Below the pieces are notes generated by a model, which saw only the letters and a list, made by a program, of their open reading frames with translations, ran no database searches and had not been told where the DNA came from. Position numbers and translations under genes: made by a program. From assembly GCA_947375105.1 (NCBI GenBank), contig CANCET010000002.1, forward strand, positions 10,471 through 74,470: a stretch of DNA of 64,000 bases, in the 5' to 3' direction. Of the stretch, positions 1 through 64,000 are shown piece by piece (positions within the stretch are counted from its first letter, which is position 1; each line of letters begins with the position of its first letter). This DNA comes from Sphingomonadaceae bacterium. GTDB lineage: Bacteria; Pseudomonadota; Alphaproteobacteria; Sphingomonadales; Sphingomonadaceae.

Positions 1-1
1 C

Positions 2-1309
2 TTTGTCCCCTTCAACTGGCGCCTTTCGGCCGCCGAACTGGCGCAGCTCATCGACGACAGCACGGCGCGGATCGTATTCGTCGAGCGCGCGCTGGCAGAC
101 CTGTGGAACGCCGCAGCGGAAGCTTCAGTGTGTGCGGTCGAGGTGATCTGGTTCGACGGTGAAGACACATTAGAGCGCCGCTATTCCGGCGATAGTGCGA
201 CAAAGCCCGACCTGTTCATCAGTGAGGAAGACGTTGCCATCCAGCTCTATACCTCAGGCACCACCGGCAAGCCCAAGGGCGTGATGCTGAGCCACGGCGG
301 GTTCAACCGGATGCGTTTGTGCGAGCATCTCGAGCCCGCCTACGAATGGCACGAGGGCGATATATTCATAAACCCGTTGCCCAATTTCCATCTGCTCTCG
401 ATCGGCATCGCGTTCCAGTGCCTCTACAACGGCGTCGCAGTCTCGATCGTGCGCCAGTTCGATCCCGGCGTGATTTGCGAGACGATCGAGCGCGACCGTC
501 CGACCTTGCTGACGCTTACCCCGACGATGATCCAGATGCTGCTCGATCATCCGCGCGCGGCCCAGACCGATTTCTCGTCTCTGCGGCTCGTGCTCTATGC
601 TGGATCGCCGATTTCGCTGGGCCTGATCCGGCGCGCCATCGCGCAGATGCCGTGCCAGTTCATGCAGTTCTATGGCGCCACCGAGGCCTGCGGGGCCTTC
701 ACGATCCTGCGGCCAAGCGAGCATGACCTTGAGGACGAGGCCAAGCTGCAAAGCTGCGGTCGGCCCCTGCCGCTGATCGAGCTGCGCATCGTAGATGCCG
801 CCGGGAACGATGTACCCGAGGGTGAGCCAGGCGAACTGATCGCACGTGCGCCTGCCATCACCGCCGGGTATTGGAAACAGGAAAAAGCCACCGCCAAAGT
901 GCTGCAGAATGGCTGGTACCGTACCGGCGATGTAGCGCGCCGCGATTCAGAGGGGCTTTACTACATCGTCGACCGGGTCAAGGACATGATCGTCTCGGGC
1001 GGTGAGAACATCTATTGTGCTGAGGTGGAGAACGCGCTTTCGACCCACCCGGAGGTGGCGCAAGTCGCGGTGATCGGCGTGCCCGATGCGCGGTGGGGCG
1101 AAGCGGTGATGGCCTGCGTGATCCGCCAGCCCGATAGCGGGCTCGATGGAGCCGCGCTCATCGCACACGCCCGAACGCTGCTGGCGGGCTACAAAGTGCC
1201 CAAGCGAGTGACGTTCATGGAAAGCTTCCCGCTGGTGCCATCGGGCAAGGTTTCGAAGAAGGACCTGCGCGCGCCGCACTGGGAAGGGGCCACGCGCCAG
1301 GTCGGGTGA
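2..1309 (+). CDS. Long-chain fatty acid--CoA ligase (AMP-binding), 5' end outside window
   Basis: Frame open from base 2 (FVPFNWRLSAAEL); P-loop YTSGTTGKPKG, FYGATE, YRTGD, DRVKDMIVSGGENIY, C-terminal GKVSK. Confidence 0.93.
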   Translation, partial: FVPFNWRLSAAELAQLIDDSTARIVFVERALADLWNAAAEASVCAVEVIWFDGEDTLERRYSGDSATKPDLFISEEDVAIQLYTSGTTGKPKGVMLSHGGFNRMRLCEHLEPAYEWHEGDIFINPLPNFHLLSIGIAFQCLYNGVAVSIVRQFDPGVICETIERDRPTLLTLTPTMIQMLLDHPRAAQTDFSSLRLVLYAGSPISLGLIRRAIAQMPCQFMQFYGATEACGAFTILRPSEHDLEDEAKLQSCGRPLPLIELRIVDAAGNDVPEGEPGELIARAPAITAGYWKQEKATAKVLQNGWYRTGDVARRDSEGLYYIVDRVKDMIVSGGENIYCAEVENALSTHPEVAQVAVIGVPDARWGEAVMACVIRQPDSGLDGAALIAHARTLLAGYKVPKRVTFMESFPLVPSGKVSKKDLRAPHWEGATRQVG

Positions 1310-1319
1310 GCATCATGCG

Positions 1320-2435
1320 CTAAACCGAAGCCGCAAACATCGGATAATCGGTATAGCCACGCGCATCGCCGACATAGGCATGGTCCATATCCGCCAGCGC
1401 GAGTGGATGCCCGCCGCGCATGCGCATCACGAGATCGGGATTGGCGATATAGGGCCGCCCGAACGAGACCGCATCGGCCTTGCCAGCCGCGATGCAGGCA
1501 TTGGCTGCCGGGGCATCGAAGCTACCGTTCTGAATCACGACGCCCCGGAAAATCGCACGGATGCGCTCGATGACCGGATTATCGGGCCGCTCCATGAAGC
1601 CGGAAGCAATCGGCTCGATCAGGTGAATGTAGGCGATGCCGAATTCCTGCGCCAACGCTGCGACGGCATCGGCCAGCGCATCGGGGTTTTCATCGCCCAT
1701 GCCCTTGCGCGCGCTGGTCGGGCTGATGCGGAGACCGACCCGCCCGGGGCCGACCGCTGCCGTCACGGCTTCCAGAACCTCGCGCAGCAGGCGCGAGCGA
1801 CCTGCCAGGTCACCGCCATAAGCATCGCTTCGATGGTTGGCGTTCGATTGCAGGAACTGGTCGATGAGATAGCCGTTGGCGGCATGGATCTCCACGCCGT
1901 CGAACCCGGCGACCAGCGCATTCGCGGCGCCGGTACCATAGGCTTCGACCGCATGGGCGATATCCGCATGGGTCATCTCGCGCGGGACGACGTAAGCCTT
2001 CATCGGCAGGAAACCGCCCACATAGTCCGGCGGTGGCGGCGCAAACGTCTGCCCTTCCCCAGCGATGGGCGATGGGCCCAGCGGCTGCGCACCACCGATG
2101 TAATCAGGCAGCACCAGGCGCCCCATGTGCCATAGTTGCGCAAAGATCTTCCCACCCGCTGCATGGACAGCGCCGGTGACCTGCGCCCAACCCGCGACCA
2201 TGTCCGCAGTCCAAAGACCAGGCACCCGGTACCAGCCCATCCCGAGCGGATCGACCGCGGTCGCTTCGGAAACGATCAGCCCGCAATCGGCGCGCTGCGC
2301 ATAATACTGCGCCATGAGCGGCGTCGGCACATTGCCAGGCGTCGCGCGGGCGCGAGTGAGAGGGGCCATGATCACCCGGTTGGGCAAGGTCAGCCCGCCA
2401 AGCTGCAGCGGCTGGAACAACGCATCGAGACTCAT
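1320..2435 (-). CDS. Old yellow enzyme family ene-reductase (NemA/XenB-like)
   Basis: Start trimmed to MSLDALFQPLQLGG; NRVIMAPLTRARA, QLWHMGR, EIHAANGYLIDQF (HxxN-x-Y), GRPYIANPDL. Confidence 0.92.
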   Translation of the reverse strand: MSLDALFQPLQLGGLTLPNRVIMAPLTRARATPGNVPTPLMAQYYAQRADCGLIVSEATAVDPLGMGWYRVPGLWTADMVAGWAQVTGAVHAAGGKIFAQLWHMGRLVLPDYIGGAQPLGPSPIAGEGQTFAPPPPDYVGGFLPMKAYVVPREMTHADIAHAVEAYGTGAANALVAGFDGVEIHAANGYLIDQFLQSNANHRSDAYGGDLAGRSRLLREVLEAVTAAVGPGRVGLRISPTSARKGMGDENPDALADAVAALAQEFGIAYIHLIEPIASGFMERPDNPVIERIRAIFRGVVIQNGSFDAPAANACIAAGKADAVSFGRPYIANPDLVMRMRGGHPLALADMDHAYVGDARGYTDYPMFAASV

Positions 2436-2454
2436 AGGATCAGGCTGCTCGCAG

Positions 2455-3306
2455 TCACGTGTTTCTCCATGTGATTTCGCCTCCATCGAGCACCTTGCGG
2501 TTGCCGACATAGGCGGCAAAGTGCGCGGCTGCGCCTTCACGTTGCCAGATCTGGAATTCCAATTCGTCGCCGGGCAGCACCACGCCCGAAAACCGGCACG
2601 CCAGCCGCGAGAGGGCAGCCGGATCGCGCCCCACTGCGCGCGAAACCGCCACACCGGCGATGCCAAAGCTGGCAAGGCCCTGCAGAATCGGTCGTTCAAA
2701 ACCAGCCGCGCGCGCCACTTCCGGATCGAGGTGCAGCGGGTTCCAGTCGCCCGAGAGGCGATAGATCAGCGCGCCACGCGGGCTTGTCGCAAAGCTGACG
2801 GTCAGATCAGGGACGCGATCCGGTAATGCGGTTTCGTTGCGCGGCGCGGGCGATCCGCCAAAACCGCCATCCCCTCGCAACATCAGCGTCTGATGCAGGC
2901 GGCAGTACATCGCACCGCTGGCAACGTCGAAAATCCGCCGTTCGAGCACCAGCACCGCGCCTTTGCCCTCACCCCTGTCGGTCAGCGAGAGAACTTGCGC
3001 CTCACCCCGAACACATGCCTCGGGCGGCAGGGGCGCTATAAAATCGGCAGACTGCGCCGAATGGACCAGTTTGGCAAAATCGACGCCAAGTGCGGGATCA
3101 CGGATCCACATCCCTGGCGTACACAGAGTGACAGCAAACGTCGGGAGGACCGCCAGGCTCCGCTCGTCGAGGAAGGCGAGAACGGCCGTATCGAGGGCAT
3201 CGCTGCCCAGCCCCACGCCCAGCGCATACAGGATCGCGTCGCGCGGCACATACGTCTGCTCCGGCTGACCGAAATCATACGCCAGAATAGCGGCGGGATC
3301 GATCAC
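2455..3306 (-). CDS. Double hot-dog (R)-specific enoyl-CoA hydratase (MaoC / hydratase-2 type)
   Basis: Hydratase-2 motif YRLSGDWNPLHLDP, PILQGLASFG, N-terminal ILYALGVG. Confidence 0.9.
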   Translation of the reverse strand: MIDPAAILAYDFGQPEQTYVPRDAILYALGVGLGSDALDTAVLAFLDERSLAVLPTFAVTLCTPGMWIRDPALGVDFAKLVHSAQSADFIAPLPPEACVRGEAQVLSLTDRGEGKGAVLVLERRIFDVASGAMYCRLHQTLMLRGDGGFGGSPAPRNETALPDRVPDLTVSFATSPRGALIYRLSGDWNPLHLDPEVARAAGFERPILQGLASFGIAGVAVSRAVGRDPAALSRLACRFSGVVLPGDELEFQIWQREGAAAHFAAYVGNRKVLDGGEITWRNT

Positions 3307-4217
3307 ACGGGATCCCAGCTGAAGACCTCGGCCGAACGGTGTAGCGGATAGAAGTCGTTCGCGAACTGAGGGAAGACCCGGTCGGCAATGGCTTCAGGCG
3401 TCCAGCCCTCGGCGGTGTGGGCAGCGCGCATCGGGCGCGGCTGCGAGAACAGGAAAATCTCGTTGTTGCGCACGCCGAAGATCTGTCCGGTGACCTTGGC
3501 AGCCCCGTCGCCGCACAGGGCGACGCACAAGGGCCCGATCTTGTTAGCATCAAGCTTCTTGAGACCGTCCACGCGCTTCTGCTGCTCGGGCGTATCGGTC
3601 GGAATGGAGTCGATCATGCGTGTCCACGCGAACGGTGCGACGGCGTTCGAACGCACGCCGAAGCGCTGCATGTCGAGTGCGATCGACTTTGAAAGTCCGA
3701 CGATCCCCAATTTGGCCGCAGAGTAATTGGCCTGCCCGAAATTGCCGATCAGTCCGCTGGTCGAGGTCATATGGACATAGGCGCCGCTGCCTTGTTCCTT
3801 GAAAAAGGGCGCTGCTGCACGGCTGGTGTTGAAGCTGCCCATGAGGTGCACTTCGATCACCGCGCGGAAATCGTCCGGGCTCATCTTGTGGAAGTAGACA
3901 TCGCGCAGATTGCCCGCGTTGTTGACCACCCCGTCGATCCGGCCGAAACTGTCGATGGCCGCCTTGATCATGCGGCCCGCACCGAGCCAGTCGGACACGC
4001 TGTCGTGGTTGGCGACAGCCTTGCCGCCTGTCGCGCGGATTTCCTCCACGACCTGCTCAGCGGGCGAGCCTTCATCCTGGCCTTCACCGCTCAGCGCAAC
4101 ACCAAGGTCATTGACGACCACCGCCGCCCCCGCCTCAGCCATAGCGAGCGCGATCCCACGCCCCACGCCGCGCCCCGCGCCGGTGACCAGCACCGCCCTA
4201 CCGTCCATCATCCCCAT
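3303..4217 (-). CDS. SDR resembling the MFE-2 3-hydroxyacyl-CoA dehydrogenase domain
   Basis: TGAGRGVGRG, VVVNDLG, NNAGNLRD, GNFGQANYSAAK; start at MGMMDGR; 4-bp overlap with the hydratase gene. Confidence 0.88.
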   Translation of the reverse strand: MGMMDGRAVLVTGAGRGVGRGIALAMAEAGAAVVVNDLGVALSGEGQDEGSPAEQVVEEIRATGGKAVANHDSVSDWLGAGRMIKAAIDSFGRIDGVVNNAGNLRDVYFHKMSPDDFRAVIEVHLMGSFNTSRAAAPFFKEQGSGAYVHMTSTSGLIGNFGQANYSAAKLGIVGLSKSIALDMQRFGVRSNAVAPFAWTRMIDSIPTDTPEQQKRVDGLKKLDANKIGPLCVALCGDGAAKVTGQIFGVRNNEIFLFSQPRPMRAAHTAEGWTPEAIADRVFPQFANDFYPLHRSAEVFSWDPV

Positions 4218-4227
4218 GGATTTTTCC

Positions 4228-5406
4228 TCAATAGCTCTTGGGCAGGCCGAGCACTTTCTCGGCAATGAAGCACATGATCAGCTGCTCGGTGATTGGCGCG
4301 AGGCGGGTCAGCGCGCTTTCCCGGTAGAGCCGCTCGACGTGGTACTCCTTGGCATAGCCAAAGCCGCCATGGGTGGCGACCGCCTGCCACGCTGCATCAT
4401 GGCAAGCGCGCGCGGCGAGGAACTTGCACGCATTGGCTTCGGCCCCGCAGGGCAGGCCCTGGTCATAAAGGCGCGCAGCCTTTTCGACCATCAGCCAGGC
4501 GCTCTCCAGATACATCCACTTTTCCGCAAGCGGGTGCTGGATACCCTGGTTCATGCCGATCGGCCGATCAAACACCACGCGTTCCTTCGCATAGTTCACG
4601 CCCCGCCGCAGCGCATCGCGCCCGATTCCAATGGCCTCGGCGCCGATGAGGATGCGTTCGGGATTAAGGCTGTGGAGGATGTAGCCGAAGCCCTTCCCTT
4701 CCTCGCCGATGCGGTCCTCGTCAGGAATGAACAGCCCGTCGATGAAGATCGCATTCGAATCCACCGCCTTGCGGCCCATCTTGTTGATCAGTCGCACATC
4801 AATCTTGGACCGGTCGAGATCGGTGTAGAAGATCGTGATGCCATCAGTCGGCCGGGCGCAGTCCTCGAACTTGGCCGTCCGAGTCAGAAGCATGATCTTG
4901 TTCGCGACTTGGGCGGTCGAGGTCCAGACCTTCTGGCCGTGGACCACATAACCCCCCGGCACTTTCTCGGCGAACGTCTTGATCCGCGTGGTGTTTAGCC
5001 CAGCGTCGGGCTCGGTAAAGCCGAAGCAGCACTGGTCCTCGCCCGAAACGAGCCGCGGGACCCAGCGCGCCTTCTGCTCCAGTGTGCCCTCCACCACGAT
5101 GGGGTGCGGGCCGAACAGGTTGATGTGGATGGTCGAAGCCGCCGCGAACCCGCCGCCGCAAGCCGCGACCTCACTCATCATCGTCATTGCCTCGGTCACG
5201 CCGAGGCCCGAACCGCCGAATTGCTCAGGCATGGTAATGCCAAGCCAACCGCCATCGGCCATCGCGCGGTGAAATTCGCGCGGGAACTCACCGTCATCAT
5301 CGCGTGCGAGCCAATAGTCATCGCCGAACGGCGCACAGGCGGCACGAACGCCTTCGCGGATAGCCTGAAGGTCTTCCTCGGTGGGAAGCGAGCGAGCTTG
5401 GGTCAT
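4228..5406 (-). CDS. Acyl-CoA dehydrogenase
   Basis: FGFTEPDAGLN, GQKVWTS, LNPERILI, THGGFGYAKEYHVER. Confidence 0.93.
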   Translation of the reverse strand: MTQARSLPTEEDLQAIREGVRAACAPFGDDYWLARDDDGEFPREFHRAMADGGWLGITMPEQFGGSGLGVTEAMTMMSEVAACGGGFAAASTIHINLFGPHPIVVEGTLEQKARWVPRLVSGEDQCCFGFTEPDAGLNTTRIKTFAEKVPGGYVVHGQKVWTSTAQVANKIMLLTRTAKFEDCARPTDGITIFYTDLDRSKIDVRLINKMGRKAVDSNAIFIDGLFIPDEDRIGEEGKGFGYILHSLNPERILIGAEAIGIGRDALRRGVNYAKERVVFDRPIGMNQGIQHPLAEKWMYLESAWLMVEKAARLYDQGLPCGAEANACKFLAARACHDAAWQAVATHGGFGYAKEYHVERLYRESALTRLAPITEQLIMCFIAEKVLGLPKSY

Positions 5407-6278
5407 GCGGTTTCTCCGACGGCTGCCAGCGTCTTAAGCGCGGCCTTGAGGTGCGGGATATCGAACATCTTGCCGTCGATCCCGAGCGTACCGGCGTCGG
5501 GATTGGCGGCGAATGCGTCCACGATCCGGCGGGCATGCGCGACCTCCTCGTCTGAGGGGGTGAAGCAGCGGTTGATCGTGGCGACCTGATCAGGATGGAT
5601 CGCGATACGGCCCAAGAACCCGTCGCGACGGGCCCGGCGGCAATCGGCCTCAAGCCCCGCCCCGTCGCGAAAATCAGCATAAAGCGTATCGACCGGCATC
5701 ACTCCGGCCGACGCCGAGGCGAACAGGCACAGAGAGCGCGCAAAGCGATAGGGCTCGGTCCACTGCCCATCCGGTTCCTTGTTGTCCGTCGCCCCGATGG
5801 CGGCCGCAAGGTCTTCCGCGCCCCACGTCAGGCCAATCAGGCGCGGATGCGGCGGGGTATAACTGCCGAGCGCAAACATCGCCTGCGGGGTCTCAGTGGC
5901 GACGACCATGATCTTGACCGTACCGGGCGCCATTCCGGCGGCGGCCTCCAGCGGATCGATCATCCCTGCAATCGTCGCGATATCGTGCGCACCATTGGCC
6001 TTGGGCACAAGAATGCCAGCAAGTCCCGGGCGCACCACTGCGGCGAGATCATCGGAGGTAAGACTGGTATCTAGGGGATTGACCCGCACGAACAAGCTGG
6101 CCTCGACATCGTCTGCCTCGCACAGCCACCCCGCCACGAGATCACGTGCAACGGCTTTCATCGACGGCGCAACCGCATCCTCCAAATCGAGGATCAGCAC
6201 ATCCGCGCCAGCCGTGCGCCCTTTTGCGAACTTGCGCTCGCTGTCTCCGGGCACGAATAGAAGCGAGCGCAACCTCAT
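5403..6278 (-). CDS. CitE-family acyl-CoA lyase (citramalyl-/malyl-/HMG-CoA lyase-like)
   Basis: RSLLFVPG, ILDLEDAV, FVRVN, GAEDL, IHPDQV, DGKMFDIPH; start trimmed to MRLRSLL. Confidence 0.9.
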   Translation of the reverse strand: MRLRSLLFVPGDSERKFAKGRTAGADVLILDLEDAVAPSMKAVARDLVAGWLCEADDVEASLFVRVNPLDTSLTSDDLAAVVRPGLAGILVPKANGAHDIATIAGMIDPLEAAAGMAPGTVKIMVVATETPQAMFALGSYTPPHPRLIGLTWGAEDLAAAIGATDNKEPDGQWTEPYRFARSLCLFASASAGVMPVDTLYADFRDGAGLEADCRRARRDGFLGRIAIHPDQVATINRCFTPSDEEVAHARRIVDAFAANPDAGTLGIDGKMFDIPHLKAALKTLAAVGETA

Positions 6279-6727
6279 GCCGGCTTCTTCATCATCAGCG
6301 CGTTGCGCACTGTGCGGCATACCACTTCATTGCGCTGGTTAAGCCCGATGTGTTCGAAGGTGACGATGCCCTGCGTGGGCCGCGATTTGCTCTCCCTAAG
6401 CTCCAGCACCTTCGTTTCAGCACGGAGCGTATCGCCCGAGAAGACAGGCTTGGGGAAGGTCGTATCGGTCATCCCGAGATTGCCTACGGTGGTGCCCATC
6501 GTGGTGTCCTGCACGCTCAGCCCAATGACCAGCCCGAGCGTGAAGATCGAGTTCATCAGCGGCTGGCCAAACTCGGTGCCTTCGCAATAGGCGTGATCGA
6601 TATGGATCTGAGCCGGATTGTAGGTCAGCGAGGAAAACAGGCTGTTCTCATAATCGAGCACAGTCTTGCGGACTTCGTGCCGGAACACCTGCCCAACGCT
6701 AAATTCGTCAAACCAAAGGCCCGCCAT
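6275..6727 (-). CDS. MaoC-family dehydratase (single hot-dog, itaconyl-CoA hydratase-like)
   Basis: GLWFDEFSVG, TYNPAQIHID, FPKPVFSGDTL; overlaps the CitE gene start. Confidence 0.85.
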   Translation of the reverse strand: MAGLWFDEFSVGQVFRHEVRKTVLDYENSLFSSLTYNPAQIHIDHAYCEGTEFGQPLMNSIFTLGLVIGLSVQDTTMGTTVGNLGMTDTTFPKPVFSGDTLRAETKVLELRESKSRPTQGIVTFEHIGLNQRNEVVCRTVRNALMMKKPA

Positions 6728-6740
6728 TACAATATCCTTC

Positions 6741-7940
6741 TCAGTTCAGCCGGCCAAGGATCGCGACGGCGGCCACGCTGTTGAACGGCGAACCGCCAAG
6801 GTTGTGCGTGAGGCCGAAATCGACCTTATCCCGCTGGCGGTCGCCTGCCCGGCCCTGAAGCTGCGTATAGACCTCATAGGCCATGCGCAGGCCCGAAGCG
6901 CCAACTGGATGGCCAAAGCACTTGAGCCCGCCATCGAGTTGGCACGGAATTGCGCCGCCGCGATCAAAACGCCCGTCGAGAATGTCGGTCGGCGCGCGGC
7001 CTTCGTCCGACAGGCCGAGGTCCTCCATGGTCACCAGTTCGGTGATCGAGAAGCAGTCATGCACTTCGGTCATGTCGAGTTCGGCGCGCGGGTCACGGAT
7101 ACCGGCTTCGGCATAGGCGCGCGCGGCGGCGGCGCGGGTATTGGGCACCGTGGCCCCATCCCATGCGCCGAACTGCATTTCCCAGCCATTGCTCGCCGAA
7201 AGCTGGATCGCCTTGATCGTGACCGGGTCAGCCTTGCCGAGCGCGCGCGCGATCTCGGGTGTGGTGACGATAGCCGCCGCCGCGCCGTCCGAAACCCCGC
7301 AGCAATCGAACAGGCCGAGCGGATCGGCGATCAGCGGCGCGTTTAGGATCTTGTCCATGTCGACCGTGCCGCGCAGGTGCGCTTTGGGCGACAGCGCACC
7401 GTTCTGGTGGCTCTTCCACGAAACATGCGCCATCGCACGTTTGAGATCGCCCGGCGCGATGCCGTGCCGCGCGGCATAGGCACCAGCCAGCTGCGCAAAA
7501 GTCCCCGGAGCCGAACCATAAGGCATCCACAGGTCATTCTGAACGCCCTTGGTGCGCAGCGGCAGCCCACCGTAACCGGTGTCCTTTAGTTTCTCGACGC
7601 CAATCGCCAGCGCGATATCCACTGCGCCCGAGGCGACGGCGTAAGCCGCACCGCGCAGCGCCTCGGTGCCGGTGGCGCACATGTTTTCGACGCGGGTCAC
7701 CGGCACCTTGTCCAGTCGCAGTGCATGGGCTGCCGGGAGTGCACTGTTGCCGACATTGATATCATCGAGCGCATTTCCGACCCAGGCGGCTTCGATGCGC
7801 GCGCGCTCGATCCCGGCATCGGCCAGCGCTTCGAGAAACGCCTCGACCATCAACCCGTCCGCACCCACATCCCAGCGCTCGCCAAACCGCGTGCAGCCCA
7901 TGCCGACAATGGCAACCTTGTCGCGAATTCCCGTGGCCAT
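6741..7940 (-). CDS. SCP2-type thiolase
   Basis: RVENMCATG (catalytic Cys), EVHDCF, GHPVGASG, THNLGG. Confidence 0.9.
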   Translation of the reverse strand: MATGIRDKVAIVGMGCTRFGERWDVGADGLMVEAFLEALADAGIERARIEAAWVGNALDDINVGNSALPAAHALRLDKVPVTRVENMCATGTEALRGAAYAVASGAVDIALAIGVEKLKDTGYGGLPLRTKGVQNDLWMPYGSAPGTFAQLAGAYAARHGIAPGDLKRAMAHVSWKSHQNGALSPKAHLRGTVDMDKILNAPLIADPLGLFDCCGVSDGAAAAIVTTPEIARALGKADPVTIKAIQLSASNGWEMQFGAWDGATVPNTRAAAARAYAEAGIRDPRAELDMTEVHDCFSITELVTMEDLGLSDEGRAPTDILDGRFDRGGAIPCQLDGGLKCFGHPVGASGLRMAYEVYTQLQGRAGDRQRDKVDFGLTHNLGGSPFNSVAAVAILGRLN

Positions 7941-9382
7941 CAGGCTTCTCCCAGCACGGGCCGCACCAGCGGGGCCGCTTTCCAGAAGTAGGTGCGAAAG
8001 CCGAGCCGGCGGTTCTGCGCCTTGATGCGCAGCCGCATCCGCACCCGGTCTCCCACGCGAAAGCCATCGGCTGGGCGATTGACCATTTCCATCAAGACGC
8101 GGGCACCGTTTTCGAATTGGACAAGGCCGAAGTCGAAAGGCGGATCTGGGCTGAAGTTGAGCCGGTCAGCTGTGATCGAAACGATCGTCGCTTCAAGATC
8201 GGCCAGCCGCACGTCCTCCATCTTTTCGACCTCAGACAGCGCCGGATTGACCGGGAAGGCACTTTTAGGAAACTGCACGTTGCCTGCGCTGTCGCGCCCG
8301 CCGACGAAGCCCACCATGTCGCGCCCTACGCGTTCGAGCACGGTGGCTTGCGCCTTCTGCTCGAATTCGGCGCGCATGCCCCAGTCAAGCTCGAGCGAGC
8401 CGGTCAGGCTGAGGAAGCGCGAGTAGCTCACGAGGACCTGCCCTTCCTTGAGCGCCGCCACCATGGCGCTCGCCCCCGGAACCGGGCTAGTCACCTCGAA
8501 CACCATGGCATCGGCGCCGCTGCCGAAGCCGACGAGTAGCACAAAGTCACCAACTTCTGCCGTGTCGAGCGCGAGACCGAGCCCATAGAGGGCGTGGGCC
8601 ACGCCCAGATCGCCGGCCATTTCGGAAACCGCTTCACAATGATTGGGTGCCTTGCTGCCCAAAGCCTTTGCTACGGCCCGCCAGCATGCGCTGACGGGTT
8701 CATGCACGGCGGCATGGGCGAGTTGCGCTGGCGCGATGCCCGCGGCCGCGCAGGCTGCGCGCACCACCGGTGTCAGCACTTCGGCAACTGCCGCATCGCG
8801 CACGAAGCGCTCTTCGTAGGCGTAGGAGAACGGGTGGTCGCGCGACGCGTAACGGTCGATGAGGTCATAGGACAGGCTGGCATGGCCGATGAGGCGCGCT
8901 GGCGCATGCGGCCCGGTTCGCACCGCCGCCGCGCCGTCGCCAAAGGCGAGCTGTGCCGCGCTGCCTGGCTGGGTGGGCCGTTGCTCTCCGGCGGTCACGA
9001 TCTCGCTGCGCGCACCGAGCAGAGCGTCGAGCAGGGCGGATGTGGCTCCGCGCCGCGAGTTTCCGGCATCGCTGGTGCGCACAGTACGGGGCAAGGCAAG
9101 CGCATCGAGCGCCATCCCGCTTTGCGCGCGATCGGTGAAATAAGCTGAAGTCGAGGCAAACCGGAGCGCCTCTGGCGCGCTTCGGCAACAGAGCGGGCGG
9201 GCCGCTTCCACTGCCATGGTCAGCGCATCCTCATCCCAATCTGCAACGGCGCGCGTGCCCGTTCGCGGCATCGGCAGGCCGGACCAGGCCAGTTCGCGGG
9301 CCACCGCCTTTCGGTCTAGCCGCAGCAACGGGATATAGCCGCCGAGCGCGGCAATACCGAACGATTGCGCTAGCCCTGACAC
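7940..9382 (-). CDS. HMG-CoA-synthase-like domain fused to a C-terminal DUF35/OB-fold domain (probable non-catalytic thiolase partner)
   Basis: N-terminal GGYIPLLRL..EDALTMAVEAA (HMGS/FabH fold); C-terminal PFDFGLVQFENGARV..YFWKAAP (DUF35 OB-fold); 1-bp overlap with the thiolase gene. Confidence 0.8.
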   Translation of the reverse strand: MSGLAQSFGIAALGGYIPLLRLDRKAVARELAWSGLPMPRTGTRAVADWDEDALTMAVEAARPLCCRSAPEALRFASTSAYFTDRAQSGMALDALALPRTVRTSDAGNSRRGATSALLDALLGARSEIVTAGEQRPTQPGSAAQLAFGDGAAAVRTGPHAPARLIGHASLSYDLIDRYASRDHPFSYAYEERFVRDAAVAEVLTPVVRAACAAAGIAPAQLAHAAVHEPVSACWRAVAKALGSKAPNHCEAVSEMAGDLGVAHALYGLGLALDTAEVGDFVLLVGFGSGADAMVFEVTSPVPGASAMVAALKEGQVLVSYSRFLSLTGSLELDWGMRAEFEQKAQATVLERVGRDMVGFVGGRDSAGNVQFPKSAFPVNPALSEVEKMEDVRLADLEATIVSITADRLNFSPDPPFDFGLVQFENGARVLMEMVNRPADGFRVGDRVRMRLRIKAQNRRLGFRTYFWKAAPLVRPVLGEA

Positions 9383-9447
9383 CCGCTTCTCCTCGATCCA
9401 ATACTCTGCCTTATCGCTCCGAGATGGCGGTTTTCTTCCACTCGTGC

Positions 9448-9482
9448 TTGACAGTCATGAATCATCTAGTAAACACCTTAAC
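9448..9482 (+). promoter_or_regulatory. Putative sigma70 promoter (TTGACA-N16-TAAACA) with imperfect inverted repeat GTAAA-CACC-TTAAC over the -10 (possible MarR site)
   Basis: TTGACA 9448-9453, TAAACA 9470-9475, inverted repeat 9469-9482 in the divergent intergenic region. Confidence 0.45.
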
Positions 9483-9539
9483 ATTGTCTGGCAAGAGCAA
9501 TTGGCCGCAAGGCCAGACGGGACCGACACGGAGAGGACG

Positions 9540-9659
9540 ATGACCATTTTCGCCGACTACGCGCATGCAGGCCTGTCCGCCGTGGTCGCTGAAGGTCAGA
9601 ACTTTGCGGGGCACGGGCCTGCTTCCAACAACCAATTCCTGCGCCTGAAGGCTGCCTGA
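9540..9659 (+). CDS. Small 39-aa ORF (MTIFADYAHAGLSAVVAEGQNFAGHGPASNNQFLRLKAA), function unknown
   Basis: SD-like GGAGAGG just upstream, mostly G/C-ending codons, TGATG overlap with the next gene. Confidence 0.5.
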   Translation: MTIFADYAHAGLSAVVAEGQNFAGHGPASNNQFLRLKAA

Positions 9660-10822
9660 TGATTGAACGCTCCCTCTTCCAGCCCGAGCATGAGATGTGG
9701 CGCCAGACGGTCCGTCACTTCGTTGAGAAGGAAATCGTCCCGTTCCACGAGCAGTGGGAAAAAGACGGGATCGTGCCACGTGAGTTGTGGCTCAAGGCAG
9801 GCGAGGCCGGCATGCTGTGCTGCACCGTGCCCGAAGAATACGGCGGTCTTGGGCTCGACTATCTGTTCGATGTGGTCGTGTTCGAGGAACTTTGGCGCGT
9901 GGGTGCCAGCGGCCCGGGTTTCCTGATCCATGCGGATCTGGTCGCCACCTATATCCTCAGCTTCGGCAGCGAAGAGCAGAAGCGCCACTGGCTGCCCAAG
10001 ATGGTGCGCGGCGAGGCGATCGGCTCGCTCGGCATGACCGAGCCGCACGCTGGCAGCGACCTCAAGGCGATCCGCACCAAGGCCGAGCGCGATGGCAACC
10101 ACTTCGTCATCAATGGGCAGAAAGTGTTCATTTCAAACGGCCAGATGTGCGACGTGCTGGTACTGGCGACCAAGACAGATACCGCCGCCGGCGCCAAGGG
10201 CGTGACGCTGTTTCTCGTCGATGCTTCGTTGCCCGGCTTTAATCGGGGCAAAAATCTCGACAAGCTGGGGATGAAGGCACAAGACACCTCGGAGCTTTTC
10301 TTCGACAACCTGCGCGTTGATGCCGATGCGATGCTGGGCGAGGAAGGCAAAGGCTTCTCGCTGATGATGACCAAGCTGGCGCAGGAACGGCTGGCGCAGG
10401 CGGTCCGCTCAGCCACTGTGATCGAGACGGTGATCGACTACACGGTCGAATACACCAGCGAGCGCAAGGCCTTCGACCAGACCATCGCAGACTTCCAGAA
10501 CACCCAGTTCGTGCTCGCCGACCTGAAAGCCCGCAGCGTGATGGCACGCGTGTTTACCGACAAGTGCATCGAGCTGTTCATGCGCGGCGAGCTCAATCCC
10601 GTCGATGCCGCCATGGCCAAGATGGTCACGTCAGAGCTGCACTGCGAGACCGTCGACAAGTGCCTGCAATTGTTCGGCGGCTGGGGCTATATGTGGGAGT
10701 ATCCCATTGCGCGGGCCTATGCCGATGCGCGGATCGTCAAGATCGCCGGTGGTTCCATCGAGGTAATGAAGACCATCATCTCGCGCGACCTGTTCAAGGG
10801 CAAGTTGAGTGCAAAAAGGTGA
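9659..10822 (+). CDS. Acyl-CoA dehydrogenase (LCAD-like)
   Basis: GMTEPHAGSDL, NGQKVFISNG, LAQERL, QLFGGWGYMWEYPIAR. Confidence 0.93.
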   Translation: MIERSLFQPEHEMWRQTVRHFVEKEIVPFHEQWEKDGIVPRELWLKAGEAGMLCCTVPEEYGGLGLDYLFDVVVFEELWRVGASGPGFLIHADLVATYILSFGSEEQKRHWLPKMVRGEAIGSLGMTEPHAGSDLKAIRTKAERDGNHFVINGQKVFISNGQMCDVLVLATKTDTAAGAKGVTLFLVDASLPGFNRGKNLDKLGMKAQDTSELFFDNLRVDADAMLGEEGKGFSLMMTKLAQERLAQAVRSATVIETVIDYTVEYTSERKAFDQTIADFQNTQFVLADLKARSVMARVFTDKCIELFMRGELNPVDAAMAKMVTSELHCETVDKCLQLFGGWGYMWEYPIARAYADARIVKIAGGSIEVMKTIISRDLFKGKLSAKR

Positions 10823-10896
10823 ACAGGCTTACTCCACCTCTTGCGCAAGGCGCAGCTGCGGTTAGTCCGAGAGATGTCTCTCCCGGAGTTTCCTTG

Positions 10897-11376
10897 ATGG
10901 TCCAGAAAAATCTCGATTCCAGTCTGCGCTTCGGTTTCCTCATTCACGATGTCTCGCGCCTGCGCCGAATCGTGGTTGATCGTGCGCTCAAGCCGCTCGG
11001 GTTGACGCGCTCACAGTGGTGGGTGCTGGCTTTCCTTTCGCGCCGCGACGGCATGACCCAGACCGCGCTGGCGGCAGACCTGGATCTGACCAAAGTCGCG
11101 ATTGGCGGCCTGATCGACCGGATGGAATCAGGCGGGTTCGTCGAACGGCGCGCCGATGAACGTGATGCACGCGCACGCCGGGTCTTCCTGACCCGCGCCG
11201 GGCTCAAGCTTGTCTCGACCATCCGCGAAAGCGTCGACGCGGTCGAGGCCGATATTCTGGCCACAGTCAGCGAGGACGAACTCGACGCAGCGGCGCTCGT
11301 GCTCGTGAAAATCAAGAACCGCCTGCTCGATATGGCGGGCGGCGAAGCAGAGGGCGGGCAGGACCTGGATCTCTGA
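10897..11376 (+). CDS. MarR-family transcriptional regulator
   Basis: LGLTRSQWWVL, GMTQTALA, LIDRME..VER..DERDARARRVFLT; start trimmed to MVQKNLD. Confidence 0.9.
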   Translation: MVQKNLDSSLRFGFLIHDVSRLRRIVVDRALKPLGLTRSQWWVLAFLSRRDGMTQTALAADLDLTKVAIGGLIDRMESGGFVERRADERDARARRVFLTRAGLKLVSTIRESVDAVEADILATVSEDELDAAALVLVKIKNRLLDMAGGEAEGGQDLDL

Positions 11377-11416
11377 CCGCCATACCTGAATGCAAAAATG
11401 CCGAACGGAGGAATAC

Positions 11417-12178
11417 GTGAGAGGACTGGACGGAAAAGTCGCCATTGTCACCGGCGGCGGACAGGGCATTGGCCGCGCCTTGACGCTGCGGCTTGCGGCG
11501 GAAGGCTGCAAGGTCGCAATCTTCGACCTCAGCATGGCGGCGGGCGAAGAGACTGCGCAGCTGGCGGGTGATGGTGCCACCATCCGCACCTGGCAGCTTG
11601 ATGTCAGCGATCTGCCTGCCGTCCAGGCCGCTGTCGAGGCGGTCGAAGTCGAACTGGGCCCGATTTGGACGCTGGTCAACAACGCCGGCTGGGACCGCCC
11701 CGCCCCTTTCCTCAAAACCACGCCCGAATTCTGGGACAAAGTGATCGCGATCAACCTCACCGGCAATCTCAACACCCATTTTGCCGTGGCTGGCAAGATG
11801 GTCGAGCATGGCGGCGGCCGCATCATCAACATCGCCTCGGATGCCGCCAAGGTCGGCACCGCGATGGAAGCAGTCTATTCGGCGTGCAAGGGCGGCCTCA
11901 TCAGCTTCACCAAGTCGATCGCCCGCGAACTCGCGCGCAAGAACGTACTGTGCAACGCCGTGTGCCCGGGGCCGACCAACACCCCGATGATGACCGAAGT
12001 CGCCGGCACCGGCCCCGAGGCCGAGAAGTGGAAGGCCGCGCTAGAACGCGGCATTCCGCTTGGCCGCATGGGCGAGCCTGAGGACTACGCCGGGATCGTC
12101 GCGTTGCTCGCTTCCGATGACGGCGCCTACATTACCGGCCAGGCCATTTCGGTCTCCGGCGGCATGAACATGGTCTGA
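11417..12178 (+). CDS. badH: 2-hydroxycyclohexanecarboxyl-CoA dehydrogenase-like SDR (BadH-like)
   Basis: VNNAGWD, IINIASDAAKVG..EAVYSACKGG, VCPGPTNT, SVSGG match R. palustris BadH as recalled; GTG start after GGAGG. Confidence 0.72.
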   Translation: MRGLDGKVAIVTGGGQGIGRALTLRLAAEGCKVAIFDLSMAAGEETAQLAGDGATIRTWQLDVSDLPAVQAAVEAVEVELGPIWTLVNNAGWDRPAPFLKTTPEFWDKVIAINLTGNLNTHFAVAGKMVEHGGGRIINIASDAAKVGTAMEAVYSACKGGLISFTKSIARELARKNVLCNAVCPGPTNTPMMTEVAGTGPEAEKWKAALERGIPLGRMGEPEDYAGIVALLASDDGAYITGQAISVSGGMNMV

Positions 12179-12188
12179 GACAGACGCA

Positions 12189-12617
12189 ATGCCGCCGATC
12201 GGTCCGCCTCATCTAGCCGGAAACTGGGCCTGCCATGTGCCCCCCGGCGACGGGACCTGGACGATCGGCGATGTATGGATTGATCGCCAGAGCGGAAGGC
12301 TGGCCCTGTTCGTAACCACAGCACACTGCAACCCGTTTGACGTGATGCACGGCGGCGCACTGGCCACCTTTGCCGATTACCAATGCGCGGCCTTGCGTGA
12401 CTATTCCGATGACGGTGCAGACCATACGCCGACTGTCACGCTGTCGGTCGACTATCTCGCCCCGGTCCCCCGGGGTCGGTGGCTGCTGGCGGAGGTGACG
12501 CTCCTGCGCGGGACTGGCAGCCTGATTTTCACGCAGGCGGTCATGACCGTCGATGGCACCAAGGTTGGCCGGTCGAACGCAATTTATCGCAGTTTCAAAA
12601 GGAAGGATGCGCCATGA
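12189..12617 (+). CDS. PaaI-family hot-dog thioesterase
   Basis: NPFDVMHGGALATFAD, TVTLSVDYLAP. Confidence 0.85.
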   Translation: MPPIGPPHLAGNWACHVPPGDGTWTIGDVWIDRQSGRLALFVTTAHCNPFDVMHGGALATFADYQCAALRDYSDDGADHTPTVTLSVDYLAPVPRGRWLLAEVTLLRGTGSLIFTQAVMTVDGTKVGRSNAIYRSFKRKDAP

Positions 12618-13405
12618 GCACCCCCGAATTCGAAGACATTCTCTATGAAGTGCGCGGCCGCGCCGCATGGGTCACGATCAACCGTCCCAAGCTTTACAAC
12701 GCTTTTCGCGCGCAGACGATCGAGGAATTGATCGCCGCATTCAAGCTTGCCGCCGATGATCGGGGTGTGTCGTCGATTGTGCTGACCGGCGCGGGCGACA
12801 AGGCATTCTGCACCGGCGGTGACCAGAGCGCGAAGGACGGCCAGTATGACGGGCGCGGCATTGTCGGACTGCCGATCGACGAATTCCAGTCGATCATTCG
12901 CGACATTCCCAAGCCCGTGATCGCGCGCGTCAACGGCTTCGCGATTGGCGGCGGCAATGTGTTTGCCACGCTCTGCGACCTCACCATCGCGGCCGACACG
13001 GCCAAGTTCGGCCAGGTCGGCCCCAAGGTCGGCTCGGTCGATGCCGGCTGGGGCACTGCATTTCTCGCCCGCCACGTAGGCGACAAGAAGGCGCGGGAGA
13101 TGTGGTTCCTGAACCTGCAGTACTCGGCGCAGGAAGCGCTCGAGATGGGCCTCGTCAACAAGGTGGTCCCTGCTGCCGAGCTCGACGCAGCGGTCGATGA
13201 GTGGACCGAGATGCTCGGCCAGCGTTCGCCTACGGCGCTGGCGCTGGCCAAGCGCAGCTTCAATGCCGACAGCGACAACATTCGCGGCATTTCGATGATG
13301 GCGCTCAATTCGGTGAAGCTGTTTTACGACACCGAAGAATCGAAGGAAGGTATGCGCGCGTTCCAGGAACGACGCACGCCGGACTTCCACAAATACGTGA
13401 AGTAG
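12614..13405 (+). CDS. badI: 2-ketocyclohexanecarboxyl-CoA hydrolase (ring-opening crotonase, BadI-like)
   Basis: FCTGGDQS..DGQYDGRGIVGLP, FGQVGPKVGSVD, RSPTALALAKRSFN, PDFHKYVK closely follow BadI as recalled; start at MSTPEFED. Confidence 0.85.
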   Translation: MSTPEFEDILYEVRGRAAWVTINRPKLYNAFRAQTIEELIAAFKLAADDRGVSSIVLTGAGDKAFCTGGDQSAKDGQYDGRGIVGLPIDEFQSIIRDIPKPVIARVNGFAIGGGNVFATLCDLTIAADTAKFGQVGPKVGSVDAGWGTAFLARHVGDKKAREMWFLNLQYSAQEALEMGLVNKVVPAAELDAAVDEWTEMLGQRSPTALALAKRSFNADSDNIRGISMMALNSVKLFYDTEESKEGMRAFQERRTPDFHKYVK

Positions 13406-13425
13406 GCGGATTTGGGGCGCAGCAC

Positions 13426-14667
13426 ATGACGAAGCGCCTGCTGCGCCCTGGAGACCTGCCCGGCGTTCTGCCGCCGGGCGGGCTAACACTCGTCTCCTCC
13501 TGCTCGGCGGAATCCGATCTGCTGATCGCCGAGGTTGCCGCCGCCGGAAGAGCACTGGGCGCGATGACGTTCTCGGGCATCTTTGTCCCTGGACTCAACA
13601 AGGCGGTCTGGCGCGCAGGGCATGACGCGCGCGTCCTGACATTTTTCCAGACGTCGGAACTGCGCCGCGAAGGCGCGCGAAGCCAGTTCCTGCCGCTGTG
13701 CTATCAAGACATCTTGGCGCTCTATCGCCAGCAGAAGCCTGCCGCAGCGCTGTTCATGTGCAGCCCGCCCGATGCCGAGGGAAATTGCAGCTTCGGCGCG
13801 GAGACCGGGTTTATCGCGGCCCTGTGGCGCGAGATTCCGGTGCGCATTGCCCACTTCAATCCGCTGATGCCCCGCACGGCGGGTGATCCCGGCATTCCAT
13901 TTGCAGAGCTGACCGGCTGGTACGAGAGCGAGCAGCCGCTGCGCACGATGGCCAGCGGCGAGGACGTGACAAGCCTCGCTATCGCCGCCCACGTCGCGCC
14001 GCTCATCCCCGATGGGGCGACGGTTCAAACCGGGCTGGGCAAGATACCTGATGCCGTGCTCCGCGCGCTCACGGGCCATCGCGGCCTGCGGCTCCACACG
14101 GGCCTCATCGGCGATGGTGCGCTGGAACTCGTGCGCTCGGGCGCGATGGCAGACGGCCCGTCAGCACTGGTCGGGGTCGCGATCGGCAGTACCGCGCTCT
14201 ATGACGGGCTCGGCGATCCCCATTTCCAGTTCCGCCCGGTCAGTGTCACCCACGATCCGGCAACGCTCGGCGCAATGGAGCGGTTCGTCACGATCAATTC
14301 GGCGATGGAAGTCGATCTTTACGGACAGGTCCATGCAGAAGCATCGGCGCGGGGGTTCCTGTCGGGACCCGGCGGCGGGGGCGACTATGCGCGCGGCGCA
14401 AGGGCCGCCGGCGGCCTGAGGATCATCGCGCTGCCGTCGGAGGCAGGCACTGCCAGCCGCATTGTTCCGGCAGGCGGAGGGCACGGTCCGGTCTCGCTCT
14501 CGCGTTTCGATGTCGATGTGGTCGTAACCGAACATGGCGCGGCAGACTTGCGCAATCTGGGGCACGAGGCGCGCGCGCAGGCGCTGATCGGCATCGCCGC
14601 ACCCCATACCCGCGAGACTTTGGCCCGGCATTGGCGCGATGCCATGCAGGCCCTGCAGGAGAGTTGA
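13426..14667 (+). CDS. Acetyl-CoA hydrolase/transferase family protein (class I CoA-transferase fold; catalytic Glu apparently replaced by Gly)
   Basis: DGATVQTGLGKIPDAVL, INSAMEVDLYGQ, DVDVVVTEHG; HTGL where HSEM is expected. Confidence 0.85.
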   Translation: MTKRLLRPGDLPGVLPPGGLTLVSSCSAESDLLIAEVAAAGRALGAMTFSGIFVPGLNKAVWRAGHDARVLTFFQTSELRREGARSQFLPLCYQDILALYRQQKPAAALFMCSPPDAEGNCSFGAETGFIAALWREIPVRIAHFNPLMPRTAGDPGIPFAELTGWYESEQPLRTMASGEDVTSLAIAAHVAPLIPDGATVQTGLGKIPDAVLRALTGHRGLRLHTGLIGDGALELVRSGAMADGPSALVGVAIGSTALYDGLGDPHFQFRPVSVTHDPATLGAMERFVTINSAMEVDLYGQVHAEASARGFLSGPGGGGDYARGARAAGGLRIIALPSEAGTASRIVPAGGGHGPVSLSRFDVDVVVTEHGAADLRNLGHEARAQALIGIAAPHTRETLARHWRDAMQALQES

Positions 14668-14669
14668 AC

Positions 14670-15599
14670 GTGGCACAGCACAAAGTCATCATCAGCTGCG
14701 CGGTTACGGGCTCGATCCATACTCCGTCGATGTCACCGCACCTGCCTGTCACCGCGCAGGAGATCGCCGAGGCGGCGCTGGGTGCCGCCGAAGCCGGCGC
14801 CGCCATTGTCCACCTCCACGCCCGCGATCCGCAGGATGGTCATCCGGTCCACACACCCGAGGACTTCGAACCGTTCCTGCGCGTGATCAAGCAGAGCAGC
14901 AACGTAGTCGTGAATCTCACCACCGGCGCCTCGCCCTATATGCCGGTCGAATACCGCGTGAAGCCGGCCGAAGTGTGGAGGCCCGAAGTCGCCAGCCTCA
15001 ACATGGGCTCGATGAATTTTGGCCTCTTCCCGATGCTGAAGCGCTTCAAGGAGTTCCAGCACGCGTGGGAGCCGGAAATGCTGGAGGGGAGCCACGATCT
15101 GGTTTTCCGCAACAGCTTCAAAGACATCCGCTATGCGCTCGACACGCTGAACGCCACCGGCACGCGCTATGAGTTCGAGTGCTACGACACCAGCCACCTC
15201 TACAATCTGCACTACTTCTGGAGCGAAGGGCTCGTGCAAGCCCCGCTGTTCATCCAGACCTGTTTCGGCCTGCTAGGCGGGATCGGCGCGCATCCGGATG
15301 ACGTGATGCACATGAAGCGGACAGCGGACCGGCTGTTTGGCGACAACTACCGCTGGTCTGTCTTGGCTGCGGGGGCGAACCAGATGAAAGTCGCCGCCAT
15401 GGCTGCGGGCATGGGCGGCCATGTGCGCGTCGGGCTGGAGGACAGCCTGTGGATCGGGCGCGGGCAACTGGCGCGGAGCAATGCTGAACAGGTTACCCGC
15501 GTGCGCCAGATCATCGAGGGGCTCGGACTAGAGGTCGCCACGCCGGATGATGCCCGCGCGATCCTTTCCCTGAAGGGCGCCGATGCCGTCGGCTTCTGA
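14670..15599 (+). CDS. BKACE / beta-keto acid cleavage enzyme (DUF849), copy 1
   Basis: IISCAVTG, IVHLHARDP, SLNMGSMNF, EFECYD, HVRVGLEDSL; GTG start. Confidence 0.9.
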   Translation: MAQHKVIISCAVTGSIHTPSMSPHLPVTAQEIAEAALGAAEAGAAIVHLHARDPQDGHPVHTPEDFEPFLRVIKQSSNVVVNLTTGASPYMPVEYRVKPAEVWRPEVASLNMGSMNFGLFPMLKRFKEFQHAWEPEMLEGSHDLVFRNSFKDIRYALDTLNATGTRYEFECYDTSHLYNLHYFWSEGLVQAPLFIQTCFGLLGGIGAHPDDVMHMKRTADRLFGDNYRWSVLAAGANQMKVAAMAAGMGGHVRVGLEDSLWIGRGQLARSNAEQVTRVRQIIEGLGLEVATPDDARAILSLKGADAVGF

Positions 15600-17004
15600 A
15601 GCGTTCCTGCCGCTGGCGGACCTGTTTGCGCGGGTTCCGCCCGAACGCGAGGCGCTGGTCCACGGAACCGAGCGCTGGACGTTTGGCCAGCTCGATGCGC
15701 GCAGTGCGCAGCTGGCGGCATGGCTCATCGGTAAAGGTGTGGAGCCCCACGATCTGGTGGCCTTCCAGCTTCCGAACGGGCCTGACTTTCTCGCGCTCAC
15801 TTTCGCCATCTACCGCTGCGGCGCGACTCCGGCGCCGCTCTCGCATCGCCTTCCCCCCACAGAGCACGATGCCATCATCGGCGTGATGCAGCCGCGCTGC
15901 GCCATCGATGCCGCGATGCTGCCCGCGCCCTCGTCCCACCATGCCCCAGTGGAGCCGTGCCCGGTTGCGGCGTCGTGGAAGGCCTGCACCAGCGGCGGCA
16001 GCACCGGTACGCCCAAGGTCATCGTCGATGGCCGCCCTGCCGGTTTTCCCGCTGGCACCGCCTTCATCGGAATCCCCGCCGACGGCCGGGTCATTGTACC
16101 CGGGCCGCTTTACCACAACGCCCCGTTCAGCGCGGCGGTGTTCGCACTGTGGAATGGCTCCACCGTCCACACCATGGAGAGGTTCGACGCGGTGGCGGCG
16201 CTTGATATCATCGCGCGAGAGGGGATTGGCTGGGCGCTGATGGTGCCGACCATGATGCACCGGATCATGGCCCTGCCTGAAACCGCGCGGCCAGCTGCGC
16301 GCTATGCCGCTTGGAAGCAGGTTGTGCACACCGCCGCCCCGATGGCGCCTTGGCTCAAATCGGCGTGGATCGACTGGCTCGGCCCGGATCATGTCTGGGA
16401 AGTCTATGGCGCTACCGAGGGTCTTGCCCGCTGCTGGATCGGCGGGCGCGAGTGGCTCGAACGTCCCGGTTCAGTCGGCCGCCCCATCGGCGGTGCCCGT
16501 ATCCGCATCCTGCGCCCCGATGGCAGCGACGCGGCACCGGGCGAGCAAGGCGAGGTCTATGCTATGCCGCCCGGCGGCCCCGGATCGACTTACCGCTACA
16601 TCGGGGCCGAGCGCCGTGCGACCGCCGAGGGCTGGGAAACCGTCGGCGATATCGGTTGGCTCGATGCGGACGGCTTTCTCTTCCTGGCAGACCGCAAGGA
16701 TGATCTGATCATCAGCGGCGGCATCAACATCTGGCCCGCCGAAGTCGAGGCCGCCATCCTGCGTCACCCAGCCGTGCGCAGCTGCGCGGTCTTCGGCAAG
16801 TCCGATCCCGATCTGGGTGCGCGTGTCCACGCCGTCATCGAAACCGACTCGGCGCTGTCAGCGAGTGACCTCTCGTCCTTCCTCGCCGACCACCTCGCCA
16901 AGTCCAAACACCCGCGCTCGATAGACGTTACCACCCAGCGTGTCCGCGACGATGCAGGCAAGTTCCGCAAACCGCGCACGCCGATACCGGAGCCCACACC
17001 ATGA
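15583..17004 (+). CDS. Acid--CoA ligase (AMP-binding)
   Basis: TSGGSTGTPK, GPLYHNAP, YGATEG, TVGDIG, DLIISGGINIWP. Confidence 0.88.
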   Translation: MPSASEAFLPLADLFARVPPEREALVHGTERWTFGQLDARSAQLAAWLIGKGVEPHDLVAFQLPNGPDFLALTFAIYRCGATPAPLSHRLPPTEHDAIIGVMQPRCAIDAAMLPAPSSHHAPVEPCPVAASWKACTSGGSTGTPKVIVDGRPAGFPAGTAFIGIPADGRVIVPGPLYHNAPFSAAVFALWNGSTVHTMERFDAVAALDIIAREGIGWALMVPTMMHRIMALPETARPAARYAAWKQVVHTAAPMAPWLKSAWIDWLGPDHVWEVYGATEGLARCWIGGREWLERPGSVGRPIGGARIRILRPDGSDAAPGEQGEVYAMPPGGPGSTYRYIGAERRATAEGWETVGDIGWLDADGFLFLADRKDDLIISGGINIWPAEVEAAILRHPAVRSCAVFGKSDPDLGARVHAVIETDSALSASDLSSFLADHLAKSKHPRSIDVTTQRVRDDAGKFRKPRTPIPEPTP

Positions 17005-18182
17005 CCCCGCCCACTCTCACGCAGTTCCGTGCCGAGATGCAGGACAATGGCCTCGTGCACCTCGTGTTCGATTGCCCCGACAGATCGATGAACGTGTTTT
17101 CGAACAAGGCTATCCACGAGCTCGGTAAATTTGCCGAATGGCTGCACCGTGCCGATGTAAGAGGCGTGCTCGTGCGATCAGGCAAGGCCACCGGCTTTTG
17201 TGCGGGCGCAGACCTTACCGAACTCGGCGTGGCTTACGACATGATCGTCGCTGCCCCCGCTGCTGACCGGTTCGACATGGCGTTCAACCACTTCTTCCCG
17301 CTCAGCCATGCCATCCGGAGGCTGGAGACAGCGGGTAAGCCCGTCGCCGCAGCCATCGCGGGCTTAGCACTTGGCGGTGGCTGCGAACTGGCGCTCGGGG
17401 CGCACTACCGCGTCGTCACCAGCAATCGCCGGGCCATGCTCGGCCTGCCCGAATGCGCGGTGGGGCTCCTACCTGGTGCTGGGGGAACCCAGCGTATGCC
17501 GCGGCTCGTCGGCGTCGCGCTCGGCCTCGAGGTTCTGCTGTTGGGCCGCACGCTTTCTGGCGAGGAAGCGCGTGAGGCCGGCCTTGTCCATGCCGTGGTA
17601 GCCGAGGGTGAGGAGATCGCTGCGGCGGAGGAGTGGCTCCTTTCGGACCGCGCGCATGCGGTGCAGCCGTGGGACCACGCCGCGCAGCCGCTCGCCCATG
17701 TCGCCTACGCGGATGCCATCGCCGCGCATCGCACGCGCGAAATGGCGCGGATGCTTGGCCACGAACCTGCCCCGCTCGCGATCCTCGATTGCGTCGAGTT
17801 TGGGCTGATGCAGCCAATCGATGGTGCCATCCGCGCTGAAATGTCGGTTTTTGCCCACTTGATCCAGCGTCCCGAGCCGCGAAATATGATCCGAACCATG
17901 TTTCTGGGCAAGCAGGCCTATGACAAGGCCAGCCGGGAAGGCACGCTTTCGCCGGCGGTGATCGTTGCCAGCGAAGCGATCACGCGGCTTGTCGTCTCGG
18001 CCCTGCCCGAGCATCCGGATCTGACGACGGCCCTTGGATCATTGGCGCCTGAAATCGGCCAGATCGCGGCGAAACTCTCCCCGGTCGAGATGCTTCAACT
18101 GGACCATGCGGTAACGCTGAGCGGTGCAATCCCGGCCTATGCGGGCGGTGCAAGCGGCGCACTTGAACGGGCTGCGGCGTAG
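17001..18182 (+). CDS. Enoyl-CoA hydratase resembling the FadJ/FadB N-terminal domain, without the NAD-binding dehydrogenase domain
   Basis: FCAGADL, GGGCELAL and GLPE (both Glu), PGAGGTQRMPRLVG, RNMIRTMF; no GxGxxG afterwards. Confidence 0.8.
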   Translation: MTPPTLTQFRAEMQDNGLVHLVFDCPDRSMNVFSNKAIHELGKFAEWLHRADVRGVLVRSGKATGFCAGADLTELGVAYDMIVAAPAADRFDMAFNHFFPLSHAIRRLETAGKPVAAAIAGLALGGGCELALGAHYRVVTSNRRAMLGLPECAVGLLPGAGGTQRMPRLVGVALGLEVLLLGRTLSGEEAREAGLVHAVVAEGEEIAAAEEWLLSDRAHAVQPWDHAAQPLAHVAYADAIAAHRTREMARMLGHEPAPLAILDCVEFGLMQPIDGAIRAEMSVFAHLIQRPEPRNMIRTMFLGKQAYDKASREGTLSPAVIVASEAITRLVVSALPEHPDLTTALGSLAPEIGQIAAKLSPVEMLQLDHAVTLSGAIPAYAGGASGALERAAA

Positions 18183-18195
18183 GCGCTTAGCCGCA

Positions 18196-18492
18196 TCAGC
18201 CTGCGCCAAGCGCTTTCAGCGTTGCAACTTCGGGCGGCGCGCCAAGATGGGCCAACACGGCCTTGAACGCCGCCTTGTCGATCAGCTGGCTGCCGGCGGT
18301 ATAAGCTGCCGCCGATTGCCAGCGCTCGATGAAAATGAAGCGATTGGCATCCGCCTCGTCTTGCAGGAGATCGACCCCGACAACGCCATCAATCTCGGCA
18401 ATCCGCTGTGAGAGTTGGCCAAGCTCCGCTCGCAAGGCCGAAACGGCACCTTCCGCTGCCCGCAGAACATAATGCTTGATGAACAAATCCAT
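18196..18492 (-). CDS. ABM-domain small protein
   Basis: 98 aa; LLQDEADANRFIFIERWQS pattern. Confidence 0.7.
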   Translation of the reverse strand: MDLFIKHYVLRAAEGAVSALRAELGQLSQRIAEIDGVVGVDLLQDEADANRFIFIERWQSAAAYTAGSQLIDKAAFKAVLAHLGAPPEVATLKALGAG

Positions 18493-18523
18493 GGGCGCGT
18501 CTCGCTCTTGCTGCCAAGGCGCT

Positions 18524-18546
18524 GGGCAGAGTCAACCGCTCTGCCC
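18524..18546. other. Intergenic hairpin (8-bp stem, 7-nt loop)
   Basis: GGGCAGAG-TCAACCG-CTCTGCCC; no U-tract. Confidence 0.5.
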
Positions 18547-18563
18547 GCAACCTCCCTCCGGGG

Positions 18564-19757
18564 TCAGGCTTTTGGAGGCAAAGCGGCGATGAGTTCGGGC
18601 GCGATGTCCTTCTGGCCATGCTCGTCGATGTGGCGCTGAATGCGGTCCTGGATCGCGGCACCGATCTGCCCGGCCAGTTCGGGCCGGTTGGCGCGGCATT
18701 CGGCCTCCGACACGGCGCGGTTGTCGATCATGTCGTCGACCTGCGGCATGACGAAACGGGCAAACATCTCGTAGGAGCGCTTGGTCTCGGCCCAATCGGC
18801 CCAGTTGTGCGCAAACAGCACCAGCGTGCCGAACCCGCCCGACTGTGCCTGCAGCCGCTTGATCTGCGCCACGGCGTCGTCGGGCGTGCCGATCACCGCC
18901 ATGTGCGAGCTCATGAGCGCATCGATGACATCGCCGCCGCCCGGAACGATCGGCAAGGCTGCCACGTTGCGCAGGTAGTCGGCCCAGCCTTCGACGCCAA
19001 ACTCGACCTCTTTGCGGGCCTGTTCACGCGTCGGTGCAATATGCATCGGCGCGACCAATCGCCAGTTCTTGCGATCAATCGTCTTCCCACTGGCCTTGGC
19101 CGTGTCCTCGGCGATATTCCAGTTGGCCGAAAGCGCATCGAAAGCGCCGCCGGACGTCGCGCCGAATGAGAGCATGCCGATGCCGTTGCGCCCGGCTGCG
19201 CGCGATCCGGTCGGAGAAATTGTGCTGGCCGCGATCATGTCAATGCCGGGCCGCGAATAGGGCGTCATGTGGATCCGCGCATTGTCGAGCGTGAACCAGT
19301 CGGTCTTGGCCGTTACCGTTTCACCGCGCAGCAGACGAACAAGCACGTCGATGCCTTCATCCATCATGTCGCGCTGCTTGGCGACGGGAATGCCCATCAT
19401 CTTGGCATCGGAGGCCAGCGAACCAGGCCCCATGCCGAGCATGACGCGGCCACGAGTCATGTGATCGAGCTGGCTGTAGCGCTCGGCGATCATCAGCGGA
19501 TGGTGATAGGGCACCGAGGTCACCGCCGAGCCCAGCTTGATGCGCTTGGTGCGCTCAGCCGCAGCCGCGATCATCACTTCGGGGCTTGCGATCAGTTCCC
19601 AGCCGGCTGAATGGTGCTCGCCATACCACAGCTCGTCAAAGCCAAGATATTCGAGGTGCTCCGCCAGCTCGAGATCGCGCTGCAAGGTGAGCGTCGGGTT
19701 CTCGTTCAGCGGATGGTGGGGGCCGCAGAAGGCACCAAATCGAAGCTTGCCAGACAT
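18564..19757 (-). CDS. LLM-class flavin-dependent monooxygenase, limonene 1,2-monooxygenase (LimB)-like
   Basis: LRFGAF..PHH..NPTLTLQRDL, GFDELWYGEHHSAG, LDHMTRGR, GPGSLASDA, SPTGSRAAG. Confidence 0.82.
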   Translation of the reverse strand: MSGKLRFGAFCGPHHPLNENPTLTLQRDLELAEHLEYLGFDELWYGEHHSAGWELIASPEVMIAAAAERTKRIKLGSAVTSVPYHHPLMIAERYSQLDHMTRGRVMLGMGPGSLASDAKMMGIPVAKQRDMMDEGIDVLVRLLRGETVTAKTDWFTLDNARIHMTPYSRPGIDMIAASTISPTGSRAAGRNGIGMLSFGATSGGAFDALSANWNIAEDTAKASGKTIDRKNWRLVAPMHIAPTREQARKEVEFGVEGWADYLRNVAALPIVPGGGDVIDALMSSHMAVIGTPDDAVAQIKRLQAQSGGFGTLVLFAHNWADWAETKRSYEMFARFVMPQVDDMIDNRAVSEAECRANRPELAGQIGAAIQDRIQRHIDEHGQKDIAPELIAALPPKA

Positions 19758-19813
19758 CCGTGTTCTCCAGAATTGAAATCGTTCAAACGCGCCCCGTTCC
19801 GTGCAGGGCTTCT

Positions 19814-19845
19814 GGGCCGGGCGGATGAGGGAATCCGTCCGGCCC
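19814..19845 (-). other. GC-rich hairpin just after the TBDR stop; no U-tract, probably an mRNA-stabilising stem
   Basis: GGGCCGGGCGGAT-N6-ATCCGTCCGGCCC, 12/13 complementary. Confidence 0.6.
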
Positions 19846-19850
19846 TGACC

Positions 19851-22256
19851 TTAGAACTTGTAGCGCAGCTCCGCCATGAACGTGCGCGGCGCGCCCGGCA
19901 CGATGGTGTTGAACTGGAACAGCTCGCCGGTGGCGATGCCGCCCACGTAGTAGGTCCGGTTGAAGGCGTTCTTGAGGTTTGCGGAAAGAGACCAGCCCGC
20001 CTTCTCGTCCTGGATACCGACCCGGAAGTTCGCCAGCGTGTAGCCGTCGATATGGGCCCCGGTGTTGTTGTTGCCGGTCGACGAGAACCAGAACAGCGAC
20101 TGCGAGTAGACATCTCCGCGCAACGTGCCGCTGATCGAGCCCGCAAGCGGGACATTGACCTCGGCATAGGCGCCGCCCGACCATTCCGGCGTATCCGGAT
20201 ACGTGCCGAAGGCCACCGGCGCGCCGCCACCGATCGAGACGAGATTGTCGGTGAAGCGGGCATTGGTATAATTCACCGAGCCGCCGATCGAGAGCCAGTC
20301 CGCCGGGCGGATCGAGGTATCAAGCTCGAAGCCAGTGATCTTCGAACGTGGCACGTTGACGGTGACCGCCGCCGGGGTCGAACCGAGCAGTGTATAGGCC
20401 ACGCGCTGACCATCCTTGATCCAGTTCTGGTAGCCCGCGACGTTGAAGGTCACCGGCATGGTGCCAAGCATGCCGCGATACTTGAGGCCGAGTTCGACGT
20501 CGGTCAGTGTTTCGCGGCCATAGCCGTCGCCGCCCTGCGACCCAGGGCCCGGCACCGGGTTCTGGATGCCGTTGTAGCCGCCGTTCTTGTAGCTGCGACG
20601 CGAGGCGAGGTAGACGAGCAGGTCCGGCGTGATCTGGTCCTGCAGGCCGATCGTCCAGCTGACGTTCCCGAACGACTTGTTCTGGTGGAAGTTGTAGGTG
20701 GCCTGTGCTGCCGGCGACGCCTGATAGGCAGTGTCGTCCGCAAGCACATCGAACTTGATCTTCTCATGGGTAAAGCGGGCACCGAGCGTGAAGCCCAGAC
20801 CCTTGATCCCGGTTGCATCACTCAGATCATAGGTCGCCTGACCATAGCCCGCGATCATGTCGCGGGTGGTTTTCTTGTGGTAGACCGTGGTCGACGTGAG
20901 TGGCGGGAAATCGAGCAGCAGGCTGGTCGTCAGGTCGACGTTGGTCTCGTGCGAATAAAACGCGCCGATCACGTAGTTGAGATTGCCGCCCAGCGCTTTG
21001 CCGGCAAGCTGAAGCTCTTCCGAGACCTGCTTGGTAAAGTCGTTCTTGCCGCCGCCGGGGCCGTTGCTGTCGATGCCATAGGGCATGCCGTCGATGTCGC
21101 CCATCGAGTTGGCCTTGAGGCTGGTGAAGCCGAAGATGTTGCGCACCTTGGTATCGGCTCCGACATCGAACGAGGTGATGTTGGAGAGGATAAAGTTGCG
21201 GCCGACGTAGGCATTGGTGCCGTCGGTCTCGATCTTGTAGGGCCCGCGCGCCTGCTGGGTGGCAAGGTACGACACAACACCACCCGGATCGAGCTTGGGA
21301 TTGGCAGCGGCATACTTGGCCGCGCAGTTGTTGGTGGTGTCGTTGCAACCGGCGAGGCCGCCGGTGAAGGCGTTGATCAGGAAGTTGTACTGCGCCTGGT
21401 TGCCGAAGTTGGTCAACGCAAGGAGCGGCACCGCGCCCGCCGGGTCGAGGCTGCTGACCAGGCCGCTGATGCTGTTGCCGCCCGAGTGCAGGTAGTCGAC
21501 CACGAGATCGTTCTTGATCGAGTCGGAAAGCTTGATCGTCAGGCTGCCACGCAGGCCAAAGCGGTCCACATTGCCGGCCCGGTTATTCTGGAACAGGTTG
21601 ACCTGATAGCCGTCGCGCTTTTCGTAGAAGCCGGCAACGCGCGCCAGCACCCGGTCGGTCGCCAGCGGCACATTGAGCGCGCCTTCGAGCGTATAAGCCT
21701 TGTAGTTGCCGATGCGGCCAAGGACATAGCCACCGAAGGTTTCGGTCGGGCGCTGCGATGTGAACAGCACCGCGCCGCCGGTCGAGTTGCGTCCAAACAG
21801 CGTGCCCTGCGGGCCCTTGAGGACCTGGACCGATTGGAGGTCATAGAACGCCGAAGAGCCCCCACCGACGCCGTCGAGCTGAATTTCATCGAAATAGGGA
21901 AGCACGCCCGGGCGCGTGTCACTGAAGGCATCAAGCGACTGGCCGCGCAGCGCATAGTTGAGCTGGTTCGAGTTCTGGCCAGCCCGGATCGTAAGGCCCG
22001 GCGTAGCGGTCTGAAGGTCTGCCTCAGTGACGATCGCGCGCTTGGTCAGCGCGTCGCCGCTGATCACCGCGACCGCGACCGGCGTGCGCTGCAGCGATTC
22101 CGAGCGTCGCTGCGCGGTGACGATGATCTCGCCCGACGGATCGCTGGCAGCAGCCCCGTCCTGAGCGGCCTGAGCTGCCTGAGCGTGAGCGGCGGTCGCA
22201 TTTGCCAGAGCCAATGCTGTCAACGCGGATGCAATGCCAATCTTATGCTTGGTCAT
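19851..22256 (-). CDS. TonB-dependent receptor 1
   Basis: Signal peptide, EIIVTAQRRSESLQ, VLKGPQGTLFGRNSTGGA plug, C-terminal LRYKF. Confidence 0.95.
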   Translation of the reverse strand: MTKHKIGIASALTALALANATAAHAQAAQAAQDGAAASDPSGEIIVTAQRRSESLQRTPVAVAVISGDALTKRAIVTEADLQTATPGLTIRAGQNSNQLNYALRGQSLDAFSDTRPGVLPYFDEIQLDGVGGGSSAFYDLQSVQVLKGPQGTLFGRNSTGGAVLFTSQRPTETFGGYVLGRIGNYKAYTLEGALNVPLATDRVLARVAGFYEKRDGYQVNLFQNNRAGNVDRFGLRGSLTIKLSDSIKNDLVVDYLHSGGNSISGLVSSLDPAGAVPLLALTNFGNQAQYNFLINAFTGGLAGCNDTTNNCAAKYAAANPKLDPGGVVSYLATQQARGPYKIETDGTNAYVGRNFILSNITSFDVGADTKVRNIFGFTSLKANSMGDIDGMPYGIDSNGPGGGKNDFTKQVSEELQLAGKALGGNLNYVIGAFYSHETNVDLTTSLLLDFPPLTSTTVYHKKTTRDMIAGYGQATYDLSDATGIKGLGFTLGARFTHEKIKFDVLADDTAYQASPAAQATYNFHQNKSFGNVSWTIGLQDQITPDLLVYLASRRSYKNGGYNGIQNPVPGPGSQGGDGYGRETLTDVELGLKYRGMLGTMPVTFNVAGYQNWIKDGQRVAYTLLGSTPAAVTVNVPRSKITGFELDTSIRPADWLSIGGSVNYTNARFTDNLVSIGGGAPVAFGTYPDTPEWSGGAYAEVNVPLAGSISGTLRGDVYSQSLFWFSSTGNNNTGAHIDGYTLANFRVGIQDEKAGWSLSANLKNAFNRTYYVGGIATGELFQFNTIVPGAPRTFMAELRYKF

Positions 22257-22378
22257 GGATATCCCCTTCCCTTGAATGTTTCGAATTTCGTTCTGGTCGC
22301 CTCGCCGCCGGCTATGTCCGGCTTTGCCAATGCGTCGGAGATTGTGTCCGCCCGAACGGATTTAGTTAGCCAGTTCAC

Positions 22379-22407
22379 TTGATAGATTCGACCCACCCCT
22401 CTGTCAA
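22379..22407 (-). promoter_or_regulatory. Sigma70-type promoter for the TBDR1 operon (TTGACA-N17-TATCAA)
   Basis: Reverse complement of 22402-22407 is TTGACA and of 22379-22384 is TATCAA; 17-nt spacer. Confidence 0.7.
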
Positions 22408-22419
22408 CACAGTAGTTGA
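22404..22419. promoter_or_regulatory. Operator palindrome TCAAC-N6-GTTGA (site A)
   Basis: TCAACACAGTAGTTGA, overlapping the -35 of the TBDR1 promoter. Confidence 0.7.
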
Positions 22420-22669
22420 AAAACGATGATGCCTGCTTTGCTGCATGTGCCAATGCGTCGCCGATCCGCGATCGAGAGCGTGCAGGGCTGTCAATTTTGG
22501 AGAGCCCTTAACCCGATTTTTATTATTTTTTATCATTATCTTACATCACGATTGGCTGGCCTCGGGGAACGCGTCTGGCTTGCAAGCACACACTCTCGCC
22601 GGCACCGAACCAGCGCTAACGGAGACTGCGGCCGACGAAGCGAAGCGGTCCAACCAAACGCCGCCAGCG

Positions 22670-22697
22670 TTGACATTACACCAGTGAACGATATTCA
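22670..22697 (+). promoter_or_regulatory. Possible sigma70 promoter for the SDR/barrel/kinase operon (TTGACA-N16-TATTCA)
   Basis: Perfect -35 at 22670-22675, weak -10 at 22692-22697. Confidence 0.4.
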
Positions 22698-22829
22698 TAG
22701 GTGGAGGAGATGGTAAGCGCACATATCGTTCGGGCAGGAACGTCGGCGTCTGGAAGATCGGCAATCAAGCCGCGCCAAGACCACCACGTCCGGCATAGCC
22801 GCAAAACCACCCCCAAACGGAGAGATGTC

Positions 22830-23576
22830 ATGGGTAGATTGTCAGGCAAGGTCGCCATCATCACGGGTGCGTCGCAAGGCATGGGTGAAGCCCACGCAAA
22901 GGCCTTTGTTGCCGAAGGCGCCAGCGTGATCCTCACCGACATAAACGCCGTAGCTGGCGAAGCGCTGGCCGAGGCGCTGGGCAGCCAAGCCATGTTTGTG
23001 AAGCACGATGTCGCCAGCGAAGCCGGCTGGGCGGAAGTCGTTGCTGCCGGCGAAGCCCGCTTTGGTCGGGTCACCGTGCTGGTCAACAATGCCGGGATCA
23101 TCGGTACCATCGCCAAGACGGCTGACCTTTCAGCGGCCGATTTTGCACACGTCTGCGCGGTCAACCAGACTGGCGTGTTTCTGGGCATGCGCGCGGTCCT
23201 GCCCTCGATGATCGCCAGCGGCGGCGGCTCGATCGTGAACATCTCCTCGACCTCGGGCATGATCGCCAATGTCGGGACGCCCAATCTCGCCTATGCTGGC
23301 AGCAAGTTCGCGGTGCGGGGCATGACCAAGCAGGTCGCCGTCGAATACGGCGACCAGAACATCCGCGCCAATTCGGTCCACCCGGGCTACGTCAAAACTC
23401 CGATGATGGTCGCCGCGACCGATGAGGACGGAGGCGGCGCAGCGGCGGGTATCCCGCTCCGCCGTTTTGCGGAGCCTTCGGAGATCTCGCCACTGGTGGT
23501 GTTCCTTGCCTCGGACGAATCCTCGTTCATCACCGGCACCGAGCATGTCATCGACGGCGGCATGATAGTGTGCTGA
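22830..23576 (+). CDS. SDR, secondary/cyclic alcohol dehydrogenase type (3alpha,20beta-HSD / cyclopentanol dehydrogenase-like)
   Basis: MGRLSGKVAIITGASQGMG, VNNAG, YAGSK, NSVHPG, VIDGG. Confidence 0.88.
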   Translation: MGRLSGKVAIITGASQGMGEAHAKAFVAEGASVILTDINAVAGEALAEALGSQAMFVKHDVASEAGWAEVVAAGEARFGRVTVLVNNAGIIGTIAKTADLSAADFAHVCAVNQTGVFLGMRAVLPSMIASGGGSIVNISSTSGMIANVGTPNLAYAGSKFAVRGMTKQVAVEYGDQNIRANSVHPGYVKTPMMVAATDEDGGGAAAGIPLRRFAEPSEISPLVVFLASDESSFITGTEHVIDGGMIVC

Positions 23577-23601
23577 GGCGGCTGGTGCTGGAGACCCTAA
23601 G

Positions 23602-24573
23602 ATGATCACTGCTCAGGATTTCGCGTTCCACCCCCGTGACCCCGCGGATATGCAGTGGACCGAAACGCTGTTCCTGATCTTTTCGGTGCCCGAAGCGGGC
23701 ATCAGCGGCAATCTCTACAATCTGGCGCGGCCCAATCTCGGCGTCTGCCACAGCTCGATCGAGATCCACAAAGGGCTCAGCCTGCATCCCTGGCAGATCG
23801 AGCACAACGATGCGCAGATGCATTTGCCCTGCCCCGAGCGCTTCGAAGATTTCACGCTGGCCAATGGCCTGTCGTTTCAGGCGCACAGCGCCCGCGATTG
23901 CGCGTTCCAGTACCAGTCGCTCGATGGCAATTGCGCGCTCGACATCACCTACAGCGCTGTGTGCGATCCCTTCGATCCTCACGATGCGGCGGAGAACCCG
24001 CTGATCGCCTCGTCCAAGCTCGCCGGCTATGATGGCTGGAACACCGGCCATATGGAAAGCAAAGGCCGCGTGACCGGCACGCTCTCGCTTCACGGCCGCG
24101 AGTACAAGGTCGATTGCACCGAGGGCATGAACAAGAGCTGGGGCCCGCGCAAGGACTGGGGCAGCAAGGGCGGCACCTGGGTTCATGTCAACCTCGGCCC
24201 CGATCTCGGCGCATTCCTCGTCTTGGGACTCGAATTCGAGAACAAGGAGGTCGTCTACGGCCCCTTCAAGTTCGGCTACGTGGTCGTCGACGGCGAGCGC
24301 CGCCCCCTCGTTCGGGCAACCATGCGCGCGCAGCGGTTCGATATGCTGGTCACCCGCGCCGTGGTCGAGTTCGAAGACGACCGTGGCAATTGCTGGAACG
24401 CGGTCGGCACGACTGTTGCTGCCGCGCCGTGGTACAACTTCAATCCATCGAGCGCGGCTTTCCAGACCTTGATGCGCTGGGAAAGCGGCACCCGCGTCGG
24501 CCATAGCCACATCGCCGATTTCGCCGGCCTCGCGCACCTTTCGCGCGGGATGGCCGACAAACATGACACCTGA
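23602..24573 (+). CDS. Uncharacterised predicted tandem beta-barrel protein (tocopherol cyclase/AttH/CrtC-like), copy 1
   Basis: Beta-strand-like pattern; WTETLFL, GTLSLHGREYKVD, MNKSWGPR (cf. the EKNWG/DHxWG motif of this superfamily). Confidence 0.6.
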   Translation: MITAQDFAFHPRDPADMQWTETLFLIFSVPEAGISGNLYNLARPNLGVCHSSIEIHKGLSLHPWQIEHNDAQMHLPCPERFEDFTLANGLSFQAHSARDCAFQYQSLDGNCALDITYSAVCDPFDPHDAAENPLIASSKLAGYDGWNTGHMESKGRVTGTLSLHGREYKVDCTEGMNKSWGPRKDWGSKGGTWVHVNLGPDLGAFLVLGLEFENKEVVYGPFKFGYVVVDGERRPLVRATMRAQRFDMLVTRAVVEFEDDRGNCWNAVGTTVAAAPWYNFNPSSAAFQTLMRWESGTRVGHSHIADFAGLAHLSRGMADKHDT

Positions 24574-24601
24574 CCCAAAGAGCGGGACGACGGACTAGAC
24601 C

Positions 24602-25819
24602 ATGATCGACGACAGCATCCGGCAGCATCCCAGCGATGCCTTCATCGAAGCGGTCCGCGCGCGGTTTCCCACCGAGCGCGAAGTGGACACCGTGCTCACC
24701 CGCAAGATGCGCCGCCGCAATGGTCCTTCGTTTCAGGCGGTCGGGTTGGAAACGCTCGTTGATGGCACAGAGCGCCTGATCACCAATCAGGTCGGCTATC
24801 CGGTCCGCATCGCTGATGCGCGCTGGCTTTCCGGCGGCGCATCCAAGCTTCAGATGCTGTTCAACCTCCAATGGCGCGGCGAGAACGCCAATGGCCAGGC
24901 GCAAGTCGTCACACCAATGGTGCTGCGCATGGAACCGGCCGCTTCGGTTACAGAGTCGAGCCGTCGGCGCGAGTTCGAAGTGATCCGCGCGGTCGCGGGC
25001 ACCGTGCCAGTCCCGCATGCCTACTGGATGGACCCAGACGCCCAGTTCCTGCCCTATCCGGCGATGATCTATGGCTTTGCCGCCGGCACAGCGAAGCCTT
25101 CGCACGATGCTGGCAAAGTCACCGGCCTCGGCCAGAACTATGGGCCGGAGCTGCGTGCCAAGCTGGCACCGCAGTTCATCGAATACCTTGCCCGCATCCA
25201 TAACCTTCCTATCGGCGCGCCGCCGGTGCTCGCCAGCTTCGACCGGCCGGAAGTGGGCTCGAATGCGTCGGTCATCCGGCAGGTCAATGCTGCGCGGCGC
25301 ATCTGGGAGGAAGACCGGATCGAGGACGAACCGGTCATGGCAGTGGTCTACAAGTGGCTCATCCGCAACGCCCCGCCAATCGACCATATCTCGATCGTCC
25401 ATGCCGACTATCGCAGCGGCAATTTCCTGTTCGATGAAGCGAGGGGCGAGATCACCGCATGGCTCGATTGGGAAGGTGCTGTGCTGGGCGACCGGCATCA
25501 GGACCTGACATATGCAGCGCTGCCGATCTTCCAGCATTATGCCGAAGATGGCGAGACGATCCTGGTCTCGGGGATGATGCCCGAGGCAGAGCTTTATGCC
25601 GCCTATGAAAAGGCCTCAGGCCTGCCGGTCGATCCGGTTCGCATCCGCTATTTCGGCGTGTTCAACCGCTATCTCGTCTCGGTGCTGCTGCTCGCAGCCT
25701 CGACCCGGGCGGCACGCGGCGCGGCAACCCATCAGGACGTGCTCCTCAACCATGTTGCCGGAATGGGCTACCTCGCCCTCTCCGATCTGCTCGGCAATTT
25801 ACGGAGTGCGACGGCATGA
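24602..25819 (+). CDS. APH/choline-kinase-fold phosphotransferase (LvaA / ACAD10-11 kinase-like), copy 1
   Basis: LSGGASK loop, REFEVI, HADYRSGN, LDWE, GDRHQDL. Confidence 0.88.
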   Translation: MIDDSIRQHPSDAFIEAVRARFPTEREVDTVLTRKMRRRNGPSFQAVGLETLVDGTERLITNQVGYPVRIADARWLSGGASKLQMLFNLQWRGENANGQAQVVTPMVLRMEPAASVTESSRRREFEVIRAVAGTVPVPHAYWMDPDAQFLPYPAMIYGFAAGTAKPSHDAGKVTGLGQNYGPELRAKLAPQFIEYLARIHNLPIGAPPVLASFDRPEVGSNASVIRQVNAARRIWEEDRIEDEPVMAVVYKWLIRNAPPIDHISIVHADYRSGNFLFDEARGEITAWLDWEGAVLGDRHQDLTYAALPIFQHYAEDGETILVSGMMPEAELYAAYEKASGLPVDPVRIRYFGVFNRYLVSVLLLAASTRAARGAATHQDVLLNHVAGMGYLALSDLLGNLRSATA

Positions 25820-26319
25820 ACCAGGATTTCGAAACGCAGTTGCAAGTGGTCCAGCGCGCGCTAGGCGAGGTGGTGCTTCCCGCTCTTGGGAGCGCTGACA
25901 AGCATGTGATCGAACAGCTCCACCTCTCGCTTGCCGCGATCGGCTTCATGCAGCAGCGCGTCCCGCTCGCGCGCCAATACTATCGCGGCACGCTTGAGCG
26001 CTATCTGGCTATGGCAGGCGCGGTCGCGGCGCTACTTGACGCTGACGCGGAGAGCCTCGCAGACCAGTCGAAGCAAAGCAAAGCAGTGCTGGACGATCCG
26101 GCCGCCTCGGACGCCGATCTGCGCGCCGCGACTGCCACGTTGCGAGCCGGCGTTGCTGCGCTTGTCGAAGCCGCGAAGGATACGCCGCAAGAGAGTGCGC
26201 TCGATGCGCTGGTCTTGGAATACAGCGAGGCAATCCTGAGCGAAGACCGCTCGTGGTGCATCCCGCTGGGCTTCGAACTGCGCCCCGAAGATCTGCCCAA
26301 GCCTGACTGGCAACCCTAA
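25816..26319 (+). CDS. Small helical protein coupled to the kinase (LvaB-like), copy 1
   Basis: ATGA overlap with the kinase; N-terminal QLQVVQRALGEVVLPAL pattern. Confidence 0.6.
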   Translation: MNQDFETQLQVVQRALGEVVLPALGSADKHVIEQLHLSLAAIGFMQQRVPLARQYYRGTLERYLAMAGAVAALLDADAESLADQSKQSKAVLDDPAASDADLRAATATLRAGVAALVEAAKDTPQESALDALVLEYSEAILSEDRSWCIPLGFELRPEDLPKPDWQP

Positions 26320-26324
26320 AAAAG

Positions 26325-27176
26325 CTAGAATTGCTTCACGGCAAAGGTCAGCGGATCGGGGCCGGTGCGGCCCTCCGCGCTGTCGAGTGTCGCAATCGCG
26401 CCGAGATCGGTTTCGTCGAGATCAAACGACAGTGAGGCCATGTTCTGCGCAAGGTGCTGCACACTCGTCGCCTTGGGAATGGCGGATGCGCCGGATTGGG
26501 TGAGCCAGCGCAGCACCACTTGCGAGGGCGTGCGCGCATGCTTTGCTGCGATTTCCGCAAGCACCGGCTCACCCAGCAGAGGGACTCCCCCGGTGCCGCC
26601 ACCGCCGAACGGCGACCAAGCCTGCGAAATGATGCCATGTTCCCGATGAAACGCATGCAGCGCGCGCTGCTGAAAGCGCGGATGCATTTCGATCTGGTTC
26701 ACCGCCGGCACGACCTCGGTTTCCGCGATCAACCGGCCAAGATGGTCTGCCGTGAAGTTTGAAACGCCAATCGAGCGGACCAGCCCCTCTTCCCGCAGCG
26801 CAATCAACGCGCGCCAGGTCTCGACGTAAAGGTCGTCCATCGGCAGCGGCCAGTGGATGAGGTAAAGATCGATCTGATCAAGGCCCAGACGCTGCAGACT
26901 CCCTTCGAGCGCTGCACGGGTTTTGCCGCTGCCATGCTCGGTGTTCCAGAGTTTGGTGGTGACGAACACACCCTTCCGCGCCAGCCCGCACTGCCGCAGA
27001 CCATCACCCACTTGTTGCTCGTTGCCATATACGGCCGCGCTGTCGAAGAGACGGTAGCCAGCGCCCGCCGCACTGGCGAGCACCGCCGCCGTTTCCCCTT
27101 CCGAGCCAAACCGCATGAGGCCGAGCCCCAGTTGCGGCATGCTGTGGCCATCATTGAGGATCACATTCGGGTTCAT
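26325..27176 (-). CDS. Aldo/keto reductase (2,5-DKG reductase-like)
   Basis: FDSAAVYGNE, TTKLWN, LIHWP, IGVSNF, NQIEMHP. Confidence 0.92.
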   Translation of the reverse strand: MNPNVILNDGHSMPQLGLGLMRFGSEGETAAVLASAAGAGYRLFDSAAVYGNEQQVGDGLRQCGLARKGVFVTTKLWNTEHGSGKTRAALEGSLQRLGLDQIDLYLIHWPLPMDDLYVETWRALIALREEGLVRSIGVSNFTADHLGRLIAETEVVPAVNQIEMHPRFQQRALHAFHREHGIISQAWSPFGGGGTGGVPLLGEPVLAEIAAKHARTPSQVVLRWLTQSGASAIPKATSVQHLAQNMASLSFDLDETDLGAIATLDSAEGRTGPDPLTFAVKQF

Positions 27177-27308
27177 CGTTTGTCCCCCTTGCCCTTGGAC
27201 AACCTTGTGGCGGGGCTGCCTTGTCTGCTTGCCACAAATGCTCCCGTCGTCACCTGCCCGACAAAGGTCGCTTCAACATAGTCCGACCAAGCGATCGGAG
27301 CCGTCAAC

Positions 27309-29375
27309 CTATTGGTCCGGCTCCTTCGCCAGCAACCGCGCACGGTCGGCAACATAGGCACGGACGGACTCCACATCCTCGGGCGACATCCACTTGGCGA
27401 AGCCCACCATGCCGTTGGCCTTGAGCGCGCCGTCATGCACAACCGCCTGCCACGTCGCCCTGTCGGCCAGCACGCCCGAGCGGCGCAGATCGGGCAGCAC
27501 ACCCGAGGAGCGCACGCCGCCGCCATGGCAGACCGAGCAAGTATTGCCATAAAGCTCGGCGCCCTTGGCCACCGTTTCAGGCGACCATTCATTCTGGACT
27601 ATGACAGGCGGGGCCTGCGGGGCGCGCTCGATCTTGTAGGAGGCCTTCCCGCCGAGCGCGAAGACCAGCAGCCGGCCATTGGGCCGTGGGCCCTGCAGTT
27701 CTGCAAAGGCGGCTGGCAGACCATAGCCGCCGCCATAACCGGCCATAACGGCCACATACTGCACGCCCTTCACCGAATAAGTGATCGGCGGGGCGATGAT
27801 GCCGATGCCGGCGTCATAGGACCACAGTTCCTTGCCACTTGTCGCCGCGTAAGCAACCAGCTTGCCCTTGGCATTACCCGCAAAGACGAGGCCGCCCGCG
27901 CTGGTCAGCACGCCGCCGTTGCCGGGGCCGCCGAGATCGACGCGCCAAGTCTCTCTCTGCTCCACCGGGTTCCACGCGATGAGGTAGCCGCGCAGCGTGG
28001 CCCGGATCGCTTTCAGCGTAGCCTTATCATCGGGCAGCGAGTTGATCGCGAGATTGACGCCGAGGTTCCATCCGCCGGGACGCGCCACGAAGGGCTTTTC
28101 GCTAACGTAAGCAAGGGGCACTTCCTGTGCCGGGATATAGGCGAGCCCCGCCTGCGGGCTATAGGCCATGGGCTGCCAGTTGTGCGCGCCGTGGCCGGAA
28201 GGCGTGGCGACGAACACGCCCTTTTCATAGCGGGCATCGGGATTTTCCATGGGGCGGCCCGTCGCCATGTCTACGCCGGTAGTCCAGTTGACTGGCACGA
28301 AGTTCTTGGCGGAAATCAGCTTACCGTTGCTGCGGTCGATCACGTAGAACAGGCCGTTCTTGGGGGCCTGCATCATGACCTTGCGGTCTGCTCCGCCGAT
28401 CTTGAGCGTGGCCAGAATGATCGACTGGGTCTGGGTGAAGTCCCAGCTTTCGCCCGGCACGCCCTGATAGTGCCACTTGTATTCGCCGGTATCGGCATCG
28501 AGCGCGACGACGGAGGAAACAAACAAGTTGTCGCCCTTGCCGTTCGAACGCAGGCGGTGATCCCAGGGCGAGCCATTGCCGACGCCGATCAGGACCTGGT
28601 TGAATTCCTTGTCGTAGACGATCGAATCCCAGACGGTGCCGCCGCCGCCGAACTTGGACCAGTCACCATCCCAGGTGCCCTGCATCTTCTCGATGATCTT
28701 GTCAGAGGCCGCGCCATCGGGGCCGGCGCCTTTGGCAGGCGGCACTGTGTAGAAGCGCCAGGTCATCTTGCCAGTTTGGGCATCATAGGCGCTGACATAG
28801 CCGCGCACGCCATATTCGGCGCCGCCATTGCCGATCAGCACGTTCCCCTTCACCACGCGCGGCGCGCCGGTGATCGTGTAGGGTTTGCTCTGATCGACCG
28901 TCAGTGTCGACCAGATGAGCTTGCCGGTCTTGGCATCAAGCGCGATCAGCCGGCCATCGAGCGTGCCGACATAGACCTTGCCGTCAAAGAGCGCAGCACC
29001 GCGATTGACGACATCGCAGCAGGCCTTGAACCCGGTCTCGCCGGGGACCTTGGGATCGTATTCCCAGAGGAGTTTTCCGCTCACTGCATCAAGCGCATAG
29101 ACCTTGGACCATGCGGTCGTCGTGTAGATCACCCCGTCAGCGACCAAAGGCGTCGCCTCGAGGCCGCGCGCGGTATCGAATTCGTGGCTCCAGGCGAGGC
29201 CCAGATTGCCGACCGTGCTGGCATCAATCGCGGTCAGCTGGCTGAAGCGCTGTTCGTCGGCAGTGCCGCCATAAGTTCGCCAATCTCCCGACGATACGGA
29301 GGTGATCGGATCAGCGATGGCCTGTGCGCAGCCAGCAAGCAAAAGCGAAAGAACGACCGGATGAAACTTGCGCAT
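27309..29375 (-). CDS. PQQ- and heme c-dependent (type II quinohemoprotein) alcohol dehydrogenase, Ca-type, with lipobox
   Basis: LEATPL, ACCDVVNRG vicinal Cys, GGGGTVWD, WDFTQTQ, AHNWQPM, C-terminal CSVCH; N-terminal LLLAGC. Confidence 0.92.
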   Translation of the reverse strand: MRKFHPVVLSLLLAGCAQAIADPITSVSSGDWRTYGGTADEQRFSQLTAIDASTVGNLGLAWSHEFDTARGLEATPLVADGVIYTTTAWSKVYALDAVSGKLLWEYDPKVPGETGFKACCDVVNRGAALFDGKVYVGTLDGRLIALDAKTGKLIWSTLTVDQSKPYTITGAPRVVKGNVLIGNGGAEYGVRGYVSAYDAQTGKMTWRFYTVPPAKGAGPDGAASDKIIEKMQGTWDGDWSKFGGGGTVWDSIVYDKEFNQVLIGVGNGSPWDHRLRSNGKGDNLFVSSVVALDADTGEYKWHYQGVPGESWDFTQTQSIILATLKIGGADRKVMMQAPKNGLFYVIDRSNGKLISAKNFVPVNWTTGVDMATGRPMENPDARYEKGVFVATPSGHGAHNWQPMAYSPQAGLAYIPAQEVPLAYVSEKPFVARPGGWNLGVNLAINSLPDDKATLKAIRATLRGYLIAWNPVEQRETWRVDLGGPGNGGVLTSAGGLVFAGNAKGKLVAYAATSGKELWSYDAGIGIIAPPITYSVKGVQYVAVMAGYGGGYGLPAAFAELQGPRPNGRLLVFALGGKASYKIERAPQAPPVIVQNEWSPETVAKGAELYGNTCSVCHGGGVRSSGVLPDLRRSGVLADRATWQAVVHDGALKANGMVGFAKWMSPEDVESVRAYVADRARLLAKEPDQ

Positions 29376-29408
29376 GGAATGCAGCCTATGTGCGGGTTAG
29401 TGTCGTTG

Positions 29409-29442
29409 AAAAAGTGAGGGCACCTGCGTCGCAGATGCCCTC
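29409..29442 (-). terminator. Intrinsic terminator/attenuator between TBDR2 and the PQQ dehydrogenase gene
   Basis: Minus strand GAGGGCATCTGC-GAC-GCAGGTGCCCTC (one G:U pair) followed by ACTTTTT. Confidence 0.65.
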
Positions 29443-29453
29443 GTGGTGGTCCA

Positions 29454-32051
29454 TCAGAACTTGGCGCCGACTTCGAGGCCGAACTGGCGCGGTGCTGCAC
29501 GGATACGGTAGTCACTGCCGTAGCTGCCCTCGACGTTGATTGCGTTGGGGTAGTAGAGCTTGTTGGTCAGGTTCTTGACGTAGCCGGCGATGCTGAAGTG
29601 CTGCGTCGTGTAGGAGATCCGGCCATTGATCAGCCAGTACGGCGCCTGGCCTTCACCCAGCGGGCCCCGTGCCGAATTGACCGAGCTGCCCTGCGGCCCG
29701 ACATAGTCATACGAACCGAACACGTCGTAGTAATACCGGCCGGTGTAGCTGGTATCGGCATGGACCGTGAACGTGCCCGCATCTGTCTTGTAGGCATCCC
29801 AGTCCAACCCGATGTTGCCCGAAACCTTGCTGGCATAGGGGAACGGATTGCCACCCACGTCGATCTTGCCGCCGCCGGTCGAGATGCAGTTACCAACCTG
29901 AGGCGGCGTGCCGCTGATCGGTGCGGTCGGGCAAGCGCCGTTGTCGAACTTGCTGTCGAGCACGCCGAGGCCGGCGTTAAAGCGGACGGTATCGGTTACA
30001 GCAAAGACGAGTTCCGCGTCTAGGCCGGTCAGCTTCCCATCGAGATTGATCAGGAAGGTCACCGAGCTCGGATCGAGCAGCTGCTGCTGCTGCGCCTTGT
30101 ACTTGTAGTGGAACGCCGACAGGTTGAACTGCAGGCGGTTGTCGAAGAAACGGCTCTTAATACCCACTTCGAAAGCATCAACCTTTTCTGGCTGAACGAA
30201 GTAGACCTGAGCGGCATTCTGGAAAGCCAGTCCGTTGTAGGTGCCCCCGCGATAGCCGCGGCTGTAGCTGGCATAGAGCAGCATGCTCTCGGTCGGCTTC
30301 CAGTCGATGATCGCACGGCCCGTGAGCGCGTTCGAGCCATCGCGGCGGTTGAGCGGCTTGATGCTCTTGTCGAGCGCCGCATTGTCACCGATGAAGTACT
30401 TCGAGAGCACGCCGCCGGGCGCATAGTCTGACACGGTGTAGAGGCGCGCCGCGCCAGTATCGTCGTAGAACGTGGTGAGCGCGTCGAGGTAGGCGAACTT
30501 GTCCTTGGTGTAGCGCAGACCGGCGGTGAGCTTGACCGTGTCGGTCAGTTCATAGCTGGCCTCGCCATAGATCGCGTAGGACTTGCGCTCCTGGGTGTAA
30601 TTCTGCGTGGCCTTCAGCGCGGTTGCCATGCCGCCCTCGCGACCGAGGCCAGCGGGGTTGAAGTAGGTCTTGGGATTGCCGATCGCGGCGTTCACGTCGC
30701 TGAGGAAGCCGTAGAAATCAGGCGTGTTGTTGGTGACGATCTTGTCCCAGCCATAATAGACGCCCGCGATCGCCTTGAACCGGCCGCTCGAATAATCGAG
30801 GCGCAGATCCTGGTTGAAGCTGCGCGAGGCCGAGGCATAGCCGATCGAGCACACGTTGTAGGGCGTACCGTCGCAGTCGATGCGGGGCAGCAGGCCATTG
30901 CGCGTGCGGTCGAAGCCGGTGATTGAGGTGAGGTTGACCTTGTCGCCAAGCTCGAACTTGGCGTTGAGCACGATACCGAAGGTCTTGGTCTCGGCCGTGC
31001 CGATCGAGTTGCCCTCGATCTGGCGGTCGGTCAGGCCGCGGCCCTTGGCGCTGTAGGCGGGCGGGAGGTACTTGGTGAGGTCCTGACCATTGCCGAACAA
31101 CGTGCTTGCAAGCGGCGTGTAGAAGAAACCGAACGCCGAATCTGCAAGGCTGATCGTGTCATTGGTCAGCGAGGGACCATGGTTCTGCGGTGAATCCTGC
31201 CCGCCGACCGACTGAGCCACATAAGCCTTGAGGTTGAGATCTACCCGGTCGCTGGGCTTGAAGCGGATCTGCCCGCGAATGCCCCACGATTCATGTCCGC
31301 CCGGCGAGATGCCCGCGTTCTTGTCACCGAAGGCGACATTGTCGGGAACATTGGAGTTGGACTTGATCAGGCCGACAGGCTGCACGTTGCGGACGTAGGG
31401 ATCAGAGTCGACATAGCTTCCCGCGATCCGGATACCGAGCTTGTCCTCAATCGGAGTGACTTCGATCGCGCCTTGCGCACTGATGCGGTTGAATGAGCCG
31501 TAACCGAGCGTGACGGCCCCATTCTGGCCCTGCAGCTTAGGCTTGCGGGTGATGAAGTTGATCGCGCCACCAGTGGTGTTACGCCCATAGAGCGTACCCT
31601 GGGGGCCGCGTACGACTTCCAACTGCTCAAGGTCGAACAGCTGCTGACCGTGGCTGGCGCGGAACGACTGGTACACTTCGTCGACGTAGATGCCGACCGG
31701 CGAAGCGGCGTTGGAGTTGTACTCGGTTCCGACGCCGATGCCGCGCACGGTGAAGTTTGGCTGCGTTTCGCCGTAGGCCGAGCTGACCTGCAGGTTCGGG
31801 ATCGAATTGTTGAGGTCGGTCGTGGAGAACACGCCCTGCTTAGTAAGCTGAGCCGCATTCACGGCGGTGATCGCCACCGGCACGTTCTGAAGGTTTTCGC
31901 TCCGCTTGGTCGCAGTCACGATGATTTCGCCAAGGCCCTCGGCCGGCGCGGCCTGCTCAGGCTGAGGCGCAATCTGCGCATGAGCCGTCGTGGCCAGCGA
32001 AAGAACGCTCGCTGAAACAAGCGCAGCGCGAAGAATGGTAGACCTTGACAT
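29454..32051 (-). CDS. TonB-dependent receptor 2
   Basis: Signal peptide, EIIVTATKRSENLQ, VVRGPQGTLYGRNTTGGA, C-terminal VGAKF. Confidence 0.95.
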   Translation of the reverse strand: MSRSTILRAALVSASVLSLATTAHAQIAPQPEQAAPAEGLGEIIVTATKRSENLQNVPVAITAVNAAQLTKQGVFSTTDLNNSIPNLQVSSAYGETQPNFTVRGIGVGTEYNSNAASPVGIYVDEVYQSFRASHGQQLFDLEQLEVVRGPQGTLYGRNTTGGAINFITRKPKLQGQNGAVTLGYGSFNRISAQGAIEVTPIEDKLGIRIAGSYVDSDPYVRNVQPVGLIKSNSNVPDNVAFGDKNAGISPGGHESWGIRGQIRFKPSDRVDLNLKAYVAQSVGGQDSPQNHGPSLTNDTISLADSAFGFFYTPLASTLFGNGQDLTKYLPPAYSAKGRGLTDRQIEGNSIGTAETKTFGIVLNAKFELGDKVNLTSITGFDRTRNGLLPRIDCDGTPYNVCSIGYASASRSFNQDLRLDYSSGRFKAIAGVYYGWDKIVTNNTPDFYGFLSDVNAAIGNPKTYFNPAGLGREGGMATALKATQNYTQERKSYAIYGEASYELTDTVKLTAGLRYTKDKFAYLDALTTFYDDTGAARLYTVSDYAPGGVLSKYFIGDNAALDKSIKPLNRRDGSNALTGRAIIDWKPTESMLLYASYSRGYRGGTYNGLAFQNAAQVYFVQPEKVDAFEVGIKSRFFDNRLQFNLSAFHYKYKAQQQQLLDPSSVTFLINLDGKLTGLDAELVFAVTDTVRFNAGLGVLDSKFDNGACPTAPISGTPPQVGNCISTGGGKIDVGGNPFPYASKVSGNIGLDWDAYKTDAGTFTVHADTSYTGRYYYDVFGSYDYVGPQGSSVNSARGPLGEGQAPYWLINGRISYTTQHFSIAGYVKNLTNKLYYPNAINVEGSYGSDYRIRAAPRQFGLEVGAKF

Positions 32052-32114
32052 TTACATCTCTCCCCTTGGCGTGTGCGCGACTTTTGCCGCCGGCACAGAC
32101 TCGCCACCCATTGA

Positions 32115-32130
32115 TCAACACTCCCGTAGA
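32115..32130. promoter_or_regulatory. Degenerate operator (site B), one mismatch
   Basis: TCAACACTCCCGTAGA, about 65 bp upstream of the TBDR2 start. Confidence 0.45.
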
Positions 32131-32305
32131 TTACGCCGCCCACATTCGTCAACAGTGGTGTAAAATTTTTGAGGCAAGGCGGCCAAGTTGGGGGTCGTCA
32201 GCGGATATTTGTCATATATTTCAAAGCCAATCGTCGATAGACTTGGGCTTTTTGCCCGCAAGAGCCACACTCAGAGAGAGCGCCGAACACCTCAGTGCAC
32301 CAATA

Positions 32306-32321
32306 TCAACATATCTGTTGA
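32306..32321. promoter_or_regulatory. Operator palindrome (site C)
   Basis: TCAACATATCTGTTGA; right arm runs into TTGACT (-35-like) upstream of the BVMO. Confidence 0.72.
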
Positions 32322-32408
32322 CTTTTGTTGCGCGGTTGCGGACAGAGATGCGAAGGCTGCTCCGCGGATGGAGCCCGCCGGGCAATCAAGAGCAATGGCA
32401 AGGTAGCT

Positions 32409-34349
32409 GTGCAACATTCCGAACACCCTGATTGGCTCACCACGGCTCTGGAGGCAGCGAATGTGCCGACCCTTGCCTGCTTGCTGGTGCAGTTGACGGG
32501 CGAACGGCGCTGGATCGAAGGGAAGTTTATCCCAACCCGCACGCGCGGGATGGACGACAACGACAGCGGCGGCCTGCCGGATGACGTGCAGAGCGAAATC
32601 CGCGAAGCTGCCCACGCCGCGCTGACTCGGCATTTCGCGGGTGAGCCCGCCCGCCTTGTCAATCCGCCCGATGCACTGCTGGTCGAGATGATGGGTGTCT
32701 CGCTTGGCGAGACGATCCCGGCGTCTTACGCTCCCATGATCCGCGCTGACCTAGATCTGCCCGCAGCCGACGGCAGCAGGCCAACCACTCCTCCTGTTCC
32801 GAAGGGTTTCCGCGCGCTGATTATCGGCGCAGGCATTTCCGGCCTTTGCGCCGCTATCCAGCTGGCAGAGGCGGGCATCCCCTACACCATTGTCGAGCGT
32901 CATGACCGGCCCGGCGGCGTCTGGCTGGAAAACCGTTATCCGGGCGCGGCCTGCGACGTGCCGAGCCACCTCTATTCGTTCTCGTTCGCGCCTTACGACT
33001 GGTCGCGCTACTTCGCCGGCAGCCGGGAGATCCACGCCTATCTCGAGAAGGTCGCGGACGATCACGACATCACCCGGCATATCCGCTTCGGCGTGGAAGT
33101 TACCGAAGCACGCTTTGACGAAGCCGCAGGCGAGTGGGCCGCTCTCGTCACCAACGAGGCGGGAGATGCCGAAACCTTGCGGGCTTCGATCCTGATCAGC
33201 GGCGTCGGCGCGTTCAACAAGCCGCGCTTGCCGAATATTCCCGGGCTCGACACCTTCAAGGGCCCCAGCTTCCACACTGCGACTTATCCGGATCAGGGCG
33301 TGCCGCTCGAAGGGCGCAACGTGGTCCTGATCGGCAACGGAGCCAGCGCAATGCAGGTCGCGCCCGCGATTGCGGGCTCGGTCGCTTCGCTGACGATCGT
33401 GCAGCGTACACCGCAGTGGGCTGCACCCTTCCCCAAGTTCGGCAAGAGCATTCCCGAACCGGTGCGCCGCCTGCTCGATGCTGTGCCACTCTACCGGCGC
33501 TGGTACCGCATCCGCCTGAGCTGGGCGTTCAACGACAAGCTCTACGAGGCGCTGCAGCAGGACCCGGCCTGGGAAGGCCACGGCCGTTCGATCAATCCGA
33601 TCAACGATGCGCACCGCAAGGGGCTTGAGGCCTATATCACCTCGGAACTCGGCGGGGCGACGCATCTGTTGCCGCAAGTCGTCCCGGATTACCCGCCCTT
33701 CGGCAAGCGCATGCTGCTGGATAATGGCTGGTTCCGCACATTGGCGAAGGACAATGTCACACTTGTCACCGGCTCGGTGGTCGAGGCTATGCCTGATGGG
33801 GTCCGCACGCAGGATGGCGCGGTCCACAAGGCGGACGTGCTGATCTGGGCGACCGGCTTCGATGTGGTCAATCTGCTCGCGCCGATGAAGGTCGTCGGGC
33901 TTGGCGGGCGTGAACTGCACACGGACTGGAACGGCGACGACGCACGCGCCTATCTCGGCACAGTCGTCCCTGGATACCCCAACTTCTTCTGCCTTTATGG
34001 ACCCAACACCCAATTCGGGCACGGCGGCAGCCTGATCACCGTGCTTGAGCGGCAGATGCACTATGTGATGTCGCTCATTCGCCAGATGCTGACCGAGGGC
34101 GCAGCGCAAGTCGAAGTACGCGAAGAGGTGCACGACGCCTACAACGTGAAGGTCGATGCGACCCACGCCGGCATGGTGTGGACCTTCCCCGGCGTTGAAA
34201 CCTACTACAAGAATTCCAAAGGCCGGGTCGTGGTCAACAACCCGTTCCGGATCATCGACTTCTGGACCATGACCGAGACGGCAGACCTTGGCGAATACCG
34301 CCTTGGCAAAGACGGCACGGCCCAGATCGAAGCCACAGGGGTAGCCTAG
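32409..34349 (+). CDS. Baeyer-Villiger monooxygenase, HAPMO-like with N-terminal extension
   Basis: ALEAANVPTL..VQLTG extension, GAGISG, NRYPGAACDVPS, FKGPSFHTATYP, GKRMLLDNGW, ATGF; GTG start inferred. Confidence 0.88.
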   Translation: MQHSEHPDWLTTALEAANVPTLACLLVQLTGERRWIEGKFIPTRTRGMDDNDSGGLPDDVQSEIREAAHAALTRHFAGEPARLVNPPDALLVEMMGVSLGETIPASYAPMIRADLDLPAADGSRPTTPPVPKGFRALIIGAGISGLCAAIQLAEAGIPYTIVERHDRPGGVWLENRYPGAACDVPSHLYSFSFAPYDWSRYFAGSREIHAYLEKVADDHDITRHIRFGVEVTEARFDEAAGEWAALVTNEAGDAETLRASILISGVGAFNKPRLPNIPGLDTFKGPSFHTATYPDQGVPLEGRNVVLIGNGASAMQVAPAIAGSVASLTIVQRTPQWAAPFPKFGKSIPEPVRRLLDAVPLYRRWYRIRLSWAFNDKLYEALQQDPAWEGHGRSINPINDAHRKGLEAYITSELGGATHLLPQVVPDYPPFGKRMLLDNGWFRTLAKDNVTLVTGSVVEAMPDGVRTQDGAVHKADVLIWATGFDVVNLLAPMKVVGLGGRELHTDWNGDDARAYLGTVVPGYPNFFCLYGPNTQFGHGGSLITVLERQMHYVMSLIRQMLTEGAAQVEVREEVHDAYNVKVDATHAGMVWTFPGVETYYKNSKGRVVVNNPFRIIDFWTMTETADLGEYRLGKDGTAQIEATGVA

Positions 34350-34351
34350 CC

Positions 34352-35116
34352 ATGGACAGCCCGGTTCAAATTGAACAGCGTGATGCGGTCCTGGTGATCG
34401 CGATCAATCGCCCGCAGCAGCGCAATGCGGTCACGCACGCGGTGTCTCTCGCCATAGCTGGCGCGCTGGACCGGCTTGACGCCGATCCTGACTTGCGGGT
34501 GGGGATCATAACCGGGCGCGGCAGCTCGTTTTGCGCGGGGATGGACCTCAAAGCGTTTGCCGATGGCGAACGGCCCGAGCTGGAAGGCCGAGGCTTTGCC
34601 GGGATCACCGAAGCACCGCCCAAGAAGCCGGTGATCGCTGCGGTCGAAGGCTTCGCGCTGGCAGGTGGCTGCGAACTGGCACTGGCCTGCGATCTGATCG
34701 TGGCCGCCGAAACAGCGTGGTTTGGCCTGCCGGAAGTGGCACGTGGCCTTGTTGCTGGGTCCGGTGGGTTGGTGCGACTCCCACGCCGCATTCCTGAGGC
34801 CATCGCTCTCGAATATGCGCTAACCGGCGCGCGCATGGACGCGGCCACGGCGCACCGCTGGGGCCTCGTCAACCGGATCACGCCCGAAGGCGGCGCGCTG
34901 GAAGGCGCACTGGTGCTCGCGGAGGCCATCACCGCCAACGCGCCGCTCAGCACGGCGATGACGAAGCGCATCATCCGCGAATCGCGCGAGTGGTCCGAGG
35001 CCGAGATCTGGGACCGCCAGCGCCCGCTTGTGGATGGCGTGCTCACTTCTGACGACGCTACCGAGGGCGCACGCGCCTTTGCCGAGAAACGCGCCGCACA
35101 ATGGACCGGACGATGA
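34352..35116 (+). CDS. Crotonase/enoyl-CoA hydratase
   Basis: INRPQQRNA, FCAGMDL, GGCELAL, FGLPEVARG. Confidence 0.92.
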   Translation: MDSPVQIEQRDAVLVIAINRPQQRNAVTHAVSLAIAGALDRLDADPDLRVGIITGRGSSFCAGMDLKAFADGERPELEGRGFAGITEAPPKKPVIAAVEGFALAGGCELALACDLIVAAETAWFGLPEVARGLVAGSGGLVRLPRRIPEAIALEYALTGARMDAATAHRWGLVNRITPEGGALEGALVLAEAITANAPLSTAMTKRIIRESREWSEAEIWDRQRPLVDGVLTSDDATEGARAFAEKRAAQWTGR

Positions 35117-35973
35117 ACGCAGCTTTGGCAAACCAGCAGATCGCCGTGGTCGGCGGCGGCACGATGGGCGTCGGCATCGTCTATGTCAGTGCCATGGCCG
35201 GTGCGCATGTCACGGTCGTCGAACCCGATGATGCGCGGGCAGTCGGCCTGCGCGAGACGATCAGCAAGACCGCCGCTTCGGCCATCACGCGCGGCAAGCT
35301 GGATGCAGCAGGCGCCGCGGCGCTCGAAAACCGGATCACGCGAATTGCCGATGTGGACGCGCTGCCGGAGGGCCTCGATCTCGTCATCGAGACCGTGCCC
35401 GAACGGCTGGAGCTCAAGCTCGACATTCTGGCGCGGATCGCGCGCCGCGCGCCGAAGCTGATCGGCAGCAACACCAGCGCGATGTCGATCGATCGGCTGG
35501 CGCAGGCCTTGCCCAATCCGGGCATCTTCCTTGGCATGCACTTCTTCAATCCGGTCTGGTCGATCCATCTGGTTGAATTGGTCGAAGGCGCAAAGACCGT
35601 GCCTGAGACGCTGGAGGCGGCTCGCGCCTATGTGACAGCGCTCGGCAAACAGTCGCTCACCGTGCGCGATGTCCCGGGGTTTGCCACAAGCCGGCTCGAT
35701 CTGATCGCCAGCCTTGAGGCGATGCGCATGCTCGAATCGGGTGTCGCATCGGCAGAGGACATCGATCGCGCAGCCGTTGTGGCCTATCGCCACCCGGTGG
35801 GGCCGCTGCGCCTCAGCGACATCGTCGGCATCGACGTGCGCCTCGACATCGCGCGCACGCTGGAGGCCGCCCACGGGCCGCGCTTCGCCCCGCCGCAAAT
35901 CCTCATCGACATGGTCGCCGCAGGCAAACTCGGCGCCAAATCGGGCCAAGGCTTCTTCACCTGGCCGAAGTAA
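35113..35973 (+). CDS. 3-hydroxyacyl-CoA dehydrogenase
   Basis: VVGGGTMG, IETVPE, SNTS, GMHFFNP, DVPGF. Confidence 0.92.
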   Translation: MNAALANQQIAVVGGGTMGVGIVYVSAMAGAHVTVVEPDDARAVGLRETISKTAASAITRGKLDAAGAAALENRITRIADVDALPEGLDLVIETVPERLELKLDILARIARRAPKLIGSNTSAMSIDRLAQALPNPGIFLGMHFFNPVWSIHLVELVEGAKTVPETLEAARAYVTALGKQSLTVRDVPGFATSRLDLIASLEAMRMLESGVASAEDIDRAAVVAYRHPVGPLRLSDIVGIDVRLDIARTLEAAHGPRFAPPQILIDMVAAGKLGAKSGQGFFTWPK

Positions 35974-36000
35974 ACCTCTATTATATTTGGAGTTTTTCGA

Positions 36001-37179
36001 ATGTCGTCTGATCTTTTCCAAACAACCCTGTGCGATACCGCCGACCATCATCGCGATCTGCGTGACAGCGTCAGCAAACTCGTCGGCAAGTTTGGGCGGA
36101 AATACTTCCAGGATGTCGTCAACAAGGGCGAGCAGCCGACCGCGCTGTGGTCGGCGCTGGGCGAAGCCGGGTTCCTGGGTGTGCACGTGTCAGAGGCATA
36201 CGGCGGCGGTGGTGGCGGCCTTGCGGAACTCAATATCTGCATCGAGGAAACCGCAGCGCATGGCTGCCCGATCCTCTCGATGGTCATCTCCTCGATCACC
36301 GCGCCGATCATTGCGGCTTGCGGCAGCGAGGCGATGAAGCAGGAGTGGTTGCCCGGCATCGCCAGCGGCAAACGCAAGATGTGCTTCGGCATCACCGAGC
36401 CGAACGCCGGGTCGAACACCCACAAGGTCACCACCCATGCGGTGCGCAAGGGCAATGGCTGGGTGATCAACGGCGCAAAATACTGGACTTCCGACATCGA
36501 CCAGTCGGACGCGGTCATGGTCGTGGCGCGTGACGGCGTGCCGGTGAATGACGGCTCGCGGCAAGGCTTGTCTCTGTTCGTTGTGCCCACCAACACGCCG
36601 GGCATCTCGATGACACAGATCGATTCAGCGCTGCGCACCTCCGAAAAGCAGTTCTCGGTGTTTTACGACAATGTCGAAGTGTCAGACGACGCGCTGATCG
36701 GGGAGCCGGGCGCGGGTCTGAAGCAGGTGTTCTCGGGCCTCAATCCCGAACGCATCGCAGCGGCCGCGATCAACAACGGCATCTCGCGCTTCGCGATTAC
36801 GCAGGCCGCGCAATATGCCAAGGACCGATCGGTTTGGAGCACACCGATCGGTGCGCATCAGGGCGTCGCCCATCCGCTTGCCGAGGCATACATCAACGTG
36901 CAGGCCGCCCGCTTGCTCAATGCGCGCGCCGCGCAGCTGTGCGATGGCGGGGAAGACGCCGCCGAAACCGCCAACATGGCCAAGTTCGCTGCCGCCGAAT
37001 CTTCCTTGAAGGCGCTCGATCAGGCGATCCAGGTTCACGGTGGCAACGGGCTTTCGAATGAGTATGGTCTTTCCGACCTGTGGTTCATCGCGCGCCTGCA
37101 CCGCACAGCACCGGTGAGCCGCGAGATGATCCTGAATTACGTCTCAACCCACAGCCTGGGTCTTCCGAAGAGCTACTGA
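36001..37179 (+). CDS. Acyl-CoA dehydrogenase
   Basis: FGITEPNAGSN, NGAKYWTS, LNPERI, QVHGGNG. Confidence 0.93.
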   Translation: MSSDLFQTTLCDTADHHRDLRDSVSKLVGKFGRKYFQDVVNKGEQPTALWSALGEAGFLGVHVSEAYGGGGGGLAELNICIEETAAHGCPILSMVISSITAPIIAACGSEAMKQEWLPGIASGKRKMCFGITEPNAGSNTHKVTTHAVRKGNGWVINGAKYWTSDIDQSDAVMVVARDGVPVNDGSRQGLSLFVVPTNTPGISMTQIDSALRTSEKQFSVFYDNVEVSDDALIGEPGAGLKQVFSGLNPERIAAAAINNGISRFAITQAAQYAKDRSVWSTPIGAHQGVAHPLAEAYINVQAARLLNARAAQLCDGGEDAAETANMAKFAAAESSLKALDQAIQVHGGNGLSNEYGLSDLWFIARLHRTAPVSREMILNYVSTHSLGLPKSY

Positions 37180-37184
37180 TCCCC

Positions 37185-38705
37185 GTGGAAACCAACCTGC
37201 TGACCTTGCTGCGCCAGAATGCCGCGCTGACCCCGGATGCTCCGTGCCTGACTTTCGGCGACGAGACGCTGAGCTTTGGGGCGTTCGACACGCAGGCCAG
37301 CCGTGTGGCGCACGCGCTGGCGGCGCAGGGCGTGCAGGCTGGAGACCGGGTCGCGATCATTGCGCGCAATGGGCTGGCGCAGTTCGAGCTGTTCTTCGGC
37401 TGCGCCAAGGCTGGCGTGATCTGCCTGCCAATCAACTGGCGACTGGCACCGCGCGAGATCGCCGGCATTCTGGGCGACAGCACGCCTGCGCTGCTGATCG
37501 TGGAAGAAGCCCTGCAAGGGCTGCTGGCCGAAACATTGACACCGCCCGCCATGATCCTGCTCGCGGACTATCCCGCGTGGCGCGATGCTGAAAGCCCGGA
37601 TGATCTGGGCACTCTGCCCGCGCCTGAGAGCCCGCTGCTGATCCTTTACACCTCCGGCACAACCGGCCTTCCAAAAGGCGTCGTGCTGAGCCACCGCAAT
37701 CTCTCATTTCTGGCGCAGATGGCGCATGAACTGTGGGGCATGACGGCCAGCAGCGTCAATCTGGTGGCGAGCCCGCTCTTCCATATCGGCGGCATCGGCT
37801 ATGCCATGACTGCAATGAGCCAGGGTGGCCACACCGTGCTCATGCAGCAGGTCGTGCCGGCCGAAATCGTCGCAGCAATCCAGACCCACCGCGTCACCCA
37901 CGGCTTCTTCGTGCCCACTGTGGTCCAGATGCTGCTCGAAGTGCCGGGCGTTGCGGACATGGACATGTCGAGCATCAACCGCATCGTCTATGGCGGTGCG
38001 CCGATCGGTGAAGCGGTGCTCAAGCGCGCGATCGCGGTGCTCGGCTGCGGCTTCATGAACACGTATGGCATGACCGAAACCGCCGGGACGGTGATCATGA
38101 TGGCCCCTGAGGACCACGATCCGGGCGGCCCCCTCGCACATCGCCTGCGTGCTTGCGGGAGGCCCATGCCGTGGAACGAGTTTTCACTGGTCAATCCGGC
38201 AACCGGTCAGCCGGTTGCCGTTGGCGAGGTCGGCGAGATCCGCATCCGGTCCGAAGCCATCATGCTCGGCTACTGGAACAAGCCCGCAGAAACCGCGAAA
38301 ACGATCACCCCCGATGGCTGGATGTGCACCGGCGACGCCGCCTATCAAGACGCTGACGGCTACGTTTACATCCATGACCGCTTCAAGGACATGATCGTCT
38401 CCGGCGGGGAAAACATCTACCCCACCGAGATCGAAAACGTGCTTTACGACCACCCGGCAGTCGCCGCAGTCGCAGTCATTGGCGTGCCGCATGAACGCTG
38501 GGGCGAAACGCCCAAGGCTTTTGTCGTCGCGCGGGCGGGTGCCATGCCCACCGAGGCCGAGCTGATCGCCTTCACCCGAGTGCGGCTGGCGCACTACAAG
38601 TGCCCGACGGCCGTCGCTTTCGTGGCGGCGCTGCCGCAGAACGCCTCGGGCAAGATCCTCAAGAAAGAGATGCGCGATCCGCGCTGGCTGGAAGAACAAG
38701 CATGA
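37185..38705 (+). CDS. Long-chain fatty acid--CoA ligase
   Basis: YTSGTTGLPKG, YGMTE, CTGD, DRFKDMIVSGGENIYP, GKILK; GTG start inferred. Confidence 0.92.
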   Translation: METNLLTLLRQNAALTPDAPCLTFGDETLSFGAFDTQASRVAHALAAQGVQAGDRVAIIARNGLAQFELFFGCAKAGVICLPINWRLAPREIAGILGDSTPALLIVEEALQGLLAETLTPPAMILLADYPAWRDAESPDDLGTLPAPESPLLILYTSGTTGLPKGVVLSHRNLSFLAQMAHELWGMTASSVNLVASPLFHIGGIGYAMTAMSQGGHTVLMQQVVPAEIVAAIQTHRVTHGFFVPTVVQMLLEVPGVADMDMSSINRIVYGGAPIGEAVLKRAIAVLGCGFMNTYGMTETAGTVIMMAPEDHDPGGPLAHRLRACGRPMPWNEFSLVNPATGQPVAVGEVGEIRIRSEAIMLGYWNKPAETAKTITPDGWMCTGDAAYQDADGYVYIHDRFKDMIVSGGENIYPTEIENVLYDHPAVAAVAVIGVPHERWGETPKAFVVARAGAMPTEAELIAFTRVRLAHYKCPTAVAFVAALPQNASGKILKKEMRDPRWLEEQA

Positions 38706-39502
38706 CCCTCAGTCCCTCCGCGCGCCTGCTGCGCGGCTTTGCCGTCGATTTCCTGACCTGCCACAATGTGGCGGCTGTCGAGACGATCATGGAGCCCGAC
38801 TATGCGCTCAGCATCGGCGGATTCCTGCTCGCTGGCCGCGACGACACCTATTTGCCGGCAACCGCTGCGCAGCTCGATCAGTTTCCCGGGCTCTGCGTAA
38901 CGGTGCACGATACCGTGATCGGCCCCGACGCTATTGCGATGCGGTTTACCGAACACGGCGCGTCGATCCGCCATGGCGGACGGCTTTCCACTTGGGGCGG
39001 GGTCACGCTGTTCCGCATCCAGAACGGCAGATTGCATCGCGGCTGGGCTGAAGAGGATTACTACGCCCGCAAGCGCCAGCTCGCCGAGAGCACCTGCGAC
39101 ATGATTCGCGCCCCGCATCCTGCCCCTTGGGACGCGCCTTGCGAAGCCCCGGATGAGGCGGTGGAAGCCCTTGCCGAAGCGTGGCTGACGGACCCCGCCA
39201 ACTGGGCCGACAGGACCGTGATCGACGAGATCAGCGCCGAAGGTCCGCGCTTTGCCGATCTGGTGGCAATCGAAGCCATCGCCATCGACCAACTGTTTTC
39301 CGCAGGGCCGCGCGGGGCGTTCCACCTTACTTGCACCGGCACCTATCGCGGCGGATTCGACGATATCGATCCGGCGCAAATCGGCCAGCCGGTCACGCTG
39401 GCGCTGGCTGGCATCTTCGACTCCGAGGGAGACCAGATTGTGCATGTGCAAGTTACTGCGGACCGGCTCGGCCTCAACCGCACGCTGATGCCGCCGCGAT
39501 GA
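38702..39502 (+). CDS. Tandem SnoaL/NTF2-fold protein (cyclase or epoxide hydrolase-like)
   Basis: Two repeats of a SnoaL-like strand pattern (FPGLCVTVHD..MRFTEHG..FRIQNGRL; IDQLFSAG..TGTYRG..IFDSEGDQI); 4-bp overlaps on both sides. Confidence 0.6.
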   Translation: MTLSPSARLLRGFAVDFLTCHNVAAVETIMEPDYALSIGGFLLAGRDDTYLPATAAQLDQFPGLCVTVHDTVIGPDAIAMRFTEHGASIRHGGRLSTWGGVTLFRIQNGRLHRGWAEEDYYARKRQLAESTCDMIRAPHPAPWDAPCEAPDEAVEALAEAWLTDPANWADRTVIDEISAEGPRFADLVAIEAIAIDQLFSAGPRGAFHLTCTGTYRGGFDDIDPAQIGQPVTLALAGIFDSEGDQIVHVQVTADRLGLNRTLMPPR

Positions 39503-40425
39503 GCAAGGTCATCATCACTTGCGCCGTCACCGGCGGCGCGCATACCCCGACCATGTCGGACGCCCTGCCCTGCACGCCGTCCGAGATTGCCGAGCAGTCG
39601 ATCGCGGCGGCCGAAGCGGGTGCAGCCATTCTACACCTTCACGCGCGCAATCCCGCCAACGGACAGCCCACCGGCGATCCGGCGATCTACGCGCAGTTCC
39701 TGTCGGTCATCAAGCAACAGACGGATGCCGTGGTGAACATCACCACGGGCGGTTCCGCGACCATGCCGCTGGCCGAGCGGCTGAAGGCGGCAGTGCAGTT
39801 CAAGCCCGAGATGTGCTCGCTCAACATGGGCTCGATGAACTTCGCGTTCTTCGGCGCAGCGGCGCGTATCAACACTTGGAAGCACGATTGGGAAGAGCCC
39901 TATGTCACGGGCTCGGACGACTTCATCTTCCGCAACACCTTCCGCGATATCGCAACGATCCTTGAGGTGATGGGCGAGGCTGGCACCAAGTTCGAGCACG
40001 AGTGCTACGATGTCAGCCACCTCTACAACCTGGCGCATTTCGTTGATCGGGGCCTGGTGAAGCCGCCATTCTTCATCCAGATGATTTTCGGCATTCTGGG
40101 CGGCATCGGCCCCGATCTCGAAAACCTGATGTTCATGAAATCGACTGCCGACCGCCTGTTTGGCCGCGACAATTTCCAGTGGTCGGTGCTCGCGGCCGGG
40201 CGTCACCAGATGCCGTTCCTCACACAAGCCGCGCTGATGGGCGGCAATGTCCGTGTCGGGCTGGAGGACAGCCTGTTCATCGAACGCGGCGTGCTTGCCG
40301 CCTCGAACGCGCAGCAGGTGGAAAAGATCGTGCGGATCATCCGCGAAATGGGCCATGAACCGGCGACCCCAACCGAAGCCCGCGCGATGCTGGGCCTCAA
40401 AGGCGGCGACAGGGTGGAGTTCTAG
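39499..40425 (+). CDS. BKACE / beta-keto acid cleavage enzyme (DUF849), copy 2
   Basis: IITCAVTG, ILHLHARNP, SLNMGSMNF, EHECYD, NVRVGLEDSL. Confidence 0.9.
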   Translation: MSKVIITCAVTGGAHTPTMSDALPCTPSEIAEQSIAAAEAGAAILHLHARNPANGQPTGDPAIYAQFLSVIKQQTDAVVNITTGGSATMPLAERLKAAVQFKPEMCSLNMGSMNFAFFGAAARINTWKHDWEEPYVTGSDDFIFRNTFRDIATILEVMGEAGTKFEHECYDVSHLYNLAHFVDRGLVKPPFFIQMIFGILGGIGPDLENLMFMKSTADRLFGRDNFQWSVLAAGRHQMPFLTQAALMGGNVRVGLEDSLFIERGVLAASNAQQVEKIVRIIREMGHEPATPTEARAMLGLKGGDRVEF

Positions 40426-40428
40426 GGT

Positions 40429-41205
40429 ATGGCGCGCACGATTGTAGACCTCTCGATCTACCTCGAAAACGACGTGATCTCCGATCCGCCACCCTACCAG
40501 CCCAAAATCGCTTACATCGACCACAAGACCTCGATACCCGATCTGGTCGGCTTCTTCCCGGGGCTGAAGCCCGAAGACCTGCCCGATGGCGAGGCTTGGG
40601 CAATCGAGAAGATCGAGCTGATCACGCACAACGGCACGCACCTCGATGCACCGTACCACTTCGCCTCGACGATGAATCGGGGTGAGCGCGCGATCACGAT
40701 CGACGAAGTACCGCTCGATTGGTGCTTCCAGCCCGGCGTGAAGCTCGATTTTACCGCCCTGCCCGATGGCTATGTGGTGACCGCCGCAGATGTCGAGGCA
40801 GAGCTCGCGCGCATCGGCCACACGCTCTCACCGCTGGAAATCGTCGTGGTGAATACGGCGGCGGGCAAGCGCTACGGGCAGGACGACTATGTCACCGCCG
40901 GCTGCGGCATGGGCTATGATGCGACGATGTACTTGCTCGAACGCGGCGTGCGGCTGACCGGCACCGACGGCTGGAGCTGGGACGCGCCATTCGTCCACAC
41001 GCGCGAGGCCTACGAGGCGACGGGCAATGCCGCCCTGATCTGGGAAGGCCACAAGGCGGGCCGCGATATCGGCTACTGCCACCTCGAGAAGCTGCACAAT
41101 CTGGAAGTGCTGCCCCCCACCGGCTTCACGATCGCCTGCTTCCCGATGAAAATCCGCGCCGCCTCGGCCGGCTGGACGCGCGCCGTGGCGATCTTCGAGG
41201 ATTAG
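40429..41205 (+). CDS. Cyclase-family metal-dependent hydrolase (kynurenine formamidase/isatin hydrolase fold), copy 1
   Basis: THNGTHLDAPYH, GTDGWSWD, HLEKLHNL. Confidence 0.88.
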   Translation: MARTIVDLSIYLENDVISDPPPYQPKIAYIDHKTSIPDLVGFFPGLKPEDLPDGEAWAIEKIELITHNGTHLDAPYHFASTMNRGERAITIDEVPLDWCFQPGVKLDFTALPDGYVVTAADVEAELARIGHTLSPLEIVVVNTAAGKRYGQDDYVTAGCGMGYDATMYLLERGVRLTGTDGWSWDAPFVHTREAYEATGNAALIWEGHKAGRDIGYCHLEKLHNLEVLPPTGFTIACFPMKIRAASAGWTRAVAIFED

Positions 41206-41206
41206 G

Positions 41207-41872
41207 TCAGACGATCTTTTCCGTGAGGGCGAACATTACCGGCGCCGTCGCGCGCACCGATGGCCGGTCGCGGTGGAACGCCTCGAACCGCGCGAGATTG
41301 GGATAGAGTTCGTGCCACGGCGCCATATCCGGCGCGTAGGCTTGCCAGAGCGGGATCATGCCCGTCTCGATCACGATGTCCTGATTGCCGAGCAGCGCAA
41401 TCACCGCAATGTCGGCCAGCCCGAACCGGTCGCCGACCAAGTGTTCACGTGTCCCCACCCGGCGATTGAGCTCGGTCAGCCCGCCTTTGACCTTGCGCAG
41501 CTGCCGCTGCGCCCATTCCGCGCTCGGCTGGGGCCGCTGCATTTCCCAGAACAGGAGCACAGTAGCATCGAGCACGCCTTCGGCGATCACCTGCACCTGC
41601 TTGGCCTCCAGCGCCGCCTCGGGCGCGTCGGGCAGCATCGGCGGCGTGGGATAGCGCCACTCGATCCAGTCCATGATGTGCGAGGATTCGAAGACCGGAT
41701 CCGCATTATCGGGGATCAGCACGGGAAGCTGCTCCAGCGGATTGTAGCGCGATGTCTGGGTATCGGCGTGCCAGGGTATCTCGTTCTGCAAGGTGAAGGG
41801 CACGCCCTTTTCCATCAGAGCAATGCGCACCTTGCGCGCAAACGGGCTGGGTGTGGCGCTGATCAGGATCAT
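41207..41872 (-). CDS. Glutathione S-transferase family protein (YibF-like)
   Basis: SPFARKVRIAL.EKG, NPLEQLPVL, FESSHI, FGLADIA. Confidence 0.85.
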   Translation of the reverse strand: MILISATPSPFARKVRIALMEKGVPFTLQNEIPWHADTQTSRYNPLEQLPVLIPDNADPVFESSHIMDWIEWRYPTPPMLPDAPEAALEAKQVQVIAEGVLDATVLLFWEMQRPQPSAEWAQRQLRKVKGGLTELNRRVGTREHLVGDRFGLADIAVIALLGNQDIVIETGMIPLWQAYAPDMAPWHELYPNLARFEAFHRDRPSVRATAPVMFALTEKIV

Positions 41873-41882
41873 CTTGGGTTCC

Positions 41883-42653
41883 TCAATTCATCCAGTGTCC
41901 GCCGGTGACGTTGATCGCCTGTCCGGTCATGTAGGCGGCGCGGTCCGAGGCCAGAAAGGCGACGAGTTCGGCAATTTCACCAGGGGTTCCGGCGCGGCGC
42001 AGCGGGATCGCCTGAACCCGCGTGGCGACATCGGGCAGGCCCTGCTCGCGGTTCATTTCCTCGGCTTCGGCACGCATTTCGGTATCGACGATGATACCCG
42101 GACACACCGCGTTGATGCGGATGCCCAAGCTGCCGAACTCGCCCGCCAGGCTCTGCGTGAGGTTGATGATCGCAGCTTTTGTGGCGCCATAGGCCGCGTG
42201 GTTGGGCACGCCCTTCTTGCCCGTCCACGAAGAGACATTGACGATGGCCCCACTCCTGCGCGCGATCATAGCCGGCAGCACCGCCTGCGAAAAATGAAAC
42301 ACCCCGTCGAGATTGATCGCGAACATGCGCCGCCAGTCATCCTCGGTCACATCGAGAAAAGCCGCTGTGCGCAGGATGCCCGCGTTGTTCACCAGAATAT
42401 CGACCGGACCGAGTTCACCTACGATTGTCTCCACCCCGCGGATCACCTCGGCGCGGCTTGAAACGTCACCGGCGGCAACCGCGGCCCGCTGTCCGAGCGC
42501 GGTGATCACTTCAGCAGTGGCGCTGGCGCTGGCTGCGTTCGTATCGAAAAGGCCGACGTTCGCGCCGCTCATCGCTAGCCGCAGCGCAATGGCCCGGCCA
42601 ATGCCCGCGCCCGCGCCGGTCACCAGCGCCACCTTGTCTTTCAGATCATCCAT
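41883..42653 (-). CDS. SDR oxidoreductase
   Basis: MDDLKDKVALVTGAGAGIG, VNNAG, YGATK, NVTGG. Confidence 0.9.
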   Translation of the reverse strand: MDDLKDKVALVTGAGAGIGRAIALRLAMSGANVGLFDTNAASASATAEVITALGQRAAVAAGDVSSRAEVIRGVETIVGELGPVDILVNNAGILRTAAFLDVTEDDWRRMFAINLDGVFHFSQAVLPAMIARRSGAIVNVSSWTGKKGVPNHAAYGATKAAIINLTQSLAGEFGSLGIRINAVCPGIIVDTEMRAEAEEMNREQGLPDVATRVQAIPLRRAGTPGEIAELVAFLASDRAAYMTGQAINVTGGHWMN

Positions 42654-42665
42654 GCCCGTCCGCCT

Positions 42666-42697
42666 TACCAGTGGGTATTGATTTAACCCAGTGGGTT
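42666..42697. promoter_or_regulatory. Second candidate operator: two CCAGTGGGT-containing inverted repeats 20 bp apart
   Basis: TACCAGTGGGTA (42666-42677) and AACCCAGTGGGTT (42685-42697). Confidence 0.5.
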
Positions 42698-42706
42698 TTC
42701 TATGTT

Positions 42707-42747
42707 TCAACATATGTGTTGATTCGACCTTATGTCGAGCGCAAAAT
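42707..42747 (+). promoter_or_regulatory. Operator site D (42707-42722) overlapping a putative TTGATT-N17-CAAAAT promoter
   Basis: TCAACATATGTGTTGA; -35 at 42719-42724, -10 at 42742-42747. Confidence 0.68.
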
Positions 42748-42792
42748 GCGGCCCAAGCAGCGCCGGAAGAATTGATCGAAGGGATCTCAAGG

Positions 42793-44418
42793 ATGTCCGA
42801 GCCTGCCAGCGCTGCAATCAAGGCAGACTACGATGCTGTCGTGGTCGGCGCGGGCTTTGCCGGGCTCTACATGATCCACAAGCTGCGCGGCCTCGGCCTC
42901 TCGGTCCTCGCGTTCGAAGCGGGCAGCGGTGTCGGCGGAACGTGGTTCTGGAACCGCTACCCCGGCGCACGCTGCGACGTGTACAGCCTCGAATACTCCT
43001 ACTCGTTCGACGCAGGGCTGCAGCGAGAATGGGTCTGGAGCGAGCGCTATCCCGCGCAGGCTGAGATCCTGCGTTATATCGAGCACGTGGCCGACCGGTT
43101 CGATCTGCGCCGTGACATCCGCTTCAACACCCGTGTTGCTTGTGCGCACTATAACGAGCCCGCAAACCTCTGGAGCGTCGAGACGGAGACCGGCGAGGTC
43201 GTAACCGCTCGCTTCTGCATCATGGCCTCGGGTGCGCTCTCCGCCCCCCGCAAGCCCGACTTTGCGGGCCTCGATGACTTTGGGGGCAACTGGTATCACA
43301 CTGGGCACTGGCCGCACGAGCCGGTCGATTTTACCGGCCAGACTGTTGCAGTGATCGGCACGGGCTCCTCGGGCATCCAAGTCACGCCGATGGTCGCCCA
43401 GCAGGCAAAGCGCCTGTTAGTATTCCAGCGCACCCCGAACTTCAGCATCCCGGCCTGGAACCACCCGCTGCCCGATCACGTGCAGGACGCATGGAAGCGC
43501 GATGCCGCACAGCTACGGGCCAAAGCCAAGGCGACGAAATCAGGCGCACTCTATGAGTATGGCCAGCGCGGCGCATTCGAGGTGAACGACGAAGAGCGCC
43601 AGCGCGAGTTCGACGCACGCTGGGCGCGGGGCGGTGCCAATTTTACCCATGCGTTCAACGACCTGTTCAAGGACAAGGCAGCCAACGATCTCGCGGCAGA
43701 CTATGTACGCGGCAAGATCCGGGAAATCGTGAAAGACCCGGCCGTCGCGGCAAAACTGACCCCCACCGACCACGCTATCGGCACCAAGCGCATTTGTGTC
43801 GACACCGACTACTACGCGACCTTCAACCGCGAGAACGTAACGCTGGTCGATGCGCGCGAGACCCCGATCACCCGCATCACGCCGGCGGGCATTGAAACCT
43901 CTGGCGGCCAGTACGCGGTGGACAGCATCGTGTTCGCTACCGGATACGACGCTGTGACTGGCGCGCTCACCCGCATCGACATCCGCGGGCGCGGCGGCGT
44001 CTCGCTTGCGGAGAAATGGCAAGACGGGCCCAAGACCTATCTCGGCCTTATGGTCGCCGGTTTTCCCAACCTGTTCACGATCACCGGCCCTGGCAGCCCC
44101 TCGATCCTGACCAATGTGGTCATGGCGATTGAGCAGCACGTCGATTGGGTCGGCGATTGCCTTGCCTATATGGCAAGCCAAGCCGCAGCGACAATCGAGG
44201 CTGAACCCAAGGCCGAAGAAGACTGGGTGGACCACGTGCGCGAAGTGGCTGAGGCGACGCTGCATGTGCAGGCCAACAGCTGGTACATGGGTGCGAACAT
44301 CCCCGGCAAACCGCGCGTTATGCTGCCCTATGTCGGCGGACTGGGCGTCTATACCGGCATCTGCAACGACATTGCAGCCGATGGCTATCGCGGCTTTGCC
44401 ATGGCGCGCGGGGGCTGA
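42793..44418 (+). CDS. Type I Baeyer-Villiger monooxygenase (CHMO/PAMO-like)
   Basis: GAGFAG, GGTWFWNRYPGARCD, FGGNWYHTGHWP, GTGSSG, GTKRICVD, ATGYD. Confidence 0.94.
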   Translation: MSEPASAAIKADYDAVVVGAGFAGLYMIHKLRGLGLSVLAFEAGSGVGGTWFWNRYPGARCDVYSLEYSYSFDAGLQREWVWSERYPAQAEILRYIEHVADRFDLRRDIRFNTRVACAHYNEPANLWSVETETGEVVTARFCIMASGALSAPRKPDFAGLDDFGGNWYHTGHWPHEPVDFTGQTVAVIGTGSSGIQVTPMVAQQAKRLLVFQRTPNFSIPAWNHPLPDHVQDAWKRDAAQLRAKAKATKSGALYEYGQRGAFEVNDEERQREFDARWARGGANFTHAFNDLFKDKAANDLAADYVRGKIREIVKDPAVAAKLTPTDHAIGTKRICVDTDYYATFNRENVTLVDARETPITRITPAGIETSGGQYAVDSIVFATGYDAVTGALTRIDIRGRGGVSLAEKWQDGPKTYLGLMVAGFPNLFTITGPGSPSILTNVVMAIEQHVDWVGDCLAYMASQAAATIEAEPKAEEDWVDHVREVAEATLHVQANSWYMGANIPGKPRVMLPYVGGLGVYTGICNDIAADGYRGFAMARGG

Positions 44419-44419
44419 C

Positions 44420-46033
44420 ATGCAACCGCCCACCAGCCGAACTTTCCCGGAACTCCTGCGCGAACTGGCTGCCGTTGCGCCGGATCGGTGCGCGGTCATA
44501 GATGGCGCCGTCTCGGTCACTTACGCCAGCCTCGCGCAGCGCGCCCATTTGGTCACGAACGCGCTAAAAGGAGCAGGCGTAAAGCGCGGCGACCGGGTCG
44601 GTGTGCTCTTGTCGAACCGGATCGAATGGCTCGAGATCTTCTTCGGTGCGAGCGCGGCGGGCGCTGTCGTCGTGCCGATCAGCACCTGGTCCAAGCCCGC
44701 AGAGCTTGAATTCATTCTGAGCGACGGCGGTGTCTCGGTGCTGTTTGCGATGCCGTCTTCGGGCAAGGAAGACTTCTTTGCCGCGCTGAACATGCTGGTT
44801 CCCGAGGCTATCGAGCAGAATCAATGGGTCAGCGCGCGCCTGCCTGCTCTGCACCTGCTCGTTGCCATGGCAACCACCGCGCCCGGCGCGGGATGGTGCA
44901 CCCACAACGGGTTCTGCACCGCAGCGTCCGATATGCCGCTTGGCGACGGACCAGACCCGGCCGACGACGCGCTCATTCTCTACACTTCGGGCTCGACCAG
45001 CAAACCCAAGGCCGTCCGCCTTGCGCACGGCGCGCTGATCGAAAACGGTTTCAACATCGGCGGGCGCATGGGCCTCGCGGCCAACGACAGGGTATTTGTC
45101 TCGGTCCCGCTGTTCTGGGCCTATGGCTCAGCCAATGCGCTCCCCGCCGCAATGAGCCACGGCGCAGCGATCGTCCTGCAGGACCGGTTTGAGCCAGGCG
45201 GCGCGCTGGCGCTGATTGAGCAGCACCGCTGCACGGCAATCTACACCCTGCCGACAATGACCAGCGCGCTGATCGCACACGAGGACTTTGCTCTGGCCCG
45301 CACGGCCAGCCTCAGAACCGGGCTCACGATCGGCAGCCCGCAGGATGTGATGGCTGCGGCCACAGGGCTGGGCGCGGCACATATCTGCAACATCTACGGA
45401 TCGAGCGAGACCTGCGGCAATTGCTGCGTCACGCCGTGGGATTGGCCGCTGGACCGCCGCGCAGCTTGCCAGGGTCCGCCGCTCCCGGGTGTCAGCCTGC
45501 GGCTCGTCGATGCTGAAACCGGGGCAAAGGCCGAACCGGGCCAGCCCGGGCTCATCGAGGTGACGGGCTACCTCATGGCTGGCTACGGGGGGCAGAGCGC
45601 CAGCCACAACGCCGCCGCTTTCACAGCGGACGGGTGGTATCGCACCGGAGACCTTGGTCAGTTGTCTGATGATGGAGACCTGATCTTCCTTGGTCGCGCA
45701 ACGGAGATGATCAAGCGCGCCGGGATCAATGTCTCCCCCGCTGAAGTCGAGGACGTGCTGCTGCAGCATCCGGCAGTGGCGCAAGTCGCCGTGGTCGGCG
45801 CGCCCGATCCTGCGCGCGGCGAGATCATCGTCGCGTTCGTGGTCACAACGAAGCCCGCAACCGAAGCCGAGCTCATCGCGCATGCCCGGACGATTGCATC
45901 GACCTACAAGGTGCCCGACCGGATCGTGTTCCGAACGAAACTTCCCGCGACCGCCACCGGCAAGTTGCAGCGCCAGCCGCTCAAGGCGGAAGCCGCAGCC
46001 CTCAGCGCAAAGGATAAAGCCCATGTCGCGTGA
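44420..46033 (+). CDS. Acyl-CoA synthetase (AMP-binding)
   Basis: YTSGSTSKPK, YGSSE, YRTGD, EMIKRAGINVSP, GKLQR; start at MQPPTSR. Confidence 0.9.
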   Translation: MQPPTSRTFPELLRELAAVAPDRCAVIDGAVSVTYASLAQRAHLVTNALKGAGVKRGDRVGVLLSNRIEWLEIFFGASAAGAVVVPISTWSKPAELEFILSDGGVSVLFAMPSSGKEDFFAALNMLVPEAIEQNQWVSARLPALHLLVAMATTAPGAGWCTHNGFCTAASDMPLGDGPDPADDALILYTSGSTSKPKAVRLAHGALIENGFNIGGRMGLAANDRVFVSVPLFWAYGSANALPAAMSHGAAIVLQDRFEPGGALALIEQHRCTAIYTLPTMTSALIAHEDFALARTASLRTGLTIGSPQDVMAAATGLGAAHICNIYGSSETCGNCCVTPWDWPLDRRAACQGPPLPGVSLRLVDAETGAKAEPGQPGLIEVTGYLMAGYGGQSASHNAAAFTADGWYRTGDLGQLSDDGDLIFLGRATEMIKRAGINVSPAEVEDVLLQHPAVAQVAVVGAPDPARGEIIVAFVVTTKPATEAELIAHARTIASTYKVPDRIVFRTKLPATATGKLQRQPLKAEAAALSAKDKAHVA

Positions 46034-46904
46034 TGCCTGGGGTCGCTGGGGCGAAGCCGACGAGGTCGGCGCGCTCAATCTCGTCGGCACGAGCGAAGTG
46101 CTCGGCGCTACCGGCCTCGTCCGGCAGGGCCGGGTCGTGAGCCTCGCACAGCCGCTGTCGAAGAAGACCCCGGTTCCCAGCAACCGCACCGGCCTCCTCC
46201 ATTTCATGGACCGCGACGGCGGCGACTATGCGGCCGGAGCACGCATTTCCAACGGCTTCCAATTTGCCGACGACAGCGTGGTCATGCCGCTCCACATCGG
46301 CACGCATATCGACGCGCTGTGCCATGTGTGGACTGAGGATCAGCTCTACAACGGCCATCCCGGATCGGGCACGAACAGCACGCACGGCGCGAAAAAGTGC
46401 GGCGTGGAAAAGCTGCCGCCCATCGTCACGCGCGGGTTGCTCCTTGATGTGGCGGCGCTGCATGAAGCGCCTCTGCCATTCGGCTATGCGATCGGGGTGG
46501 ACGAAATGAAAGAGGCCGCCAGCCGCGCAGGAGTGACTCCCGCGATTGGCGATGCCGTTCTGATCCGAACGGGATGGCAGGAAAATCAGGCGGGCAAGCC
46601 TGCACAGACGGTCGATTTCAACGAGGAGCCGGGCATAGACGTTGAGGCTGCGCTCTGGCTTGCCGAGGCCGGCGTTTCGCTCGTCGGCGCGGACAACTAT
46701 GCGATCGAGGCCATGCCCTTTCCCGCAGGCACAACCTTCCCCGTCCATCAGCGCCTGATCCGCGACTTCGGCATTCCGCTGCTTGAAGGCCTCGTGCTGC
46801 AGGACTTCGCCGCGCTCGGTGTGCCCGAGTTCCTGTTCGTCGCCGCGCCGCTGCCGATCGTCGGTGGAACCGGCAGCCCGATCACCCCGCTGGCGATTTA
46901 TTGA
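46023..46904 (+). CDS. Cyclase-family metal-dependent hydrolase, copy 2
   Basis: WGRWGEADEVGALN, LHIGTHIDALCH, GADNYAIE, LLEGLVL. Confidence 0.87.
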   Translation: MSRDAWGRWGEADEVGALNLVGTSEVLGATGLVRQGRVVSLAQPLSKKTPVPSNRTGLLHFMDRDGGDYAAGARISNGFQFADDSVVMPLHIGTHIDALCHVWTEDQLYNGHPGSGTNSTHGAKKCGVEKLPPIVTRGLLLDVAALHEAPLPFGYAIGVDEMKEAASRAGVTPAIGDAVLIRTGWQENQAGKPAQTVDFNEEPGIDVEAALWLAEAGVSLVGADNYAIEAMPFPAGTTFPVHQRLIRDFGIPLLEGLVLQDFAALGVPEFLFVAAPLPIVGGTGSPITPLAIY

Positions 46905-46908
46905 TCCC

Positions 46909-47934
46909 ATGACCGTGGACGCCCATGAGCCGGATAGGGCCGCACGGCAGGTCGCCGATGGGCTGGCGCAGCTTGTGCGCCATGCGATCCCCTCGGCGCA
47001 GGATATCGCCTTCACGGGCCTCACCCGCTCCGCCGGCGGCCTCAGTCGGGAGAACTGGTCGTTTGATGCCAGCTGGCACGATGCGGAAGGAGGCCACACA
47101 CATCGGCTGATGCTGATGCGCGATGCCAAAGGCACTCTGCTGAAGACCGAACGCAGCCGCGAGTTCGATGTGCTGAGGGCACTGCAAGGCAGCCCCGTGG
47201 CGGCACCGGCGGTGTTCTGGATGGATCCCGATGGGCAGTTCCTCGGCGCGCCCTCGCTGATCATGGAGCGCGTTTCAGGCCGCTGCGACTATATGGTGCT
47301 GAATGGCGCACAGCCATTGAATGAGCGGCTGGAACTCGCACATGCCTTTCTGCAACTGCTGACCGATATTCAGACGATCGACTGGCAGACACGCGGCCTC
47401 GGGCCCAGCCTCGGCGTACCTGAAGGCTCGCCGGCCCAGATCGTGCTCGATGAGTGGGAGACGGAGTATCGCCGTGTGCAACTAGAGCCCCATCCGGAGC
47501 TCGATTATGTTTTGGCGTGGATGCGCCGCGCGGCCCCGCAAGCGCAAGCCATTGTTCTCGTCCACGGCGATTTCAAACCGGGCAACGCGCTGATCGAGGG
47601 CACACGGATCACCGCCAAGCTCGATTGGGAGACCGCGCATCTGGGTGATCCGCTCGAAGACCTCGGCTGGATCACCAATCCCGTGCGGCGGCGCGAACAC
47701 CAGATCCCCGGTCATTGGGAACGTGCGCAGATCGTCGAAGCCTATACCCGCCTGACCGGCCGCGCAGTGGGCGACGCTGCTCTGACATGGTGGAACGTGT
47801 TCTCGTGCTGGAAGCTGGCGGTGATCCAGCTGACGGCCGTCAACGAGTTCGTCTCGGGCCGCTACAACCGCGTGTTCCAGACTCCCTCGTGGCTCTTCCG
47901 CCCCATGCTCCAGATGATGGAGCGCGCGACATGA
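46909..47934 (+). CDS. APH-fold phosphotransferase (LvaA / ACAD10-11 kinase-like), copy 2
   Basis: AGGLSRENW, REFDVL, HGDFKPGN, LDWE, GDPLEDLGW. Confidence 0.88.
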   Translation: MTVDAHEPDRAARQVADGLAQLVRHAIPSAQDIAFTGLTRSAGGLSRENWSFDASWHDAEGGHTHRLMLMRDAKGTLLKTERSREFDVLRALQGSPVAAPAVFWMDPDGQFLGAPSLIMERVSGRCDYMVLNGAQPLNERLELAHAFLQLLTDIQTIDWQTRGLGPSLGVPEGSPAQIVLDEWETEYRRVQLEPHPELDYVLAWMRRAAPQAQAIVLVHGDFKPGNALIEGTRITAKLDWETAHLGDPLEDLGWITNPVRRREHQIPGHWERAQIVEAYTRLTGRAVGDAALTWWNVFSCWKLAVIQLTAVNEFVSGRYNRVFQTPSWLFRPMLQMMERAT

Positions 47935-48398
47935 GGCCCTCAGTCGAAGAGCAGCTACTGGGCACGTGCCACATTCTCGAAACCGTCGTCGCGCCGGCTG
48001 TGGCCGAGCCCTTCGCACGCACCATTCTCGACAGCCTCATCGCGAACTTGCGCATGGTCACCGAAGCGCTGCCCGCCGTGCCGGGCTTCCTGCGCTGGGA
48101 CAATGCGGCGACGCAGGACCTGCTGCACAAGCTGCGCAGCGAGCTGCCTTCCGATCTCGCCCGGCGCATCGACACTGCGCTGGAAACCCCCGAACCCGAC
48201 ATGCTCGACAGCGCTGCGCAGACCGCGCGCAACGACTTGCTGCGCGCTATGCTCGCTGAAGCCGTCTGCAGCCCGGATCTGGCCCCCGATCTGCACCGTG
48301 CCATTCAGCAACACATGATCGCTCGCGCCTCACGCGCACCGATGCGTTACGTGCCGACCGCCGTTCCCCCCGCACCCACGCCCACCACGAGACCGTAA
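47931..48398 (+). CDS. Small helical protein coupled to the kinase (LvaB-like), copy 2
   Basis: ATGA overlap with the kinase; N-terminal EQLLGTCHILETVVAPAV. Confidence 0.6.
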   Translation: MRPSVEEQLLGTCHILETVVAPAVAEPFARTILDSLIANLRMVTEALPAVPGFLRWDNAATQDLLHKLRSELPSDLARRIDTALETPEPDMLDSAAQTARNDLLRAMLAEAVCSPDLAPDLHRAIQQHMIARASRAPMRYVPTAVPPAPTPTTRP

Positions 48399-48402
48399 AC
48401 CC

Positions 48403-49530
48403 ATGCTTACCGCGCTTGACGATACGCTTTGGCACCAGTTGCCGACAACATTCGATCACGTCTGGACCAGCGACCCCCGGTTCTTCGACCGCTACTGGTT
48501 CGCGATCTATTCGGGCGATGGGCGGGTCGCGATCCAGATCACCATGGGCGCCTATCGCAACATGAACGTGCTGGATGCCGGGGCGGTGATGATCGTCGAT
48601 GGCAAACAGTACAACCTGCGTGTCTCGCGCTCGCTCAATGGCAGCGTGGAGACGGTCTGCGGCCCGATCCGCATCACGCCCATCGAGGCACTGCAGACGC
48701 TCGATATCGTGATCGAGCCCAGCGAAGGCGTGCTTCACGGCCGCATCCGCTGGGACGGTGTGGAGCCCGCGCACGAGGAGCATCCCCACTACACTCGCCT
48801 GCAAAGCCGCACGGTCGAGGACTATCGTCGCTTCGATCAGATCGGCGTGGCCAGCGGCTATCTGGAGGTCGAGGGCCAGCGTGTCGAGATCGACAAATGG
48901 TGGTCCTGCCGCGACCATTCCTGGGGCGTGCGGCGCGGCATGGGCGTGCCCGAACCAGTCACCGGCCCCAAGCTTCCCCTCTCCGAGAAAGGCCACGTCA
49001 TGGCCTTCCTGTTCTTCTCCACCACCGCCGTGAGCGGCAGCCTGCTTTTCTCCGGGCGCGGCGATGATACGCCCTATACCACCGGCGTGCTCACCTTGCG
49101 CGAGACTGAGACGGCGCACGATGTGACCCAGATCGCGCTTGAGGTCGATCTTCACGAAGGCACCCGCCGCTTCCGCCGCGCCGCCGTCGTTGCACAGTTG
49201 GAGGGCGCCGGCGAACTTCGGCTGGAGCTCGATGCGCAGGGCGCCTCGATCGCGATGCAAGGCCTTGGTTACAGCGGCGGCTTCAACGATGGGCGCGGGC
49301 TCGGCGCGTGGCGGGGCGAGACCTGGCTCGAAACCGATGTGTGGGATGTGTCACACCCCGCCAAGGTGATCTATCCGGACGGTACCGAGAAGGTTCACTG
49401 GCACCGCATCCAGCCCGTCTCCATCGCGGCAAGCCTGAACGGGGAAACCAGCCAAGGCACCGGCAGCATGACGCTGACCATTGCGGGGCAGCTTCCCGCG
49501 CATCTGCAAGTCCAGTCCGCTTCCATCTAG
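48403..49530 (+). CDS. Uncharacterised predicted tandem beta-barrel protein (tocopherol cyclase/AttH-like), copy 2
   Basis: FFDRYWF, GPIRITPIE, SGYLEVEGQRVEID, RDHSWGVR. Confidence 0.65.
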   Translation: MLTALDDTLWHQLPTTFDHVWTSDPRFFDRYWFAIYSGDGRVAIQITMGAYRNMNVLDAGAVMIVDGKQYNLRVSRSLNGSVETVCGPIRITPIEALQTLDIVIEPSEGVLHGRIRWDGVEPAHEEHPHYTRLQSRTVEDYRRFDQIGVASGYLEVEGQRVEIDKWWSCRDHSWGVRRGMGVPEPVTGPKLPLSEKGHVMAFLFFSTTAVSGSLLFSGRGDDTPYTTGVLTLRETETAHDVTQIALEVDLHEGTRRFRRAAVVAQLEGAGELRLELDAQGASIAMQGLGYSGGFNDGRGLGAWRGETWLETDVWDVSHPAKVIYPDGTEKVHWHRIQPVSIAASLNGETSQGTGSMTLTIAGQLPAHLQVQSASI

Positions 49531-49546
49531 ACCGCAGGAGACCCGC

Positions 49547-50761
49547 TTGTTCGCATGCGTGCTTGCCGAAGTGCTGCGCCCCGGCGACCGCGTGGTCGTG
49601 GGCCAGGCGACGAGCGAGCCGGTGGGGCTGGTAGAGGACCTGTTTGCGGCAGCAACGCATATCGATGATCTGTCCGTATTCTGCGGCTACTCGCTGAACC
49701 CGGCATGGAAGGACGCAGTGCCGGATACGCTGCAGGTCATTTCCTATTGCGGGCTCGGCGCGATAGGTGCGCTCACTCTGCATGGCCGCGCCAAGGTCAT
49801 CCCCTTTGCCATGTCGCAATTGAGCGCCGCGCTGGCTGCGCGCACACTGCCGGTGGATGTGGTGCTGCTGCAAGTCTCCCCCGCCGATGCCGATGGCTAT
49901 CACAGCCTCGGACTTGCCGCCGACTATGTCTGGGAAGCGGCGCAACTGGCGCGGGTCGTTGTCGCCGAAGTCAATGCGCGCGTTCCGATAACCCGCAGCC
50001 AGTGCCGCCTCCACTGCAGTCAGATCGTTATCGCACGCACATGCGATACTCCGCTGCCCGAAGTGCGGCCTGAACCGGTTGGCGAAGTGCAGACGCGTGT
50101 TGCGCGCGAAGTGGCAAAGCTGGTCCCCGATGGCGCGACCGTGCAAATCGGCATTGGCAAGCTTTCCGATGCGATAGCCCATGCGCTGCGGGATCGCCGC
50201 GGCCTCAAGGTGCGATCAGGCATGGTGGGGGACTGGTTCCCCTCGCTGGTGGCTGCGGGGGCGATCGACACCAGCACGCCGGATGCCTGCCTCGCCTCGC
50301 TCGCAGTGGGCAGCAGCGCGCTTTACGATTGGCTGGACTGCAGCAATCTCCTGGGCTTTGCGCTCCCCGAACACCTGGCTGTGCCCGTCCGCGATTCTCC
50401 GTTTATGGCGATTAACTCGGGCATCGAGGTGGACTTGCGCGGCCAGGTCAACGCCGAATTCCTGGGGCACCGCTATGTCGGTGCCTCGAGCGGGCAACCA
50501 GACTATTTCCGGGCCGCGCAGCGTTCCGCGGGTGGCCTCGCAATCCTTGCTTTGCCCTCAGCCAACGAGCGCGGTGATGTGAGCCGCATCGTCCCGCGCC
50601 TCGCGAGCGGCTACGTCACCTCCGCACAGAGCGACGTGGATGTGATCGTCACCGAACAGGGCATAGCCGATATCCGCGCCACCGATTTTGGCGAACGCCG
50701 CCGCCGGATAACGGCAATTGCCGATCCGCGCATGCGCGGCGCACTCAGCCCCGAGGAATGA
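49547..50761 (+). CDS. Acetyl-CoA hydrolase/transferase family protein, copy 2 (catalytic Glu apparently replaced by Gly)
   Basis: DGATVQIGIG, INSGIEVDLRGQ, DVDVIVTEQG; RSGM where HSEM is expected; TTG start after AGGAG inferred. Confidence 0.82.
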   Translation: MFACVLAEVLRPGDRVVVGQATSEPVGLVEDLFAAATHIDDLSVFCGYSLNPAWKDAVPDTLQVISYCGLGAIGALTLHGRAKVIPFAMSQLSAALAARTLPVDVVLLQVSPADADGYHSLGLAADYVWEAAQLARVVVAEVNARVPITRSQCRLHCSQIVIARTCDTPLPEVRPEPVGEVQTRVAREVAKLVPDGATVQIGIGKLSDAIAHALRDRRGLKVRSGMVGDWFPSLVAAGAIDTSTPDACLASLAVGSSALYDWLDCSNLLGFALPEHLAVPVRDSPFMAINSGIEVDLRGQVNAEFLGHRYVGASSGQPDYFRAAQRSAGGLAILALPSANERGDVSRIVPRLASGYVTSAQSDVDVIVTEQGIADIRATDFGERRRRITAIADPRMRGALSPEE

Positions 50762-52002
50762 ACTGCATGGCAACCGCATCACTGGCGCCCGTCCCTCCGC
50801 ACGTTCCCGCTGATCGCATTATCGATTTCGACGTCTACAACCCTGCCGGCATTGAGGTGGGCTTTCATCAGGCATGGATGCGGCTCCACGGCGATGGCGT
50901 GCCCGATCTGGTCTGGACCCCGCGCAACGGCGGCCACTGGATCGCGACACGCGGTCATCTCATCCGGCAGTTCCTCAATGAGCCGGAAAACTTCTCTGCC
51001 CGGGTGATGATCGTGCCGAAAGAGGCGGGGCTTGAACACAAGCTGGTTCCCATGAACATGGACCCGCCCGAGCATGGCCCCTATCGCCGGGTGCTTAATC
51101 AGGGACTTGGGCCGCGCGAAATCCGCAACATCGAAGGCGATATCCGTGCCGCTGCAATCGCGCTCATCGAAGCCTTCGCGCGGGACGGCAAAGTCGATTT
51201 CTGCGCCGAATACGCCAATGTGTTCCCGATCAAGGTGTTCCTCGCCTTCTCGCGCCTGCCGCTCAGTGATGCGCCGCTGCTTACCCGCTTTTCCAATTCC
51301 ATGCTCCGCCCTGAAGGCACGACACCGGAGGAGAAGGCGGCTTCCATGGCAAACGCCAACGCCGGGTTCTTTGCCTATATCGCGCCGACCGTGGCCGAGC
51401 GGCGGGCCAATCCGGGCGACGACTGGATCAGCCTGATCATCCACAGCGAGGTGAACGGCCAACCGGTCACCGAATACGAAACGCTCGCGATGATCTCGCT
51501 CGTACTGCTCGCCGGGCTGGATACCGTGGTGAACTTCCTGCCATTCTGCATGGATTATCTCGCACGCCATCCCGAACTCGTGGCGCTGCTGCACGCCGAT
51601 CCAGCCAGAATCCCGGCGCGGGTCGATGAACTGTTCCGCCGCTTTCCGGTCGTCTCGCAGGCGCGGTTGGTGACGCAGGATGTGAGTTATGATGGCGTGA
51701 CGCTGAAGGCGGGCGAGATGGTGCTCATCCCATCCACCCTCCACGGCACCGACCCCCGCGAAAACGCCGATCCGCTGACGGTCGATTTCGGCCGAAAAAA
51801 GATCTCGCACTCCACCTTCGGCGGCGGCGCGCATATCTGCGCAGGGATGCATCTCGCCAATCTGGAGATCATCATCACGCTGCAGGAATGGCTGAAGCGC
51901 ATTCCCGAATTTCGGGTTGCGGAGGGCTTCCAGCTCGTCGCGCACTCGGGTGTCGTCGCGCAAGTCGAACGGCTCGATCTGGAGTGGAACCCTGCGCCTT
52001 AA
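50758..52002 (+). CDS. Cytochrome P450, CYP101 family (P450cam/CYP101D/CYP101B-like)
   Basis: PPHVP..DFDVYNP, DLVWT..NGGHWIATRG, MDPPEH, LAGLDTVVNFL, ELFR, FGGGAHICAG. Confidence 0.93.
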   Translation: MNCMATASLAPVPPHVPADRIIDFDVYNPAGIEVGFHQAWMRLHGDGVPDLVWTPRNGGHWIATRGHLIRQFLNEPENFSARVMIVPKEAGLEHKLVPMNMDPPEHGPYRRVLNQGLGPREIRNIEGDIRAAAIALIEAFARDGKVDFCAEYANVFPIKVFLAFSRLPLSDAPLLTRFSNSMLRPEGTTPEEKAASMANANAGFFAYIAPTVAERRANPGDDWISLIIHSEVNGQPVTEYETLAMISLVLLAGLDTVVNFLPFCMDYLARHPELVALLHADPARIPARVDELFRRFPVVSQARLVTQDVSYDGVTLKAGEMVLIPSTLHGTDPRENADPLTVDFGRKKISHSTFGGGAHICAGMHLANLEIIITLQEWLKRIPEFRVAEGFQLVAHSGVVAQVERLDLEWNPAP

Positions 52003-52613
52003 GCGGTCGGGGTTTGCACACCCGCCATCGCCAGGATCAGCCCTGCAACTTCGTCTGCCAGCGCTTCGAGCGAGAGGCGACCGTGCGGCCGGTACCAGAC
52101 ATAAGCCCAGCTCACGAGCCCGCCGATCGACAGCGCCGCGACATCGGGATCGTCGAGATGGAACTCGCCCGCATCGACCCCCGCTTGGAGCAGCCCGACC
52201 AGTTTCCGGTCAAAATCGCGCCTGAGCGCACTAAGCCGCTCGAAATCGGCAGGCTCAAGGCTCTTTTCCTCGCGCGTAAGGATGGCGATATAACGCTGGT
52301 TGCTCAGCACCGCCGTCAGGAAACCGCGCGAGAGCATCCTCAGTTTTTCGGTCGGAGACACTTCGGCTGCGAGTGCGGCCTCCATCGCCACCAGCGAAGC
52401 GCTGACCCCGCGCGTGCAGATATCGGCGAGCAGTTCGGCCTTCGACTTGAAGTGATTGTAGATGAACGGCTTGGTGACGCCCATGGTCTCCGCGACGGCT
52501 TCGAGCGTGGTTTTCTCATAACCGCGATCGTAAAACAGCTGCGCCGCCGCCTCGACCGTGCGCTCGCGCTTCAGCGCAGTCACTTCATCCCGGATCGTCG
52601 GAAAGCCTACCAT
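51999..52613 (-). CDS. TetR-family regulator (KstR2-like C-terminal domain), last gene of the caiB-BVMO operon
   Basis: HTH GYEKTTLEAVAETMGVTKPFIYNHFKSK; SWAYVWYRP; start inferred. Confidence 0.9.
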   Translation of the reverse strand: MVGFPTIRDEVTALKRERTVEAAAQLFYDRGYEKTTLEAVAETMGVTKPFIYNHFKSKAELLADICTRGVSASLVAMEAALAAEVSPTEKLRMLSRGFLTAVLSNQRYIAILTREEKSLEPADFERLSALRRDFDRKLVGLLQAGVDAGEFHLDDPDVAALSIGGLVSWAYVWYRPHGRLSLEALADEVAGLILAMAGVQTPTA

Positions 52614-52614
52614 C

Positions 52615-53913
52615 TCAGACCGGTCGCTTAACGCCATTGGCGGCATAGTCCAGAGCCAGCCGCTTGCGATAACGGCGCGGATCAAGCTCCAGCCCATAGC
52701 GCGGGCTATCGGGAAATTGGCTCTGTGCCCAGGCGCGTTCGGTCTCGATCGCCGCGAGCATATCCTGCTCGCTCGGTCGCCGGATCGCGCCGGTTGCCAT
52801 GGCGGCGATATAGGCGGCCTGATCGTCCATCATTCGGATATTGCTGCCCCCAGTCACATCGAAGTAGCCGATGAAGAACAGCCCCGGCACACTGGGATGC
52901 GCCACCCGGTTGTAGAGCGCAACATGGGTCGTCGCTTCCTCGACCGGCGAGATCGCTTCGGGCAAGAACGGAATGGCCGTGTTGTAACCGGTCGCGGCTA
53001 TGATTGCGTCGAACCTGTCTTCGCTGCCATCGCTGAACTGGACAGTCGTGCCGCTTACGGCCTTGATCCCCGGTTTCACGGTTACCCGGCCCCATGCAAT
53101 CTGCGAAATCAGCGTCGGATGGCTGATCGGGTGCGTACGCGTCTTGGGTGTGCGGAAACCCCACTGTTCCATGCGACCATGAAACATCCTGGTCAGCGTG
53201 GTGCGGATCCACACGCGCACCTGCCATGGCAGGAATGGCCGCTCCAGCTTCAGCAGCGTACGCGAGTTCGGCACGCCGAACATCATGCGCGGCATGATCA
53301 ACACGGGCGACCGGGCAGACAGGACCGTGTGCTCGGTAACCGTACAGATGTCGGCCGCAATATCGACACCGCTATTGCCCGGCCCGATCACCAAGACGCG
53401 CTTGTCGGCATAGGGACCCGGCACCCGGTAGGCATGGGCGTGGGCATATTGCCCGGTATAGCCCTCGATCTGAGGTGGATGGCGCGGCACGCTCTGGTGT
53501 CCGCTGGCGACCACGACCCCGTCGAAAGTCTCGGTTGTTCCGTCTTCCAGTTCGATGCGGGACTTGCCCTCCGCCGGTACGATCTGCTTCACGCGCGCCT
53601 TGAAACGGATCCGGCGCGCCAGATCGAAATGATCGGCATAACGCGCAAAATAGCGGCTCATCTCCGCGTGATCGGGATAGAGCGGAGCGTTATCAGGAAA
53701 CGGAAAATCGGCGAGGCTGCTGACTTTGGCTTCGGAATTGATGTGGAGCGATTTGTAGGCCGGGCTCATCCCGCTGTCGTTGTTGTAGACCCACAGCCCG
53801 CCGACCTGCGATCCCGCCTCGAACAGGGTCACCTCGATGCCCTGCTGCGTCAGATAGCGCGCGGCGCAAAGCCCGCCCGCGCCCGCGCCGACGATGGCAA
53901 AGTGGCGGCTCAT
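52615..53913 (-). CDS. Flavin-containing monooxygenase (FMO-like, class B)
   Basis: GAGAGG, GGLW, YKSLHINS, YTGQYAHAHAYR, GPGNSG, ATGY; start at MSRHF. Confidence 0.88.
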   Translation of the reverse strand: MSRHFAIVGAGAGGLCAARYLTQQGIEVTLFEAGSQVGGLWVYNNDSGMSPAYKSLHINSEAKVSSLADFPFPDNAPLYPDHAEMSRYFARYADHFDLARRIRFKARVKQIVPAEGKSRIELEDGTTETFDGVVVASGHQSVPRHPPQIEGYTGQYAHAHAYRVPGPYADKRVLVIGPGNSGVDIAADICTVTEHTVLSARSPVLIMPRMMFGVPNSRTLLKLERPFLPWQVRVWIRTTLTRMFHGRMEQWGFRTPKTRTHPISHPTLISQIAWGRVTVKPGIKAVSGTTVQFSDGSEDRFDAIIAATGYNTAIPFLPEAISPVEEATTHVALYNRVAHPSVPGLFFIGYFDVTGGSNIRMMDDQAAYIAAMATGAIRRPSEQDMLAAIETERAWAQSQFPDSPRYGLELDPRRYRKRLALDYAANGVKRPV

Positions 53914-54830
53914 GCCCGCGCTTTCAACCACGTGCCCGCTGCCGCCATGGCTTCATCCGCCCGGTCCAGCGAACCAGCCATGCCCATGAAACCGTGGTTC
54001 ATATCATCGTAGTGGACAAGCATGGCATCCACCCCTGCGGCGATCAGCCGCTCGGCAAAGGCTTTGCCCTCATCGCGCAGAAGATCGTATTCGGCTGTGA
54101 TCACATAGGCGGGCGGCAGACCGGCGAGGTCTGGCGCCCGCAGCGGCGAGGCATGCGGATGCGCGCGGTCGGCCGGGTTGGTGACATAGAGATTCCAGCC
54201 CCACCGCATGGCATTGGCGGTTAGCCCGCAGTCCTCGCCGCGCTCGATATAAGAAGCGGGCAACTTGTCAGGATAGTCGGTGACCGGGTAGATGAGGAAC
54301 TGCGCAGCAATTGCCGGCCCGCCCGCATCGCGCGCGCGCAGTGCCGTCACGATCGCCATCGTCGCGCCGGCGCTGTCGCCTGCCACGACGAGCCGCGCCG
54401 AATCGCCGCCAAAGCTTGCGGCATTGACAGCCACCCACTTGGTTGCTGCGAAGCTGTCATCGGGTCCGGCAGGGAACGGGGCTTCGGGCGCTAGGCCATA
54501 ATCGACCGAGACCACGACAGCACCCGATTGCAGGCAGAGATGCCGGCACAGCACATCATGCGTGTTGATACTGCAGATCACGAAGGCGCTGCCGTGAAAG
54601 TAGGTGATCACGGTGTGGCCATCTTCCAGATCGGGCCGGTAGATGCGCACCCGGATTTCGCCGCGCGGGCCGGGGATCATGCGGTCTTCTACATGGGCCA
54701 CGTCCGGGCGCGACGCCTTGGCTGTCAGCGCCTCGTAGTTGGCGCGCAGCACGGCGGGGGCGATGCTCTCCATCGGCGGCAGGCCGGCAGAAGCATCGAC
54801 GATCGCCTGAAGCTGGGGGTGTAAAGCCAT
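53910..54830 (-). CDS. HSL-family alpha/beta hydrolase (probable lactonase/esterase)
   Basis: FHGSAF (HGG variant), GDSAG, AEYDLLRDE, HGF; directly downstream of a BVMO. Confidence 0.88.
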   Translation of the reverse strand: MALHPQLQAIVDASAGLPPMESIAPAVLRANYEALTAKASRPDVAHVEDRMIPGPRGEIRVRIYRPDLEDGHTVITYFHGSAFVICSINTHDVLCRHLCLQSGAVVVSVDYGLAPEAPFPAGPDDSFAATKWVAVNAASFGGDSARLVVAGDSAGATMAIVTALRARDAGGPAIAAQFLIYPVTDYPDKLPASYIERGEDCGLTANAMRWGWNLYVTNPADRAHPHASPLRAPDLAGLPPAYVITAEYDLLRDEGKAFAERLIAAGVDAMLVHYDDMNHGFMGMAGSLDRADEAMAAAGTWLKARA

Positions 54831-54831
54831 G

Positions 54832-56427
54832 TCAGTCTCCACTCGTTATCTGAAAGCCGGCGTAGCCGCTGGCAGCGACTTCGTCGCAAATCGCCCGGTA
54901 GCGGCCGATGCCGCCGACAAAGGGCATAAAAACACGGGGTTTTCCGGGAATATTGGCCCCGAGATACCAGGAGTTCGCCTGCACGAAGAGCGTCTCAGCC
55001 GCTGCTTCGTTGACTTGCTGGACCCAAGCGTTTTCGGCATCGGGCTCGGGCTCGATCCGCGAGGCTCCGGTGCGAGTCAGATGCTGGATGCACTCGGCGA
55101 TCCAGTCGATGTGCTGCTCGATACCCACCACCATGTTGACCAGCACCGAGGGGCTGCCGGGGCCGGTCACGATGAACATGTTAGGGAAGTCCGCCACCAT
55201 CAGCCCCAAATAATTGCGCGGCCCATCGGCCCATTTGGCGCTGAGCGCCGCGCCATGGCGGCCCCGAATATCGATCTGCGCCAGCGCCCCAGTCAATGCG
55301 TCGTAGCCCGTCGCGCAGACGATAACGTCGACCGGCAGCACGGCGTCGGCCATGTGGATGGCATCCCCGCTAATCGCCGTGACGGGCGTCGCCTGCAGAT
55401 CGATCAGCATGACATGGGGCTGATTGTAGGTCTCGTAGTAGTCCGAGCCGACGCAAATGCGCTTGGCCCCCAGCGGATAGCCGCGCGGGCAAAGCATTTC
55501 CGCCGTCTTCGGATCGGTGACCAGTTCGCGGATGCGAGCATGGACGAAATCGGCGGCGGTCTGGTTGGCCGCCGGATCGGTCATGATATCGCTGAACGCA
55601 TGGACGAAGTTGACCCCGCCCAGCTCCCACCGGCGGCGATATTCCGCCTCGCGCGCCTCGGCACTGACGGACAGCGCCGGGGTCTGGCTGAAATCATAGA
55701 GCGTGCCGACCTGCCGCGCCTGCGCCCGGTAGTCGGCATAGGCTGCCTTCCACGCGGCCTGTTTCTCACCGCTCAGCGGCTGATTGCGCGCTGGCACCAC
55801 GAAGTTGGGCGTGCGCTGCAGAACCACAAGCCGCTCCGCCGAGCGGGCGATCTGCGGAATGGCCTGCACGCCCGACGATCCCGTGCCGATGACGGCGACA
55901 GACTTGCCGGCAAAGTCCACGCCGTCACGCGGCCATGCTCCGGTGTGCAGGATCTGCCCCGCAAACGTCTCGATCCCCGGGACATCCGGCAGGCGCGAGG
56001 CTGAGAGCGACCCGCTCGCCATGATGCAGAAGCGCGCGGTGACCTCGCCGCCGCGATCCGTATGCACATGCCAGCGGTCCGCCGCCGGATCGAAATGGGC
56101 CGAGGTGACCCGCTTTCCGAACGCAATCAGCGGTCGCAGGGCGAACCGGTCGGCCACATGGTGAAGGTAGGCGAGGATCTCGTCCTGCTGCGCATAGCGC
56201 TCCGACCAGACCCATTCCTGCTGGAGCGGATCATCGAACGAATAGCTGTATTGCAGGCTTTCAACATCGCAGCGCGCGCCGGGATAGCGGTTCCAGTGCC
56301 ACACCCCGCCGACATCGTTGGCAGCCTCGAATGCGTGGACGGCAAGCCCCAGCCCGCGCAGCTTGTGCAGCGCATAGAGCCCGGCGAACCCGGCGCCGAC
56401 GACAACGACATCCAGTTCGCGCGTCAT
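54832..56427 (-). CDS. Type I Baeyer-Villiger monooxygenase (CHMO/PAMO-like)
   Basis: GAGFAG, GGVWHWNRYPGARCD, FAGQILHTGAWP, GAKRICV, ATGYD. Confidence 0.94.
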   Translation of the reverse strand: MTRELDVVVVGAGFAGLYALHKLRGLGLAVHAFEAANDVGGVWHWNRYPGARCDVESLQYSYSFDDPLQQEWVWSERYAQQDEILAYLHHVADRFALRPLIAFGKRVTSAHFDPAADRWHVHTDRGGEVTARFCIMASGSLSASRLPDVPGIETFAGQILHTGAWPRDGVDFAGKSVAVIGTGSSGVQAIPQIARSAERLVVLQRTPNFVVPARNQPLSGEKQAAWKAAYADYRAQARQVGTLYDFSQTPALSVSAEAREAEYRRRWELGGVNFVHAFSDIMTDPAANQTAADFVHARIRELVTDPKTAEMLCPRGYPLGAKRICVGSDYYETYNQPHVMLIDLQATPVTAISGDAIHMADAVLPVDVIVCATGYDALTGALAQIDIRGRHGAALSAKWADGPRNYLGLMVADFPNMFIVTGPGSPSVLVNMVVGIEQHIDWIAECIQHLTRTGASRIEPEPDAENAWVQQVNEAAAETLFVQANSWYLGANIPGKPRVFMPFVGGIGRYRAICDEVAASGYAGFQITSGD

Positions 56428-57521
56428 GCATCCGGTTCCCGGCGCAGCGGCGCGCGCAGGGCGGTGCGCTGGCCGTTGAAGGTGGCGGGAAACAAGGTCT
56501 GCAACGCGCCATCACAGCGCTGGACGAAGCCGCGTGCGCGCACTTGCTCCGATGAAAGTGCTTCGCCGAGATCGAGAACGGGCGAAAGGCAGCAATCCGC
56601 ACCGGCGAACTGCGCCTCGATCTCGCCTAGAGTTCGGCACGCAAAGAACGCGGTGACTTCTGCAATAAGGCTCGTCTGGGGCAGCGGATCACCCTGCCGC
56701 ACTGCCCACTCCGGCCGATCTGCCGCCGCGCAGAAGTTGTGCCAGAAGCGTGGCTCGACCGGCCCGAGCATCACATGGCGCCCATCAGCTGTCGGGTAGA
56801 TGTTGTAGTAGGCCGCCGCCCCGTTAAGGTAGGTCGATCCCCGCTTTGGTACGGTGCCGTTTGCGCCCCATTCGGCCACTTGCATCGCTTGCAGCGGCAT
56901 CAACGTATCGGCCAGGCCAAGCTCGATATGCGCCCCCTCGCCCGTCCGCTGCAGGGCGTTGAGCGCACCGAGGATGGCAATCGCCGCATAGAGCGCGCCC
57001 GCCATGTCCGCGATCGGCGGATCGAAGAAGACCGGTGCCTCGCGGCCGTTGCGGTCCAAAATACCGCTTTGCGCCAGATAGTTGCCATCATGGCCCGCCG
57101 CGTCTGCCAGCGGTCCGTCCGTGCCATAGCCGCTGATCGAGCAATAGATCAGCCCCGGATGGCGCGCCGCCAGCGCGGCGTAATCAAACCCGAGCCGGGC
57201 CATGACACCGGGACGGAAGCCCTCGATCAGCACGTCGGCATCGCCCAGCAGGCCCTCCAGCGCGCTACGCCCATGGGCGGATTTGAGATCAAGCTGAAGC
57301 AGCGATTTGCCTGCATTGAGGCTGACATAAAACACTGGTTCGTCAATGGCATCCCGCGGCCCGAGATCGCGCATCCCGTCGCCCGCGGGCGGCTCGATCT
57401 TCACCACCTCGGCGCCCATGTCGGCCAGAATCTGGCTCGCGACCGGCCCCGAAATGTAGTGCGAAAGATCGAGCACTTTCACACCGGCAAGGAAGGAATC
57501 GACACCGCCCAACGCGCTCAC
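56424..57521 (-). CDS. CaiB/BaiF family III CoA-transferase fold, alpha-methylacyl-CoA racemase-like
   Basis: LADMGAEVVKIEPP, EGFRPGV, AGHDGNYLA, IADMAG. Confidence 0.85.
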   Translation of the reverse strand: MSALGGVDSFLAGVKVLDLSHYISGPVASQILADMGAEVVKIEPPAGDGMRDLGPRDAIDEPVFYVSLNAGKSLLQLDLKSAHGRSALEGLLGDADVLIEGFRPGVMARLGFDYAALAARHPGLIYCSISGYGTDGPLADAAGHDGNYLAQSGILDRNGREAPVFFDPPIADMAGALYAAIAILGALNALQRTGEGAHIELGLADTLMPLQAMQVAEWGANGTVPKRGSTYLNGAAAYYNIYPTADGRHVMLGPVEPRFWHNFCAAADRPEWAVRQGDPLPQTSLIAEVTAFFACRTLGEIEAQFAGADCCLSPVLDLGEALSSEQVRARGFVQRCDGALQTLFPATFNGQRTALRAPLRREPDA

Positions 57522-57575
57522 CCCGGCGGGACAAGCTCCCGCCTATCTTCGAATATTCTCATTGGATGGAAACCA

Positions 57576-57589
57576 TACTGATGGGTATT
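57576..57589. promoter_or_regulatory. Copy of the second candidate operator upstream of the caiB operon
   Basis: TACTGATGGGTATT matches TACCAGTGGGTATT at 42666 in 11/14 positions. Confidence 0.45.
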
Positions 57590-57607
57590 TTGCAAGCGCG
57601 AACGCCA

Positions 57608-58354
57608 TCAATTCGACCATCCACCGTCAATTATGTGGCACTGGCCGGTGGTGAACCGGGCTGCGTCGCTTGCCAGATAGAGCGCGAGGCTGGCGATCTC
57701 GTCAGCCTGCCCGAACCGGCCGAGCGGCTGGCGCGCAGCAAAGGCCGCGCGGGTCGCTGCATAGTCACCGCTTGCCAGCATCCGCGCTTCGAGCGCTGAT
57801 GTCTCGATCGTGCCGGGGCAGATCGCATTGGCCCGGATGCCTTGCGCGGCGTGGTCTGCGGCCAGCGCCTTGGTCATGCCGATGATCGCCGCCTTCGTTG
57901 CGGCGTAGGCAAACCGATCAGGCACCCCGCGCACGGAACTGGCGACCGAGGACATCGTGATGATCGATCCGCCCCCCCGCACGATCATCCCTGGCAGCAG
58001 CGCGCGGACCATGCGGAACATGGCGGTGACATTAAGATCGAAGGCCTGATCCCAATCCGCATCGCTGCAATCGAGCACTGTGCCATAAGGGACCGTGCCC
58101 GCGCAGAGGAATGCGATGTCTACCGCGCCCGCCGCCCGCGCGAACGCATCGATCGCTGCGGCATCTGTCAGATCAAAGGCAAAGGGTTCGCACCCGCACG
58201 CTGCTTCAAGCGATGCGAGGGCAGCCGCATTGATATCGACCGCCAGCACACGCGCACCCTCGCGCGCAAAGCGTTCGGCACTGGCCCTGCCGATCCCCTG
58301 CCCGGCGCCGGTAACGACCGCCGTCTTCCCATGCAGGGCACCGGGAACGGTCAA
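57608..58354 (-). CDS. SDR (BDH2 / keto-deoxy acid dehydrogenase-like)
   Basis: LHGKTAVVTGAGQGIG, YAATK, ICPGTIET, IIDGGW; TTG start overlapping the TetR stop. Confidence 0.85.
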   Translation of the reverse strand: MTVPGALHGKTAVVTGAGQGIGRASAERFAREGARVLAVDINAAALASLEAACGCEPFAFDLTDAAAIDAFARAAGAVDIAFLCAGTVPYGTVLDCSDADWDQAFDLNVTAMFRMVRALLPGMIVRGGGSIITMSSVASSVRGVPDRFAYAATKAAIIGMTKALAADHAAQGIRANAICPGTIETSALEARMLASGDYAATRAAFAARQPLGRFGQADEIASLALYLASDAARFTTGQCHIIDGGWSN

Positions 58355-59031
58355 TAGGGTGATTCCAGCCCGGCCAGCACCATCTCGGCGTAGGTCTTGC
58401 CGATCTCCTCGGCGCTGACATCGCTTTCCGCGGGCCGGAACCAGCGGTGGGTCCACCCGACGATGCCGAGAACACCGTAGGCCACGACCTTGGGCGAGCC
58501 GACGTTGCGGAATGACTTGTCGGCATAACCCTGCTCTATGATCGCAATCACCGCCTCGGACATCTGGCTGTTCAGGTCGCGCATGTAGCGTGACCATTCG
58601 GACCGCTTGTCGCTGACATTGCTGAGGTTCTCGCGGATGTAGATATACATCAGCGGATAATGTTCACCGTAGGACGACATCAGCGCGATGATCAGGTCGC
58701 TGAGCTTGCGGCGCGGGCGCATGTCGCTCGCCCGGATTTTTTGCGCCAGCGCGACATTGCGCTCCACCACGGTGCGGACGATCTCGTCGAAGAGTTCCTC
58801 CTTCGACGAGATGTAGTAGTAGAGCGAGGCCCGATCGATATTCAGCTCGGCCGCAACAGCAGTCATGCTCGCCCGTTGGAACCCCATCCGGTTGAACACC
58901 CGGATCGCCGCTTCGCCGATTTCCTTGCGGCGTTGCTGATGCGAAACGCTGGAATCCTCGCGTGCCGCCGTGCGCCGCTTGCCAATACCACTTTCGGAGG
59001 GTGCCATCATCGGCTTGCCGTCTTTCATCAT
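58351..59031 (-). CDS. TetR-family regulator (KstR2-like C-terminal domain)
   Basis: HTH GFQRASMTAVAAELNIDRASLYYYISSK; GWTHRWFRP; start uncertain (59031-59007). Confidence 0.9.
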   Translation of the reverse strand: MMKDGKPMMAPSESGIGKRRTAAREDSSVSHQQRRKEIGEAAIRVFNRMGFQRASMTAVAAELNIDRASLYYYISSKEELFDEIVRTVVERNVALAQKIRASDMRPRRKLSDLIIALMSSYGEHYPLMYIYIRENLSNVSDKRSEWSRYMRDLNSQMSEAVIAIIEQGYADKSFRNVGSPKVVAYGVLGIVGWTHRWFRPAESDVSAEEIGKTYAEMVLAGLESPY

Positions 59032-59077
59032 GCACCGCCGATTACGCGATAAAACGCGCTTTTTCCAGTTGAACGCA

Positions 59078-59848
59078 TCATCCGCGTGGCCCTCCGGCAA
59101 CGTAGAGCACTTGCCCCGTCACATAGCCCGAACGCGCATCGACAAAGAACGACACGGCGTGGGCAATATCATCGGGCTGGCCAACCCGCCCGACAACCGT
59201 TCCGGCAATCGCCTGCTGCTTCATGTCCTCGAACGTCATGCCGACCCGTGCCGCAACTTCAGCCGTCATCGCGGTCTCTACAAAGCCCGGTGCGACGGCG
59301 TTTGCCGTGATCCCGTAGCGCCCCAGTTCGATCGCCAGTGTCTTGGTCAGGCCCTGCACGCCGGCCTTGGCCGCCGCGTAGTTGGCCTCGCCCAGATTGC
59401 CGAGCGCAGCCGTGCTGGAAAGGTTGACGATGCGGCCCCAGCCCGCGCTGCGCATATGGCCCTGAACCGCGCGGCTCATCAGAAAGGCTCCCCGCAAGTT
59501 CACGTTGATCACCAGATCCCAGTCCGCCAGCGACATCTTGCCGATGGTGCGATCGCGCAGGATTCCGGCGTTGTTGACCAGTATGGTGGGCGATCCGAGC
59601 GCGGCTGCGACATCGGCAACGGCCCGTTCAACCGCCGCCTCTTCAGCAACGTCAGCGCCGACGGCAAAGGCGCGCCGCCCGAGCTGCTCGATCCCACGCA
59701 CGGTATCGTTGCACACCGCCGCATCGAGGTCGAGCACCGCGATATCATGGCCATCCGCCGCAAGGCGCAGCGCGATGCTCGCGCCAATGCCGCGCGCGGC
59801 CCCTGTGACAATGGCAACCCGGTTGGAACTGCCCCCAGCCTCGCTCAT
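59078..59848 (-). CDS. FabG-like 3-oxoacyl-CoA/ACP reductase (SDR)
   Basis: TGAARGIG, NNAGILRD, NYAAAK, VAPGF. Confidence 0.9.
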   Translation of the reverse strand: MSEAGGSSNRVAIVTGAARGIGASIALRLAADGHDIAVLDLDAAVCNDTVRGIEQLGRRAFAVGADVAEEAAVERAVADVAAALGSPTILVNNAGILRDRTIGKMSLADWDLVINVNLRGAFLMSRAVQGHMRSAGWGRIVNLSSTAALGNLGEANYAAAKAGVQGLTKTLAIELGRYGITANAVAPGFVETAMTAEVAARVGMTFEDMKQQAIAGTVVGRVGQPDDIAHAVSFFVDARSGYVTGQVLYVAGGPRG

Positions 59849-61563
59849 GCGGCCTCCACCATGTGGGCCACGGCTTCGGCGAGCATGAACTTGCGCGCCC
59901 GGCCCGAGGCGGTCGTGGGAATTTCGGATGCCTCCACGAAGAACAGATAGCGCGGCACCTTGAACCGCGCGAGGCGTTCGCGAACCAGCGCCAGCAGCCC
60001 CTCATTTGTCACATCGGCTCCGATGCTGCGAACAACTAGCGCAACACCGACTTCGCCCATGCGTTCATCGGGCAGGGGCACGACATGGGCCTGCGCCACG
60101 CCGGGATGCGAGGTCAGCACGTCCTCCACTTCGCTCGGCAAAACCTGCTCCCCGCCGCAACGGTAGGATTCCTTGAGCCGACCTGCTAGCGAGAGATAGC
60201 CATCATGGTCAATGCGCCCCAGATCGCCGGTGCGAAACCAGCCTTCGGCATCGAACGCCGCTGCCGTTTCGGCAGGCTTGTTGTAATACCCACAGGTTAC
60301 GCCCGGCCCCCGCGCGCGCAGTTCGCCCACTGCGCCGGGAGGCAGGGCGGCTTCACTTTCCGGATCAACCACCTTGTATCCAACCAGTCGTCCACCAAGG
60401 GCAGGATCACCAGCCGCGCCCGCATCGCGCAGCCGCCCATTGGAATCGAGCAATCGCTCGAACGGATCATCGGGCCGCGTGACGGTGGAGGATGCCGTGA
60501 CCTCGGTCATCCCGTAGCCAGTCGTGATCTCGGCTACGCCCAGAACGCTGCCGATCTCGCGCCAGATGCGCTCGGGCGCGCGCGCGCCGGAGGAGAGAAC
60601 CGCAGTGAGCGAGGACAGATCGCAAGCAGCTTCCCGCGCCGCATCGATCAAGGCGAGCGTCATGGTCGGCACCAGCAGTGCATCGGTCACGCGGTGGCGC
60701 GCTATCGCCGTCAGCATGTCCGCGGCAGCGAAGCGCACCTGCAGCACGATCGCTCCGCCGACGAACAGCACCGGCAGCATGCCCTCTCCGTAGCCATAGA
60801 CATGGTACATCGGCAGCGCGAAAACGATCCGCCGCCCATCCTCGAACGCGCGCGCCAAGGCGCTGGTGAAGGCGGTGCGCACAACCTGATCGTGGCTGAG
60901 CATCACGCCCTTGGGCGCGCCAGTGGTGCCGGAGGTATAGATGATATCGGCCACGCCGTCCGGGGCCGAGGACGGGAAGGTCAGGCCATCGGCCGCACTT
61001 TGCTCCAGCGCGGCAAAGGGCATGGCCTGTGCGCGGACTGGCTCTGAACCGGCCGGGAACACCACGACCTGCCGCAGCCGTGGTATCGCTTGCCCGCCTC
61101 CGCCCTGCTCCCAGCCCGGCATCAGAGCATCCAGCATGGCGAGCGTATCGAGGCCCCGGAAGCGATCCATGGTGACGAGCATGGCCGCATCGGACTGCGC
61201 AAGCACGTAGCCCAGTTCTGCCTGCCGGTTCAGGATATTGATCGGCACGGCCACCGCACCAACCCGCGCAATTGCGTACTTCAGCGCGACGAATTCGGGA
61301 TAGTTCGCCATGAGCAGCGCGACATGTTCGCCCGGCTTCACCCCCGCCGTCATAAGACCTGCCGCCAGCCGCCGCGACCAGTCCGCCAGTTCGCGATAAG
61401 TCCAGGTGCGTTCGTCGGTGATCACATAGGGCCGGTCCGGGAATTCAGCCGCCGCCGCATCCAGCATGCCGTCCAGCGAGCGCGCGATCCACTTGGGAAA
61501 GCGCGCCGCCAGAGCGGCTTGCCGGTCGGCCACGGACGGCCGCAGGGCAGCCTGCGCGGTCAC
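59845..61563 (-). CDS. Acyl-CoA synthetase (AMP-binding)
   Basis: YTSGTTGAPKG, GYGMTE, FRTGD, ESYRCGGEQV. Confidence 0.92.
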   Translation of the reverse strand: MTAQAALRPSVADRQAALAARFPKWIARSLDGMLDAAAAEFPDRPYVITDERTWTYRELADWSRRLAAGLMTAGVKPGEHVALLMANYPEFVALKYAIARVGAVAVPINILNRQAELGYVLAQSDAAMLVTMDRFRGLDTLAMLDALMPGWEQGGGGQAIPRLRQVVVFPAGSEPVRAQAMPFAALEQSAADGLTFPSSAPDGVADIIYTSGTTGAPKGVMLSHDQVVRTAFTSALARAFEDGRRIVFALPMYHVYGYGEGMLPVLFVGGAIVLQVRFAAADMLTAIARHRVTDALLVPTMTLALIDAAREAACDLSSLTAVLSSGARAPERIWREIGSVLGVAEITTGYGMTEVTASSTVTRPDDPFERLLDSNGRLRDAGAAGDPALGGRLVGYKVVDPESEAALPPGAVGELRARGPGVTCGYYNKPAETAAAFDAEGWFRTGDLGRIDHDGYLSLAGRLKESYRCGGEQVLPSEVEDVLTSHPGVAQAHVVPLPDERMGEVGVALVVRSIGADVTNEGLLALVRERLARFKVPRYLFFVEASEIPTTASGRARKFMLAEAVAHMVEAA

Positions 61564-62489
61564 GCGTCCGCAGGGCCGTCCGAACCGCGCCCAGCTTCGC
61601 GTTCAGCCTCGTAAGCCTCAAGATAGGTGCGATAGGGCGCAAATGGTGCATCGCGCATCCGCACCGCCGGGCGCACCCCGCCCTCGCGCCACACCTTGGT
61701 GAACTCTTCCATGCCCGGCCCGGCAATGCCGAGCGCATCGAGATCGTTGGCCGCAGCCATGCCGGCCTGCATGCCGGCTGCCTCGAACCAGCGGTTGGTC
61801 ACTTCCTTGTGGCTGTAGATCGCATCGAGCGGCACATTGGATACGCGCTTGGCATAGGCCATCGCCACGGCTTCCAGTTCCTCGCGAGGCACTGCCCGGT
61901 TCACCAAGCCCATTTCGGCCGCTTCCACGCCGGTCATGTTGTCGCCGGTGAACAGCCATTCCTTGGTCTTGCGCATGCCGAGATGGATCGGCCACATCGC
62001 GAAGACATGAAGCTCACCCATGGCGCGCGCCTCGGGCTGGCCGAGCAGGGCATCTTCGGCGGCAAAAGCAATGTCGCACACGCCAATCAGATCGAGCGAT
62101 CCGGCAACGCAGTGCCCGTGGACCACCGCGATCGTGCACTGGCGCAGGCGGAACAGGCGCATCCAACGCTCGCGCGAGAGGTGGAACTCGCGACGCGACC
62201 AGACAGGATTACGGCGATGCGGACGACGCTGCACTTCATTGATCGCGCTGTCGGCATCCCAGAGATAGGAGAATTCCTTGAGATCGTAACCCGTGCCGAA
62301 ATGGGCGCCGTTGGCCTTGATCACGAGGACACGCGTCTCGTCGTCATGATCAAGATCGTCCATCACCCGGTCAAGCTCATCGCGCAGCTGCACCGAAATC
62401 GCATTGCCGGTGTGCGGGCGGTTCAGGGTGACTGTCGCGATGCGATCAGCCTTTTCGTAGATCAGGGTTTCAAACTGCATTGCCAGCAT
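61560..62489 (-). CDS. Crotonase/enoyl-CoA hydratase family protein
   Basis: LNRPHTGNA, FGTGYDL, VHGHCVAG, GQPE; canonical GGxE motif divergent; start may be 62480. Confidence 0.85.
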   Translation of the reverse strand: MLAMQFETLIYEKADRIATVTLNRPHTGNAISVQLRDELDRVMDDLDHDDETRVLVIKANGAHFGTGYDLKEFSYLWDADSAINEVQRRPHRRNPVWSRREFHLSRERWMRLFRLRQCTIAVVHGHCVAGSLDLIGVCDIAFAAEDALLGQPEARAMGELHVFAMWPIHLGMRKTKEWLFTGDNMTGVEAAEMGLVNRAVPREELEAVAMAYAKRVSNVPLDAIYSHKEVTNRWFEAAGMQAGMAAANDLDALGIAGPGMEEFTKVWREGGVRPAVRMRDAPFAPYRTYLEAYEAEREAGRGSDGPADA

Positions 62490-62517
62490 CCTTGGTTGTC
62501 ATGTTCTCTGGTCAAGG

Positions 62518-62558
62518 TGGTTATCGCCGAGGAACGCTTTAGTCAACATATACGTTGA
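62518..62558 (-). promoter_or_regulatory. Operator site E (62543-62558) overlapping a putative minus-strand TTGACT-N17-TAACCA promoter
   Basis: TCAACATATACGTTGA; -35 at 62541-62546, -10 at 62518-62523 on the minus strand. Confidence 0.65.
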
Positions 62559-62613
62559 TTTTATCCATCCGAGCCCAAAAACCGAGACCTTGAATGCACC
62601 GGAAGCAGTTTAA

Positions 62614-62654
62614 TCAACATAAGTGTTGATCCGTGATCGCAGAAGCGATATCCG
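62614..62654 (+). promoter_or_regulatory. Operator site F (62614-62629) overlapping a putative TTGATC-N17-TATCCG promoter
   Basis: TCAACATAAGTGTTGA; -35 at 62626-62631, -10 at 62649-62654. Confidence 0.65.
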
Positions 62655-62661
62655 ATTCGCC

Positions 62662-64000
62662 ATGACGAATGATCCATCCCACGCCACTGTTGACATCGTG
62701 ATTGTAGGCGCCGGCCTCGCCGGACTCCGCGCGCTCTATTCCATGCGCGAGGCCGGATTCTCGGTCACCGTGCTGGAGGCGAGCGACGATCTGGGCGGGG
62801 TCTGGCACCACAATCGCTATCCCGGCGCGCGCTGCGATGTCGAAAGCTACGACTATTCTTACATGTTCTCGCCCGAGCTTGAGCAGGAATGGCGCTGGAG
62901 CGAGCGCTACGCGACTCAGCCCGAAGTGCTTTCGTACATCCGCCATGTGGCGGACCGCTTCGACTTGCGCCCTGCCATCCAGTTCAACACGCGCATGGCG
63001 CGCGCCGAGTTCAATGAGTCCAGCAATCGCTGGTCCGTGACTGCCAAGGATGGCCGCACCTGGGATGCGGGCACTCTGATCATGGCGGTTGGCCAGCTTT
63101 CAACGACCAAGCAGCCCACTCTGCCAGGGCAGGAAAGCTTCACCGGCGCGATCTATCACAGCGCCGCCTGGCCGCGCGAGGGCGTCGATTTGGCCGGCAA
63201 GCGAGTCGGGATCATCGGCACAGGCTCCTCCGGCGTACAGATGACGCCGCTGATAGCCGCCGAGGCAGCGCATCTCACCGTGTTCCAGCGCTCTGCAAAC
63301 TTCAGCATTCCGGCCGCCAATGCACCGATCTCGGCTGAAGAGGACGCGGCGATAAAGGCGGACTATCGCGCCCGCCGCACCCGCGCGCTCAATTCTCCCA
63401 GCGGCCTCGGCTTCTTGCCTAATGGCGCATCTGCCCTCGAAGCCTCGGCAGACGAGCGCCAGGCGGTCTATGAAGCGGCGTGGGTCCGGCTCGGCTTCGG
63501 CTTCGCCCTGGCCTACAAGGATATTCTGCTGGACGAGGCCTCGAACGAGACGGCTGCAACGTTCATCCGCGACAAAATCGCCGCACAGGTCAAGGATCCG
63601 TCGACCCGCGAACTGCTGACTCCGCGCGGCTTTCCCTTCGGTGCAAAGCGGCCCTCGGTCGACAGCAACTACTTCGCCACCTTCAACCGCAACAATGTGG
63701 CACTGGTCGATATCAAGGCCGATCCGATCGAGGCCCTGACCCCGACCGGCCTCAGCACCGGAAATACACACTATCCGCTCGATGTCCTGATCTACGCGAC
63801 CGGATTTGATGCGTTCACCGGCTCACTGCTGCGCCCCGACATCATCGGCCGGGACTGGCTCAGCCTCCGGGACAAATGGTCAGCCGGCCCGGCGACCTAC
63901 CTCGGGCTTGGAGTCTCTGGGTTTCCCAACATGTTTGTTCTGGTCGGCCCCGGCAGCCCATCGCTTCTCAGCAACGTAATCCTCTCGATCGAGCAGCAGG
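62662..64000 (+). CDS. Type I Baeyer-Villiger monooxygenase, 3' end outside window (absent from the supplied ORF track)
   Basis: Manual translation: MTNDPSH..GAGLAG, GGVWHHNRYPGARCD, FTGAIYHSAAWP, GTGSSG, GAKRPSVD, ATGFD; frame still intact at the window edge (GPGSPSLLSNV). Confidence 0.92.
   Translation, partial: MTNDPSHATVDIVIVGAGLAGLRALYSMREAGFSVTVLEASDDLGGVWHHNRYPGARCDVESYDYSYMFSPELEQEWRWSERYATQPEVLSYIRHVADRFDLRPAIQFNTRMARAEFNESSNRWSVTAKDGRTWDAGTLIMAVGQLSTTKQPTLPGQESFTGAIYHSAAWPREGVDLAGKRVGIIGTGSSGVQMTPLIAAEAAHLTVFQRSANFSIPAANAPISAEEDAAIKADYRARRTRALNSPSGLGFLPNGASALEASADERQAVYEAAWVRLGFGFALAYKDILLDEASNETAATFIRDKIAAQVKDPSTRELLTPRGFPFGAKRPSVDSNYFATFNRNNVALVDIKADPIEALTPTGLSTGNTHYPLDVLIYATGFDAFTGSLLRPDIIGRDWLSLRDKWSAGPATYLGLGVSGFPNMFVLVGPGSPSLLSNVILSIEQQ

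Follow-up and report, generated by a model that had tools for sequence, protein, structure and literature searches.

A conserved, mobile catabolic island in a freshwater Novosphingobium with a plausible role in terpenoid-type breakdown

In the genome of a freshwater Novosphingobium, a stretch of 64 kb (hereafter the window, meaning the whole stretch of DNA analysed) raises the question whether its many breakdown genes form one system and, if so, for which substrates. The gene inventory was checked with Pfam, NCBIfam and PDB searches, which confirmed nearly every item of the initial annotation. The flavin and haem oxygenases are four type I BVMOs, one FMO, one CYP101D-like P450 and one luciferase-like monooxygenase (LLM). 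We also found a quinohaemoprotein alcohol dehydrogenase, two TonB-dependent receptors (TBDRs), six CoA ligases, an SCP2-type thiolase, a CitE-like lyase, MaoC hydratases and an Old Yellow Enzyme (OYE). As had been noted, many genes are paired: beta-keto acid cleavage enzymes (BKACEs), PF04199 cyclase-family hydrolases, CoA-transferase-like AcetylCoA_hyd_C proteins, TBDRs and kinase triads, each triad consisting of an APH kinase, a helper and a barrel protein. The window makes up 1.8% of the genome, yet it contains four of the seven type I BVMOs, the sole CYP101 and all BKACEs, APH kinases, barrels and CoA-transferase-like genes (2/2 each). Given this concentration, the window is no chance pile-up. 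The set is real and conserved, comprises about 58 breakdown genes and is for the most part co-regulated. In keeping with the label 'undescribed', we found no published characterisation of the island.

The palindrome TCAAC-N6-GTTGA occurs in five exact copies in the 3.6-Mb genome, every one within the window and in a divergent intergenic promoter region (22.4 to 62.6 kb). With three one-mismatch sites added, there were eight matches against about 1.1 expected, and none of 100 shuffles reached eight. Copies are located between TBDR1 and SDR3 (TCAACACAGTAGTTGA, 22404..22419), TBDR2 and BVMO1 (TCAACATATCTGTTGA, 32306..32321), and SDR4 and BVMO2 (TCAACATATGTGTTGA, 42707..42722), and two lie between enoyl-CoA hydratase 3 (ECH3) and BVMO4 (62543-62558 and 62614-62629; span 62543..62629). 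The palindrome was found again at orthologous intergenic positions in four other genomes (G031, G034, G035 and G036). Because it is genome-unique, lies in divergent promoters and is conserved in these four genomes, about 46 kb of the window is probably one TetR-type regulon. As judged from the motif pattern, TCAACA-N4-TGTTGA is the probable binding site of a TetR-type repressor in every one of these divergent promoters. Two TetR genes are present on the minus strand (51999..52697 and 58351..59100); the second is the candidate repressor, and its paralogues adjoin palindromes in relatives. The left 18 kb of the window has no copy of the operator and carries a MarR gene (10897..11376, plus strand; MarR_2; counterpart in Novosphingobium sp. 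AAP93 of 159 aa). A single operator common to the operons argues for one inducer class and not for the broad-range funnel that had been proposed.

What the analysis shows directly is which genes are present, which families they belong to, how far their order is shared with other genomes, and that the operator is unique and conserved. In the cultured isolate AAP93, the region from 8.1 to 59.2 kb of the window is collinear at 80-90% nucleotide identity. Module B (the non-left part) is collinear in G031:C49, G035:C37 and G036:C12, and present with rearranged gene order in a Sterolibacteriaceae MAG. The cluster core was found again in Sphingorhabdus and Sphingomonadales MAGs, a betaproteobacterial MAG and a Sphingopyxis plasmid, the mobilizable pSFD01, which carries an IS-flanked partial copy. 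The barrel-2 marker was detected in only one of 400 sampled Sphingomonadales genomes. The shared operator and the synteny across genera bear out the claim of one super-cluster, as opposed to unrelated operons: the window represents a genuine catabolic island that is horizontally mobile and falls into two parts. To judge from its operators, part 1 (about 18.2-64.3 kb) with its some 41 genes most likely forms one regulon; part 2 (about 0-18.2 kb) is the adjacent acyl-CoA module with the MarR gene. Two points on this left module count against our best explanation: it has no operator, and in G031 and G036 it lies on another contig than module B, although both assemblies are fragmented. At the left end the block extends past the window, cutting a ligase at base 2. 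At the right end it stops about 317 bp past the window with BVMO4, followed by bioA, bioD, bioF and bioB.

BVMO2 (42793..44418, plus; STMO 655, PAMO 650, OTEMO 466 bits), BVMO3 (54832..56427, minus; STMO 630, PAMO 619, OTEMO 416 bits) and BVMO4 (62623..64000, plus, with about 317 bp more outside the window; full-length protein STMO 589, PAMO 583 bits) belong to the STMO/PAMO clade, with 589-655 bits to STMO/PAMO compared to 416-491 bits to CHMO or OTEMO. BVMO1 (32409..34349, plus; 646 aa in AAP93) is a divergent type I enzyme that scores about 207 bits against CHMO and PAMO and is extended at its N-terminus by some 150 aa, a conserved feature. The FMO-type flavin monooxygenase (52615..53931, minus; FMO-like 206 bits, ancestral FMO5 179 bits) adjoins an HSL-family esterase (53910..54842, minus; Abhydrolase_3 247 bits; LipP1 360 bits, above the 350 cut-off), so that the annotated four BVMOs with an esterase were recovered. 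Their clade suggests that BVMO2, 3 and 4 convert a methyl ketone to an ester. Together with the esterase, it favours exocyclic or acyclic ketones giving esters over a ring ketone giving a lactone. None of the BVMOs in the window is closest to the ring-ketone enzymes CHMO or OTEMO, which counts against our best explanation. In abscisic acid breakdown, bacteria trim the branched side chain to the methyl ketone dehydrovomifoliol by unknown enzymes (PMC7996341).

The P450 (50758..52002, plus) has CYP101D2 (487 bits), CYP101D5 (479 bits) and P450cam (407 bits) as best PDB matches, with Ile, His and Leu at positions equivalent to P450cam Phe87, Tyr96 and Phe98. Characterised CYP101 enzymes all oxidise camphor or ionones, the ionone-preferring members being without an inward-pointing Tyr (PMC9655578). 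The window contains neither a ferredoxin nor a reductase that could serve the P450, a further point against our best explanation. The AAP93 cluster, collinear in other respects, lacks the P450, as do three Logan contigs. The LLM (18564..19757, minus; Bac_luciferase 158 bits, 3,6-DKCMO only 80 bits), followed by an ABM-type small monooxygenase-like ORF (18196..18492, minus; PF03992 in the AAP93 orthologue), was not found in the G031, G034, G035 and G036 loci. It is a luciferase-like monooxygenase as annotated, but its LimB label goes back only to automated IMG names of homologues. From this distribution, the two most monoterpene-like genes are accessory, and their dispensability in related clusters counts against the terpenoid reading.

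Candidates for ring opening include a BadH-like SDR (11390..12178, plus; TIGR03206) and a BadI/MenB-family crotonase (12614..13405, plus; TIGR03210; PDB best match MenB). The annotated BadH/BadI pair holds insofar as both families are the best matches, but the equivalog cut-offs were missed (305 against 431 and 402 against 467.6 bits). Hydrolytic ring opening is a reaction of BadI/MenB-type and of cyclase-type enzymes. The cyclase-family metal hydrolases are Cyc1 (40429..41205, plus; PF04199 123 bits; 93-98% orthologues, including on pSFD01) and Cyc2 (46023..46904, plus; PF04199 93 bits). BKACE 1 (14670..15599, plus; PF05853 357 bits) and BKACE 2 (39499..40425, plus) both exceed the 430 cut-off of the 3,5-dioxohexanoate-type equivalog NF053538 (539 and 517 bits). 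In the phloroglucinol pathway, retro-Claisen ring opening and cleavage are carried out jointly by a cyclase-family member, a dehydrogenase of the 3HCDH family and a BKACE (PMC10470551).

The first kinase triad consists of a DUF7064 barrel protein (23602..24573; PF23212), APH-fold kinase 1 (24602..25819; PF01636 85 bits) and a 167-aa partner without family match (25816..26319; conserved in AAP93 and G031). The second consists of APH-fold kinase 2 (46909..47934; PF01636 99 bits), a 155-aa partner (47931..48398; gene conserved in AAP93) and the 375-aa barrel 2 (48403..49530; 81-84% orthologues), the latter two without family match; all six genes are on the plus strand. The paralogue pairs had been suggested to handle isomers or enantiomers. 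They are 24-57% identical, Cyc1 and Cyc2 being not detectably alike, and their ancient origin and conservation as whole sets fit different steps better.

The 'AMACR-like' protein (56424..57521, minus; CoA_transf_3 331 bits) does have the M. tuberculosis racemases FAR and MCR as best PDB matches, but with only 156 and 150 bits and in a family III CoA-transferase fold. As predicted from sequence, this protein and the hydratase/lyase pair fit methyl branches. That pair is a MaoC (R)-enoyl-CoA hydratase (6275..6727; RipB/Ich-like, 130 bits, below the 340 cut-off) and a CitE/HpcH-type acyl-CoA C-C lyase (5403..6320; HpcH_HpaI 118 bits; best NCBIfam RipC/Ccl, 164 bits, below 375). Also on the minus strand are an MFE-2-type double hot-dog (R)-hydratase (2455..3306; MaoC_dehydratas, MFE-2_hydrat-2_N), a 320-aa SDR of the 3-hydroxyacyl-CoA dehydrogenase type (3303..4265; adh_short; 81-86% orthologues in relatives), acyl-CoA dehydrogenase 1 (4228..5406; ACAD domains; 92-93% orthologues), the SCP2-type thiolase (6741..7940; Thiolase_C_1; NF004810 652 bits, above 403), an HMG-CoA-synthase-like/DUF35 OB-fold partner protein (7940..9382; OB_ChsH2_C; HMGS model 94 bits, below 244), acyl-CoA ligase 4 (59845..61563) and ECH3 (61560..62489).

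The plus strand carries an acyl-CoA synthetase (2..1309, 5' end cut by the window; AMP-binding 226 bits), whose orthologues (67-76%) adjoin module A in G031:C30 and G036:C2, acyl-CoA dehydrogenases 2 (9659..10822; 83-88% orthologues) and 3 (36001..37179; 90-92% orthologues), a 4HBT thioesterase (12189..12617; absent in AAP93), acetyl-CoA hydrolase/transferase-like proteins 1 (13426..14667; AcetylCoA_hyd_C 125 bits) and 2 (49547..50761), acyl-CoA ligases 1 (15583..17004), 2 (37179..38705) and 3 (44420..46033), a 393-aa crotonase-family protein (17001..18182; ECH_1, ECH_2), enoyl-CoA hydratase 2 (34352..35116; NF006100 388 bits, above 282), a 3-hydroxyacyl-CoA dehydrogenase family protein (35101..35973) and a double SnoaL/NTF2-like protein (38702..39502).

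Among the redox enzymes, the quinohaemoprotein (PQQ and cytochrome c) alcohol dehydrogenase (27309..29375; PQQ 245 bits, Cytochrome_CBB3) passes TIGR03075 (629 bits, cut-off 480), and the NemA-like ene-reductase OYE (1320..2435; Oxidored_FMN 252 bits) stays below the NemA subfamily cut-off (308 against 403 bits). These two, an aldo-keto reductase (AKR, 26325..27176), SDR4 (41883..42653), SDR5 (57608..58354), SDR6 (59078..59848) and a glutathione S-transferase (41207..41872) are on the minus strand. SDR3 (22830..23576, plus) had been called a cyclic-alcohol SDR, which its ChcB1 score of 235 bits against a cut-off of 400 does not support.

The terpenoid/alicyclic assignment thus stands in part. 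Several closest characterised relatives point there, but no window enzyme reached the NCBIfam equivalog cut-off of an enzyme characterised in terpenoid or alicyclic metabolism; scores stayed under the cut-off for each of the BadH, BadI and ChcB1 models and for those of cyclohexanecarboxyl-CoA dehydrogenase and ligase. TBDR1 (19851..22256, minus; Plug) and TBDR2 (29454..32051, minus; 69-87% orthologues) weigh on the same side, as TonB-dependent uptake is an unusual route for small volatile terpenoids.

From these assignments we infer what class of compound is degraded, in which sequence the steps follow and what each enzyme acts on. An amphipathic, methyl-branched alicyclic or isoprenoid alcohol, ketone or acid would be imported via the TBDRs. 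Periplasmic oxidation of alcohols would fall to the quinohaemoprotein dehydrogenase, and the P450, only where a strain has the gene, would introduce a hydroxyl. SDRs, AKR and OYE would interconvert alcohols, ketones and enones. Ketones, chiefly exocyclic or methyl, would become esters by the three STMO/PAMO-type BVMOs, BVMO1 and the FMO, and be cleaved by the HSL esterase, possibly also by the cyclase-family hydrolases. The resulting acids would be converted to CoA esters by dedicated ligases and enter beta-oxidation. Special modules would deal with obstacles: MaoC hydratase and CitE-type lyase would turn beta-branches into acetyl-CoA and a new ketone, the racemase-like protein would handle alpha-methyl centres, the BadI/MenB-type crotonase and cyclase-family enzymes would open rings by retro-Claisen hydrolysis, BKACEs would take free beta-keto acids, and the kinase triads would act on hydroxyl groups that are not oxidisable.

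Taken as a whole, a mobile two-part catabolic island with this terpenoid-type mechanism is the best explanation, to which we give an even chance. The terpenoid reading is plausible, though not proven, and the most likely targets of the gene set are ketones, alcohols and acids that are terpene-like, with branches or rings.

The palindrome TCAAC-N6-GTTGA occurs in five exact copies in the window (22404, 32306, 42707, 62543 and 62614). All of these are confined to divergent intergenic regions, namely those between TonB-dependent receptor 1 and SDR3 (TBDR1|SDR3), the second receptor and the first of the Baeyer-Villiger monooxygenases (TBDR2|BVMO1), SDR4|BVMO2 and ECH3|BVMO4. When searching the whole 3.6-Mb genome, only these five exact copies were found. 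Together with the sites carrying one mismatch the window holds eight, compared to ~1.1 expected, and none of 100 shuffles reached this number. The one-mismatch copies lie at 10305-10320, 32115-32130 and 43124-43139. Those at 10305 and 43124 are located inside coding regions. The one at 32115 possibly serves as a second site in the TBDR2|BVMO1 intergenic region, where an exact copy also lies. The operator was also present at orthologous intergenic positions in four further genomes, one of them betaproteobacterial, often with a TetR2-like gene adjoining. As the operator-bearing regions can serve as starting points for all operons from ~18.2 to 64.3 kb, these ~46 kb most likely form one TetR-type regulon, in which binding of the repressor to the operator is predicted from the motif pattern. 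The left 18 kb harbour no exact operator and carry a MarR gene instead. The initial annotation had proposed one super-cluster across the window; this holds for the ~46 kb as a regulon, and the left module is only associated with it. It is very likely that we are dealing with a co-regulated catabolic island.

Genes were called from open reading frames and their GC3 pattern (the genome has 64% G+C). About 56 products were searched against Pfam, selected products against NCBIfam and ten against PDB sequences. Almost all enzymes listed in the initial annotation were found where it had placed them. The window encodes four type I BVMOs (at ~32409, 42793, 54832 on the reverse strand and 62623) and one FMO; the gene of an HSL-family esterase separates the latter from BVMO3. 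A PQQ and cytochrome c alcohol dehydrogenase (PQQ-ADH), an OYE and an aldo-keto reductase (AKR) are all present, together with six AMP-forming ligases, three ACADs, five crotonase-family proteins and seven SDRs. A small ABM-type ORF follows the luciferase-like monooxygenase (LLM) gene. The SCP2-type thiolase is accompanied by an HMGS-like/DUF35 partner (7940-9382, 480 amino acids), which scored 94 bits against the archaeal-type HMG-CoA synthase model (cut-off 244) and has a DUF35 OB fold too. Likewise, a CitE-type lyase is accompanied by a MaoC hydratase, and an MFE-2-type hydratase is also encoded. [quoted passage not shown] The paralogues had been suggested to possibly handle isomers or enantiomers. 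They are only 24-57% identical, indicating an ancient divergence, and recent duplication for enantiomer handling was therefore rejected.

No aldehyde dehydrogenase was found anywhere in the window. For SDR4, SDR5, SDR6, the 3HCDH, ECH2, ACAD3 and ligases 2-4, NCBIfam gave generic or sub-threshold matches only, without a clue to the substrate. The window contains neither tRNA nor Rfam matches, on which grounds a prophage, integron or RNA feature was rejected, and no transposase or integrase genes were detected in it by Pfam. In the assembly (3.6 Mb, 294 contigs, 91% complete) the window corresponds to contig 2, positions 10471-74470. It makes up 1.8% of the genome yet holds four of the seven type I BVMOs and both BKACEs, kinases and barrels, a concentration of catabolic genes beyond chance; both CoA-transferase-like genes and the sole CYP101 of the genome are located here as well. 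The island extends past the left window end. Its right limit lies ~317 bp outside, at the stop of BVMO4, after which bioA, bioD, bioF and bioB follow. After this biotin operon, 5-7 kb past the right window end (contig 2, 79775-81527), lie a crotonase-family gene and a putative phytanoyl-CoA-dioxygenase-type gene, the latter recognised by eye. Two satellite loci were seen on a pair of other contigs (C62:4941-12763 / C114:1509-10684). The first comprises TetR, ligase, P450 (27% identical), TBDR and BVMO1-like (43%) genes, and the second has an SDR beside paralogues of Cyc1 (65%) and Cyc2 (34%).

To place the BVMOs, their scores against characterised enzymes were compared. BVMO2 scored 655 bits against STMO and 650 against PAMO, compared to at most 492 for CHMO, CPMO and OTEMO. 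The corresponding values were 630, 619 and at most 480 for BVMO3, and 589, 583 and at most 447 for BVMO4, with OTEMO giving 416-466 bits for the three. BVMO2, BVMO3 and BVMO4, which are mutually 49-57% identical, fall within the STMO/PAMO clade, and BVMO1 (~207 bits) lies outside it. BVMO1 is divergent and has, before the FAD fingerprint, a ~150-residue N-terminal extension (window 32325-32800) that is kept in all orthologues (646 amino acids in the isolate Novosphingobium sp. AAP93). The esterase scored above the cut-off of the HSL-family model. The clade and the esterase together favour conversion of an exocyclic or acyclic (methyl) ketone to an ester over lactone formation. We lean towards BVMO2-4 acting on exocyclic or acyclic methyl ketones to give esters, as judged from sequence, BVMO specificity not being strictly tied to clade.

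The P450 (50758-52002) scored 487 bits against CYP101D2, 479 against CYP101D5, 467 against CYP101D1, 407 against P450cam and 350 against CYP101J2, and belongs to the CYP101 family. Aligned to CYP101D2, it has Ile, His and Leu at the positions of Phe87, Tyr96 and Phe98 of P450cam; the camphor-hydroxylase signature of A1, D1 and D2 (Tyr96 with bulky Phe87/Phe98 equivalents) is absent. Characterised CYP101 enzymes all oxidise camphor or ionones, the ionone-preferring ones lack the inward-pointing Tyr, and CYP101D5 hydroxylates flavonoids as well (PMC9655578). Among the window proteins, Pfam detected no ferredoxin or ferredoxin-reductase family. The LLM gave 80 bits against 3,6-DKCMO over a partial, N-terminal alignment, and its homologues (62-89% identity) carry the automated IMG name 'limonene 1,2-monooxygenase'. 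LadA-type alkane oxidation was rejected, as the LLM had no LadA match at E <= 1e-10.

Like the cam pathway of Pseudomonas putida, the window combines a CYP101 P450, dehydrogenases, an LLM and BVMO genes beside CoA-ligase genes, followed by beta-oxidation. However, the P450 is nearer to CYP101D, with His at the Tyr96 position and no adjacent Pdx/PdR-type partners, the BVMOs are nearer to STMO/PAMO than to OTEMO, and the LLM matches the diketocamphane-type 3,6-DKCMO only weakly. Neither P450 nor LLM is part of the conserved core of the island, to which both are accessory. In turn, the cam pathway has no counterparts of the BKACE, cyclase, kinase-triad, PQQ-ADH and TonB-receptor modules. The limonene pathway of Rhodococcus erythropolis DCL14 (LimA/B/C, BVMO and lactone hydrolase) shares with the window an LLM-class monooxygenase, an SDR, a BVMO and a hydrolase. 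The same class likeness applies to a 25-kb limonene cluster proposed in Sphingobium yanoikuyae A-TP (bioRxiv 10.1101/2025.04.30.651573). Among published terpene clusters of sphingomonads, the nearest belong to the LimB/Atu type. In contrast to the limonene systems, the LLM is missing from most related clusters, the island is larger and its core chemistry leads from ketone to ester. No window protein matched the limonene-epoxide-hydrolase family; only a SnoaL-like protein was found.

A BadH/BadI pair had also been reported. For the SDR of this pair, TIGR03206 was the best match (305.2 bits, equivalog cut-off 431.2), and for the crotonase TIGR03210 (402 bits, cut-off 467.6), followed by MenB (332 bits, cut-off 380), which was its best PDB match. 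The two proteins are thus Bad-like by best family match, both below the equivalog cut-offs. As in Rhodopseudomonas palustris (BadH/BadI) and Castellaniella defragrans (Mrc), an SDR gene adjoins that of a MenB/BadI-family crotonase, with an ACAD and a CoA ligase nearby. Unlike in these systems, a CoA-transferase-like protein and a BKACE follow, both absent from Bad and Mrc, and the pair is part of the MarR module, not of the operator regulon. Several points count against a camphor- or limonene-type monoterpene funnel with duplicates for isomers: the clade of the BVMOs, the Bad cut-offs that were not reached, P450 and LLM being accessory, the ancient divergence of the paralogues and the single operator. 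A combination of oxygenolytic and hydrolytic ring opening is plausible at the family level.

Other enzymes of the island suggest how branches and hydroxyl groups might be handled. CitE and MaoC resemble the itaconate Ccl/Ich pair below the cut-offs, as would fit enzymes that hydrate a beta-branched enoyl-CoA and cleave it by a retro-aldol reaction. A family III CoA-transferase-fold protein scored 156 and 150 bits against FAR and MCR, racemases of M. tuberculosis, compared to 148 for YfdE and 147 for CaiB/BaiF, and at 365 amino acids has the length of a racemase. Neither the carboxylase of the Atu/Liu pathway (geranyl-CoA/methylcrotonyl-CoA) nor a biotin-carboxyl-carrier family was found by Pfam among the window proteins; an Atu-type pathway was rejected because the carboxylase is missing. 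The kinase triads are reminiscent of LvaAB in the levulinate cluster lvaABCDE of P. putida and of the 25-hydroxysteroid kinase of Sterolibacterium denitrificans (PMC8449060), where an APH-fold kinase with a small partner likewise lies near an SDR and CoA-handling enzymes. By analogy, the common logic may be ATP-dependent removal of a blocking hydroxyl. In contrast to lva, the window kinases are not coupled to an LvaC-type ACAD, and a DUF7064 or unassigned barrel protein takes its place.

A methyl-branched alicyclic or isoprenoid substrate fits these enzymes best. The substrate would enter through the TonB-dependent receptors, alcohols would be oxidised in the periplasm, and P450-bearing strains would add a hydroxyl. 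SDRs, AKR and OYE would convert alcohols, ketones and enones into one another. Next would come Baeyer-Villiger oxidation and hydrolysis of the ester, and the freed alcohol would be oxidised before CoA activation and beta-oxidation, in repeated rounds. Beta-branches would be dealt with by MaoC and CitE, alpha-methyl centres by the racemase-like protein, rings by the BadI-like and cyclase enzymes and free beta-keto acids by the BKACEs. Hydroxyl groups that cannot be oxidised would be removed by the kinase triads, for which LvaAB and the 25-hydroxysteroid kinase (PMC8449060) are the precedents. For the broader class of terpenoid-type substrates we see a nearly even chance. Norisoprenoids (ionones) and abscisic-acid-like acids are attractive candidates. 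Novosphingobium sp. P6W and Rhodococcus sp. P1Y are two degraders of abscisic acid. Bacteria turn abscisic acid into the methyl ketone dehydrovomifoliol and a Novosphingobium strain grows on it, the enzymes being unidentified (PMC7996341).

A more specific version of this reading, which we consider rather unlikely, is a carboxylase-independent route for isoprenoids and apocarotenoids, with abscisic-acid-like or ionone-like norisoprenoids and algal carotenoid and phytol fragments as candidate substrates. Beta-methyl blocks would be removed in a BVMO-based cycle. MaoC and the CitE-type lyase would hydrate and cleave the substrate by retro-aldol reaction to acetyl-CoA and a methyl ketone. A dedicated STMO/PAMO-type BVMO would oxidise the ketone, the ester would be hydrolysed, the PQQ dehydrogenase would oxidise the alcohol and a dedicated CoA ligase would re-activate the product. 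Two kinase and barrel modules would take off tertiary or gamma-hydroxyl groups, and hydrolytic opening of the trimethylcyclohexane ring would fall to the cyclase and BKACE enzymes. Should this hold, the island would provide the genes still missing for the catabolism of abscisic acid and norisoprenoids in bacteria. Geosmin and 2-methylisoborneol, terpenoids of earthy odour, would be related candidates.

Both BKACEs exceeded the cut-off (430 bits) of the 3,5-dioxohexanoate:acetyl-CoA equivalog NF053538, with 539 and 517 bits. The 3HCDH (35101-35973), BKACE2 (39499-40425) and Cyc1 lie within one operon, in which BKACE2 adjoins Cyc1. In the phloroglucinol pathway of Clostridium scatologenes, enzymes of the cyclase, 3HCDH and BKACE families (DPGC, TfD and TAL) open and cleave a cyclic beta-diketone (PMC10470551), and the window has the same three families co-located, at the family level only. 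The window context differs in being aerobic and BVMO-rich, with the pair embedded among CoA-dependent beta-oxidation genes. The best PDB likeness of Cyc1 was isatin hydrolase with 31 bits, and a close similarity to DPGC was not demonstrable. On plasmid pls1 of Burkholderia gladioli (75752-94510), a BKACE and a cyclase ~80% identical to Cyc1 are found under LysR control with a VOC protein and an FAD oxidoreductase. From this recurrence in another context, the BKACE-cyclase pair looks like a reusable cassette.

It is distinctly unlikely that the island degrades polyketide-type or aryl-alkyl ketones, such as acylphloroglucinols, beta-triketones or plant and lichen products resembling acetophenone. 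In that case, esters would be formed from the acyl side chains by PAMO/STMO/HAPMO-like BVMOs, and the phenol would be freed by the esterase. After reduction of the phloroglucinol-type ring by an SDR, retro-Claisen opening by the cyclase and oxidation by the 3HCDH, a BKACE would cleave the triacetate-like beta-keto acid. The BVMO clade, a SnoaL-like protein within the operon and the flavonoid hydroxylation by CYP101D5 (PMC9655578) are in line with such a route, as are the scores of both BKACEs, the operon in which BKACE2 beside Cyc1 and the 3HCDH represent the DPGC, TfD and TAL families (PMC10470551), and, on the B. gladioli plasmid, the association of the pair with genes for a VOC protein and an FAD oxidoreductase. 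However, the BKACE equivalog rests on in vitro activity with model acids and may span hydrophobic beta-keto acids generally, and Cyc1 is distant from every solved cyclase-family enzyme, isatin hydrolase included. No aromatic ring-cleavage dioxygenase, cupin or decarboxylase was found by Pfam in the window, and six CoA ligases, three ACADs, the racemase-like protein, MaoC/CitE and the BadI-like crotonase would be superfluous.

Degradation of sterol side chains or of C21 steroids such as progesterone was weighed next and appears very unlikely. STMO-like BVMOs and the esterase would cut the acetyl side chain, and the thiolase/DUF35/MaoC and MFE-2-type enzymes would shorten sterol side chains. Steroid monooxygenase is the best PDB match of BVMO2, BVMO3 and BVMO4, but their PAMO scores are nearly equal. 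In Caenibius tardaugens, a BVMO and LLM pair with a TetR gene begins progesterone breakdown (PMC12239570). This pdc cluster (BVMO, TetR, LuxR and LLM) may be compared to the window as a sphingomonad system of type I BVMO, LLM and TetR, and its chemistry leads from methyl ketone to acetate ester (PMC12239570). However, pdc has only four genes, and the island carriers have no KshA_C above the cut-off, in a search without a positive control. Specifically, none of the six cluster-bearing genomes (G000, G031, G034, G035, G036 and G291) had a KshA_C (PF19298) match above the cut-off, with the controls likewise giving no positive. The SCP2 thiolase with its DUF35 partner, MaoC, the MFE-2 hydratase and the racemase-like protein would suit steroids, and a Sterolibacteriaceae MAG is among the carriers. 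KstD, meta-cleavage and Ipd-type genes are absent from the window, and the P450 is a CYP101, not a CYP125 or CYP142. The steroid-related NCBIfam matches (EchA19, CasG, BaiB and FadD3) are all far under their cut-offs.

A simpler substrate, an aliphatic ketone or secondary alcohol from subterminal alkane or lipid oxidation, has an equally small probability. The secondary alcohol would be oxidised to the ketone, which a BVMO would turn into an ester, and the esterase would release alcohol and acid for beta-oxidation. PAMO/STMO-type BVMOs that adjoin the HSL esterase and the FMO, a PQQ alcohol dehydrogenase and numerous ligases, ACADs, hydratases and 3HCDH-family enzymes would serve such a route. 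However, the window has no AlkB, CYP153 or LadA-type hydroxylase, and straight chains would leave CYP101, the BadI/MenB crotonase, the cyclases, the BKACEs and SnoaL superfluous, as well as CitE/MaoC, the racemase-like protein and the kinase triads.

The closest named relatives are Novosphingobium MAGs and the freshwater-lake isolate AAP93 (GCA_001296055.1; PMC5443232). A nucleotide search with window positions 42-62 kb against 30 GTDB relatives yielded a single 2-kb match (73% identity) outside the genome itself; among these relatives the region is thus too diverged at the nucleotide level, and protein anchors were used for the comparison. Module B, which runs from the PQQ-ADH to BVMO4, is collinear in one Novosphingobium, one Sphingomonadales and one Sphingorhabdus MAG (60-96% amino-acid identity). 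Module A, the left acyl-CoA part with the MarR gene (~0-18.2 kb), is collinear on contigs separate from module B in two genomes (G031 and G036). In the Sterolibacteriaceae MAG GFS_7836, the order of module B is rearranged and its set is essentially complete. Nearly all of its genes (57-80% amino-acid identity) and the same operator palindrome are found on an 80-kb contig (C221), which also bears pieces of module A. This betaproteobacterial copy points to transfer between bacterial classes.

The AAP93 contig LJHZ01000028.1 was compared stepwise via exact-protein matches. It is collinear with the window from 8.1 to 59.2 kb, sharing 80-90% of the nucleotides, and modules A and B thus adjoin each other in this strain too. 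AAP93 has no P450, no 4HBT gene and no SDR6-ligase-ECH3-BVMO4 end. Compared to the window, it additionally has a TetR2-like gene between SDR3 and TBDR1 (window 22422-22836) and an aldehyde dehydrogenase between AKR and PQQ-ADH (window 27177-27313). The P450 is a clean presence/absence polymorphism (window 50741-52017 versus ~101.7 kb on LJHZ01000028.1). Where the window has the P450, the CoA-transferase-like gene borders directly on TetR1 in AAP93 and in three metagenome contigs. In G035 and G036, two further cluster-bearing MAGs, a TonB receptor and the P450 are inserted at this junction. The LLM was not found in the loci of more distant relatives. On the question of synteny raised by the initial annotation, gene order is kept across genera, including the collinear AAP93.

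Parts of the island are also carried by pSFD01, a mobilizable plasmid (MOBF) of Sphingopyxis sp. FD7. Here (27349-68122) we found the TBDR2-PQQADH-Aldedh and BVMO1-to-Cyc1 operons, with a Cyc1 97.7% identical to that of the window. This copy is flanked and fragmented by IS6, IS3, IS21 and IS110 elements, BVMO1 is split into two CDS and a ligase is truncated beside IS6. A second, paralogous set (ACAD-ligase-SnoaL-BKACE-cyclase) has its own TBDR and BVMO. In PLSDB, Cyc1 alone led to pSFD01; no related cluster was reached with the P450 (<=52% identity) or with barrel 2 (<=32%). The barrel-2 marker was present in one of 400 evenly sampled Sphingomonadales species genomes. The synteny pattern, the IS-flanked plasmid copy and this frequency indicate that the island is rare, patchy and horizontally mobile.

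An accumulation of independent small operons for unrelated substrates is also very unlikely: the separate contigs of modules A and B in G031 and G036, the strain-to-strain variation of P450, LLM, Aldedh, one TetR gene and the right-end module, the IS-broken plasmid copy and the three kinds of regulator (MarR and two TetR types) would agree with it, but it is contradicted by a single genome-unique operator marking four divergent promoter regions that serve the 18-64 kb operons, by motif and gene order kept across genera and in a betaproteobacterium, and by the absence of transposase and integrase genes from the window.

BVMO-rich catabolic islands are a known kind. The cluster had been suspected to be undescribed, and this was borne out by the literature on sphingomonad BVMO and CYP101 clusters, geosmin and 2-methylisoborneol degradation genes and ionone catabolism, in which it does not appear. 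The island is new and well delimited. Its accessory modules are unusual, its operator is unique and one of its hosts has been cultured. It contains modules that are poorly understood, namely the kinase and barrel triads, the CoA-transferase-like proteins, the BKACE-cyclase pairs and the HMGS-like/DUF35 thiolase partner. Even with an ordinary substrate it would provide a new CYP101D variant and three BVMOs of the STMO/PAMO type. The 16-bp operator offers a handle for inducer screening, with TetR2 (58351-59100) and the additional TetR of AAP93 as candidate repressors, and AAP93, a cultured strain bearing nearly the whole island, offers one for testing. Sphingomonads are important freshwater degraders of natural and man-made hydrophobic compounds. 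To our knowledge, few of the bacterial genes that degrade abscisic acid, norisoprenoids, geosmin, 2-methylisoborneol or many of the alicyclic acids have been discovered, and the island is a conserved, apparently single-regulon candidate for such degradation genes.

Follow-up and report, generated by a model that had tools for sequence, protein, structure and literature searches.

Introduction

The closest characterized relative of the protein described here is ThnP (N47_E41340), a Cat1 protein from culture N47 that functions as an intramolecular CoA-transferase in anaerobic naphthalene degradation (PMC11659651). ThnP carries a glycine, G238, at the catalytic position and does not use acetyl-CoA or succinyl-CoA as a donor; an internal anhydride has been proposed as its intermediate, and the authors allow that a displaced glutamate, E269, could act instead (PMC11659651). 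A Glu-to-Gly Cat1 enzyme is, in ThnP, already known. In the class I enzyme AarC, Asn347 orients the catalytic Glu and provides the internal oxyanion hole, Gly388 provides the external oxyanion hole, and a stabilizing effect on the CoA thiolate is proposed for Val270 (PMC4876117).

The closest described gene clusters are those of monoterpene degradation. The cluster of Azoarcus KH32C has been named as closest to the MrcDEF ring-cleavage enzymes of Castellaniella defragrans, in whose genomic island an acetyl-CoA hydrolase/transferase is listed after a thiolase, with no function given; CDM25300 was not detected in the phellandrene proteome, and methacrylyl-CoA is the proposed end product (PMC4109377).

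Here we describe a Cat1 homologue (copy 1) encoded in a 64,000-nucleotide stretch of DNA (the window) from a Sphingomonadaceae bacterium. The branch in which copy 1 falls is large and has received little study; its one tested member, ThnP, is probably of common origin with copy 1. The literature that we searched contained no account of the Gly/His signature reported below, of the size of this branch, of a member lacking E269, or of a connection with monoterpene-type ring cleavage and a racemase role that may go with it, and the NetSyn paper on BKACE does not describe a cluster of the copy 1 type.

Results

Copy 1 is encoded at 13426-14667 (+) by an open reading frame of 413 amino acids, in whose translation residues 222-231 read RLHTGLIGDG. 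A phmmer search of the PDB placed the HTG of this motif on the HTE of four 4-hydroxybutyrate CoA-transferases (E 1e-56 to 2e-49), so that Gly226 (codon GGC, 14101-14103, +) occupies the catalytic-Glu column (E294 in AarC, E238 in AbfT, E249 in RipA; G238 in ThnP). The AlphaFold model of copy 1 (pLDDT 91.9, built with 106 homologues) matched AbfT (3gk7) with a Z score of 43.8 over 408 residues and a TM score of 0.88, and RipA with a Z score of 42.7. By this two-domain CoA-transferase fold and by sequence homology, including a PF13336 match (E 3e-36), copy 1 is a Glu-less member of the Cat1/AbfT structural family; its NCBIfam equivalog scores all fall far below their cut-offs. The preliminary description of this DNA had aligned the Gly to the catalytic Glu by eye. 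The PDB alignment, the structure matches to AbfT and RipA, and column mapping to AarC (Glu294 to Gly226) agree with that assignment.

The Gly was present in 121 of 121 close homologues; close relatives are from Novosphingobium. When homologues were clustered at 50% identity and the top-ranking cluster representatives aligned, Gly occupied 144 of 155 full columns and Glu occupied 9, a count biased toward the query, as this set was ranked by likeness to copy 1. All four Gly codons are in use at position 226 across 80 loci, which had been picked in part by a pattern that includes the Gly itself. Against six relatives, dN/dS was 0.10-0.21 for copy 1 versus 0.02-0.10 for badI and BKACE, and values for the cluster's ligase and hydratase were similar to those of copy 1; copy 1 also evolves faster than badI and BKACE (55% versus about 80% identity in distant loci). 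Copy 1 is thus intact and under purifying selection. A sequencing error or a pseudogene is ruled out by the invariance of the Gly in homologues, the use of all four codons and the low dN/dS.

We mapped the active-site columns of copy 1 onto AarC, taking residue roles from the published work (PMC4876117). The flexible CoA/thiolate loop is kept as QTGLG (QxGhG; Gln201-Gly205; 14026-14040, +), with Leu204 at the position of AarC Val270, as is the external oxyanion hole, Gly317 (14374-14376, +), equivalent to AarC Gly388; the loop and Gly317 are conserved at 98% or above in the Gly group. Two canonical marks of class I enzymes are absent: the Glu of HxE is Gly226, and the Glu-orienting Asn (AarC N347) is His276 (14251-14253, +). 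The two changes co-vary. In a sample of 300 alphaproteobacterial genomes, His was present in 31 of 31 Gly proteins and Asn in 25 of 26 Glu proteins, the exception to this pairing being a small subgroup with an FFGM motif. The joint change at Gly226 and His276 suggests, at the level of sequence, an active site that has been rebuilt rather than one that is dead. Because the Glu is Gly and its orienting Asn is His, no glutamyl-CoA intermediate is expected at this position, and the earlier claim that canonical ping-pong transfer is impossible there holds.

By column mapping, no other Glu appears to be present in the copy 1 active site. The column of ThnP E269, the proposed substitute nucleophile, holds Val251 in copy 1 (14176-14178, +) and neither Glu nor Asp in any of the 80 loci. 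If the nucleophile has moved elsewhere, the one candidate left is Glu305 (14338-14340, +), which is invariant among close relatives (121 of 121 and 80 of 80) and is found in 92% of the Gly-group representatives. Glu305 lies within a low-confidence, probably mobile loop of the AlphaFold model, and its column is Asp or Glu in 8 of 9 Glu-bearing relatives.

To obtain a fairer count of the Gly type, we searched the 300 genomes with PF13336, a domain that begins downstream of residue 226. Not counting the source genome, this search found 57 proteins, of which 31 (from 25 families) carried Gly and 26 carried Glu. We then masked the diagnostic columns and computed a 51-protein tree, in which all 32 Gly proteins, among them a ThnP orthologue and both Gly copies of the window, formed one clade within the AbfT-like Cat1 proteins. 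The Glu-less clade anticipated by the preliminary description was therefore recovered in this tree, at 91/94, just under the starred threshold and in 89% of bootstrap trees, but its purity did not carry over to a wider quick tree, in which one long-branch Glu group falls within it. From these sequences, a single origin of the Gly proteins is likely. A large Gly subgroup (P0275-P0392) has Glu at the E269 column, and smaller groups have HS-L or FFGM at the motif. A metagenome scan with one family member (P0229) found little, and a search of one phylum centred on genome G341 returned no usable gene context of the Gly type.

The source genome also encodes an ordinary Glu copy on contig C90 and, within the window, a second, divergent Glu-less paralogue (copy 2; 49481-50761, +; Gly codon 50219-50221; start codon uncertain), identified by alignment and by its place in the tree. 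Copy 2 is about 35% identical to copy 1 and sits on a long branch in another Gly subclade; pairwise alignment suggests that it, too, keeps the His. Its gene runs into the beginning of a P450 gene and comes after a kinase/barrel cassette; in Bradyrhizobium, genes for an APH kinase and a barrel protein resembling those at 46783-49530 of the window lie directly beside an operon of the copy 1 type (L194:4891-7600). Independent decay of the two window copies is not favoured, as both fall within the Gly clade.

The copy 1 gene lies, as first described, between a badI-like gene and a BKACE gene. The former encodes a BadI/MrcE-like ring-opening hydrolase directly upstream (12614-13405, +; 66% identical to the MrcE-like protein of KH32C), and the latter a beta-keto acid cleavage enzyme directly downstream (14670-15599, +; above the NF053538 cut-off). 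BKACE substrates are free beta-keto acids. On the same strand are genes for an acyl-CoA dehydrogenase (9659-10822, 76% to KH32C), a BadH/MrcD-like dehydrogenase (11420-12178, 54% to KH32C) and an MrcF-like enoyl-CoA hydratase (17001-18182, 40% to the KH32C MrcF-like protein). The opposite strand carries a thiolase gene (6741-7940) with that of its HMG-CoA-synthase-like/OB-fold partner (7940-9382; 69% and 44% to KH32C, respectively; together 6741-9382, -), and a branch-point module (4228-6727, -) of acyl-CoA dehydrogenase (4228-5406), CitE-like lyase (5403-6320) and MaoC hydratase (6275-6727), which are 80%, 55% and 69% identical to their KH32C counterparts.

This arrangement recurs: most of the 80 loci, all from Alphaproteobacteria, share the order acyl-CoA dehydrogenase, marR, badH, badI, copy 1 gene, BKACE and hydratase, with a divergent thiolase operon. 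A CitE-like lyase is encoded within about 15 kb of the copy 1 gene in five of five distant genomes, two of these five also have a gene for a cyclohexanecarboxyl-CoA dehydrogenase of the AliB type, which scores slightly below the cut-off of its family, and a PaaI thioesterase gene is part of the cluster in some relatives. In the 300-genome sample, genes for CaiB-type transferases were found near 13 of 31 Gly genes versus 0 of 26 Glu genes, and those for CaiB, MaoC, CitE, BKACE or a mutase near 17 of 31 versus 0 of 26, counts for which the neighbour genes were picked after the loci had been inspected and in which kin are not independent.

Several further features of these neighbourhoods were observed. 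The window encodes a second BKACE at about 39500-40425 (+), above the NF053538 cut-off. The HMG-CoA-synthase-like/OB fusion (7940-9382, -) has Arg at the catalytic Cys, accompanies the thiolase in about 50 of the 80 loci and in KH32C, and is probably the equivalent of the phellandrene-induced CDM25298. A 2,4-dienoyl-CoA-reductase-like SDR (MrcC-like), present in many relatives, is missing from the corresponding spot at 9382-9659. Elsewhere, an anaerobe's Gly-type gene lies with genes for IpdAB-like subunits, thiolases, a MaoC pair and BKACE, in a setting that resembles steroid C/D-ring degradation (L159:1-13272), and two other Gly-type genes adjoin genes for B12 mutases, MaoC and an HMG-CoA-lyase-like protein (L156:6533-12971 and L090:972-7276), which again suggests branched dicarboxylyl-CoA substrates.

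The preliminary description had noted that the acetoacetate released by BKACE would normally need a CoA-transferase. Gene context speaks against this role for copy 1. The badI gene is the tighter neighbour (directly upstream in 65 of 74 loci, versus BKACE directly downstream in 49 of 69); seven loci contain badI and the copy 1 gene with BKACE absent from the flank inspected; the KH32C cluster includes an acetoacetate-CoA ligase; and the source genome has a separate two-subunit PF01144 CoA-transferase elsewhere. The BKACE-less loci, the ligase and the PF01144 pair leave acetoacetate activation unsupported as the main role.

Twelve window genes are the source genome's best matches to the pAZKH cluster of Azoarcus KH32C (40-80% identity), and the window contains the mrc-type gene set, in which the MrcD/E/F-like enzymes are accompanied by the dehydrogenase, MaoC, CitE and thiolase genes. 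The KH32C gene in the acetyl-CoA hydrolase/transferase position, which served as the orthologue representing Castellaniella CDM25300, encodes a protein of the Gly/His type and lies directly after the thiolase and partner genes. Although this protein is only 36% identical to copy 1, far below the values for its neighbours, the two share a supported subclade. No BKACE gene was found in the KH32C region that was read. By analogy with these clusters, the window cluster probably acts on terpene-type rings.

ThnP itself was reached neither by a homologue search from one family member (P0202) nor in the four gene contexts inspected, and a search for the AtuA family alone located no thn clusters. We therefore compared copy 1 with a syntenic orthologue of ThnP, from a thn-like anaerobic naphthalene cluster (L190; G550:C68:1-12980) that has an extra SDR gene between thnO and thnP. 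This orthologue shares the thn gene order, G238 and E269 with ThnP, and both its termini and those of the ThnO-like gene upstream agree with the published primers. Its identity to copy 1 is 38% over 308 aa, and the Gly, the His and Glu305 are common to both.

Discussion

The data presented here show residues, fold, clade and synteny, and from them we deduce a probable activity, substrate and stereochemistry and a probable role of His276. By analogy with ThnP and with the homologous clusters, we propose that copy 1 is probably a ThnP-type intramolecular CoA-transferase that shifts CoA from one carboxyl of a substituted glutaryl-CoA to the other via a cyclic anhydride. This proposal makes "another mechanism" or "isomerase" the best of the readings offered in the preliminary description, as the characterized relative is itself an intramolecular CoA-transferase. 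In the proposed pathway, BadH and BadI would open the ring of a 4-substituted 2-oxocyclohexanecarboxyl-CoA to give a 5-substituted pimeloyl-CoA, and one round of beta-oxidation would yield a 3-substituted glutaryl-CoA, the likely substrate of copy 1. For limonene, 3-isopropenylglutaryl-CoA and matching ring-opening intermediates have been proposed independently (PMC12583861). Copy 1 would bind the mono-CoA thioester of such a substituted dicarboxylic acid; the substrate's free carboxylate would fold into the gap where the Glu side chain is lacking and attack the thioester in the external oxyanion hole, forming a six-membered cyclic anhydride, as with the ThnP substrate, and the CoA thiolate. 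The thiolate would then attack the other carbonyl, with His276 plausibly replacing Asn for the internal oxyanion.

For a 3-substituted glutaryl-CoA, as expected from perillate-type monoterpenes, this swap would invert C3, since the position of CoA is all that distinguishes the two arms, and the enzyme would act as a racemase; either enantiomer could then reach the stereospecific dehydrogenase. With a 2-substituted glutaryl-CoA or a succinyl-CoA, the same chemistry would instead make copy 1 a regio-isomerase, as in ThnP. The dehydrogenase, MaoC hydration and the CitE-like lyase would subsequently give acetyl-CoA and a free beta-keto acid for cleavage by BKACE, which from an isopropenyl branch would yield methacrylyl-CoA; acetoacetate could pass to the PF01144 pair. 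More tentatively, we suggest that copy 1, with no protein nucleophile, may serve as an acyl-CoA racemase that admits both enantiomer series of p-menthane monoterpenes to one stereospecific pathway; in that case the Gly/His branch, which makes up about half of the "acetyl-CoA hydrolase/transferase" genes of the alphaproteobacterial sample, would consist of misannotated dicarboxylyl-CoA isomerases. On the other side, ThnP is a distant model for the swap (38% identity, other subclade), and its own mechanism is unproven since it keeps E269; the faster divergence of copy 1 relative to badI and BKACE also fits a relaxed or auxiliary role.

Transfer between two molecules in a Glu-free ternary complex, in the manner of MdcA and CitF, seems unlikely. 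An acceptor acid such as acetoacetate would occupy the Gly cavity and combine with the acyl donor in a mixed anhydride; a beta-keto acid would thereby be released for BKACE, and the acetoacetate that BKACE produces would be recycled. MdcA, of related fold, has no acidic active-site residue, and a direct anhydride is proposed for it (PMC5534430); the copy 1 model matches CitF (Z 25.7) and MdcA (Z 23.3), and BKACE, the frequent downstream neighbour, recurs near distant Gly members. However, ThnP showed no intermolecular transfer (PMC11659651), the copy 1 gene persists in loci that lack BKACE and next to a gene for an acetoacetate-CoA ligase, the source genome already has its PF01144 pair, and the enrichment of CaiB-type intermolecular transferases near Gly genes suggests a different job for the Gly proteins. 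We consider it quite improbable that copy 1 binds an acyl-CoA in order to hydrolyse it, decarboxylate it, split it by a retro-Claisen reaction or change it in some comparable way. AibA/AibB, which has Cys in place of the Glu, decarboxylates 3-methylglutaconyl-CoA (PMC7756340); the invariant His276 could serve to activate water or to protonate an enolate, and a thioesterase would feed free beta-keto acid to BKACE. Yet the only assayed member of the clade, ThnP, conserves the thioester (PMC11659651), and the cluster already includes a ring hydrolase and a lyase, with a PaaI thioesterase in some loci.

An ordinary ping-pong reaction through a relocated carboxylate is very improbable. Glu305 would be the most plausible residue, given its near-invariance and its probably mobile loop, but the acidic character of this column in Glu-bearing relatives means that it is not a compensating gain, and copy 1 has Val at the E269 column. 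Least probable of all, in our estimate, is a non-catalytic acyl-CoA-binding or scaffolding subunit. Copy 1 diverges faster than its catalytic neighbours, much like the Cys-less HMG-CoA-synthase-like partner; against this, dN/dS is similar for the cluster's ligase and hydratase, ThnP is active, and across a very diverse clade the column is almost purely Gly, with a new invariant His and with the oxyanion-hole Gly and thiolate loop kept.

The study of ThnP left a choice between a displaced E269 and a substrate-derived anhydride, and copy 1, with neither Glu, is a clean test case. The gene also offers a step that can be put to the test in the lower pathway by which cyclic monoterpenes are degraded. 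More broadly, about half of the sampled alphaproteobacterial PF13336 proteins cannot match their annotation, and the Gly226/His276 pair separates them.

In gene content, the window shares with the mrc island and KH32C the MrcD/E/F-like enzymes, two acyl-CoA dehydrogenases, MaoC, a CitE-like lyase, thiolase and partner, MarR and the acetyl-CoA hydrolase/transferase. Castellaniella and KH32C, in contrast, have an acetoacetate-CoA ligase where the window has BKACE, and the window lacks the 2,4-dienoyl-CoA reductase found in many relatives. Copy 1 resembles AbfT, RipA and AarC in its fold, CoA loop and external oxyanion-hole Gly, but differs from them in having Gly for the catalytic Glu and His for the Glu-orienting Asn. 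With AibA/AibB it shares the CoA-transferase fold and the loss of the Glu, and AibA/AibB acts on a glutaconyl-type CoA ester; that enzyme, however, is a two-subunit, Gct-type decarboxylase with Cys rather than Gly, at 15% identity. MdcA and CitF (the former family II) have a related fold and carry out transfer with no acidic nucleophile, via a substrate anhydride, but they are 14-17% identical to copy 1 and act between two molecules and on acyl-carrier proteins, whereas copy 1 is nested in Cat1; its conserved neighbours include no MdcC/CitD-type gene, and copy 1 does not belong with MdcA and CitF.

Copy 1 is closest in kind to ThnP. The two share the Cat1 fold, the Gly at the catalytic position and the QxGhG loop, and copy 1 and the ThnP orthologue share His276, Glu305 and, probably, membership of one clade. 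The gene logic of the window is likewise that of the thn operon: thiolase, CoA swap, dehydrogenase, hydratase and lyase. Copy 1 differs in its separate subclade, in Val at the E269 column and in a PG.N58 plus Tyr93 motif that is missing from the ThnP orthologue; its setting is an alphaproteobacterial badH/badI/BKACE cluster with a CitE-like lyase, whereas ThnP belongs to the thn operon with an AtuA-like lyase. Judged by sequence, copy 1 appears best filed with enzymes of the ThnP kind rather than with the canonical class I transferases.

Follow-up and report, generated by a model that had tools for sequence, protein, structure and literature searches.

TetR2 and a TCAAC-N6-GTTGA palindrome as the probable repressor-operator pair of a catabolic island in a Sphingomonadaceae bacterium

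The 16-bp palindrome TCAAC-N6-GTTGA, found at four promoter regions of the 64,000-nt window (the whole stretch of Sphingomonadaceae DNA analysed here), is, judged from sequence comparison, very probably the binding site of TetR2, a 226-aa regulator encoded on the minus strand at 58351..59031. In its extended form R-TCAAC-R-N4-Y-GTTGA-Y, the palindrome would in all likelihood be the operator of TetR2 acting as a repressor, with binding, promoter occlusion and an acyl-CoA effector as inferred elements. TetR2 has the domain layout of its family, an N-terminal helix-turn-helix domain (PF00440, E 4e-12) followed by an all-helical C-terminal ligand domain (PF17932 TetR_C_24, E 5e-15), and its AlphaFold model (pLDDT 85, nine helices) retrieves TetR regulators exclusively as top PDB fold matches. 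The recognition helix DRASLYYYISSKEELF is at least 95% conserved across 81 homologues, and a protein 96% identical to TetR2 is encoded by the cultured Novosphingobium sp. AAP93. The 18-bp extended palindrome with its strict N6 spacing is of the kind expected for TetR repressors, and the promoter of the tetR2-containing operon carries the site at 62543, a placement typical of autoregulation.

All five exact copies named by the original prediction were recovered (22404, 32306, 42707, 62543 and 62614), against 0.04 expected from dinucleotide shuffles of the window, none of which held more than one exact match. Allowing up to one mismatch yields eight matches in the window (1.09 expected), the three extra ones being the previously noted intergenic copy at 32115 and two copies at 10305 and 43124, both within coding ORFs. 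The scan of coding DNA, which had been left incomplete, was extended to the whole 3.63-Mb assembly (294 contigs), where the five window copies are the only exact ones, each intergenic, and where other spacings from N0 to N14 give 0-4 matches each. In a PWM scan of the genome, proposed alongside the original prediction, the five sites score 23-33 bits and the runner-up, AT-rich noise, scores 20.9 bits. Sites with up to two mismatches in the non-coding DNA of the window are confined to four divergent regions, holding 22404; 32115, 32149 and 32306; 42707; and 62543 and 62614, respectively. The motif had been placed in four of five divergent regions: the four site-bearing regions stand, but the gene map of 19-64 kb contains four such regions in total, all of them with sites. 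Two more divergent gaps of the same window, located at 2.7 kb and at 9.4-9.6 kb, are devoid of sites. The base following TCAAC is A in all five exact sites, as had been stated.

Seven transcription units can be predicted around these sites. Operator A (TCAACACAGTAGTTGA, 22404..22419, exact) is predicted to face unit 1 (18564..22256, minus strand), which comprises TonB-dependent receptor (TBDR) 1 (19851-22256) and a luciferase-like monooxygenase (18564-19757). Unit 2 (26325..32051, minus strand) encodes TBDR2, a PQQ alcohol dehydrogenase with a cytochrome c domain and an aldo-keto reductase; the TBDR2 start lies 64 bp downstream of a weak operator with one mismatch (TCAACACTCCCGTAGA, 32115..32130) that matches the consensus at all four extended R/Y positions. 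A second weak operator with two mismatches (TCAACAGTGGTGTAAA, 32149..32164) is located 34 bp from it, and tandem sites 34-35 bp apart also occur in the loci L022, where they precede a TBDR, and L061. Operator B (TCAACATATCTGTTGA, 32306..32321, exact) lies upstream of unit 3 (32325..41205, plus strand; BVMO1, with its true start probably near 32409, ECH, 3-hydroxyacyl-CoA dehydrogenase, ACAD, acyl-CoA ligase, SnoaL, BKACE and cyclase), and its orthologous site is retained in the relative G031 (L020:11557). Operator C (TCAACATATGTGTTGA, 42707..42722, exact) occupies the 139-bp divergent region between unit 4 (41207..42653, minus strand; SDR and GST) and unit 5 (42793..52002, plus strand; BVMO2, acyl-CoA ligase, cyclase-family protein, APH kinase, DUF7065, CoA-transferase-like protein and P450). 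Operator D (TCAACATATACGTTGA, 62543..62558, exact) faces, as its promoter-proximal site, unit 6 (51999..62489, minus strand), which carries ECH, acyl-CoA ligase, SDR, TetR2, a further SDR, CoA-transferase III, BVMO3, esterase, FMO and a second TetR, TetR1. Finally, operator E (TCAACATAAGTGTTGA, 62614..62629, exact) is positioned upstream of BVMO4 in unit 7 (62662..63999, plus strand), which extends past the window end.

In total, the island contains four BVMOs, an FMO, two TBDRs, three acyl-CoA ligases and kinase/DUF7064-7065 modules. The original prediction assigned three of the four BVMO operons and both kinase triads to the regulon. All four BVMOs and the FMO would be covered if the minus-strand run 62489-51999 forms one operon, as presumed for unit 6, whose 86-bp internal gap (57522-57607) contains no site. 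The second kinase triad is part of unit 5; the first (22710-26319) begins about 290 bp from the site at 22404 with promoter-like sequences in between, which makes its control doubtful in this genome. In the loci L046 and L057, the orthologous triad and tetR2 are divergent, with a site between them.

A central element of the original prediction was that the operators overlap core promoters. The three -35/-10 pairs it described are present with 17-nt spacers: TTGACA (22407-22402), N17 and TATCAA (22384-22379) on the minus arm of operator A, TTGATT-N17-CAAAAT (42719-42747) on the plus arm of operator C, and TTGATC-N17-TATCCG (62626-62654) on the plus arm of operator E, ending 7 nt 5' of the BVMO4 ATG at 62662. 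A strict sigma-70 consensus scan of the window does not call these three, and individual promoters in the window are best treated as candidates. The minus arm of operator D similarly reads TTGACT-N17-TAACCA, and operator C contains the -10 (TATGTT) of a minus-strand promoter-like match. Across the sites of homologous loci, the -10-like hexamer TAnnnT is found at spacers of 16, 17 and 18 nt from the arm TTGA in 3.9%, 7.8% and 4.9% of 309 arms, compared to about 0.6% elsewhere; this roughly 9-fold enrichment supports the overlap of operators with the -35 box. The same enrichment bears on whether TetR2 might bind the sites and yet activate, or play a dual role, at some promoters, as operator B, for which no convincing -10 was found at the correct distance, and several sites of relatives are located farther upstream than any promoter that can be recognised, and the TetR2 fold matches include FasR, an acyl-CoA-responsive TetR that activates. 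Since the spacing of the -10 hexamer puts many operators on the -35 box, operator C encloses a -10 element and TetR regulators are mostly repressors, activation is regarded as unlikely, while being the most credible of the alternatives.

The assignment of the palindrome to TetR2 is based on 80 loci (1.307 Mb, several phyla) that were chosen solely by TetR2 peptide patterns and whose TetR2 homologues share 37-98% identity; these loci are partly orthologous and do not represent 80 independent tests. They contain 154 exact TCAAC-N6-GTTGA sites, with at least one in 69 of the 80 loci and none in the remaining 11. The spacing is nearly invariant (N6, 154; N5, 4; N7, 2; others within N2-N10, 0-7), and 11 of the 13 matches to the reversed order (GTTGA-N6-TCAAC) are accounted for by TCAAC-N6-GTTGA operators in tandem at a distance of 22 bp and do not represent another motif. 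Positions that were not part of the search pattern are conserved as well, namely position 0 (G 55%, A 33%, C 1% of the 154 sites) and position 6 (A 59%, G 33%, C 0%), resulting in the extended consensus given above. The strict form TCAACA-N4-TGTTGA reaches 42.8 sites per Mb in the TetR2 loci, about 500 times its density in 58 relatives without TetR2 (16 sites in 195 Mb). With a conservative ORF map in which non-coding sequence makes up 19% of the DNA, at least 114 of the 154 sites are intergenic; divergent regions form the largest group (54 of these 114) and 47 sites are located between co-directional genes. In agreement with the claim that one regulon joins the TBDR, BVMO and acyl-CoA modules, orthologous promoters of the syntenic relative G031 (75% identical) retain the sites, including a pair 71-72 bp apart. 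The gene triad ACS-SDR-TetR2 is conserved among the loci. The cluster around a TetR2 homologue of 30% identity in G033 is a different one; it contains four sites, of which one precedes the homologue's own gene. The pair is found again, amid rearranged gene sets, in Sphingomonadales, Brevundimonas, Steroidobacteraceae, Burkholderiales and Actinomycetota, and the presence of the same repressor-site pair from Proteobacteria to Actinobacteria marks the control logic as ordinary.

Co-occurrence does not equal binding, and the loci share ACS, SDR, BVMO and TBDR genes in addition to tetR2, so that an unlinked regulator could recognise the palindrome while TetR2 merely accompanies the pathway genes. 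This is quite improbable, given that no DNA-binding protein other than TetR2 is shared by all loci, as follows from their selection and from the gene maps, that sites lie directly 5' of tetR2 (<300 bp upstream) in 28 of the 80 loci, from different phyla and with differing neighbour genes, and that among 60 relatives, contigs with several sites were found solely where TetR2-like genes are present. Binding by TetR1 (51999..52628, minus strand), alone or jointly with TetR2, is less credible still. TetR1 shares both domain types (PF00440 and PF17932) with TetR2 and belongs to one minus-strand run of genes with it, but the two proteins are about 21% identical, the recognition helix of TetR1, TKPFIYNHFKSKAE, is unlike the conserved helix of TetR2, TetR1 orthologues (>60% identity) occur in just 4 of the 80 motif-rich loci, and of the two TetR types only the TetR2-like one is encoded in the four-site cluster of G033. 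TetR1 is thus probably not the binder of the motif, and the choice of the TetR at 58351-59031 in the original prediction is strongly supported by a motif that tracks its homologues across phyla and not those of the other TetR. The notion that the motif has no dedicated binder and consists of nothing more than -35 boxes arranged back to back at divergent promoters, or of an AT-rich palindrome arisen by chance, can practically be dismissed: GTTGAC does contain the -35 core TTGAC and divergent regions do hold the largest group of sites, but the spacing is fixed, the conserved positions 0, 6, 11 and 12 fall outside a -35 hexamer, 47 of the intergenic sites lie between co-directional genes, every other promoter in 3.6 Mb is devoid of the motif, and it is retained in Actinomycetota loci.

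Under the favoured reading of TetR2 as repressor, one dimer would bind per palindrome, with half-site centres approximately 11 bp apart. As the operators would lie on or adjoin core promoter elements, with the arm TTGA often doubling as -35 box, bound TetR2 would exclude RNA polymerase from the seven transcription units. The predicted targets are two TBDRs, four BVMOs and the FMO, an esterase, SDRs, acyl-CoA ligases and beta-oxidation-type enzymes; the tetR2 operon itself would be among them, rendering the system autoregulated. Release would most likely be achieved by a CoA thioester produced by the co-transcribed acyl-CoA ligase. This acyl-CoA effector is a guess from relatives at 24-28% identity and from gene linkage, and a lowered DNA affinity of acyl-CoA-bound TetR2 is suggested by its fold neighbours together with the ACS-SDR-TetR2 triad.

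A TetR repressor acting on promoter-overlapping palindromes is textbook logic; the pair may additionally mark out an uncharacterised ketone/lipid degradation pathway. It is tentatively proposed that the operator delineates an undescribed multi-phylum catabolic regulon for the degradation of a hydrophobic natural ketone or acid, with TetR2 sensing a CoA thioester of the pathway. The substrate could be a freshwater norisoprenoid, terpenoid or methyl-ketone lipid that enters via the TBDRs together with an MFS transporter; it might then be activated as CoA thioester, opened by Baeyer-Villiger oxygenase and esterase, and processed by beta-oxidation-type enzymes and the APH-kinase/DUF7064-7065 modules. 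If true, the motif would provide physiological context for several families of unknown function and a ready-made biosensor part. The operator offers a sequence-level criterion for which genes group together in a paralogue-rich island, and the recurrence of the pair with reshuffled gene sets makes it possible to reconstruct the core pathway, along with its uptake step, by comparison. Regulator and operator are now named and testable, and the Novosphingobium AAP93 protein could help to find inducer and substrate.

Among known systems, the acyl-CoA sensors KstR2 and PfmR are the solved proteins nearest to TetR2 in both sequence and fold; the top fold matches are KstR2, PfmR, 3dcf and 2ibd, with FadR, FasR and AibR ranking lower within the first 50. 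The best fold match, which also ranks among the best PDB sequence matches, is KstR2 (Rv3557c) of Mycobacterium tuberculosis (4w97 and 4w1u, E 1e-15, 25-26% identity). As proposed for TetR2, this TetR regulates its own expression, and its palindromic operator occupies divergent promoter regions within a gene cluster for CoA-dependent catabolism. KstR2 represses the lower cholesterol (HIP) pathway and is released by a CoA thioester, HIP-CoA (PMC8700777); its operator is the 14-bp AnCAAGnnCTTGnT (PMC3068626). The KstR2 regulon covers HIP degradation genes, while that of TetR2 would cover BVMOs, TBDRs and esterases. TetR2 is not a KstR2 orthologue, as its operator is not AnCAAGnnCTTGnT, TCAAG-N2-CTTGA occurs only six times in the 80 loci, and the sequence similarity (25-26% identity, phmmer E 4e-15) is below orthology level. 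The comparative result corrects the automatic IMG label 'cholesterol catabolism regulator' carried by many TetR2 homologues. PfmR (3vpr, Thermus thermophilus) is close to TetR2 in sequence and fold, FadR (3anp/3ang, T. thermophilus), FasR and AibR were retrieved in the fold search, and all of these, including FadR of Bacillus subtilis, share 13-28% identity with TetR2. The TetR2 ligand domain (TetR_C_24) belongs to the fold class of acyl-CoA-responsive TetRs, and the same logic, in which a pathway CoA thioester frees the repressor, is expected for TetR2, which is linked to an acyl-CoA ligase. The NCBIfam models of FadR and FasR give weak partial matches, and none of the NCBIfam equivalogs reaches its cut-off for TetR2. 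The operators of PfmR, FadR, FasR and AibR differ from TCAAC-N6-GTTGA. A further parallel is EdcR of Caenibius tardaugens, a sphingomonad TetR over catabolic operons and a TBDR gene. EdcR is autoregulated and represses EdcT, a TBDR, along with genes for the degradation of estrogen, through a palindrome, TnnCnnTACnAnTnGTAnnGnnA, that overlaps core promoter elements, with the free steroids E1 and E2 as effectors (PMC8700777). Judged by operator motif, the TetR2 sites are not of the EdcR type. In Corynebacterium, McbR (TAGAC-N6-GTCTA) and AmtR (CTAT-N6-ATAG) each bind short inverted arms separated by N6 as one TetR dimer. Their regulons concern sulfur and nitrogen metabolism and, like their arms and ligand domains, differ from those of TetR2, but the operator architecture is that of the TetR2 sites, and AmtR is among the PDB matches of TetR2.

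Exact copies of TCAAC-N6-GTTGA are present at 22404, 32306, 42707, 62543 and 62614 (sites A to E), all as originally predicted and against 0.04 matches expected from dinucleotide-preserving shuffles of the window; throughout the whole 3.63-Mb assembly (294 contigs), the exact pattern is confined to these five sites. Arm spacings of N0-N14 yield 0-4 matches each across the same assembly, in which the window occupies C2:10471-74470. In a genome scan with a position weight matrix built from the five sites, a check proposed together with the original prediction, these sites score 23-33 bits and the next genomic match, AT-rich noise, reaches 20.9 bits. If up to two mismatches are permitted in the non-coding DNA of the window, all sites fall within four divergent regions, which contain 22404; 32115, 32149 and 32306; 42707; and 62543 and 62614, respectively. 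The uniqueness of the five sites and their placement in divergent regions indicate that the motif is real, specific and restricted to this island. A one-mismatch scan of the window adds 32115, an intergenic copy that had likewise been predicted, as well as 10305 and 43124, which both lie within ORFs and were rejected as operators because of their location in coding DNA. At spacing N6, the one-mismatch class comprises 95 matches versus up to 51 at control spacings, so that only about half of these matches represent signal; 32115 and 32149 were retained on grounds of position and extended bases. The extended bases also fit in the copy at 43124-43139 (TCAACACCCGTGTTGC), located 330 bp into the BVMO2 coding region, which is probably a chance occurrence, while an internal operator site within this gene is conceivable.

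Two TetR proteins are encoded in the window, TetR2 (58351-59031, minus strand), which had been put forward as the best candidate regulator, and TetR1 (51999-52628, minus strand). Both match PF00440 and PF17932, with a mutual identity of only ~21%. Among the genomes of 60 relatives, a TetR2 orthologue is found only in G031 (75% identity), while G033 encodes a distant homologue (29-30%). The G031 cluster is syntenic with the window (55-83% protein identity), and exact sites recur at orthologous positions. The region separating BVMO4 from the ligase operon holds a pair at a distance of 72 bp, compared with 71 bp in the window; a third site is found between TBDR2 and BVMO1, and the cluster contains a fourth. 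The G033 cluster differs in make-up; of its four sites, two precede a TBDR, one a ligase and one the cluster's own tetR gene, whose product resembles TetR2 and not TetR1. Isolated exact matches in five other relatives (G020, G039, G055, G046 and G011) are not surrounded by homologous genes and were treated as chance.

The analysis was extended to 80 loci drawn from 185,579 species genomes by two TetR2 peptide patterns alone, representing Sphingomonadales, Caulobacterales, Steroidobacteraceae, Burkholderiales, Acidimicrobiia and Actinomycetes at TetR2 identities of 37-98%. By the closest records among them, the window comes from a freshwater Novosphingobium. These loci (1.307 Mb) contain 154 exact sites, with at least one site in 69 of the 80, while arms spaced at N2-N10 except N6 and unrelated palindromes each give 0-7 matches. 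The stricter form TCAACA-N4-TGTTGA occurs at 42.8 per Mb in the loci versus 16 sites in 195 Mb of 58 relatives without TetR2, an approximately 500-fold enrichment. Exact sites also precede tetR2 itself at a distance below 300 bp in 28 loci, spread over several phyla, and TetR1 orthologues are present in only four of the 80 loci. The motif thus tracks TetR2 homologues, in favor of TetR2 as the regulator. Conservation of the recognition helix DRAxxYYYxxSKEELF and an N-terminal RR pair (at least 95% in 81 homologues) fits an operator that is unchanged down to 37% TetR2 identity. We conclude that TCAAC-N6-GTTGA is very probably a genuine and conserved operator, with an uncharacterised subfamily of TetR proteins predicted from these sequence comparisons to bind it. 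TetR1 itself ends a long minus-strand run, and its orthologues in the four related loci always follow BVMO3-esterase-FMO. One TetR2 homologue (L059, 10001-10669; 64% identity, Pseudomonadota MAG) contains an in-frame stop codon, which may reflect a pseudogene or an assembly error; its locus keeps two exact sites.

Two positions outside the search pattern are conserved among the 154 sites: the position preceding TCAAC holds G or A in 88% and C in 1%, and at the position following it A or G make up 92% and C is absent, which defines the operator as an 18-bp palindrome, R-TCAAC-R-N4-Y-GTTGA-Y. The outer flanks are only mildly AT-rich. On a conservative ORF map with 19% non-coding DNA, at least 114 of the 154 sites are intergenic, a lower bound because the crude, GC3-based ORF caller over-extends 5' ends; 54 of these 114 lie between divergent and 47 between co-directional genes. 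The copies at 32115 and 32149 (one and two mismatches) are 34 bp apart and 64 bp upstream of TBDR2, and tandem pairs 34-35 bp apart are also seen at L022 (9994/10028, before a TBDR) and L061 (11463/11498). Brevundimonas loci (L068 at 3491-3528 and others among L064-L077, L086 and L091) carry tandem operators whose centres are 22 bp apart, or roughly two turns of the helix, with the sequence TCAACGCGGTCGTTGA-tttttg-TCAACACCAGTATTGA; these account for 11 of 13 'reversed-arm' GTTGA-N6-TCAAC matches.

Operator arms had been proposed to overlap -35 boxes in three promoters. The corresponding sequences are present with 17-nt spacers, as is a further candidate at site D (TTGACT-N17-TAACCA, towards the tetR2 operon), but a strict sigma-70 scan of the four divergent regions calls none of them; at site C, it calls a minus-strand candidate promoter with its -10 inside the operator. 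The overlap was therefore assessed statistically across the family. Following the TTGA of an arm, TAnnnT occurs at spacers of 16, 17 and 18 nt in 3.9%, 7.8% and 4.9% of 309 arms, respectively, versus ~0.6% at other offsets, which supports the proposed overlap and indicates that the arm doubles as a -35 box in a substantial share of sites. From this enrichment we infer repression by promoter occlusion: TetR2 on the operator would occlude the promoter and repress the downstream units. The candidate -10 of BVMO4 (TATCCG; region 62649-62664) leaves 7 nt to the start codon (ATG, 62662); provided that this promoter is genuine, it would yield a leaderless or almost leaderless mRNA. In sequence and fold (structure model with pLDDT 85), the nearest solved relatives of TetR2 are KstR2, PfmR, 3dcf and 2ibd, followed by FadR, FasR and AibR. 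Since these represent an acyl-CoA sensor group and tetR2 is predicted to be co-transcribed with an acyl-CoA ligase gene in most loci, the effector is likely of the acyl-CoA type, and a CoA thioester of the pathway would release TetR2 from the operator.

Gene context was read from Pfam matches. Site A separates TBDR1-luciferase-like monooxygenase on the minus strand from SDR-DUF7064/7065-APH kinase on the plus strand. Site B and the copies at 32115 and 32149 are flanked by TBDR2-PQQ alcohol dehydrogenase-AKR (minus) and BVMO1-ECH-HCDH-ACAD-ligase-SnoaL-BKACE-cyclase (plus), site C by SDR-GST (minus) and BVMO2-ligase-cyclase-APH-DUF7065-CoA-transferase-like-P450 (plus), and sites D and E by ECH-ligase-SDR-TetR2-SDR-CoA-transferase III-BVMO3-esterase-FMO-TetR1 (minus) and BVMO4 (plus). 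Three of the four BVMO operons had been assigned to the regulon; BVMO3 and FMO are also covered if the 10-gene minus-strand run forms one operon. Across the 80 loci, the gene next downstream of a site recurrently encodes a TBDR, BVMO, acyl-CoA ligase, SDR, ECH/HCDH/ACAD or TetR2, and a minimal unit in Brevundimonas consists of operator, TBDR, MFS transporter, ligase, SDR and TetR2 opposite a DUF35/thiolase pair. Both kinase triads had been included as well; control of the first (22710-26319) is doubtful in this genome, as it starts ~290 bp from site A with intervening promoter-like sequences and no second site, although L046 and L057 have a site between the orthologous triad and a divergently oriented tetR2. 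The two SDR or ligase/DUF7064-7065/APH-family kinase modules (22710-26319 and 46909-49530) are reminiscent, in arrangement, of LvaA- or ACAD10/11-type 4-hydroxyacyl-CoA kinases; such an activity would be in keeping with hydroxy acids arising from lactones that BVMOs make. The 468-bp stretch 47935-48402, flanked by the APH kinase and DUF7065 genes, lacks a Pfam match, and the sole ORF examined there (47955-48314, minus strand) has no family match. Positions 1-18200 encode further CoA-dependent catabolism (ligase, OYE-type flavin reductase, SDR, ACADs, HpcH-type lyase, MaoC hydratase, thiolase and ECH) and contain no operator copy, which places this left third outside the TetR2 regulon.

Sequencing runs matching the window are freshwater DNA metagenomes or runs under the label of organism A (RNA-seq mostly poly-A), and two possible RNA runs match only 7-12% of sampled words. 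For 61800-63800, near-identical DNA (90-100% of sampled words) was detected in 2024-2025 runs labelled organism A or B (X10-X14), and the bacterium may live with, or contaminate cultures of, a eukaryotic host. In the cultured isolate Novosphingobium sp. AAP93, TetR2 has a counterpart with 96% identity (protein P0012, 120-kb contig), which makes this a practical strain for TetR2 genetics. The main use of the operator is as an entry point to an uncharacterised catabolic pathway.

None of the NCBIfam equivalogs fits TetR2, and the IMG label 'cholesterol catabolism regulator' on its homologues is automatic. No description of a TCAAC/GTTGA operator was found in the literature on TetR palindromes, acyl-CoA, and BVMO/TBDR regulation in Sphingomonadaceae, and the motif is absent from a mycobacterial TetR survey (PMC4482099). 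PheR of Sphingobium, which belongs to the IclR regulators and recognises a core of GCAACG, was set aside as not relevant (PMC13273656). The KstR2 operator, AnCAAGnnCTTGnT (PMC3068626), and the EdcR operator, TnnCnnTACnAnTnGTAnnGnnA (PMC8700777), both differ from the TetR2-linked TCAAC-N6-GTTGA.
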